A stretch of 64,000 bases of DNA from Macrostomum lignano (taxonomy: Eukaryota), in NCBI GenBank assembly GCA_002269645.1, contig NIVC01003227.1:15485-79484 (forward strand), read 5' to 3'. The notes under the pieces are model-generated. The model saw only the letters and a program-made list of their open reading frames with translations. It had not been told where the DNA came from and did not search any database. Shown here piece after piece: positions 1 to 64,000 of this stretch (its first letter is position 1; each line of letters begins with the position of its first letter). The position numbers and the translations under genes are program-made.

Positions 1-505
1 AAGCTACTGACAGAGGAACTGACTCAAAGCTACTGACAGAGGAACTGACTCAAAGCTACTGACAGAGGAACTGACTCAAAGCTACTGACAGAGGAACTGA
101 CTCAAAGCTACTGACAGAGGAACTGACTCAAAGCTACTGACAGAGGAACTGACTCAAAGCTACTGACAGAGGAACTGACTCAAAGCTACTGACAGAGGAA
201 CTGACTCAAAGCTACTGACAGAGGAACTGACAGAGGAACTGACAGAGGAACTGACAGAGGAACTGACTCAAAGCTACTGACAGAGGAACTGACAGAGGAA
301 CTGACTCAAAGCTACTGACAGAGGAACTGACTCAAAGCTACTGACAGAGGAACTGACTCAAAGCTACTGACAGAGGAACTGACTCAAAGCTACTGACAGA
401 GGAACTGACTCAAAGCTACTGACAGAGGAACTGACTCAAAGCTACTGACAGAGGAACTGACAGAGGAACTGACAGAGGAACTGACTCAAAGCTACTGACA
501 GAGAA
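1..505. repeat. Intronic minisatellite, 26-bp unit (aagctactgacagaggaactgactca) with 12-bp sub-unit expansions
   Basis: Direct periodicity; truncated by the window edge. Confidence 0.95.
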
Positions 506-549
506 ACTTTGACAGAAGACAAAATACTAACTGAATGGCTGCCTTAAAG

Positions 550-942
550 CCACTGACCCAAAGCTGACCCAAGCCCATAATTTAGAGCAGAGAGCACTGA
601 CCCAAAGCTGACCCAAGCCCATAATTTAGAGCACAGAGCACTGACCCAAAGCTGACCCAAGCCCATAATTTAGAGCACAGAGCACTGACCCAAAGCTGAC
701 CCAAGCCCATAATTTAGAGCACAGAGCACTGACCCAAAGCTGACCCAAGCCCATAATTTAGAGCACAGAGCACTGACCCAAAGCTGACCCAAGCCCATAA
801 TTTAGAGCACAGAGCACTGACCCAAGCCCATAATTTAGAGTAGAGAGCACTGACCCAAAGCTGACCCAAGCCCATAATTTAGAGCAGAGAGCACTGACCC
901 AAAGCTGACCCAAGTCCATAATTTAGAGTAGAGAGCACTGAC

Positions 943-945
<3 letters not shown>
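550..945. repeat. 44-bp minisatellite (about 9 copies) that begins at and includes the filamin splice donor
   Basis: Unit gagcactgacccaaagctgacccaagcccataatttagagcaca; on the minus strand it contains tgg|gtcagtgctc, the same as the true donor. Confidence 0.95.
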
Positions 946-18831
<17,886 letters not shown>

Positions 18832-21402
18832 TGCAGGAAGTAGTCTGTTTAAAACAAAACAAATAATTTGACAACGGTCATGAAGGTAAAAGTGAAAATA
18901 ATTTAAAACTTTAAACTATTTGTTTATTTTTTTAGTGTTTGCGTGTTAGTTGCTGCAAGTTTTACTATTTGTAACGCTTTTTTAATAAATATCGCGGCTA
19001 GCAGGAAATATAATTCTTAAGTTGTCGCAGCGAAAGCGTTCGATCTAACAGTAAAGATCGAGTCGTAAAGTATGTCTTTTTGTCTGAAAGTGTCGTAAAG
19101 CTTCTTGTTACTACTTAAATACATCACATTATTGTAGCTCGTACACTTACTATACAAAATCAAAATCCGCTGCATTCTTGGCATTGCCACATTTAATATT
19201 ATAATAGTATAGTATAACGGCATACTGGCTAGTTGGAGAGTGACTCAGAATTTAGTCACGTATATTTGACTATTCTAGGCCAGCAGCCCGCTGGCTTAAG
19301 AGTGATGCGAACACCATACGTATTTTTACATGTAATGTCTTGCGTGTATATGTTTTAATAAAACGCAGCTCAAGGCAGCTCAAACTAGGAAGCATGAGCT
19401 GCGTTGGGCTGCTCAATGTTTTTTGAGCAGGAAGCTAGCTCAATGTTTTAAATGGAGTCTTCAACAATTAAATTACTTGAGAATCAGCTAATTAATTTTT
19501 TATGTTGTGGCTATTAATTGAGTTAATTATATTATGAACTTGTTTAAAATGGATGCCCTGTACGGCGAAAAAATGCAAGTACGTCTAGGCAGTCAATATA
19601 TTGTGCTCTTAAGGCCTTTTCATATTGCTTATTCTGGTTCTAGAACCAGATCCAATTTGTAAAGTATAACTTTTTGTCTCCTAAACTAGAGGGATATTAG
19701 TGCTTTAAAATTGTGATTATTGAATGGCAAATAGCCAAGAAGAAAGTGAAAAATTGTGCAAAGTAAGGCTGTTAGGGCAGTCAAACATTCAACAAAGTTA
19801 AATAGTTATACTGCCTTTTTTCTTGGAAATCCGAACCGATTCTGGTTCTAGAATCGGTAATCTGAAAAGCCCCTCACAGAATTTAATAAGAAACTTACTC
19901 AGAGCCGGAGAAGATAAAAAGCAGTTGCAGGAAGAGCGCCCAAATGCAGAACCGCGATCGCAAGGTTTAGGTGGAGCAAGAGGTAGCGAGAATTTTTGGC
20001 AGGACGGTAGTTTACATGGAGGCCGAGACCGCGTACATCGCTCCAGGAACAGATAGATGCCTTGCCTGCCATATTAGTCACAAATCAATACAGCCCAGAC
20101 TGGGGTAGGAACCTCCGAGGAAGTCGTACTACAGCAGAATACTGTTCGGGTTCGAATGGTGGGAGCGATGGAGAAAAATAGGGGAGGCCGCAGCCCAAAA
20201 ATGTCTTCCAATCCTGACGCGCCAACCAGCTAAGATCGAGGTGTCTGTTCTGCAGCTGAGGTCTGGGAGAGACTTGGAATGGGCGGACAACAAAAACACC
20301 GGTGAATAACCCAGAGGCGGAAGCTGGGATGAAAACGATGGAAGCAGAAAACAAGAGGTGGGCCTCTGGCTCGATTGTGCAGGGCGTACAGCTGGCAGCG
20401 ATGCAGCGGGACCAGAGGGCGGGATTTCGTTTTATTGATCGAAGCGGAATGGGAAGCGAGGGGTTGGGGGGGGGGGCGCAGCGGCAGGCAGTGGCGGAGC
20501 CGCACGCAGCTGGGGTGCAGTGAAGAAAGGCAGCATTTTGTCTGCCTTGGAGGTTCGGCTCAATACGAGCGTAGGATTGCATGTCTAGCTGCGTCCGCCA
20601 CCCGCCTACTGGTATTTACCTGTACGAGCATATATCCCAAAATGAATTGCATCCCACAATTAACTTGGCTCCCATTCAGCTTGATTTCAGCATCCATTGA
20701 TTGCGGAGACGGCGGCTGGGGGTCCACTGGCTGCCAGGCGGAAAGGAATACTCCGTAAAAATGACACAGACAGAAAGTCAAAGCGAAGAGCGAGAGGTAT
20801 TTGATTCAATAAACGAAAAGTTTCACAAAGATGGCAGCTTTAGCTCGATTTCGAGCGAAAAGATAATGCTTGTAAAAATATTGTTTTTATAATTCGTCAG
20901 CAAGAGATTAATGATTGCAAGAAAAATTTGCACTGCAGAACTAGCAGGCCAAGGTGTGGCAAGATGACTACACTAATAAGCAAGGGTTAACAAAACAAAA
21001 TGCTCAAATCGAGCTCAATAATTGAGCCTAGTTGAATATCATAGACGACATGGAGTTGCCAAATTTCCAATCTCGAAAGTTTTTACTAATAGAAAATAGG
21101 AGAAAACATTTGAGCTCGTGAGTAAAATTTAATTTTCCAATTTAGCTACGAAAAAGACAAAAAGTAAATATTACTGCTATTTTTGGCTGTAATAAGCTTG
21201 CTAAAAAGTTTACAAAATAGAATGGTCCAAAGTATGAAGTATTCTATGAAACAATGAAGTTGAATAAAAGTTTAAAAGACAGAAAATGTGACACTTGAAA
21301 ATGCTGTAAAATATTGGATCGTAGAGAGAAAGGGGGTAAAAGAGGAGAGAAAATTGTCAGTTGCACGTTGCAGCTGTCTAAGGAAGCAGCAAATCTCACT
21401 TG

Positions 21403-24400
21403 TTAAATTCGATTCACTTTGGCTAGGGCCGCTTTCTTGAACTTTGACTTCCACACGTTCGAAGGCACATTTTCGGTTGTAAAATCGTCAATAGCTTCGG
21501 CAAATGCTTTTTTATAGACGGAAAAACCCGGCGCTTTGATGACGAGGGCCGGATAGGCCCGGTCGCTGGTCGCATACGGCCACCGGGCGGCCTGTATGTG
21601 CCCGACCTGCGGAGCCGAGATGAAGCGGGCGCGGTCTATGAAGTCCTTCACGCGCTCGAAGTTCGGATCCATCCAGCGTATTTCGATTATGCTTTCTGCC
21701 TCCTTCATCACCGCTGATCCGGCCTGGGATGTCTTGTTTTTATTACTCTTTAACGCCGTCGGAGGAAGGTTCTCCTTCGCCCGCTTGGCCGATGTGCTTT
21801 GGCGCTTAGCTCCATCTTTATCTGCTGCAAGCCGCTTCTTGGCGTCAGATGGACGAGCTGACCTGGCTTCTGACATCTTAGCCGCATCTCTATCTGCTGC
21901 AGGCCGCTTCTTGGCGTCAGATGGGCGAGCTGACCTGGATTCTGACATCTTAGCCGCATCTCTATCTGCTGCAGGCCGCTTCTTGGCGTCAGATGGGCGA
22001 GCTGACCTGGCTTCTGACATCTTAGCCGCATCTCTATCTGCTGCAGGCCGCTTCTTGGCGTCAGATGGGCGAGCTGACCTGGATTCTGACATCTTAGCCG
22101 CATCTCTATCTGCTGCAGGCCGCTTCTTGGCGTCAGATGGACGAGCTGACCCGGCTTCTGACATCTTAGCCGCATCTCTATCTGCTGCAGGCCGCTTCTT
22201 GGCGTCAGATGGGCGAGCTGACCTGGCTTCTGACATCTTAGCCGCATCTCTATCTGCTGCAGGCCGCTTCTTGGCGTCAGATGGGCGAGCTGACCAGGAT
22301 TCTGACATCTTAGCCGCATCTCTATCTGCTGCAGGCCGCTTCTTGGCGTCAGATGGACGAGCTGACCTGGCTTCTGACATCTTAGCCGCATCTCTATCTG
22401 CTGCAGGCCGCTTCTTGGCGTCAGATGGGCGAGCTGACCTGGATTCTGACATCTTAGCCGCATCTCTATCTGCTGTAGGCCGCTTCTTGGCGTCAGATGG
22501 ACGAGCTGACCTGGCTTCTGACATCTTAGCCGCATCTCTATCTGCTGCAGGCCGCTTCTTGGCGTCAGATGGACGAGCTGACCTGGCTTCTGACTGCAAG
22601 TCAAATTTTACTTTCTTTTCTGCCCCAGGCCGCTTTTTGTCAGCCTGTCGAGGAGATTTAGTCTCTCGCTGCTTCGAAGAGTTCGTGTCCGTTGTGAATT
22701 GCCCTGAAGAGTTGGATGTACGAGTCAAGTCGGCTTTAACTTCAGACTTTAACTTCTTTGATAACAATCCTTCATTTTCCGAATGCTGCTTCGTGGACTC
22801 AGACAGGCAAGATTGTTTTGGCATGCTTTTCGCTGAAGGCCGCTTTTTAGAGTGATTTGGCTGAGATTTCTTCCACTCAGATGGTTTACGGCCGGCGGAG
22901 GCTGCATTCGAATCAGCCATATCAGCAGTGTCATTAGCTAAATCGGCGGTGTCGTCGGCCATATTAGCTGTGTCATCAGCTAACTCGGCGGTGTCGTCAG
23001 CCATATTAGCTGTGTCATTAGCTAAATCAGCGGTGTCATCAGCCATATTAGCAGTGTCATTAGCTAAATCAGCGGTGTCGTCAGCCATATTAGCTGTGTC
23101 ATTAGCTAAATCAGCGGTGTCGTCAGCCATATTAGCTGTGTCATTAGCTAAATCAGCGGTGTCGTCAGCCATATTAGCTGTGTCATTAGCTAAATCAGCG
23201 GTGTCGTCAGCCATATTAGCTGTGTCATTAGCTAAATCAGCGGTGTCGTCAGCCATATTAGCTGTGTCATTAGCTAAATCAGCGGTGTCGTCAGCCATAT
23301 TAGCTGTGTCATTAGCTAAATCAGCGGTGTCGTCAGCCATATTAGCTGTGTCATTAGCTAAATCAGCTGTGTTATCAGCCATATTAGCTGTGTCATCAGC
23401 CATATCAGCTGTGTCATCACCGGCAATGGAATCATTTACAAGATCCTCTGAATTGTTGCAAAGAGCAACAGCAATTGCCTCATCGCAACGAGAGGTTGAA
23501 ACGCCAGTCGGAGCAGCTGCGTTGGCTCCAAGAGTGGATTTGGTGCATGCGTTTTGATTGCTTGGACCGCAAACAGAAGCAGCAGCTGGATTGCTACCAA
23601 GCACTGCTGCAGCACCATCAGACGCAGTTGGATTGTTACCAAGCACTGCTGCAGCACCATCAGACGCAGTTGGATTGTTTACAAGAGCGACTACGCCACC
23701 ATCAGCAGCTGCACTGCCGACTGGAGCAACTGCAGATGAATCCTCGCCTAAACCTGCACAGTTGCCGGCTGCCTCGGCGACGGCAGTTAAAGCGGCCATT
23801 GAGGCCACGGAACGCGGAGAAGCATTCGCAGCAGGTGGCTGCTCGTCAATGTTGGGATCGGCCTCCTGTGCGGACAGTTTAAATTCAGTTAAACGTGTTT
23901 CAGCCAACAAAAGCACTGCAAAAGCCCTTCTATGACAGGATTTGACTTAGTTAATTAAAAGTACAAACTCCAAAGACTCACCTCGGAATCGGACTCTTCC
24001 AGTTCGTCAGAAGAGTAATTTACAGTCGGTGGTTCGGCTGGCCGTTCGAGACCGTGGACCGATTCGACGCGCACGAGGCCGCCGCGACAGCCGAGGGCCA
24101 GCAGGTGCTCAGCACCCAGGTTGACGTTCCAGGCCAGGTAGCGAATTTTTTCATCGCCATTGCCTATGGACAGCAGCTGGCGCTGGTGCACTACGGACAG
24201 CCGGGCGTCCGACGAATCCGAGTTGGCGTCCGCCGGGGTTGCGGGCTCCGCGCAGACCTGCTGGATGGTGAGGAGGCTGATGGAGCTGCTGCTGGCGCAG
24301 GCGAAAGCGCCGTGCAGCGGGCTGCAGTCCAGGCGAGTGCCCTCGCCGGAGGAGACCACAGCAAGCTGGGCTGTGTCGTATCGCAGCGCCCAGGCGACGT

Positions 24401-25406
24401 TGGCCACGGAGTTATTAAGAGACAGCGCGGCAGGCGTGAGGATGTTGCCAGTCTTCATGCCAATGCAAAACACGTAGATGCGGCGACCGGCGGCCACGGC
24501 CAGCAAGGCATTCGGCGGGCCAAGCGGATGCAGGCGAATGTCTTCGACAGCCGCGGCGGGACTGTCGATTCGCCAGGCCTTCCAAGGCTGAAGGCACCCG
24601 GACTGGTCGGCAGCGGCGGCTGCATCAGAACTGGATGTCGAACTACTGAGGCGCCAGACGGCGCACCTGCCATCAGAGAAACCGGCAGCCAGCAGGTCCG
24701 GCCTGCAGACGCAGGTGTCAAGCGCGGTGGCGGAGCAGCTGGAGTCTGGTAGGCAAAGCTGCAGCTCAGGCGCCTTCCGGGCTTCGTGGAGCACCATGAC
24801 GCGGATAGAGCCATCATCGCAGGCGAGCGCAAGGCGGCTCTCGTTGCCAGGCAACGCCTTAGCACTACTGACGCGACCGAAGCGGTGTGTGAGACGCAAG
24901 GGGAGGCCGACAGTGCCGATGCCGGGCAGAAGGCGCCACACCTGGATGCCGCTACGGGGCGCCGGGCCCTCCTCGCTCTCTGTGCACAGCGCCAGGCGCT
25001 GGTGGGTGGAGCGCGGCGGCGCCGCCAGCCAAGCCACGCAGACCACCGTTGTCCCAGCATCGATCTTGACGGTGGACGAGTCCGAGTCCGGCAGTGAGTG
25101 CCGGTCGGACAGGCGCTGACTGCGGCGCTCGTTTTGATAGGCGTCGTGAATGAAGCGCTGGATGTCCGCAACAACAGCGCCAAATCTTATATCGGGGTCC
25201 GGCCGCCCGTAGCGCATGCCGAGCAGCAGCAGCTGCTGCGCGTTGGCTGGCAGGCGCTGGCCGCGTTCTCGATCGATGAGGCTCTCCTCAATAAAGCGAG
25301 CGACGCCGTCGAGGGGCAGACAAGCGCGCCATATGTTCATGCGCGAGGAAAACAAGCGGCCGCGCTGGCCACTTGGCGCAGAATTGTTTCTTCGAATGCG
25401 AACCAT
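21403..25406 (-). CDS. GTF3C2: WD40 protein resembling TFIIIC subunit GTF3C2 (exon 23982-25406), probably spliced (phase 0) to exon 21403-23865 encoding a long repeat-rich tail
   Basis: GIQVWRL, RLALACDDGSIRV, LLAAGFSDGRCAVWRL and WNVNLGAEHLLALGCRGGLVRVESVHGL recall, from memory, GTF3C2 motifs (LLALACSDG, LAAGYYNG.V.FW.L, PNL...WLVSGGQSGLVRI..V.GL). Donor GAG|gtgagt at 23982 matches acceptor ccgcacag|GAG at 23865. Confidence 0.6.
21800..22592 (-). repeat. In-frame 72-bp coding repeat, 11 copies (SEARSARPSDAKKRPAADRDAAKM)
   Basis: Counted from the ORF translation. Confidence 0.95.
22915..23415 (-). repeat. In-frame 21/42-bp coding repeat, about 24 heptads (DDTADLA/NDTANMA)
   Basis: Visible in DNA and translation. 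Confidence 0.95.
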
Positions 25407-26442
25407 CCTACTGTAAGTAAATAAGTGGCAATTTGAATCTGAATTAATAAAGAATGCGGTGAGCTGGACGAGTTGAGGCAGTCGGGTTTGAAGGATCCAA
25501 AACTAGCAGACGAACCCAAGGACTACTCAAGTGAAAGGGCGAGAAACCACGTTTATTGGAAAATTTAGAAGGCAGGTACTGTCAAACCAATTCTATTTGA
25601 GAATAGTAACCAGCATGAGACAGCCCTGTGACGTGATGGTCAGTAGTGTAGCAGCGTCTGTTTTTACAATTGGTTTGCAGTGAAATTTGACTGGTTATGC
25701 GCAGTACGTGTCTCTATTGTATCACCTGCATAGCGTTATTGATTTGATGTGTCCTAGTTGAAGTCAACATTGCGTGAGTAAATGCATATTATGCATCCGA
25801 AGGTTCTTAGCTGGGTCCGCCAATAAATGAATACACCAGCAAACATACTACTTCAAGTAGGCATTCAAGATAAAGGAATGACATCCGGGTGATTGAAATT
25901 CTGCTAAAAAACAAAACAATTCAGACATGCGAAAGAGGAAAAAACATAGAAGTCGTTCTTCGCGTTTAGTCGCCAAGAATGGAACAAAGGCGATGGTGGC
26001 CAGTTGGCCAGCGGTGTATTATTTTATATTATTTAATGTTACATGCCACACAATATGCAGTAAATTTTAATGGGTGAAGATACATAATGTATAACTACAT
26101 GTAAGTGCATACAGAGATACGGCCATGGGTTAACAGTACAGTACGGATAGAGTACAAACACTGATAAAAGATAAAAAACGGTCATTAGGATAACAGAAAA
26201 ATAGGATTCCTTAACACGATAATATTTTAGCAGGTCAACAAGAGCCAAACGGATCATCGCACACATGCAATGCTTCAATAAGAGTTAGCGAGCTTACACT
26301 AAAGTAGTATCATATGCACAAAACAGTGTCTACGTCTACAAGTAGCATTACTAAAAAGAGATTGGATAAATAAGATGAAAAGAGTAAAGGGTCGCTGGGT
26401 ACACTTCAAACTAAAACACATTAATTACAGACAAACTAATTC

Positions 26443-26720
26443 CAGGCCTCCACAATGAGGTTGCCCTGAGCGCTAGGCCTCCACAATGAGGTTGCCCTCA
26501 GCGCTAGGCCTCCACAATGAGGTTGCCCTCAGCGCTAGGCCTCCACAATGAGGTTGCCATGAGCGCTAGGCCTCCACAATGAGGTTGCCCTGAGCGCTAG
26601 GCCTCCACAATGAGGTTGCCCTCAGCGCTAGGCCTCCACAATGAGGTTGCCCTCAGCGCTAGGCCTCCACAATGAGGTTGCCCTGAGCGCTAGGCCTCCA
26701 CAATGAGGTTGTCCTGAGCG
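26443..26720. repeat. 31-bp array (9 units) derived from the last codons and stop of ZF copy A
   Basis: Minus-strand unit gctcagggcaacctcattgtggaggcctagc versus CDS end GCTCAGGACAACCTCATTGTGGAGGCCTAG. Confidence 0.95.
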
Positions 26721-29700
26721 CCAGCGTCTGAGGCGGCGGCCTGCTGGAAGCCGGGTGCGGCGGTGCCGATGACGCGGTCGCTGGGCTGCAGCAGCACAAT
26801 GTTGATGCCGTCCTCCAGCTCGGCCGCGTACTCCTCCTCCTCGCGCTGCGCCGCCGCCTCCTCGTCCGAGTCAGCCAGGCCGAGGCTGAAGTAGTCCTTC
26901 TGCCAGGCCGGCGCCTTCCGCCGACGCCCAGAGCTCGTGTAGCTCGTGCGGGGGTCGTAGTCGTCCTCGAAGTCCTCCACCAGCTCGGCGTTGTCTACCT
27001 GCGGGCGGGCGATCAGCCATTTACAGGGAGCACGCAAACAGAATTGAGCACCGATAGTCAGCAAACCCATCAGCACTGAGCACCACAATGTCACAGCCAC
27101 AAACCCATCAGCACTGAGCACCACAATGTCACAGTCACAAACCCATCAGCACTGAGCACCACAACGTCACAGCCACAAACCCATCAGCACTGAGCACCAC
27201 AATGTCACAGCCACAAACCCATCAGCACTGAGCACCACAATGTCACAGCCACAAACCCATCAGCACTGAGCACCACAACGTCACAGCCACAAACCCATCA
27301 GCACTGAGCACCACAATGTCACAGCCACAAACCCATCAGCACTGAGCGCCACAATGTCACAGCCACAAACCCATCAGCACTGAGCACCACAATGTCACAG
27401 CCACAAACCCATCAGCACTGAGCACCACAATGTCACAGCCACAAACCCATCAGCACTGAGCGCCACAATGTCACAGCCGCAAACCCATCAGCATGAGCAC
27501 CAATCTCAGGCAACAGACTCCTCAAGGTGCCACAGCCACAAACCCATCAGCATGAGCACCAATCTCAAGCAACAGACTCCTCAATGTGCCACAGCCACAA
27601 ACCCATCAGCACTGAGCACCAATCTCAAGCAAAAGACTCCTCAAGGTGCCACTGCCACAAACCCATCAGCACTGAGCACCAATCTCAAGCAAAAGACTCC
27701 TCAAGGTGCCACAGCCACAAACCCATCAGCATGAGCACCAATCTCAAGCAACAGACTCCTCAAGGTGCCACAGCCACAAACCCATCAGCATGAGCACCAA
27801 TCTCAAGCAACAGACTCCTCAAGGTGCCGCAGCCACAAACCATTAAAGCTGTGGGCCCCAATCTCAAGCAACAGACTCCTCAAGGTGCCACTGCCACAAA
27901 CCTCCTCGTAGATCGTGTCCGGATTCGGCCGCACGTAGTTCCCGTCGCCAGCGATGTACTCCTCCTCCTTGTACTCAAACACCCGCTGCCGGCCAGCCTC
28001 CGCAGTTCCCGTCCGCACCATCCGCGGCCGTCCGATCGGCCGTCCGGTGCTCGTCTTCTGTCCGGCCTGGACGGACGGCGGCTCCAGCGGGTTCTTCCGC
28101 GGCCGGCCCCGGGGCTTCTTGTTCAGCCGCCGCTCCGCCTCCTGAACTCGCTTCAGCGCCTCGTACGCAGACTGGCCCATCGCTGAGAGGCCCAGACCGC
28201 CATCGTCCGGACCCTCCATCACCGCCGCCTTCCCGTTCTTGAACCTGTCCTCGTCCGCCTCGTCTGTGTAGCCCTCGCGCTCTCGCCGAATCTTCGACAT
28301 TGCCTCCTCGAACGTCTTGATCATCTTCGGCTTGCGAGTCGACTTTGGCGGCGCCTTGATCAGCGTGTGGTTCACCGGGTCCCGGTTCTGGCTGTGCACC
28401 GCGTGGTGCTTCACCAGGTCCGGCTTGCTGTTCGTCACAAAGTCGCAGTTCTGATACTTGCACGAGAACGGACCATCGTGGCAGCCGCGGATCGCCAGCT
28501 CCTCCTTGTGCACCTCCGTCTTGTGCGCCTCCTTCTCCTCCTTCGACTCGAAGCTGGCCATGCAGTAGCGACACACGTGCCGCTTCGACACCCGCAGCGC
28601 GTGCGCCCGGGTGATGTGGTGGTTCAGCTGGTTGAACCCCGGGAAGCCCTTCTCGCCACAGATCGGGCACGAGATCAGAGTGATGCTCGAGTGAGCCTTC
28701 ACGTGCGACTTCAGCTCCGACAGCTCGTTGATGTAGCAGTTGCAGGTCACGCAGCGGAACTTCGCCTGCAGACTCCGCACTGTCGGGCAGCTCCTCGTGT
28801 GCTTCTTCAGCGTGTAGATGCTGTCGAACGTCACCGAGCAGCCGTTGCACTCCAGGTGCACGCTGCTCGACCCCAGCTGCGAATAGTTCTCCCTCAGCTC
28901 GTGCTCCCTAGTGCGCAGGTGGGCCACCAGTATGTCGAACGTGGTAAACGACTTGTTGCAAATCTCGCACTTGAACGCCCTGTCCATGTTGGGAAAGTGC
29001 ATCCGCCTGTGCTGCAGCATGTTGGACCGCTGCGTGAACCGCTTCGGGCACTTGTCGCACTTAAACGGCTTCTCACCTCGGTGAGCCCGAAGGTGCGCGT
29101 CAAACGTGCCGCCGTTGTTCGTCATGTACGTGCACTGCCGGCAGTGGTAGCGAAAGTCCTTCGGGTTCCTCTTCGGCTTCTTCGCGTCCACGTGGATGCG
29201 CCGCGCGTGCAGGAACAGGTCGCTCAGGTTGGCAAAGTACTTGTCGCACTGACGGCACACAAACGCCTTCAGCAGGTGCCGCTCGCGCAGGTGCTTCGTG
29301 AACGCACCGGCATTCGTAAAGTCTGACGGACAATAATTACACTGGTACACCAGCTGGTCTTTGCCCTGCTGGCCGCCCCGCGACCTCCTCGCATCCTGCG
29401 AGTACGCCTGCACCGCGCCGCCCGCCTCCTCTGCCTCCTCGGCGCCGCCCGACGTCAGCTGGATCTGGATCGGGCCTCCATCTGCCTGCGCCTGGATCTG
29501 CTCAATCACCTCAGATGACAGCTCGAATGTCTCATTGTTGCTCGTTGTCAGCTGGATCTGAACGGGACCGCCAGCTGCCTGAGCCTGGATCTGCTGAATC
29601 ACCTCAGCTGGCAGCTCAATCACCTCGTCACCGCTGCTGCTGCCCAGCTGGATGTGCATGCTGGAGCCGCCCTGGCCCTCATCGGCAGACATGTGCTGCA

Positions 29701-29725
29701 TCAACTCGTCTGGCAGTTCGATCAT
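26690..29725 (-). CDS. C2H2 zinc-finger protein copy A (10 fingers, 2 AT-hook-like motifs, acidic tail); exons 27902-29725 and 26690-26998
   Basis: CxxC...HxxxH arrays, one canonical GEKPF linker, KPRGRPRK and IGRPRM; GAG|gtttgt...cccgcag|GTA joins YEE to VDNAEL in frame. Confidence 0.88.
27063..27900. repeat. Composite intronic minisatellite (39-bp and about 59-bp related units) in ZF copy A
   Basis: cagcactgagcaccacaatgtcacagccacaaacccat and gagcaccaatctcaagcaacagactcctcaaggtgccacagccacaaacccatcagc. Confidence 0.93.
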
Positions 29726-31705
29726 TTTTGCACCTGCAACAGCGGGTTGGATGCATTGGCAGTCCTTTGTAGCAAGTGCAAAACAGCTGCGAACTGCTGG
29801 TTATCAGGGGCCCAAACGGGTCTGCACAACAATTCGACTGCCAGCTGTTTGTCTATCCTTGGCCATGGAAAGGTTCAGAAATCAGCAGTCAAACTGTTGG
29901 CAGTGAGTTAGTGGCAGACTATTGTGCCAAGTTTATCATTATTATTATTATTATTATTATAGCATTGGTTTAAGCTAAAGCCAAGTTAATACTTTTTTTA
30001 AGGAACCAAATATATTAGACCTTTATATATTTAAAAAGGAAAATTGCATTTATTTGTATATTCTTTTTTAAATGGTAATGTGTAATGAAAGACTATTTTA
30101 AAACCATTAGGAAAAAACCACTTTGACCTGTGCAGACTGCACAGCTTTTCTTTGGTTGATATAATTTTAAGTGTTTTAATCTAGTACTAGTAAAATTAAA
30201 GGCTATTAAAATATAATATAAGCACTTATTTTTTATATAGAGATAAAATAGCTTGTAAAATTCTTGCACAACAATAAATCATTTACAAGAAATTCTAGCA
30301 AATTTTTAAGTTTTTTAATGCATAGCATACATGGTGTCTTTTGTAAAGGCCAAAAAGGCACGGTTGCAAGATGTCTACAAATTCATCCAAAGCATACATA
30401 GCTAGCAATGGGTGTTCCCTTTAGATAGCTTGCTGGCTATGTAGACTATGCAAATCATGCCAATTTTGAATACATTTTGTCTTATCCCATTAGCTACTTT
30501 AAGACTAAGCAAATAAACCTAACTAGTATTCTCTTACTTGTCTCATTCTAATTATGTAATTGTACTATGTTTATATTTTTTACAGAGATACTATGATTAA
30601 ATAAATAGGCCTAGCTATAAATCACTTTTTAAAAATTTGTATATGCTAAAATATATTGCTATTTTTCTATGATAGGGTTACAGTGAATTTATCAATAGTT
30701 AAAACAAGCTGAGCAAAGTCATTATCATTAAAAGTCAAAGTCTTAAAGTGGTTCCTTGATGCAATAATGTATAATTTTTGGTAACTAAAAGAGCATGAAT
30801 AAAATAAATAAAAATTTTGCCAAAGACTTCAACATGATTTCATGATATACTAAATGTTATTGTACTTTTATGACTTAAAACCTGACAACTTAGGCAATTT
30901 ATGCTATATAAATACTATATTGTACATAGTTAAGTATCAAAATACAAAATATAGTCAACAGCATAATGTCAGGTAACCAAATTTGTCAACAATGCATAGT
31001 AAGATAAACAGAAAATGTCAAATTTATTAATGAATTAGATATTGACAAATTTGGTAGAACCCCTATGATGATCTTGCTTAGTTATATTTATTATCATAAG
31101 TTGTTCTATTGTTTGTGTGCATATTGTTTTTTTATTGCTAGGCTTAAACTTTTTCATTGTATATATAGCACATTATATGTAATAGAATGTTTCCCTACAA
31201 AATATACATGATTTGCATGCTGTTCAATGAATATTGATCAAAGAAACCTATTAGAAAAAATATTCCATAGTTTAGAAGGTGGCCTTTATACCAGAATTGT
31301 CTGGCATATTTTTGCCTTAGCTAACAAACTTGGCATATAGAATTTTCAAGCTTAACATTATGTATATATAGTTGGCATATAAAAAAGCAAAGTTAGTGTA
31401 TATGTTATAGTTAAATATCAACCAACAAAGGCTCTTTAAAAATAATTAGAAATAAAAATGTAATTAATAATGCATTTTAGTAAGGAAAACAAAATTCAAA
31501 AAAAAGAATAATAGTTTTTAACAAAAAAACAGAAATTTTAAAGTTTTGTTTTGTATTTCTAAAGTAATATATTCTTTTAAAATTAGCAATTAGCATATAA
31601 TATAAGCACGTTTATGCTTAGCATAATATCTTTTTGAATTTTATATTGGCATAGGGTTAAAATTGAAAAAACTAATTTTTATTAATATATAATCTAGACT
31701 ATATA

Positions 31706-32568
31706 CAGTGCTAGGCAAGTTAATAGATTTTTTTAATTCGTTAAAAGTTAAAAAGTTAATTCAATTGCTCCAAAAAAATTAACTGTAACTAGTTAAATAT
31801 TTAACTTTTGCCAAAAATTTAACTTCTGAAAAGTTAAAAGTTAAAGTAAATTCCTACTTCCCTAACGGAAAAAGTGACATTTTCCTGGACATGCATCCGG
31901 CACATTTTTAAAATTTCAGGTCGGCGCAGTGCGGCACAGCGTGCGGTGGAGCGCAGGAGGTCATGCGGCGGCGTAGGAAGTTGCATGGCAGCGCGGGAGG
32001 TCGCGCAGCGGCGCAGAAGTCGCGTAGCAGCGCGGGAAGTCGTTCGGTGGCACGACATGGCACAGTATGGTGCAATGCAACAAGGAAATATCTATGCAGC
32101 GCAATGCGGAGCAGCGCAGCAGGGAAAGGCAGAGTCATTACATGTATACAACAATAGATTATAGTAGTCCTTTGGGTAGAATATCAATAGACAATAGTTG
32201 AAGATTCCAGAATCTTCCGGAATATTCAATACATTATAACTTGTAACTGAAAAATTATACATGTAATAGTTTGGGACGCGTTAAATAATGCTTAGAAAGG
32301 CGAAGTTATTTTATGTATGTATTAATTTTACTTTTTAATGGCATACAAGCTGTTGAAACCCGTGGATTTTGAACCCGGGGATTGGGGAACTCCATTTCCA
32401 AGAATTATTAACTTTTGTCATTTAACTTTAACTTACAGAAAAAATTTAATGATTTTTGTTAACTAGTTAATATATAAAAAATGTAACGAAATTTAATGAT
32501 TTAAAAAAAAATTAACTAGTTAATTAACTAGTTAAACAATTAGCCTAACTAGTTAACGCCCAGCATTG
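31706..32568. mobile_element. Non-autonomous hAT-like element (863 bp)
   Basis: Imperfect TIRs cagtgctaggcaagttaa / ttaacgcccagcattg; perfect 8-bp TSD actatata (31698-31705 and 32569-32576); subterminal (aa)gttaa motifs; no transposase ORF. Confidence 0.85.
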
Positions 32569-33306
32569 ACTATATAATAATATATAAACAGACTAGCCAT
32601 TTATGGCTTACTGCCCTTGGCCTACCAATATAATATCTCTATATAGTTCTATATTCTAGTCATAAGACATGAGCATGAGTAAAAGATGGATATGCCCATA
32701 TATGCCACAGGCCATACTCTGGAAGATGCTATTTTGTGGGGAAAATTCTTGCATGCAACAAGGACCCAGGTAGTCTAATACTGTGTGCACAGTATGCATC
32801 AAGGAGTTGGAAAAGTTTTTTGGCATGTTTTATGCAATAGCACCATGTTTAAATATTTTTGGCAGTCCACCACTTTTAGAGCTACTATAGTGTATCTCAT
32901 AGGAATTTTTTAGGCTTTTAAACACATTTTGATACTTTTTAAAATGAATATTCAATTATTGGTATGATAATACCAATAAAATACACAATGTTTTTATTAC
33001 TAGAAGGTAATATATTATTATTTAGATCACTATACTATAAGAATTTCTATAAGTGTTGTTTATCTACTGTCTCTCATTAAAAATTGAATTTTTCATCAGA
33101 CATTGTTTCATAGAATCAGACTTGTTGGCTCTGTAGCTGCTTTCTGCAGTCCAACCCCTACTCCCAACCTCCCAGTCTATGGCATTGGTGCACACTTGGT
33201 GAATTTGATCTAAACCCTCCCACATGTAGCGGGCAAAGCAAAAAAAAGATTCTCGTGGGCACAGTGCATACTCGGGACTATGGGCCACAGGCACAGTAAT
33301 ATTGAT

Positions 33307-35313
33307 AGGGACTCCAGTGAGGTTACCGTAAAGCTGATAATTACACGAAAAATCGTAAAATAATGTTTTTTTAAAATGAAATTGCCAAGCATAGAAAATG
33401 TTTACAGTAAAAACAAAATATACATGTTAAAGAAGAGTTTCTATTCTTTTTAATGAGATAAAGAAACAAAAAATATATACATTGTATGCCGAGTAATGTT
33501 CCACTGAACTTCGTCTTTTTTTTTTAATACACTCGTTTTGTTGCCAAAAAAAGTGACTTTCGAAAGTTCGTTTTCTTGTTGCAAAGCAATTATTTTAACA
33601 AAATATAACTATTTATTGATACAAACAACTATATTTACAAACATTTTTTGACATTTTGAGAAGAATTTTTCTTTATTTTCTCCCTATTTAGACAGTATAA
33701 AAAAATTAAAGTTGAATAAAAATCGTACCCGTATTTCCAAAGCTTAGTAAAACCTGGAAATGAATACTACTCCGTAATATGATTACATTAAAAAAACCGC
33801 ACATGTCAATCTACATCCGCCAAAAAGTTATTGAAGCCTGTTTTATGCCTATCTCTTCAGTGTAAAATAGACGGATAAAACAGAAAATTTAAATTTTTTT
33901 CTAGCAGTAATTTCCGAAGACTATTCTTCTACTGCATTTAATAGAGGAACTTATAGGAATTCTTCACAGCACTTTTATATCTTTCCACATACATCCGCTG
34001 AGGAGCAGCAGCAATGTTAGCTTTTTAGTAGCGATACTACTTACATACTACTTATATAAAAAGTGGCTTATTATGGCTTTTCTTAACCAAAAAGAAGATG
34101 TTTTACCATTGCAAATTAGTTTTGAAGGCAAAATAATACAAATAAATGTATGCTTTAGCTTATTGAGCTATAGCAATTGCAATCCCAATAAGTGACCCCT
34201 TGAATGCACGTAACCTTGGTCTGCAATTCAAACTCCCATAAAAATGAACTGAATTTCATAAGAAATTGTGTTTATTCCATTTGTAAGTTTAATAAGCAAC
34301 TTCATAATATACAATTTTAAGTACAATTTATTTTTAAATACTTCTTTACACTTGTTTACAGATATAAATGTTCATTGGTAACTTTATTCACAATATACAA
34401 TTTTACAATAAGGATAGGCTCAATCAAAAAATATACAAGACAATTGTATCAACAATTATTTACCTATATGTTTTACAGTTAAAAAGCAAAGCAGACAATA
34501 TACATTATGTGTGTAAAGACAATAAGCATTAAATATATGCTAACTTCAGTCTTCAGTTGCAGCTACTCAACAAGCAATAATATTGGAAAAAAAAACAAGA
34601 GCTTTTAAATAAATTAAAGTACACAAAAAAAACATTTTCATATGTTTTTCATTAAAAAAACAAATCAAACTTTATATATATTCATTAGTCTAAAAAATAT
34701 AATCATTCAAAGTTGAAAAATGTGCAATTTTAAGATATGCTGTCAAGTTCCAGTAGCAAAAGTCACAAAATTGGTGAATTTTTTAACCTTTGTCAATATA
34801 TAGGAAAAAATGGTATAAAAATATATATACTTTTATATGTTGTGGAGTAAACAAATAAAAAAGATTTCAGAAAAAGCAATTAACTTTTAAATAATAGTCA
34901 TTTGAAATTTTAATTTTGCTCTATTTTTGATGTGCATTTTTCACTTTTGAAAAATTCAAATGCAAACCACAAGAAAGATACATTAGAAAGAATAAAAACA
35001 ATTTGTTAATCTTATGTAGAACTGCTTGGTCTTTAAAATGATACCAGACTCAATATTGTATGTTGAATAGCAAAAAAGATATGACAATAAAAAGTGAAAA
35101 ATTTTGTTTTTGTACATCTAATGGCAACAATCTATAATGTATTTTTCCTATCTAAAAAACGTAATTTTTTGGGGACAAAAAATGCTATAACTTTTTTATT
35201 ACTCAACCAAATTTAATAAGTGAAGCCATTTTGTGATGCTGTTATTGTCCTCTATCAGATACATATCTGAAAATATATAAATTTTAAAGTTTCAAAATCT
35301 CACTGGAGTCCCT
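33307..35313. mobile_element. Non-autonomous TIR DNA transposon (about 2.0 kb), superfamily unresolved
   Basis: Perfect 15-bp TIR agggactccagtgag / ctcactggagtccct; flanking direct repeat aatattgat (9 bp, or 7 bp if the TIR is read as tagg...ccta). Confidence 0.85.
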
Positions 35314-38198
35314 AATATTGATACAAAAGTTAAAGGCAGCATTTAAGCCTATGGCTATGGGTAGGAATTCTATATAGCTGGCTGGTAATAATCACAAAAC
35401 AAACCTATGCAGGCTATGCCCCTAGCCTATGCCTACTGTGGCTAGGACCTATATTAAATTAAAAAGGTAAATAGTTGTATAGGCGAGGCCTAAACTATAG
35501 ATAGGCCTATTGCATTGCATGTAGAATAGCTATAGCATAGACTAGAATAGAACTGAACTGAATTATTTCAACTGATCAGCGATATCATCAATGATCAAAA
35601 AAGATTATTTAAAAAAATATTTTTATAGTCTATGAATTACTAGTATTAGGAAACAGCGCATGCTGATGAGAAAAGCATGCCTAGGGCCTAGGCCCTAAGC
35701 CTAAGCCAAGAAGCACATGTTAACTGTTCATAATACGAAACTTACTAAAACAAATGATTTTAAAGGTTAAAAGCAAACATATATTTGTCTAAAATGAAAT
35801 ATTTCATTCTTATTGCAGCCACGATGCGCTAAGAAAATTGTTTAACGTGAAAACTCGAAACTCTTTGCAAGATATAGTGTAGAGTTGTTGTTGTAATGAA
35901 GTGCACCGTTGCGTCAATCTAAAAACAGAAAAACAAAATGGCTGACATTGTACAAAACCTCGTTAACAACGAAACTTAAAGCTGGTACATTTGCAAGAAT
36001 GTTAGAAAAGATGATAGAATCTATTAAACGTAAGCCCCACACAAAATTTCAGAGCCTATTTATAATAAAATTATATTAAGTTTAAAATATGACTAAGAAA
36101 CACTATTATCCTCAGACGTGTACATGGTATCGATCGAGTTTGGGTGAGAAGACTACATGTGATTTTTAGCTTTCAGCCGTTGCTTTGAAAAAATATAGGT
36201 AGAGATAGATAGATAATAGATTCGGGCCACCAGTTTTTTCGGTGTTTTGCACAATCATCATTGTCACTTTAATGATAATTCAGGTTAATTCAGCCACACA
36301 GTTTTGGACTCTTTATGAAAAAACGCAATGCGAACAATTTACTGCGAACTTTAGCTTTTTCCCTCTGGGAGTCTAACAATCGCATCTAAATTATCTGAAG
36401 GGTTGTAATTGTCATTATTTGCACATTTAAATAATAACGAAGCTGTTTTTTAATTTTTTGAACTTACGTCGGCGCCCACTTAGAGTAAAATACGCTGTAT
36501 TTTAACCGAACAACGTATTTATTGATTAAAATGATTGACCAATGCAGTGTCAAAAAGTTCGGGGTTAGGTCGGGGTCGGCTCGGGTTTTGGTACCCCGAA
36601 CCCCGAAATAATTGCTGTCCCGAACACCCCTAATCCGCGTGAATCCGCGCAGCTAAACCATAAGTTATGCGGTATAGATGAATATACGAGTATTGAACAG
36701 CCTATCCAGTGTGTGGAGCCAAAACCGCTCTGCTGATACATAAACATAAAAAGCGAGAGATTAATAGCCAGTTAGCAGAAGAAGGGTTTGGAACAATAAA
36801 AAACGAGCATTAATAGGAACACCTACATGTACATATAGTAAGTTAGATAGGAACCTCAAGCGACTGACAGAGGTATTTACGAGCGTAGATGATCGATGCT
36901 TGAAGCGGCCACAGCAGCTATCAATATTTTTGGAGCTGTCTTGTTGGACCGCGCGGTGATCAAGGGTTTTGTGGCGACAGCGCTAAGGCTCGGGAGCTCC
37001 CCATCTCCCAGCTCCCATATACATCATCATGGATTTGTTGCAGTCTGTGCTCCTAACGGCATAAAATGCCTAAAGCAGGTCTACCTGTTTCACATCAGGT
37101 CTCGCGGCCATTTCCACGCAAACAATCTATCTAGCTAAAATCCACAGCTGAAAAACATAGAATCTTGTCGATCATTAACTTATCGGTCATTTTGGCCATT
37201 GTCGGTGAGTTAGCTCCACTTACTGCAACTCGTCGCTCACTTTCTGGACGGCTACAATTATAAAGTAATAAATCGATGCGAACTGCTTAATTAATACTCT
37301 TACATTTTTGCTCAAATTTTAGTAACGGACTCTGGGAGCGGTAAACGTTTCAATCGATTCGTCATCGGCGGCTCCGTTGAGCTGAGTGACTCTGTGAGCA
37401 AACCAATAGTTGCAAACCAATCCATATTATAGGTACAACTGTCCTTGATACGTACGAGTACGATGGTCCTTTTCGTTTGCTGTACTCTATTTTATGTAAT
37501 GTACATGTACATGTATCTGCAGGTCGATTAACATCTTTCAACTCTTCTGTGCGCTATGCTGCAGTTAGAAAATCAATTGCATAATACATTTATGTTTCTA
37601 ATTCTAAAAGGGAGAAAGTAGAAGTCAATTGTTGCTTGTGTATGATGTCGATTTTAGTCTACATGTAGATCTACCCGAATCCCGTGTGGAGGAGTAGCAA
37701 TCCTTGATTCGAAAATTAATTGGCAACAACGACCGGCATGAAGCAAAATGAATGCGAAGGCTCAAAGTATGACGTGCTGCAGAATGCACCATTTTGATCA
37801 CTATAAGCTGGGAACTTCAGCTGCTACCCGGCAGTAGCAGCCGATCTGTTAATGTCGGCTGCGGTGGCCGATGCTTTATTTTTTTCCTTTTTGATAAAAT
37901 TTCTTGCGCACACAAGGGCCAGTTCGGGGTCACTCATACAAACAAAGCGAAACGTGCCAATTTGCAAGTGCTGCAATGAGCACTGCATTGAGCACGTTTT
38001 GAAACTTAAAAGCTTCTGTAAAATAAGGCAATAGCAAAATTATATTGATCAAGTGTTTTGCCAGGCGGAAGCTGGATTCAGTTTATATAAGTGGGGCAGG
38101 CTCGAGAAAACAGGTCGAAAAAAATTAAACAATTTTTAAGTGGCGAGGAAATCGTAAAATACAGGAACATACAGCATCCCAGTGAGGACGCGGAGGTC

Positions 38199-41100
38199 TC
38201 ACATTTTCCCCTTTCTGCGCCGCTCGTCCAACGACTTCATGATGTGCTTCATCTGCACGTCCGTGAAGCTGAAGATGCCGATCATGGCCATCAGGTGCTG
38301 ATGGTTCTGCTCGCGGTCCTTCTCTGTCAGGTAGTGGAACATGGAGTCTCGCAAGAACCTATGAAAAAAGTTCCTGCTTATTTGAAAGCTGATGAAATGG
38401 CGATGCGGCTTTTAAAATCAAATTTCTACCAGAATCCTTTCCTACATGTAGCTCCAGGGGGAGTAAGCACCATTGGCACCATGCAGTACCATGGACGTCG
38501 GGTGCGCTAGTGTCAGGGGCGCCAGTACCGTACACGATCGCTAGTGTCAGGGGCACCAGTACCGTACACACCGCTAGTGTCAGGGGCACCAGTACCGTAC
38601 ACCATCGCTAGTGTCAGGGGCACCAGTACCGTACACACCGCTAGTGTCAGGGGCACCAGTACCGTACACCATCGCTAGTGTCAGGGGCGCCTGCCGTAGG
38701 GGTGTAATGCTACCACATGCAACTATAGCAACCAAATTGGGGGGGGGGGGCTCTCCCACACGGTTATACTCTACACATGCACAGGCTCTAATCAGCAGAT
38801 CCCTGCGTGGAATCGAATCGATGCAGGGTCCTTGGCGCGAGAGTAAGACGCGTTACTGATTTGCTATTCGGCACCCCAGAATTCCCAAGAAGCCCTAATC
38901 ATCTGGCAGCCGTTGAAGCGTCCCGAAGCAGTGTGCGGAAATCCGAGATCTGGAAGAGCTCACCGCAGTTTAGCTTCGGCCTCAGTTGAGGCTTTGTCGC
39001 TGTCTTCGTAGACCTCCTTCAGCTTGATGGACTGCCACTTCTGGAGGTCATGCTGCGTGATCTCCAGCTTCTCCAGAAGTTCCTCCATCGCCACTTTGTC
39101 CGGCTCTAGGACAGCTAGCTTCTCGATCTGGAAGCGACATAGGGAAGTTACCTTACGAGGTAGTTTGCACTTTGTCGCAAACCAAGCCAGTGTGAGGAGG
39201 GGGGCGATGCCCCATTACGCTGACCTCTGAGCAGAGAATACGCACGTACGTACACAGGCATGCACACATTCTGTGCCTTGGGGAGGGGGGTTGGAACAAG
39301 GGCTCAAATTTAGGTGGGTGCGCACTGAGTTGCACCTGTGAGGTACTTAGGTGCAAGAGTTAGACACGTTAACAGCAGAGCAGCTACTCTACCGCTCGAT
39401 ACGGGCGTTATTACCTTTGTTTCATTTCTTTGATTCAAGCATGACAAAAGCATAATAACAAGAACGCGTAGAAAATTTACCTCGTCCTGCCGCTCGAACC
39501 TGGCAGAGTCGCGGCCCTTCCTGTACATCTCCAGGTAGAGGTCTTGGTGGCGGCGCTCCCTCTCCGCGCACTCGACCTTGAGCTTCTCGAGGGTCTCGGC
39601 CAGACTCTTCTCTCGGACGCAAATCTCGCTGTGCTGCGCTCGCAGGGAGGAGAAGTCGCTGTCCAGCTGGTTGATTTGCACCTGCAGGCCGGCGATTCTC
39701 TCCTCCCGGTCTTTCACCGCGTCCTCGATGCTCTTGCTCTTCTCGTGGTAGAACACGTCCAGCTCAAGCTCGCGCTGCTCGATGACAAAGTACGCCTCGT
39801 CTAGCTGTCGCTGGAGCTCCTTAACCTCGAGGTCCTTGCGCTGCAGCGGCGTCATGTACTGCGACTCGTCCTGCAGGCCCAGCTGCTTCACGGCGTCCTC
39901 GTGCAGTTTCTCGAGCCGCTTCCGGCTGGCCAGGGTCTGCTTGACGGAGATGGACCTGATGGCGCTGCGGTCTGTTGGGAACAGCGGGGAGCAGCATTCA
40001 ACAATTGAGCTGAGAGCTTCTGAGCTTGCCAGTGCCACAGGCAGAATGTGAGAAGCTCTCAACAGCGTCGAACTGTTGAAGGCGTCGTATTGTTATTTTG
40101 ATCAGCAAAATTCAGTTCTGACTTTTAGAGACAAATTAGCCAAAAAAGTGTTCGTGCGAAAAGCAGGAGAAAAACGAGTCAGAAAAATTAAACGCCAAGG
40201 ATTTTGTGCCAGGCTGTGCGGACCAATCCAGTGATGAAGTGCGAGTTTGTTGGAACGAGAATGTGGAACAAAATTTTGCTGCCGCCAAACCCAAGAGCTC
40301 AAATTGTTTTTCGTACTTTCTTGCCTCATTGGTTACCTTTCACACTTGTACTGCTATTGTCCAAGGATACTTTAATCCACGACTTTGTGCAGTTGTAGAT
40401 TGGAGATTTGGCAATAACAGCCTCCTCTGTAAAATCACAGTTAGTGGAAACTGTGTACTATCTTTGAGCTACCTGTAGTTTATATTAATTTTCAGAGCTG
40501 CTACGCTGCTAGACTTACGAACTATTTCCACTTCGTTTTCTGCGTCTGGAATTAATAAATTAATAAACAGGTGACGCATGCATCCCGGCAACCCTAAACT
40601 GCTGAAACAGATGGTGCACTGTTGAAAGCAACTCACCGTGCTGTTGGGCGGTGGATTTCTCCGCTTCTCCAGCCTTGTGCCTGGAGACTCGGCCGCCTGC
40701 GCTGCTTGAAGCCTGTCTAGTCTTGAGTGGGAGATGCTGTCCATTCTCATCGCTGTCTCGATGCTTCATCTCGTCGTTGTCGATAGTGGCGTAGGTGACA
40801 ACTTGGTCCACCGTGGGAGAATTGAAGTGAACCTTCTTGCTGCCCCTCCTGCTTGTCTGGCCAGTGCCCTGGCTCTGCTTAGTGTCGCTTGCGGCTCCCT
40901 TCTCCAGGTGTTCCTCCCGCTTCTCCGGGGCTGCCCGGCTGAGTGGCTTGAAATCGATTTTAACCGGGCTGTAACCCGACTCGATTAAGTGACTGATCGG
41001 CTTCTTGGCCGCTGAGCCGGAGCGAATGTACGTTGAGTACTCCTCAACTGTGCGGCGGGGGCAGGAGGCGCTGCGCTTCACTGGCAGACGAGATTTCATT

Positions 41101-43779
41101 CTCGACCGGCTTCCCTCCGTGCAGCCCTCCACAGACGAGTTGTTCTCGTGAGAGTGCCGCCTCGGGCCGAGACCGTCAACAATGTCTTTGTCCGTCACCG
41201 GGGAGGCCGGAATCAAGGACTCGCACTTCGACTCCTTCGACTCATATTCGTGAGCTGCTGGAGCCAGGCAGGACAGAACCTCCTCCTGCTGCTTCCTGGC
41301 AGCCTCCAGCTCTCTTTGGCGCCTGGCCTTGGCCTCCAAGATCTGCCGTCGCCTGACCGACTGGTTCGAGCTCAAGTCCAGCTCCACAGGCTCCATCTCC
41401 TCATCCTCTTCCTCCTCTTGGCTCTCGGACACTCGGTTGAAGACAGGCTTCGGGGCAGGCTTGTCCTCGGGCTCAGTTGGTTGGCTTTCCGGACTGTTTG
41501 ACTCGATGAGAGAGCCCAGCTTCACAGAGATGTCTACAAGATCGACCGTGCTATCTTCAACGCACACCTCCGCCTTCTCGAAGGACGCCAGTTCCTCTTC
41601 GCTGGGACTGATCAGCGCCTCGCTCTTAGCTATTAATTGCTTAGTGCGCTGGGAATCTTCAACATCCTTGGGAAACACGTCGCTGCCACCGCTGCTGCCT
41701 TCTACCTCGTCGACCTGCACTTGCGGTTTCTCCGACTTCTCAACTTCAGCCTCAACTGGTGAGTCGCTAGTTGAGTAGCCGTAGCCGCTGTCGGACTCGG
41801 AGATTTGGTTCTGGAGAATGGCAACGCGATGAGACTTTCCTTCTGGTTCCTCCTTGGATTTCTTGGCCTCTGGTTTTTCCGCCGTCTGCTGAGTTTCTTG
41901 ATACCTCTCTGCCTCCGCCTTGGCCTGTGGTTTCTCCGTTTGCTGAGTTTCTTGGCACTTCTCCGCCTCCGTCGCCTCCGCCGTCTCCGCCACCGACTCT
42001 GGCATCGTCTTTCTGCTGTCATAGTCTGCCAAGTCCATTTCCGACTCCAGCTGCGCCAGGTCCTCCTCGGTGAGACCCACGGTTTCCTGCGCTTTTACAG
42101 CCTCCTCTGTCTCCTCCATGATCGTCGAAATACCACCTTGGCTCATGTCGTACTCCATCTTTTTCTTCGCTTTCACTTCTTCCTGCTCAGGCTCCGGATC
42201 CTTTTGGTCCTCTTGCAGTCCTCTCTGGTCCTCAGTTGGATCAAGAAATCCTTCCAGCAAGTCCTCAACTTGCACTTTCTCTTCCTCGTGAATCTCGAAA
42301 ACTTCCACCTCAGCTGCGCAGCTCGACTCGACAACTGTTTCCTTGGCAACCGAAGGGCTATCGAGTGACTCCAGCAGTTCGAGCTGTCCGGTAATCGGAT
42401 CCTCCGCGCCTCCACCGCTCAGCGCCTCCGCGTCGGGCACGATCAAGTCGAGGCTAACGGGCTCGGCAGGGGGGAACTGCAGCTCGCTCTCGGCCTGTTG
42501 AGCTGCTGCCTCCGCGACTGCGCTGGGACTGGCTGGCTGCTCCTGTCTGCGCCTGAACGTGATCCTGCAGGGGAGTTTGAAATCGATTCTTCACGTAGCA
42601 TTTTTCTATTGCCTGCAAATATCTATTTTCATTAGCCCCAGAAACAATCGATATCCCAGGAGAGCACTGGGGGTTGGGCGGCATGGGGTGATTCGCTGAG
42701 CATGCGATATTGCTTCGGCGAGTGCGCCAGGGAAAAGTCTAGAACTGGGCCTTCCTTGGTCGCTGCGCACCTGCCGATTCCCGATAGCTTTCTGCATTTC
42801 TCCCCCGCGAGACCCACCTCCCTTCCACATTCCGACAACCGCATGCTGCTCGACTGCCTAATAAAATTGCAAAGCACATTTTCTCTCCCGTGCCCAATGC
42901 TCAGCTCAAGCAATGCTCGTCATGCATGAATTGGGGCCTCGGTGTGGGCGTTGGATTTTGTCTCGATGACACGCAGTCTTGCACCATTTTGCAACTCTGT
43001 TGTTCTGGTAGAAGCTCGGAGATCCAAGCTCGAATAACTAAGAATTCAGGAAACGAGACGAACCTCTGGCTTAACTAATATCGTGTTAGCTTACGCTCGT
43101 AATCGCCTCGCCTCCGGAGGTGCAATCGCCTCGGGTTCAGGACACGTTGAAGCAATAGTTGCTATGGAGCACTGAGGACCGGCCATATTTAGCTGGATTC
43201 CAATATCTCATTTCAGTCAGTCATATTGACTAGCTCTATATTCGATTTTAATTAAGCATTTGGTCCATGTAATAACAAAAAATTCATACTACTCTACTAA
43301 AAGTAGTCATATGAAATTTATGTAACAAATCGATTTCGATTAATCTTTTTCACTGGATCATTTTATCTACATTGTGGTACTGAAATACATCGAAAAATTC
43401 ACCAATCGCACCTGTGGAGCCTTAGTCATAAAACAAAGAACAGTACGGACACATCAAACTGCTCAAGTGCTCACAGCTTGCCAATGTTGCCAAACAGGCT
43501 TCGGTAGCGGCGCCTCTTAGCAGCCGGAGTTGCCAGGCCGGTGGCGGAGCTCTCCTCGGCAACTGCGCCACCGGCTGCCTCCGGCTCCGCCAACGCGCAA
43601 GCCGTTTTCAACGCCGTCTCCGTCGGAATCTCCGCATCAGATGCCGGCGACAGAGACGCCTCGCCGTTAGGTAAGCCATCCGGCTCCGTTAAGGCTTCGG
43701 TCGTCGTCTGCTCCGCCTGAGGCTGCTGCAGGTCGGTCACCTGCTGCATGATGCAATCGTCTTCAGCTAAAGTGTCCAT
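38199..43779 (-). CDS. qtc: Coiled-coil protein with C-terminal GRIP-like domain, similar to insect quick-to-court; exons 43475-43779, 40637-42564, 39481-39971, 38964-39127, 38199-38358
   Basis: Phase-consistent GT-AG chain; coiled coil ending HQDLYLEMYRKGRDSARFE; terminal AKLRFLRDSMFHYLTEKD...HLMAMIGIFSFTD recalls the GRIP pattern. The qtc assignment is from memory. Confidence 0.7.
38506..38690. repeat. 32-35-bp minisatellite (about 6 copies) in the last intron of the GRIP gene
   Basis: gctagtgtcaggggcaccagtaccgtacac unit. Confidence 0.9.
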
Positions 43780-44861
43780 AGCTAATCCGCCGTGAGTTTG
43801 CCGGTGCGGCTGCAGTAGCAGGCCGTGTGCATTTAGAAAAGAAGCCAACAGCGGCCAGTCGAGTTCAGCAAAGCGGCCGGTCCGCGCTTGAATAGGCTGA
43901 GGGGGCAGGGCGAAAAGCCACCTGCTCAGCCGCGGTTTTATGCCGCGGTCTCCGCCGAGCCCTGTCCGGGACTGGAAGGCGGGGAGGAGGGTGCTGGGAG
44001 GGAGGGAGCGCTGCTATTTGCTGCCCATTGCCTGTGCATTGGCTACAATAGGGCTCTGGCCTGAAGACATGCGGGCATCGGAGGTGCTGGGCAGCCCCAC
44101 TTCAGTCGGTGGTTGAGCCCTGTACAAGCTGGAAGAGATCCCCCAGACCCGAGCCACTGGAGTGGACAGAGGCCGAGGCTTCGATCGATTCCAGAGCAGC
44201 AGCGAGGCCCCGGAGATCAGTCAGCAGCCCACCAGTGTTGCCGGGTGGTGGCTTCGCGAATGCTGCTCGAGCAGCCGCGATCAATTCAAGCCAATTCATT
44301 AATTCGCTCAGACCTTGGACATGGCCTGGGGAACGGTCGGGTGGCTTCCAGTGAATGCAGAGAGCCACCCCGAGCCACTGGCTGGTGAGGCGGCGCAGCC
44401 CATGCAGGAATACCTAAAGCTACGAATATTCAGTAGGGTTGTTTCGCTCATTTTCAGCTGCGTTAAATTTTGTTGCCTTTTAAAACTGAGCTATTAGTTG
44501 AAGGCAATCGAGTCTTATGGGTATGCTCGGGTGTCTATAGCTAGAGTTGACTGCTGGGAAACAGTATTTGAATCACGTGTGAACTAAACTTTGCTGCCCT
44601 GCTTAAAATAGAACGAATGCAGTACAATGTATGCAGAACAAGTTAGACCGAATGAACCATAACTTTCTTACTTCAGCTTTTAGCCATTTACCTCAACCTC
44701 AAGATAGGCAGTTGACCTGCTAGATTATTGACGGGTCAGATTGCCCAAGAAGCATTGTTTAGCAATTTGACGATCATTATTCACATTTTTAATGCAGAAC
44801 AATCCATTACTACAAACAATGCATTGTCTGTAGGATCGTCAAACAGAAAAACAATGCAAAG

Positions 44862-44956
44862 AATCAGCGGTCGCAGCACGTGACAACGATTTGTCTATGG
44901 CTCGCGCCTTCCGGCGCTCGCCAGACAATCATTGTCACGCACTGGGACCGCTGATT
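44862..44956 (-). other. 95-nt hairpin, candidate structured RNA
   Basis: About 35-bp outer stem plus an inner GGC-GA-GCGCC-GGAA-GGCGC-GA-GCC; most mismatches become G-U pairs on the minus strand. Confidence 0.6.
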
Positions 44957-45439
44957 ATTTATCCATTGATTGCACAGATTTCCTGCCTCTTTCATTAATA
45001 TTTATTCTTTCCATGGCGCTGCTTCCAGTGGTGATGGAGACGGAGTCCTGCATGCCGTCCTGGACGTCGAGACTAGAAAATTGGACTTTAGGAAAAAGAG
45101 TCAACACATAATTTGTTTCGTGGAGAGATTGAGAGATTTATTGTTTAAATATTCTGCGGTGTGAGCAAGAGCGACACGTCAGTCCCACAGTATACCATAA
45201 GCCCGTATATTCAGGTAGAGAGACGTTAAGCGAGTGAGTAAACTCAGCTTCCATCTGCATGTACGTTTAGGAGTCGTCCTTGCGTTTATAGGTTCATGAT
45301 AATAATGTCTTCTAGTATATCTAATTCTTTATAATACTATTCTTTTTTCCGTTCTTTGGTGACTTTTTTCACCTGACCTAATTATGGACAGACGTGCAAC
45401 CGACCAGCTCTGCAGCCTATTCGGATCCTAGTTTTTTCC

Positions 45440-45518
45440 GAGTTGGGTCGAGAATCGAACCCCCGACCTTGCAATCGCGAGTTCGACGATCTAACCAAGA
45501 GGCTACAACCCCCCCCCC
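45440..45518 (-). mobile_element. tRNA-derived SINE head or tRNA pseudogene
   Basis: Minus strand GGGGGTTGTAGCCTCTTGGTTAG (A-box-like)...CTCGCGA loop...GGTTCGATTC (B box); acceptor and anticodon stems pair poorly. Confidence 0.6.
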
Positions 45519-45631
45519 AGGTAGACTGTAAACTGCAAGAACTAGGCCTACTCAAGTAGGGAAACCTCCTTTTTATTCTACGTACAATTGTACATGTCCT
45601 GTGCCTAAACAAAAATGGCACAGCTCCTAAC

Positions 45632-46008
45632 ACTCGATTCCGCCCCCCCCTTACAGTCGATTCCGCCCCTTACAGTCGATTCCGCCCCCCCCTTACAGTC
45701 GATTCCGCCCCTTACAGTCGATTCCGCCCCCCCCCTTACAGTCGATTCCGCCCCCCCCTTACAGTCGATTCCGCCCCCCCTTACAGTCGATTCCGCCCCC
45801 CCCTTACAGTCGATTCCGCCCCTTACAGTCGATTCCGCCCCTTACAGTCGATTCCGCCCCTTACAGTCGATTCCGCCCCTTACAGTCGATTCCGCCCCTT
45901 ACAGTCGATTCCGCCCCTTACAGTCGATTCCGCCCCTTACAGTCGATTCCGCCCCTTACAGTCGATTCCGCCCCTTACAGTCGATTCCGCCCCTTACAGT
46001 CGATTCCG
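45632..46008. repeat. About 20-bp minisatellite with variable C-run (ttacagtcgattccgcccc), about 18 copies
   Basis: Direct periodicity. Confidence 0.95.
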
Positions 46009-49000
46009 ACTCATTGGTTTTATGGATCTATTTTGTCATTCTATCAGATTTTATCAGATTCTTTTATCAGAATCAATTCTTTTAAAATCTTTTATCAGAT
46101 TTTGTCAGATGATAAAATCGATTCATAAAGCCAATGAGTCCAGCTGTGCCATACATTTCTATGATTTTTAAGTACAGGTAATGTACGTAGAACAAAACAT
46201 TAACAAAGAATCTTAATTTTCTAAACGAAAAACTTTATGAATATCGATAGAGCTATAAAAAGGCATATACAACATATCAAAGATGAACACTGGGCCTGCC
46301 TCCTATCGAAATTAATAACAAAAGTCAGTATCAACATGCAGTGTTTAGTTATTTATTTAAGTTGCCGATGCATTTCCTCCAACTATTAAACATCTTCAAG
46401 GTCGAAATTTACTCGAACCAAATGATTTAACAAGCAAACAGTATATATAGTAAGTGGAGAGAAGTATGAAAGTACATGCAATTTTATTGAATTTTTATGG
46501 TTTGAAAAACTTTTACATATTAATCGAAACTAGAAACAATATTGGTAGGGGGGGAATTTGCGTACAAAGGCCGGCATATAGTGGTAGAAGTCAGAGATGG
46601 CCACGATCAACAGTCTTGGCTGCAGTGTCACGAAAATAGCTCGGAGGGCCCGCGACTTTGTTGCACTATTTTGTTAACTCTGTTGCATACATATCAGGAT
46701 GCATTTGGGGCTAGCTTGCTCATTTCGGATCTTCATGCCGCTACAATGGTACTTGGTTTGCCTGCAGTTTCTCATGCAGGGGCACGTAGCAATTCGGTGC
46801 CCATCTAGAGGAATTAGCAGATTTTTGAACACACATTAGTCTTGCCAAATCAACTAGCTGATCGATTTAAATCTATTCGACTACTTTTGTGGGACTACAA
46901 ATGCTCCAAGGACTACTTTAGTAGAATATAGCGTTTCTAGTGGTCCTTGATTGATGCTCGTGCCCACGTCATGGATCAGACGCGACGGGCTAGAGGCTTC
47001 TTGGATTCAAATCTTGGGCGCAGCCATTAAGAGCTGCATTCATTAATGGACTCAAAAAAGACTAGATGAATGCTGTCTGCAATGCAGTTGACGGCTTCTT
47101 GGTCGCCTTCATGAGTTGCTAATTGCAATAATGTTGGCGCATACATGTATGCAATTTTGAGGCAACGCGGCCGGCTTGATGACACACGTGGACTTTCTAA
47201 CAGCTAGGGCATGTACATGCAAGACATGAATGTAGCTAAGGCTGGTCGAAATCATGGTTTTTGTTAATTTTCATTGTTCCTGCTCGCCTTTTAGTATCTG
47301 AAATTTTTATGAATATATGTGAAATTTGTCTACACAATGGCCACCATGCAATCCAGGGAAGCAATTAATTGTTGGCAGAGAGAACCTAAATAATTTTTCA
47401 AGACGAGACGAGAGTATAAACTCGCACATGTTGACGGCACAACTGACAAGTTACGGAGTTTATAGACAAAACTGCTCACTCACAGTTATGTACGCATGCG
47501 ACCCTTTTATGGGACACCACGTTGTTTTGAACCGTGGTTTATTCGATGAGGCCATCAGTGATAATGAGATATAATTTTTTACCTTAAAACTTAAGAAATT
47601 TGTTTTTAAAGCCAGTCGAATCGTTTATTTGTAATTATCAGCCAAAATTATGTCGTATTGCGACCTTTCGCAAGTTAAAAAATCGTTAAAAACGATCTTA
47701 CTAATTTTAAATTAGATGACGGCTTGTATTTTTTGACATAAACAAAAAGTCCATTTTTCGCTATTAGAAAACGACTTTTATTATTTAAAAACGCAGTTCA
47801 ATTCATGCCAAGAAGCAAATAAAACTTAATTTGCATGACTCTGTAGATTTTATATCATTTTTTGTTTTAATATACGACACAAATAATAACTGCTGTTCTA
47901 TGTATGTTATAACTGATTAAAATTTATAATTATACATTTGTATTTATATTATGTATGCTTTATAAAACAGTCAAAGAATACACAATCCAAAAATGGTGCC
48001 GAAAATTTCAGTATCTTTATCACTTTTATGTTATTCTCAGTGCGACATCTTTCAGCAGTTTTTTGAAATTGTCTAGTGTGGTCTATCAATTGATGCTAAT
48101 CCATTATGGTATTATTTCTACAGAGTTAATGTAGTAGGTCCTATAATAGCACTTAATGTTTAAGAGTTTAGTATACTGTGTTTTCAAATTCTTCTTAAGT
48201 GGCCCATTGGGAATAAATTAATTGAGGCAATGGCAAGTTAGGCCTAATGTGACAAAATGCATAACTCATTCATCTATTTACCAATGACTAGGCCTATTGT
48301 TCAGCATTAAAATGTTTTGCTAGTTTAAAATGAATGAACTTAAATAAAGACAAAAAACTTGGAATAAAACCAGTCCCATACTTCATATTGAAAATATATT
48401 AGGAGGGCTATTGTATTATTTGTAAGAATATAATTATAAAAAAAACAAATTTAAAATAAAAAATATCTTATCTTTTCAAATGCTACATATTGCATATAAA
48501 TTCTAAATCTAAATATTAGTTTTGTAGCTTAAAAATCTTTATAGCTAGCTATAGTCCCTATAGTAATAAAATTTCATTTCTAATAACTCTATTTCAGCAT
48601 TCATAAACATTTATTATTAGGCCTAAATGGAGCAAAAGAAAAAATGACTTAGGGTGAAGCCTTAGGATTTTATATTTCTATAGCCAACAACTAATTACAT
48701 AAATTAAGCCCTATATAACTAGAAATTAAAAAAACAATGGATGTAAAGGACAAAGATCTAAAAAGGTTATATAATGTGATAAGCCTACATTTTCACTAAA
48801 ATTTAATAACCTAATATATAAGATTTGGCAAGTATCTTAAGCAAGAATATCAAAAAGGCCATACACAACAAATATACTAAAAATGGTTTGTTGGTATCTA
48901 GGTATATGATTGATTTTAGAAAAAACCTAAGAAATGATTTGTGTTTAGTACATTTAAAAGGAAGTCTAAATGTAGAATATAGAATCCATAATCCAACCCG

Positions 49001-49017
49001 CTGTTGCAGGTGCAAAA

Positions 49018-51764
49018 ATGATCGAGCTGCCAGACGAGTTGATGCAGCACATCCCTGCCGATGAGGGCCAGGGCGGCTCCAGCATGCACATCCAGCTGGG
49101 CAGCAGCAGCGGTGACGAGGTGATTGAGCTGCCAGCTGAGGTGATTCAGCAGATCCAGGCTCAGGCAGCTGGCGGTCCCGTTCAGATCCAGCTGACAACG
49201 AGCAACAATGAGACATTCGAGCTGTCATCTGAGGTGATTGAGCAGATCCAGGCGCAGGCGGACGGAGGCCCGATCCAGATCCAGCTGACATCGGGCGGCG
49301 CCGAGGAGGCAGAGGAGGCGGGCGGCGCGGTGCAGGCGTACTCGCGGGATGCGAGGAGGTCGCGGGGCGGCCAGCAGGGCAAAGACCAGCTGGTGTACCA
49401 GTGTAATTATTGTCCGTCAGACTTTACGAATGCCGGTGCGTTCACGAAGCACCTGCGCGAGCGGCACCTGCTGAAGGCGTTTGTGTGCCGTCAGTGCGAC
49501 AAGTACTTTGCCAACCTGAGCGACCTGTTCCTGCACGCGCGGCGCATCCACGTGGACGCGAAGAAGCCGAAGAGGAACCCGAAGGACTTTCGCTACCACT
49601 GCCGGCAGTGCACGTACATGACGAACAACGGCGGCACGTTTGACGCGCACCTTCGGGCTCACCGAGGTGAGAAGCCGTTTAAGTGCGACAAGTGCCCGAA
49701 GCGGTTCACGCAGCGGTCCAACATGCTGCAACACAGGCGGATGCACTTTCCCAACATGGACAGGGCGTTCAAGTGCGAGATTTGCAACAAGTCGTTTACC
49801 ACGTTCGACATACTGGTGGCCCACCTGCGCACTAGGGAGCACGAGCTGAGGGAGAACTATTCGCAGCTGGGGTCGAGCAGCGTGCACCTGGAGTGCAACG
49901 GCTGCTCGGTGACGTTCGACAGCATCTACACGCTGAAGAAGCACACGAGGAGCTGCCCGACAGTGCGGAGTCTGCAGGCGAAGTTCCGCTGCGTGACCTG
50001 CAACTGCTACATCAACGAGCTGTCGGATCTGAAGTCGCACGTGAAGGCTCACTCGAGCATCACTCTGATCTCGTGCCCGATCTGTGGCGAGAAGGGCTTC
50101 CCGGGGTTCAACCAGCTGAACCACCACATCACCCGGGCGCACGCGCTGCGGGTGTCGAAGCGGCACGTGTGTCGCTACTGCATGGCCAGCTTCGAGTCGA
50201 AGGAGGAGAAGGAGGCGCACAAGGCGGAGGTGCACAAGGAGGAGCTGGCGATCCGCGGCTGCCACGACGGTCCGTTCTCGTGCAAGTATCAGAACTGCGA
50301 CTTTGTGACGAACAGCAAGCCGGACCTGGTGAAGCACCACGCGGTGCACAGCCAGAACCGAGACCCGGTGAACCACACGCTGATCAAGGCGCCGCCAAAG
50401 TCGACTCGCAAGCCGAAGATGATCAAGACGTTCGAGGAGGCAATGTCGAAGATTCGGCGAGAGCGCGAGGGCTACACGGACGAGGCGGACAACGAGGACA
50501 GGTTCAAGAACGGGAAGGCGGCGGTGATGGAGGGTCCGGACGATGGCGGTCTGGGCCTCTCGGCGATGGGCCAGTCTGCGTACGAGGCGCTGAAGCGAGT
50601 TCAGGAGGCGGAGCGGCGGCTGAACAAGAAGCCCCGGGGCCGGCCGCGGAAGAACCCGCTGGAGCCGCCGTCCGTCCAGGCCGGACAGAAGACGAGCACC
50701 GGACGGCCGATCGGACGGCCGCGGATGGTGCGGACGGGAACTGCGGAGGCTGGCCGGCAGCGGGTGTTTGAGTACAAGGAGGAGGAGTACATCGCTGGCG
50801 ACGGGAACTACGTGCGGCCGAATCCGGACACGATCTACGAGGAGGTTTGTGACAGTGGCACTTTAAGGAGTCTGTTGCTTGAGATTGGTGCTCATGCTGA
50901 TGGGTTTGTGGCTTGTGGCACCTTGAGGAGTCTGTTGCTTGAGATTGGTGCTCATGCTGATGGGTTTGTGGCTTGTGACACCTTGGGGAAACTGTTGCTT
51001 GAGATTGGTGCTCATGCTGATGGGTTTGTGGCTGTGACATTGTGGTGACCACTGCTGATGGGTTTGTGGCTGTGACATTGTGGTGCTCATGCTGATGGGT
51101 TTGTGGCTGTGACATTGTGGTGCTCAGTGCTGATGGGTTTGTGGCTGTGACATTGTGGTGCTCAGTGCTGATGGGTTTGTGGCTGTGACATTGTGGTGCT
51201 CATGCTGATGGGTTTGTGGCTGTGGCACCTTGAGGAGTCTGTTGCTTGAGATTGGTGCTCATGCTGATGGGTTTGTGGCTGTGACATTGTGGTGCTCAGT
51301 GCTGATGAGTTTGTGGCTGTGACATTGTGGTGACCACTGCTGATGGGTTTGTGGCTGTGACATTGTGGTGCTCAGTGCTGATGGGTTTGCTGACTATCGG
51401 TGCTCAATTCTGTTTGCGTGCACCCTGTAAATGGCTGATCGCCCGCCCGCAGGTGGACAACGCCGAGCTGGTGGAGGACTTCGAGGACGACTACGACCCC
51501 CGCACGAGCTACACGAGCTCTGGGCGTCGGCGGAAGGCGCCGGCCTGGCAGAAGGACTACTTCAGCCTCGGCCTGGCCGACTCGGACGAGGAGGCGGCGG
51601 CGCAGCGCGAGGAGGAGGAGGAGTACGCGGCCGAGCTGGAGGACGGCATCAACATTGTGCTGCTGCAGCCCAGCGACCGCGTCATCGGCACCGCCGCACC
51701 CGGCTTCCAGCAGGCCGCCGCCTCAGACGCTGACGCTCAGGACAACCTTATTGTGGAGGCCTAG
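49018..51764 (+). CDS. C2H2 zinc-finger protein copy B (near-identical inverted paralog of copy A); exons 49018-50844 and 51453-51764
   Basis: Translation differs from copy A at few sites (MS/IP, Q/R, E/D, T/A, +N, +E, G/D); same splice sites. Confidence 0.88.
50845..51380. repeat. Composite intronic minisatellite in ZF copy B (same unit families as copy A, different arrangement)
   Basis: gctgatgggtttgtggctgtgacattgtggtgctca and caccttgaggagtctgttgcttgagattgg units. Confidence 0.93.
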
Positions 51765-52015
51765 CGCTCAGGGCAACCGCATTGTGGAGGCCTAGCGCTC
51801 AGGGCAACCGCATTGTGGAGGCCTAGCGCTCAGGGCAACCTCATTGTGGAGGCCTGGCGCTCAGGGCAACCTCATTGTGGAGGCCTAGCGCTCAGGGCAA
51901 CCTCATTGTGGAGGCCTGGCGCTCAGGGCAACCTCATTGTGGAGGCCTGGCGCTCAGAGCAACCTCATTGTGGAAGCCTAGCGCTCAAGGCAACCTCATT
52001 GTGGAGGCCTGGCGC
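51733..52015. repeat. 31-bp stop-codon array of ZF copy B (9 units, some TAG changed to TGG)
   Basis: attgtgga recurs at 31-bp spacing from 51750 to 51998. Confidence 0.95.
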
Positions 52016-52858
52016 CTAGGAGTTGCCATTACTCCGAAACACATGTACATTTTCTGTTGATAGACTGCCCTGAAGTCTGTTTATCTGTTTTTTAAGTAAG
52101 ACATCTGCTAAGTAACTTTGTCCCGGTTTATTGCTTTTTATGTCCTAATTTTATGCTCCTTGATTTATTTTTCAGTTTAGTAGTGTGTAATTAATTCAAT
52201 TTTCTGCTGCCGTAATTTTCATTTTAATTTTCGTATTTAATTAAGTTTAATTGTTTCATTTAATTATGTTATTTGTTTCCCCAAATTCAGTAATAACCAG
52301 TGTTCATTATTTTGTACAATTTCTAATCCCAGGCTTTGCGCGCCACTAAATGGTATAACAAAGTTATAACTCGCAATTTCACCCTCTGTTATGCTTCGTT
52401 CTCTACGCTGTCGTCGTAAAGTATATCCTGTCCATCCTTTTTATAAAATTTTAATCCCAAAATTTATCCATAATTCTCAGAAATACAACTGACCGCACTT
52501 TGTTTTTTTTGTCTGTTAGCGGCTTTCTCTGACTGTTCGGTTTGAGAAAAACAATAAAGCTTGAGTTCGTGTTTTGCTTTTTTTCAAATAACTAACTGTT
52601 CTAGTTTTTGGGTTGTCTGGATAGGAGAAAAGAAAGACAGTTTTTTCAGACTTTTAATGTATTTGATAGAAATATTTTGATAGAAATATCAAGAATTATG
52701 TTTCAATATCGTATTGCCAACTTAAATTGAAGAAAAGCGATTGAAGTGTTAGCTAGTTTAGATAAATGTTTTGGTGAAGAGATAAAAATGTTTGACATAG
52801 GACTTCAACTTTGAGCTGACATTAATCTGTCCTGCGGCATCTGTCCTGTGAACTGGTT

Positions 52859-53152
52859 GTTTGCCAAGGACTACTAGCAGCTATCTGTTTGCCAAGGACC
52901 ACTAGCAGCTATCTGTTTGCCAAGGACCACTAGCAGCTATCTGTTTGCCAAGGACCACTAGCAGCTATCTGTTTGCCAAGGACCACTAGCAGCTATCTGT
53001 TTGCCAAGGACCACTAGCAGCTATCTGTTTGCCAAGGACCACTAGCAGCTAGCTGTTTGCCAAGGACCACTAGCAGCTATCTGTTTGCCAAGGACCACTA
53101 GCAGCTATCTGTTTGCCAAGGACCACTACCAGCTAGCTGTTTGCCAAGGACC
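52859..53152. repeat. 28-bp minisatellite (about 10 copies) between converging gene 3' ends
   Basis: ctgtttgccaaggaccactagcagctat unit. Confidence 0.95.
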
Positions 53153-53314
53153 TAATGAACTTTCAAACTTAAAAAAATTGCTATCGTAATAAATCTCTAA
53201 AAACTGATCTATTGAAGTATTGATCTGTTAAAAATTATTAAGTACTTAGATTAAACGAATTGTTTATGCTGTTTGCCTCTAGGCTTTCATTCTGCAAGCT
53301 TTCTTGCTGCAATT

Positions 53315-56300
53315 TCACAGTTCCGCCTCAGTCAGTCGCCCCTCGCGACCCCCCTGACACCAGCGTGCGAGTCTTGACCGCATCGCCCGGGCTTCCATTC
53401 TGCTGGCGTCCTCCCAGTGCCTGACGGCGAGGTTCACGATGGCGTCGATGCCGCGCTCGAAGCGCAGGGCCAGCGCGTCGATTTCTGAAAAGAAAAGTAG
53501 AGGTGTAGAATCATCCATCCACTTTATTTATTTGTGAACTACTTCAAATCTTTAAAGCATCTGACCGCATGTTCCGATCATCTGCTATTCGGAAGGCAGC
53601 ACTATTACGGCTCGTACCTTCCCTTTCCGTGTACGTCGCAGTCTCGGATCTTGAAAACAAGATATTCTTAATCTTGCGCAAAATGTACTGCAGTAGCATC
53701 GGACTGCTGTTGTCCTCCAGGTGGGCCTCCCTGGCCGCGGCGTAGCAGTTGGTCAGGACGCTGATGAAGAGGTTCGCGAGAACCAGCATCAGCATCAGCA
53801 TGTAGACGGAGAAGGCCAGCATGGACAGCCAGCTGCTGTTGTTGATGACGCTGACGTCGAACTTTCCCAGCATGGCGGAAAACAGTGTGGACATTGTGCC
53901 GGGCACGGTGCTAAATGCGTAGTGGCTTCTTCCCAGCAGCAGATTCTGCAGCAAGCAGAAGGCCAGAAACATTATGGAAAAGATAAGAGAAAATGACGCG
54001 AACTGACTTGTCGAGATGCGTAGAGTGGTGAGCAGGTGGCGCAGGCTGGCACTGAAACGGCTGAGATGCAGCAGCGAGAGCTGCAGACAGGCGATGGCGA
54101 TTCCGATGCAGCAGAGAAACTTGTGATTGTGCAGCAGCAGCTGCCGGAGTCCCGGCCAGCCTGTGTTCACTGCGCCCTCCAGTGCAGCACTTGTGGCTGC
54201 AGCTCTCATGGGGTAGAGAACGCATGCGATCAGCATAGCAACTACGGTGCAGGTGTCCAGCAGGTTTCTAATGCTGCGCAGGAAATCGCGTCGCTCCTGC
54301 TGAGTTTTGAGAGCCAGCAGGACCAACAATGCGATGGTAAGCAGAGCCGCCAGGATCTCGGACAGCAGGGTGAGGATGCCAGCTGCGCCAATGTAGCGGT
54401 AGAGGTTCGCTGTGAGCAGGCTTGCGCTGCTGCTTGCTCCACCAAACGGCCAGAACTCGGTCGCTATAGCAACAGATGTAAACAGGTTAACATTCGGATA
54501 GAAAAGGTCCAGTTCGACAATGACCACCGCGGTATTTTCGTCAAGCCAGTTGAGGCTCTGCAGCTGGGCCAGCAAGGCTCTGCTAGCGCCCAGTCCGTCA
54601 GGCAGGAGAACAGCGAAGCCTCCGCCCCGGTAGTCGCGGGAGCGGCCATAGTACGGAGCTCCATCGGGACGGTTCATAAAGGCGGTGGAAAGCGGGTCGG
54701 CCGCGAAGTTGCAGCTGATTTTTCGAGTCCAGTTCGCACTGAAGCAGCCGAGCTCGTCTCTGAGGTCGGAGTCAATGCGAAGCTGTCGGATGGACAGGCG
54801 GCTCAGCCGGAAGCCCGCTTGGTCGCTCATGAAGCGCGACTTGTCCGGGAATACAGCGGGCAGCAGACCGAAGTGCCAGCGGTGAAACAGCTCATCAGTT
54901 TTGCCTGTCACATTTTCCAGACTCGCGTACTTCAGTCTACTCAGGATGTTATTGTGCATTCGGTAGGCAGAGGGGTCCGTGTTGCTGAATGCAATGCAGT
55001 AGAGCATCACGATCAGCAGCAGCATGACGCCAGCTTCAGTGCAAATCGATTTGGCAGCTTGGCGAACGGGATCCTGCTGTGCCAAGTCTTCCAGCTCTTG
55101 CAGGTACGCTACGGCTTCTACAAACGGCGGCAAGATTTCATGAATAATGTGCAGCCAACCGCCTCAGATACAGCTACAAGAAATAGCAAAATACAATTAG
55201 TACAATAGCACTTGACCGCACCCCTTCGATATCCATCATTGTAGTAGCGCACTCTCACAAGTGGCTTGTTTTGGAAGTCGTGATCTTTTCGGAAGATAAT
55301 GACCAGGACAAAGGTCACCGCCACTACCTGTTGGAAGAATTCATTATTAGTATATAGTTATTTTAATTCATGCAGCACTTGGCGGCTATCAAACGGAAGA
55401 GTTCAAACCTTTAAAGGCTGAATCAAAAAGGCAGTTTGGGTGAAAGACAGAAAAAACGACTCGAGCCAGTCCTGCGACTTTTCTCTGCCCCACTGCATGG
55501 CAAAGAATATTAGAAAAATGCTGCAGCACAGCATCGTGCTCAGTGTAATGATCCAAGCAATCCACTGGAACGAGTGCGGCAGCCACCTGCGCTCCGCGGC
55601 CGGCAGGTCCTGAGTAATCACTGTGGTGGACGCGGGGTTCTCCAGCGAACGTTTTGAAGGAACAACGATGATGTCAGGCTGTCAATTGAAAGGGATTATT
55701 ATTCGGGGATAATGTCCCAAAGGCAATCCATATGACAATCTGGTATGTGAATGAGCACTAGCTACTGCTTGATGCCCTGAAGTGAAATATCTGGCTACTC
55801 ACATTGTCTGCGCTGCTCGCCTGCTGCTCACAGGCCTGCTCAGACTTGCATCTGTACTGCTGCCACAAAGCATTGATGCTGTCTGGCTGGGATTCAAGCT
55901 TGGACTTGAGGAACAGGAATGTAATGCAGATGGACACCGGTAACACAATCATTGAGCCGATAAATGAAATGATGGTCGAATTGGCTGACAGTCTGACGGG
56001 ACCTACAAAAATCCAGTCGCTGACGGTGGGGCCATCCGTCCCAACTCCATAGTACATTGCATTTGCCAGCATAGCCAGGAAGAGGAGGCTGAAGCAGACG
56101 CCGAAGCGCTGCAGACGTGTAAAATTTGTGTTTGTCTTTCGCTCCACCACCGACATCCACAGGTGCTCGTCCTGGAACTTGCGCAGAAGGTTGCTTCGGA
56201 TGAAGCGTGGATGAAATTCCAACAGCTCCATTGTTGCCATGTTGATGCTCACTGGGACACCGTTTGGTTCGACCGGTTCAGTGGGAACAAATATATATCT

Positions 56301-59300
56301 GAAGTGATTGACAATAGGTATTTCAGTTGTAGTTTTTGTATAGACGCTCAATCTGAGGAAATAAAAAAATGAAGGAATCAAGACTTGGTTATTCCAATTA
56401 TTACATAGTGCCCCTATACAGGTCGGTGACCATAATTCTTCGGAGCCACCACGGATGACGCGTTTCTTTGGATCCGTCCAGTGCCAGTCGGATACCAAGA
56501 ATATCACCCAGGTGCTTTTTGCTGGTCAGCAGAAAGTGATTGACGTCACCATCTTTAAAGTTCTGCAAGATAAAAAAGATGCGAAAAATCAGTCAGTTAT
56601 AGTCTTCAGACTCAAGGCTTTGAATCACCCTTGGCTACCTTGCGAATTCCGTCCTTCAAAGCGCGACAGATCTCCCATCCGTATTCCCCGCACAGGGTGA
56701 GGAAAGGAAGCCCCTCTGTGCCGCTCCTCTTGCCGCTGGCAGTGAAGACGTCAACCAGGTATCCGAACGGTTGCTTGCGGTCATCGCGCAGACGCAAGTA
56801 TTGGAACTGAATTGTTAAAGACACAAAACTACGAGCATATGGCCACTCAGAGAGACAGGATCTAAAAGTTTCTCGTACAAACTAGCAGCCACTCACCTTG
56901 AGCATGTCAATAGAGTCGATCCTTCTGAGCAGCAGAGCAAGTGGAATGAATACAATCCAGAGCGAAACTATGGTGCCCAGAACGGCTCTGGCGTCAGCCA
57001 GTTTTCCCTGCCAGTTGTTAAAGAGCTCACCGAAGTCTATCAGATTCGGCACTATGCTCACTCCGACCCCCAGACTGCCGAGCAGTCGGCTGGTGAAGAA
57101 CGGTCTGTCGGGAAAGCTGCGGTTGCTTTCAATGCTGCACAGCTCCGCAGGCAGAGACTGCCAGAGTTCAAGGCTGGAGTTCCACCAGCGACAGGAAAGC
57201 TCGGACAGGCTAAGGTGGTACACCACAGTCGGATCAGGACACTCTGGAATCACAGCGCCCTTTGCGTCCCGATAGCAGCTCGCGCGGCGCACTCCGATGT
57301 AAAAGGCAACTTCGGACTGGGGCAGAATCAGAAAACCTTTGTCCGTCTGCATCAGGTAGTCGGAAGGAGTTGGCAGCGAGCCAAATTGTACTGACAGCAG
57401 CAGGTGATCGCTAGAGTTTTTGGGCTCCACAACGGCTTGCACGGGGTGATGAGTAGCGTTTATCTGATGATAGACAGTCAGCCAGCGATCCGTTGGAGTA
57501 GCTTTCACCAATTCGCCCTGACCTTTCTTGGTCCGCAGTGCTATCTTTATATCAGACTTGCAGACCTGGGCATATGACATGAGAACTGTTGAGTCCACTG
57601 AGCTATTCTGCCACAGGTAGGGATTCAAGCTCGTCATAAGCATCTTTGTGAAACTGCACATGCCAATCTTTTCGAGGGTCGCGGTGCCAAATTCTGTGTT
57701 GAAGGTGAAGTTTGTAGAGTTTGAATGGAAATTTGCGCCTTGAACGGAAATGTGCGACCCGGAAATTGAAAACGATTCCGTATTTCTTAGAAAGATGTCA
57801 GAAACTGAGTTGACCGACTCTAGAACTGATTCCACCGCTTGACGAACAGTCTGGGTTTCCGCAGTCAGCTGAGTTTCGCACTGTGGTGTTGATTCGTTGG
57901 AGCAGTCTTGAAACTGATCAAGTGCAGTCTTATGCAAGGTGTCTGTTGCAAACCAGATGTTGGATGCTGTAGAGACAATATCTGAGGTTAGACGGTGGGA
58001 TTTTGTGCCAAATATCCCGTTTTCTTGCACAAATGGTAAAATTTTACTTCCTATATACTCTATATACTGTAAGCTCTCGAATTACCAGATCCGATGTATT
58101 CGTTGGTGTCAGCTGGAAGCGCAGACTGGAACTCGGCAAAGCTTTCCACCACTTTTTGCAGCATTGAAGAGCAGACATTCTGGAAGTAGCGATCGGTGCA
58201 ATATAATTTGCTTGCCAAAGTCACTCATGTTCAAAAAGTTGATGACCTCACCAAAGGCTTCAGCTCGATTTGATTTGCTCTCTCTGTGGGCACTGAGTTT
58301 CGCAGCACATCGTTCACCTGCTCCAGATCTCCAGGTGAATTCAATGAGAAGTTTGCCAGAATTTTTATCAGCTTCGTGCGTTGCTGCAATGCAATAATTA
58401 GTATCAGTGTTAGAAACTCCTAGACTTACGACGTGCTGGTTCATAAAGCATTTCTCACCTTGGTCATTTCAAGCTGAAAAGCTGCCGTCTCCTCGGCAGT
58501 TGCGTTGGCACCTTCGGCGTCTTCATTTTTGGCATTCATGACGGACAAGAGAGAGATCAGGGTGGTAGCGGCTCCTTGCTGATTTCCGCTCGTCAGGAGG
58601 TGGGCGAGCTGGCTGTCATTCTCATCCAGCTCAGATGAAACGTTGGCGAGAAGCACGGATGCAGGTATCGGTGGCGGGTTTACCTGTGAATTCGATTAAT
58701 TTATACACTTTGTACTGCTTTCAATAATTTTGTCAGGCAGCTGCACCCTTACAATTATGTTCACGATAGCCTTTGTCCTGTCGTCCAGCCGGTCGATGAT
58801 ATTAATTAGCACTTCTGATCCATAGTTCTGCTGTAGGGCACCGACAGGCAGGATGACCCAGGGCGACACTGCGACGGGTCCGTAGAACAGCAGCATGCTT
58901 CTGCGCTCTCCCTTCGGTCGGATCCGATACTCGTAGGTGAGCCGAGACTCCGTCACGTTGAACTCCACCCAGCCCCAGCAGGAGATTTGGTATCGTGTGA
59001 GCATCGCAATTCCCATTTTCGGTTCAACATCGCAGCTCCCAGAGCTGGCCGGTTGGTTAATTAAGAACAACTCGGATTCTGTTCCAGGACCTTCCTGCGC
59101 GTAGCTGGTGGCAAAAACTTGCACCAGATAAAGGACACCAGTCTGCAGGGTGCCCGGCTTGCGGGTGACTTTGTCCCTGGTGGGATCTGAAATAAAGCCA
59201 TTTGGAAGCACGAGGCATTGCTCGCCTAAGATTCTCTAAAAAAATTTATAGAGGCCCAGAGGCCTCTCTGCACTGCACTCACTGCATTCACTGCATTTTT

Positions 59301-62300
59301 CTCTTCTCCAGGCAAAATCAGTGCCGTACTGAATTGCAAGCACTCGTAATATACCGATCTTGAGAACAATAAGCTGTTTTTCTACGGATAAAAAGAATGA
59401 AACTTACTGAGCTCAATGGAATTTGTCAAGTCGTCGAATTGACTGCTGAGATAGGGCTTCATCCCCCATGTGTAATTGAGACTGTCAAACTTTGATCCGC
59501 AGTAAGCCAAACATTTCACAGTAATGCTTAGCGGCATGTTCGGCGTGACCTTTTCACCGCAGTTTCTGACACATCTGCAATAAAGTACGGATGGTGTACG
59601 AATGGGAGGAACTTCCGCTAAAAATAGCAATCTTAAAAGAAACTCACTTCAACCCAACTATTGCTGTCTTCTGAGGCCGGACGAAAAACAACAGATCAGC
59701 GGTGGCTTTTCGAGAATCCTTGTAGATTGCCACTCGAATCACATAGGACCTATTTGGCAGCAGGTGCCATGAGTTGATAACTGTCTCGTTCAGCATTGGG
59801 CCTTCAAGAAAAACACCAGCGCCGTTGCCCCAGCAGCCCCTGAAGCCGATGACGCTTTGGTTATCCGGAACGCTGACTCGATCGAAGCTTCCCAATGGGA
59901 AGCCGCTGGACTCTGCCTCCTGCCTGCAGTGCCACTGGAACTGCATACCTGTTAGGTTTCCGTTCTCAACATCCCAGTCACGAGCGTTTACAGTTAAAAC
60001 TTCAGTTTGATTGTAGTCAACTGACACATTTGAAGGAGCAAACTGCAGCGTCAGTGGAGTCTTGGTGACGTTAAGCCAGAAGGAGAACTCAGCAGACACC
60101 GGCGGTCGAACTGCGAACATGGACACGTTAAGCAGCACTCTGTACATTCCATACCACAGAGTTCTGCTTGGCAGGCTGAGGGTGAACGAGTCGGCCAAGG
60201 CCAAGTTTAGAGGCCCGTTAGTGTCCTCGATTCGCCACTGACGTACAGTGGTGCTGGTCTTTAAGCAGTTTAACTCTACCAAACAATCTACTGTCAGTAG
60301 CTCTGAACGCATCATCTGCAATGGTGGCTCCGAATCATCTTGCGTAATATTTCTTCCCTTGTAGGTAAAGTTCAAGGCTGGAGGCTCGCACATCCAATCC
60401 AGAACCTCTGCAACAGTGTTGGCCGTGTCGTTGCTGACGTGGTTGAAGGCAAACACGCTTGCGTGATACTTGCCGAGATCCGGATACGTGTGAGAGAATA
60501 CAACGGACAGGTTGGTGTAGGACAGTTCAGTGAACTCGGTGCTCCGATTGCTTGCATGCTGTCTGCACACATCGCCTACTCCAAAGAATTCAACGCTTGA
60601 ATCGCCATAGTCGATCATAAAGCAGCCTCCGGTTCCGAATCTCGCGATTTCCAGGATGAGTGTTGTTGCATTCGATAGAAATACCGAGCCATTGGTCCGG
60701 AAACTGGAAATATTCACTGCATCGAGCACAATATCCACAGTGATGGGAAGCAGCTGCCATGAGATAAGGTTTGAGCAGTTCAAGGTGAAGTTCTGGAGCC
60801 CCAGTGCGGCTCTTCCGAACTGATGGATCAGCAAAGCCTCGGCACCGTTGCCAACCTCTGGCACGAACAGATAGCGAGTGCCGAATTTTCCCCAGCTGAA
60901 GTGGCAGTGCAGATTGGTGAGACTCAATGAGCCGCTGAGGATGAAGTGCACCAGTCCTGGAGTGTACAATACGCTCTCATTGTACTCAATCTGCAAGTCG
61001 CTAACAAGGTCTTGCACAACGATTTTCTCAACTAAGATATATTGGCTGCTAACGCCATTCCAGCCAAACATGTTTGCGCTATAGTTGCCACTGATATTGA
61101 AGATTGCAGTAGCCGTGTCCCCGTAGGCCAGTGAGATCCACTGCCCGTCACTGCTATTCACATTGACTCGAACACCAGTGCCAGAATCCAAGTGTGCCGT
61201 GAAGTTTAGCATCTCAGCCCGCTGAACTACCAGAGGGCCTGACCACGCCAAGCCTGACAAAGCTTATTGGCATTGAAAGCTGGAGTTTGCTAATTCTATG
61301 GATGACACTAGATTCCAGCACGTGACTCTGACCAGCTCGGGACTGGCTAGAAGAGCCCTGTTACAGCCAATGGACAAATTCGCGAATCCTGAGAAAGAGA
61401 TATTCTCTGACCGACCGGCAAAACGGATATAACAAGTGGCGTTAGTTGGCTGTGGTTCTTTATGACTGATAGTCATGATGCCGTGAGAACTGAGCTCGAT
61501 ATATTGAGGAACGTGAATGGACAGTGAGCTGACAGGATTCTGTACTATGACATAGAGTACTTGAACATCCGAATTAGTATGAAAGTTAGTGGCCCTGACA
61601 GCCACGTTGAATCCTCCAGGCCTGTTGAAATGCACCGCCACTCTGTCCACCATTTGCCAAGCAAACAGGTGTGCAGCAGAATAGTTTGCTGAACTTCCGT
61701 TGCCAAATTCCACAAAGTAGACCACGTGACTTCCCTGCTCAACACTCAAAGTAAGCAAGAATGTTTGATTAGTTCGCACCTGTTGACTCCCATTGATTTG
61801 CAGGCCGCTGATATTTTGCTGCAGAATGAGGTAAAATGTTTTCGTTAGTGTGCTGAGCAAGTTGGAGCAAGTTACATTGACCAGTGTGAATGGCATGTCT
61901 GTCGATGCAAATTGAAGAACCTCCTGTTGCGTCATTCGAGGTCGCAGATCCGCAGTGAAGTTGTTCGGTTCTCTGTCCTGCTGCAACTGAGCGCTGCACG
62001 AGGCGATGAGGCGGGAGCTGGGACCGCCCTTCAGCAGCGAGAGCTTGAGGCTGGCATTAAGCGGCGCGGGTGCTGGCGTGTAGTCGAGGTCAATACGTAG
62101 GAACTCAGGCAGGTTAGGCACCACTTCCACACTCAACTCTCGAGTCCAAGACGTCAGTGCATTGCTTACATTGACCTGTATGGTGAAAGGCCCAACGTCC
62201 TCTCCAAAACTAATGTTCCAGCGCACTGAGTGATGCAAGTAGCTGTCGACGTGACCGCCAGTCAGCCAGTCCCACGTCAGATGACCGCCATTGCTGAAGT

Positions 62301-63899
62301 TGGCAGTAATTGAGACTGCAGAACCCTGCATCCAGAACACAGACAAAGTGGAAAATTCACCGTATCTTAGTACCGAATCGGATACGCTTGAGCTGACGTT
62401 CAACAAAGGCACTTCTGAACAGGAGAGACTGCTCAGCAGAGGCACGCAGTGCAGGTTGTTAGATACGTCAGTCTCCGTATATGACGAGTGCAAACTGCTG
62501 TTAAGCACTGAGCACAGATCCGTGAGGCTTCTACATATATCATAGCTAACATTGAATGTCACTTGACAGTTGATAGTGAGATTATGAGCCAGCTCTCTGC
62601 GCTGCTCCTCTGCGACACATTCGCTAAATTGCGAGTTAAAGCTGCTGGATTCACGCAGGAAGGCATGTAGCTCAAAATTGAGTCGCGGTGAAGGAACAGC
62701 TTCCACCGGGATGCCATCAATCAGCCGTAGTGCATAGGAAACTGCCAGTGTGGCAGGATACCGGTGAATCCAAGTTGTGTTGAGAACGCCGAATTCGATT
62801 GATTCAAGCGCGGTATCCGCTCCTGGGGTGCAGTTCTTTTGAAGGGGTGCACATGCAACCATGTGATTTGGAGTGGCAACCACTAAGCTGGAATTGCCTC
62901 CCATTGTGGCGTGCACACACAGAAAGTTGAAGTATTCACAGTCAATCAGACCTAGAACCTGTGAACTGTGCACAGCGGTCTGCACCAACTCTCCAGGTAG
63001 CAGAGTGTCTCGTAATTGAATTTTTCCGGCTCCAGAATCTCGTGATCTCTCAAGACAACTTACGTTATGGCTGCAATCAGTAGGAGAGTTCAGGACTGTA
63101 AGCTCGAAGTTTGAATCTGGTGCCGGGACTGCAGCAACAGGAACTGTCCTGGATGAGCTCAACAGAAGAGAGACGTTCACCAAAATTCTAGATGGGATAG
63201 TTCGAGTAAAAATCCCTGCTATTGCTATGGATGCTGAGACATTGAGCTCCGGCTGACACGTGGCTTCAAAGTCTGAGCACATGACATTGTTGTCAAAATT
63301 CTCCTCAATGAACCCTGCCGAAGGTCCGACTTCCACTGCTACACAAATATACGTCAATATATGGCACAGTCCACTGCTGGCACAGTTACCGGAGCCACAA
63401 CTGTAACTGACGCTGTGTGCCAGTTGACTGTATGAGAGTGGCATTTCCAGACTGAATGTGCAGTGGATCAGTGGATACATTCCGACCGTTTCCACTCAGA
63501 AAAGCTGAAAATAAATAATCCGTTGCATAGGATCCGTTAAACTTTTCGGCCAGCAGACCGAGGCTCAAGTAAAGAGTAACGTTTGTTAGCTGGGCTCTGA
63601 CAATCGGATGGGAGGGCTGAACAATCGATACGTTTCTAAAGTTCACATCCGCAACTGAAATAAAAATTAGAAAGGTATTTTTATAATAATGGAGCCTGCT
63701 CTGTCTTTCGAACGATACTAGCTCGTGAGTTGATCATTTTTCGGTCACAACTTGCCTGGCACGCATTGGGAGCCCCTCTGGCGGAAGGTGGAACGACAGA
63801 GACATCTGGTTTCGAGCACTGGTCCGGCTGATAAGCAGACTGTTTTTGACGTCAGCGAGCATGCCAGATCCGAATAGCACTGTTCTTCGATTGCCATTG
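53315..63899 (-). CDS. Polycystin-1-like (PKD1 family) gene, 5'-incomplete: Cys-rich module, about 150-aa repeats, PKD-like Ig repeats, REJ, GAIN/GPS, TM1, PLAT, TMs, TOP and TRP-like channel domain; possibly disrupted
   Basis: REJ CVRNC and GSCDVEP.GIA.LT.YQISC.GW.E; GPS-like C.WWN...W and PNLIDF; PLAT YLVDVFTA...GT and LGDILGIRL...WWLRRIMVTD; F.DEHLWMSV, FTRLQR..VCFSLLFLAMLAN; channel MSTLFSAMLGKF...LANLFISVL. Many short introns; in-frame TAA at 61264-61266. Confidence 0.9.
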
Positions 63900-64000
63900 C
63901 TGAAAATGAAATTGCCTCTCTTATAAAAAGAAGTCAATATTCAAAAATAATTGCAGTCACTCACGAGTGTGAATGAATGACTTCTCAATAATCTCATGAA

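What the first reader, a model, noticed from the sequence alone, without database searches (positions are those of the whole stretch)
26443..52015. Recent inverted zinc-finger duplicate whose homology starts 17 nt before the acceptor and ends exactly at a stop-codon array
Copy A (26443-29752, minus) and copy B (48991-about 52012, plus) are head-to-head about 19 kb apart around the GRIP gene and differ by only a few residues. Shared sequence begins at atccaacccgctgttgcag and ends at the last TGG-type unit of the 31-bp array; the flanks look unrelated. The duplicated unit is therefore acceptor + CDS + intron + array, with no evident promoter or first exon. That would be functional if the gene is trans-spliced (a portable promoter-less cassette). 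Alternatively, old paralogs are homogenised by gene conversion bounded by the arrays.
Basis: partly seen in the sequence, partly recalled or inferred. Interest (0 to 1): 0.7.

Follow-up and report, generated by a model that had tools for sequence, protein, structure and literature searches.

The report
Inverted duplicate of trans-spliced zinc-finger gene
Two near-identical, head-to-head copies of a flatworm (Macrostomum lignano) zinc-finger gene are real, but they are an ordinary DNA-level duplication that a sister genome block also carries, and the striking start "just before the splice acceptor" comes from a later 1.1-kb sequence change next to one copy.

Summary
Copy A (29752..26442, minus) and copy B (48991..52015, plus) are inverted arms around a 19.2-kb spacer. 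Their CDSs differ by 0.84%, and the flanks in this window are unrelated.

The window is the last 64 kb of contig NIVC01003227.1 of the published Macrostomum lignano assembly Mlig_3_7. This flatworm uses spliced-leader (SL) trans-splicing and is a neopolyploid. A paralogous contig, NIVC01000735.1, is collinear over 44.5 kb and carries the same pair with the same A-type and B-type 3' flanks. The duplication is therefore not private to this contig and not an assembly fold-back.

Three of the four copies share a further 25-57 nt upstream. Copy A in the window has a private 1147-nt replacement that abuts ATCCAACCC, and copy B has a private ~117-nt deletion. The boundary "17 nt before the acceptor" is therefore secondary.

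The 3' end is a true breakpoint inside a 31-bp minisatellite. About 16% of this window is minisatellite.

TTGCAG|G matches the species' SL acceptor motif, and the annotated CDSs start 5'-partial right after it, so trans-splicing is likely but not shown by reads. All four copies are under purifying selection (dN/dS 0.12-0.17). They show incompatible site patterns, which indicate exchange between arms. Interest is modest.

The parts
26442..29752 (-). Copy A: the whole arm (acceptor region, CDS exon 1, intron, exon 2, 31-bp array). GenBank PAA52510.1, Mlig005392g1.
29734..29752 (-). Copy A: the 19 nt ATCCAACCCGCTGTTGCAG ending in the presumed SL trans-splice acceptor (AG at 29735-29734). The exon starts at 29733 and the ATG is at 29725.
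   Evidence: sequence; motif [T/C]TNCAG from PMC8629364; 5'-partial CDS start at 29728
27902..29725 (-). Copy A CDS exon 1 (C2H2 zinc fingers).
26999..27901 (-). Copy A intron (903 nt), almost all 59-bp and 38-bp minisatellite.
26690..26998 (-). Copy A CDS exon 2, including the TAG stop (26692-26690).
26442..26721 (-). Copy A 31-bp array (9 units; the first unit is the end of the CDS). It is followed by the A-type 3' flank, which A_735 shares.
29753..30899 (.). A 1147-nt block private to the window's copy A. It replaces the ~63 nt that lie upstream of ATCCAACCC on the paralogous contig, and it creates the apparent homology start.
48962..48990 (+). Remnant of the ancestral upstream part of the duplicated unit kept by copy B. 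It is alignable to A_735 and B_735 but absent from copy A of the window.
48991..52015 (+). Copy B: the whole arm. GenBank PAA52512.1, Mlig002564g1.
48991..49009 (+). Copy B: the 19 nt ending in the presumed SL acceptor (AG at 49008-49009). The exon starts at 49010 and the ATG is at 49018.
   Evidence: annotated CDS starts at 49012 (AKM...)
49018..50844 (+). Copy B CDS exon 1.
50845..51452 (+). Copy B intron (608 nt) with 60-bp and 38-bp minisatellites.
51453..51764 (+). Copy B CDS exon 2, including the TAG stop (51762-51764).
51734..52015 (+). Copy B 31-bp array. The duplication breakpoint lies in its last unit. It is followed by the B-type flank CTAGGAGTTGCC..., which B_735 shares.
38199..43779 (-). 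CDS of the 1015-aa coiled-coil gene in the spacer (PAA52511.1, Mlig019548g1; UniRef calls it 'GRIP domain-containing protein'). It is on the same strand as A, 8.5 kb upstream of A. It is divergent from B, with 5.2 kb between the CDS start and B's acceptor.

Best explanation
This is a DNA-level, inverted segmental duplication of a conserved flatworm C2H2 zinc-finger gene in Macrostomum lignano.

The unit that was copied ran from roughly 75-90 nt upstream of the gene's 5' splice acceptor to a point inside the 31-bp minisatellite that starts at the stop codon. It includes the intron. It carries no recognisable promoter.

The event happened once. It predates the separation of at least two of the species' paralogous genome blocks, because both blocks carry the same pair with the same flanks. 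Afterwards the AT-rich upstream edges were eroded independently. In the window, copy A gained a 1147-nt replacement that stops 19 nt before the exon, and copy B lost ~117 nt. Everything from the 19-nt acceptor region onwards was kept.

The gene is most likely SL trans-spliced at TTGCAG|G (inferred). If so, any transcription entering from upstream would give the same mature mRNA, which would explain why a copy with a foreign upstream region remains intact and constrained. Copy A lies in a co-oriented run of genes: the GRIP-like gene, then A, then a 1296-aa gene that also has a YTNCAG acceptor 5 nt before its ATG. Copy B is divergent from the GRIP-like gene.

The arms, and possibly the paralogous blocks, have exchanged sequence since then, by gene conversion or crossovers between the inverted arms. 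This keeps the four CDSs within 0.4-0.8% of each other.

Shown here: the structure, the boundaries, the shared ancestry, the selective constraint and the incompatible site patterns. Inferred: SL addition, the source of transcription for each copy, and that A is the parental position.
For: Identity and organism: P0001 and its cluster are M. lignano proteins. The window is 100% identical to NIVC01003227.1.

Same pair on NIVC01000735.1: the two protein accessions lie two apart on one contig. The loci are L001 and L002. The contigs are collinear over 44.5 kb. The A-type and B-type 3' junctions are shared.

5' boundary: there are 25-57 extra shared nt in A_735, B_735 and B_win. Copy A of the window has a private 1147-nt block that matches nothing else held locally.

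No further flank homology.

Constraint: dS is 0.0125-0.025 and dN/dS is 0.12-0.17 for all six pairs.

Exchange: the informative sites are 49008 and 51743 (AB|A'B'), 49026 (AA'|BB'), and 49731, 50028 and 50361 (AB'|BA'). Parallel mutation gives two or more such sites with P about 4e-4.

Trans-splicing: the SL acceptor motif and its frequency are in PMC8629364. The annotation pipeline cuts transcripts at SL sites (PMC5730564). The CDSs start AKM, KM or VQKM immediately after the AG. The neighbouring 1296-aa gene shows the same signature, TTACAG|TAGGATG.

Background: minisatellites cover ~16% of the window and 15% of the genome (PMC5730564).
Against: No RNA reads were available, so SL addition and expression of each copy are unproven.

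Both copies on the paralogous contig read TTGCTG, with no AG, at the presumed acceptor.

Arm-to-arm identity (differences of 0.84% and 0.42%) is not clearly higher than identity between the contigs (0.47-0.75%). Classical concerted evolution is therefore not demonstrated. The mosaic site patterns could also come from consensus mixing among near-identical paralogues in a PacBio assembly.

Divergence between the contigs is heterogeneous: 2.9-5.4% left of about 38.6 kb and 1.2-1.3% to the right. The order of duplication and block separation is therefore not simple.

Which copy is parental is not established. The Taenia orthologue has no shared neighbours.
Confidence: 0.7

Rival explanations
1. 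The duplicated unit is a functional, portable, promoter-less cassette. Its ends are defined by function (acceptor ... array), and trans-splicing makes it expressible wherever it lands.
For: Only ~75-90 nt of upstream DNA was ever part of the unit. Two independent indels trimmed the upstream DNA to 19 nt (A) and about 48 nt (B) before the exon without breaking the ORFs. dN/dS is about 0.15. The acceptor motif matches.
Against: The exact start 17 nt before the acceptor is a private secondary event in one copy. There are only two genomic positions per block and no further dispersed copies in the window or in the protein cluster. Nothing therefore suggests mobility. A promoter is still needed and none was identified. 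The 3' end lies at an arbitrary point in a minisatellite, in a window that is 16% minisatellite.
Confidence: 0.25
2. The copies are much older paralogues whose similarity is maintained wholly by gene conversion. On this view the homology ends are limits of conversion tracts rather than duplication breakpoints.
For: Incompatible site splits exist among the four copies. The outermost shared upstream ~50 nt of A_735 and B_735 is more diverged (4 of 47) than synonymous sites inside the arms (6 of 485; Fisher P = 0.008). dS between A_735 and B_735 (0.0125) is below the neutral divergence between the contigs on the A side (3.7-5%; P = 0.001).
Against: The flanks show no residual similarity at all, even at word size 7. 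The B-type junction is abrupt, lies within a repeat unit and is nearly identical on both contigs. Within-contig arms are not closer than between-contig copies. The small upstream segment is hypervariable even between the orthologous B copies (5 of 29 nt differ, read from the alignment), which weakens the edge argument.
Confidence: 0.2
3. It is an assembly artefact: a fold-back chimera, a haplotig or a mis-joined paralogue.
For: Mlig_3_7 is a redundant PacBio assembly of a neopolyploid with three about 98% similar subgenomes (PMC10733133; PMC5730564). Divergence between the two contigs steps abruptly near 38.6-39.2 kb.
Against: The arms are separated by 19 kb of unique, gene-bearing DNA. They differ by SNPs, by two codon indels and by 295 nt of intron array. 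The same arrangement, with its own SNPs, is on a second contig. An ML2-assembly gene model (P0122) runs from the antisense strand of B into the GRIP-like gene, so a different assembler gave the same B/GRIP arrangement.
Confidence: 0.04
4. It is a transposon-mediated gene capture or a retrocopy.
For: The genome is rich in transposable elements (PMC5730564). The copied unit is short and gene-sized.
Against: The intron is retained and there is no poly(A) tract, so it is not a retrocopy. No terminal inverted repeats or target-site duplications above chance flank B on either contig. No other copies are present.
Confidence: 0.04

Closest known systems
SL trans-spliced genes and outrons of Macrostomum lignano (Wudarski et al. 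2017, PMC5730564; Ustyantsev and Berezikov 2021, PMC8629364)
   Same: The acceptor TTGCAG at the exon start matches the published motif [T/C]TNCAG. The 5' UTR is very short (8 nt). The transcript models begin at the acceptor. The same-strand neighbour gene shows the same signature.
   Different: SL reads for this gene were not seen here. The two paralogous-contig copies lack the AG in the assembly.
Inverted-repeat (palindrome-like) segmental duplications with arm-to-arm gene conversion, such as the human Y and X chromosome palindromes (recalled from my own knowledge, not tested against those loci)
   Same: There are head-to-head arms around a unique spacer. Arm identity is high. There are signs of sequence exchange between the arms.
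   Different: The arms are only ~3 kb and the spacer is 19 kb, much longer than the arms. Arm identity does not exceed the identity between paralogous blocks. The evidence for conversion rests on six sites.
Post-WGD paralogous blocks of the M. lignano subgenomes S, L1 and L2 (PMC10733133)
   Same: The two contigs are collinear. They differ by 1.2-5% in SNPs and by large indels, as described genome-wide (2.2% SNPs; most differences are indels).
   Different: The feature of interest is a local inverted duplication inside such a block, not the whole-genome duplication itself.
Eukaryotic operons resolved by SL trans-splicing (nematodes, flatworms; criteria of PMC8629364)
   Same: Copy A is co-oriented with an upstream gene and with a downstream gene that looks trans-spliced and lies about 1.0-1.3 kb away.
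   Different: The raw distance from the upstream gene to A is 8.5 kb. Copy B has no co-oriented upstream gene within 10 kb.

Membership tests
SL trans-spliced gene (M. lignano) | An acceptor of type [T/C]TNCAG directly at the start of the first annotated exon | tested here: met
   TTGCAG|GTGCAAAAATG is present in both window copies. The motif is from PMC8629364. Both copies on contig NIVC01000735.1 read TTGCTG instead.
SL trans-spliced gene (M. lignano) | Transcript models start at the acceptor, with no cis-spliced upstream exon | tested here: inconclusive
   The GenBank CDSs are 5'-partial and begin AKM or KM, and an ML2 model begins VQKM. That places the start 0-8 nt after the AG.
SL trans-spliced gene (M. 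lignano) | RNA-seq reads carrying the 35-nt SL joined to the exon | not testable with these tools
   No M. lignano RNA contigs for this gene are in the collections. The gene identifiers were not found in papers or in the supplements held.
Operon member (criteria of PMC8629364: adjacent, co-oriented, downstream gene SL trans-spliced, repeat-adjusted distance under 1 kb) | A co-oriented upstream gene within 1 kb after repeats are subtracted | tested here: inconclusive
   Copy A is co-oriented with the GRIP-like gene but lies 8.5 kb downstream of it in raw distance. That interval is AT-rich and largely unalignable between the contigs. No repeat library was available to adjust the distance. For copy B the criterion is not met, because its upstream gene is on the opposite strand.
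Palindrome with arm-to-arm gene conversion | Arms more similar to each other than to their orthologous or homeologous counterparts | tested here: not met
   CDS differences are 0.84% for A_win-B_win and 0.42% for A_735-B_735. They are 0.75% for A-A' and 0.51% for B-B'.
Palindrome with arm-to-arm gene conversion | Phylogenetically incompatible sites or tracts between arms | tested here: met
   Six informative sites fall into three different splits, and three sites with the same split (AB'|BA') are clustered at 49731-50361. Chance P is about 4e-4. Assembly mosaicism is not excluded.
Retrocopy | Loss of introns, a poly(A) remnant and target-site duplications | tested here: not met
   The intron is present in both copies. 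There is no poly(A) and no target-site duplication.
Transposon-captured gene fragment | Terminal inverted repeats or element ends flanking the captured unit, and multiple dispersed copies | tested here: not met
   Only chance-level matches occur between the B flanks on both contigs, and there are no other fragments in the window. The protein cluster holds only the four GenBank copies plus ML2 models.
C2H2 zinc-finger protein conserved in flatworms | Multiple C2H2 fingers and orthologues across Platyhelminthes | tested here: met
   Pfam zf-C2H2 scores 78 bits over 4 stretches. Orthologues with 40-62% identity occur in cestodes, trematodes and monogeneans, with E-values from 1e-135 to 1e-85.

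The most novel reading that the evidence does not exclude
In a genome with SL trans-splicing, the minimal heritable gene unit may be just a ~19-nt 3' splice-site region plus the coding sequence. Here two independent indels pared the upstream DNA of two paralogues down towards the acceptor, to 19 nt in one copy and about 48 nt in the other. The inverted copy kept an intact, constrained ORF with an entirely foreign upstream region. That would make this locus a natural example of trans-splicing rescuing promoter-less DNA duplicates, and the inverted arms would additionally undergo reciprocal exchange (flip-flop inversion of the 19-kb spacer).
Probability: 0.3. Interest if true: 0.5.

Novelty: new member of a known kind. 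Interest (0 to 1): 0.25.

Why it matters
If copy-specific RNA data confirm it, the locus would be a clean, small example of how SL trans-splicing uncouples a gene from its upstream DNA and lets a promoter-less segmental duplicate survive. This bears on why trans-splicing genomes tolerate rapid turnover of upstream regions.

It also cautions users of the M. lignano model. This zinc-finger gene exists in at least four near-identical copies, arranged as inverted pairs on two paralogous blocks. That affects RNAi, knock-out and read-mapping designs.

Otherwise it is an ordinary local duplication in a duplicate-rich, minisatellite-rich neopolyploid genome.

Tried and rejected
1. I looked for flank homology after allowing for insertions, using blastn at word sizes 7-11 on 5-10 kb flanks in both contigs. 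Nothing appeared beyond ~57 extra upstream nt.

2. I searched for terminal inverted repeats or target-site duplications around copy B on both contigs. Only chance-level matches were found.

3. I searched for other fragments of the unit in the window and found none.

4. Neither an Rfam gathering-threshold scan nor a search for the 35-nt SL sequence gave any match.

5. I used synteny of a neodermatan orthologue (Taenia crassiceps, L005) to decide which copy is parental. No neighbours are shared, so it is uninformative.

6. I examined Logan RNA contigs of distant relatives (L006, L007, L008) for an SL at the 5' end. They come from other species and samples, and no recognisable SL is present.

7. 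I searched the literature and supplements for the four gene identifiers and got no hits.

8. I first read the '.g2' in Mlig032423g2 as 'second gene of a transcriptional unit'. I rejected this because the GRIP-like gene is Mlig019548g1 on one contig and Mlig019548g2 on the other, so the index numbers paralogues.

9. Pfam does not confirm a GRIP domain in the spacer gene. The name comes only from UniRef.
Full report

Yes. The repeat finder reports inverted arms 28248-29752 / 48991-50495 (1505 nt, 99%). Further collinear pieces run down to 26442 and 52012-52020, and 19,238 nt lie between the arms. blastn of the two regions with 5-kb flanks gives one collinear set, 29752..26442 against 48991..52012/52015. 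Nothing significant lies outside it, even at word size 7.

Reading the sequence, both arms begin with ATCCAACCCGCTGTTGCAG|GTGCAAAAATG. The bases just upstream differ...CCAATGC in A and ...ATCCATA in B. Both arms end in a 31-bp tandem array (TRF: 9.0 and 9.1 units). The first unit of that array is the last 31 nt of the CDS including the TAG. The last unit carries TGG instead of TAG.

The gene models are:
- B: 49018-50844 + 51453-51764 (712 aa).
- A: 29725-27902 + 26998-26690 (710 aa).

The donor is GAG|GTTTGT and the acceptor is CCCGCAG|GT. The proteins differ by six substitutions and two one-residue indels. The intron is almost entirely 59/60-bp and 38-bp minisatellite. It is 903 nt in A and 608 nt in B.

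**2. What and where is it?**

The protein is 100% identical over its whole length to a GenBank protein of Macrostomum lignano. Loci L003 and L004 are 100% identical to window 39012-61795 and 16690-39728. The window is therefore the last 64 kb of contig NIVC01003227.1 of assembly Mlig_3_7 (GCA_002269645.1).

- Copy A is PAA52510.1 (Mlig005392g1).
- Copy B is PAA52512.1 (Mlig002564g1).
- The gene between them is PAA52511.1 (Mlig019548g1, 1015 aa). UniRef calls it 'GRIP domain-containing protein', although Pfam finds no domain.

The zinc-finger protein has C2H2 fingers. It has clear orthologues in cestodes, trematodes and monogeneans at 40-62% identity. It is a conserved flatworm gene, not a lineage-specific expansion.

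M. lignano has SL trans-splicing. Published estimates are that 30-39% of genes are trans-spliced. The SL is the 35-nt sequence CGGTCTCTTACTGCGAAGACTCAATTTATTGCATG, and the acceptor motif is [T/C]TNCAG (PMC8629364; PMC5730564). The species is also a neopolyploid with three paralogous subgenomes. These differ by about 2% in SNPs and by many large indels (PMC10733133).

**3. The paralogous contig changes the picture.**

The 90% protein cluster holds two more GenBank members, PAA77556.1 and PAA77554.1. Their accessions are again two apart on one contig, NIVC01000735.1. I fetched both loci (L001, L002) and joined them. This gives 44.5 kb that is collinear with window 15936-61053 and carries both copies in the same places and orientations.

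*3' junctions.* A_win and A_735 share the flank ...CCTGG(AA/CG)TTAGTTTGTCTGTAATTAATG.... B_win and B_735 share ...GCG(C/G)|CTAGGAGTTGCCATTACTCC.... The inverted duplication therefore arose once. It is older than the separation of these two blocks, at least on the B side. It is not a contig-specific assembly fold-back. An ML2-assembly gene model (P0122) runs from the antisense strand of copy B into the GRIP-like gene. A different assembler therefore produced the same B/GRIP arrangement.

*5' junction.* A_735, B_735 and B_win share additional sequence upstream of ATCCAACCC. This is 25 nt at 96% plus a further ~37 nt at 84% between A_735 and B_735. B_win keeps about 29 nt of it (48962-48990) and then has a private ~117-nt deletion relative to B_735.

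Copy A of the window has lost all of it. On contig 735, 63 nt separate the arm from the next alignable block. In the window, 1147 nt lie there instead (29753-30899). That block matches nothing else held locally.

The boundary '17 nt before the acceptor' is therefore the edge of a private replacement next to copy A. It is not the edge of the duplicated unit. The original unit began about 57-75 nt further upstream, roughly 75-90 nt before the AG. Beyond that point the A and B upstream regions are unrelated on both contigs.

The 3' boundary is a genuine breakpoint within an array unit. Minisatellites occupy ~16% of this window and 15% of the genome. A breakpoint inside one is therefore not very surprising.

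**4. Trans-splicing.**

TTGCAG|G fits the published acceptor motif exactly. The GenBank annotation derives from a pipeline that cuts transcripts at experimentally mapped SL sites. All four CDSs are flagged 5'-partial and begin AKM... or KM.... An ML2 model begins VQKM..., which reads GTG CAA AAA ATG. The models thus start 0-8 nt after the AG.

The next gene downstream of A on the same strand (1296 aa) shows the same signature: TTACAG|TAGGATG, with a CDS starting right after the AG. I therefore regard SL addition at 49010 and 29733 as likely (about 0.75), but no reads were seen.

One fact against it is that both copies on contig 735 read TTGCTG at this position. I could not resolve whether this is an assembly error, a loss of the site or something else.

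If the SL is added, its terminal AUG creates a four-codon uORF, AUG GUG CAA AAA UGA. The stop of this uORF overlaps the main AUG. In A_735, which has one extra A, the SL AUG is in frame with the protein.

**5. Selection and exchange.**

Over 2136 aligned CDS positions the four copies differ by 0.42-0.84%. dS is 0.0125-0.025 and dN/dS is 0.12-0.17 for every pair. All copies have been under purifying selection.

The relationship is star-like. Within-contig arms (0.84% and 0.42%) are not closer than between-contig pairs (0.47-0.75%). A_win has the most private changes (9 of 19 singletons).

There are six informative sites, and they fall into three mutually incompatible splits:
- 49008 and 51743 group the copies by contig.
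- 49026 groups them by position (A with A', B with B').
- 49731, 50028 and 50361 form a cluster that groups A_win with B_735 and B_win with A_735.

Parallel mutation would give two or more such sites with probability about 4e-4. Sequence has therefore moved between copies. The clustered 'swap' pattern fits either two crossovers between the inverted arms (a double inversion of the spacer) or one conversion between arms of different blocks. Consensus mixing among near-identical paralogues in the assembly could mimic this.

Two weaker hints suggest that the arms are being homogenised:
- The outer ~50 nt shared by A_735 and B_735 is more diverged (4 of 47) than synonymous sites inside the arms (6 of 485; P = 0.008).
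- dS between A_735 and B_735 is below the neutral divergence between the contigs on the A side.

However, the same small upstream segment is hypervariable even between the two B copies, and divergence between the contigs is itself heterogeneous. It is 2.9-5.4% left of about 38.6 kb and 1.2-1.3% to the right.

**6. How it most likely works.**

A DNA-level event copied the acceptor region, CDS, intron and part of the 3'-UTR array in inverted orientation to the other side of the GRIP-like gene. The mechanism is unknown. There are no transposon ends and no target-site duplication. The intron is retained, so it is not a retrocopy.

Copy A sits in a co-oriented run on the minus strand: the GRIP-like gene, 8.5 kb, A, about 1.0-1.3 kb, the 1296-aa gene, then a filamin gene. 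Copy B is divergent from the GRIP-like gene. It lies 5.2 kb from that gene's CDS start, and 3.9 kb if the ML2 5' exons are real.

Trans-splicing discards whatever lies upstream of the acceptor. Either copy would therefore yield the same mRNA from any incoming transcription. This is the simplest way to explain three things. Copy B stayed intact with a foreign upstream region. A_win tolerates a 1.1-kb replacement that ends 19 nt from the exon. The A upstream interval is almost unalignable between the two contigs. These last steps are inference.

**7. Comparison with known kinds, and novelty.**

The locus combines three well-described things: an SL trans-spliced flatworm gene, a local inverted segmental duplication with some exchange between arms, and post-WGD paralogous blocks.

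It fails the test for classical palindrome-style concerted evolution, because the arms are not closer to each other than to the homeologous copies. It also fails the tests for a retrocopy and for transposon capture. It passes the sequence-level tests for an SL acceptor in the window copies.

Both genes are already annotated in GenBank, but I found no description of the pair. I file it as a new member of a known kind, with modest interest.

The most novel reading not excluded is that this is a natural example of trans-splicing rescuing a promoter-less DNA duplicate, with selection keeping only ~19 nt of acceptor plus the gene.

**8. Dead ends.**

Taenia synteny, Logan RNA contigs from distant relatives, paper and supplement searches for the gene identifiers, and the Rfam and SL-gene scans of the window did not help.

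Noticed in passing
window 49008 / 29735; L001 about 9993 and L002 about 9994: Both zinc-finger copies on the paralogous contig NIVC01000735.1 read TTGCTG where the window copies read TTGCAG. The presumed SL acceptor AG is therefore missing there, although their annotated CDSs also start right after it.
   Followed up: partly
window 49010-49021 and 29733-29722: Joining the SL (which ends ...TTGCATG) to GTGCAAAAATGA would make a 4-codon uORF (AUG GUG CAA AAA UGA) whose stop overlaps the main AUG. In A_735 an extra A puts the SL AUG in frame, and the ML2 model P0116 starts VQKM.
   Followed up: partly
window 15936-38586 versus 39241-61053: Substitution divergence between the two paralogous contigs steps from 2.9-5.4% on the left to 1.2-1.3% on the right. 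The change falls near a 34-bp array at the 3' end of the GRIP-like gene. This points to a mosaic history (homeologous exchange) or a chimeric contig.
   Followed up: partly
window 26999-27901 and 50845-51452; L001 and L002 introns: The single intron is a 59/60-bp plus 38-bp minisatellite. Its length differs in all four copies: 903, 608, 418 and 991 nt. The 60-bp units keep the reading frame open for about 33 codons into the intron.
   Followed up: partly
window 48991-51719, minus strand: The antisense strand of the zinc-finger CDS is open for more than 600 codons. An ML2 gene model (P0122, 1885 aa) fuses this antisense ORF to the GRIP-like gene, which is probably a spurious model.
   Followed up: yes
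window 25404-25417, minus strand: The 1296-aa gene downstream of copy A has TTACAG|TAGGATG and a 5'-partial CDS starting right after the AG. This is the same trans-splice signature. It lies about 1.0 kb from the end of copy A's array, which would be an operon-like spacing.
   Followed up: partly
window 29753-29935: The 180 nt of copy A's private block nearest the gene is ~50% GC, unlike the AT-rich remainder. It contains several CTGCCA-like repeats. Its origin is unknown, and it has no match in the window or in the fetched loci.
   Followed up: partly
whole window: Twenty-four minisatellite arrays (periods 14-72 bp) cover about 16% of the 64 kb.
   Followed up: yes
window 38199-43779, minus strand: UniRef names the spacer gene 'GRIP domain-containing protein'. 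Pfam finds no GRIP domain or any other domain in the 1015-aa product, even at E <= 1.
   Followed up: yes
window 49018-49300 (protein residues 1-95): The N-terminus of the zinc-finger protein holds three ~29-residue repeats of the form (V/M)IELP.E.(I/M)QQIQAQA.GGP.QIQLT. The corresponding DNA repeats appear as internal blastn matches.
   Followed up: no
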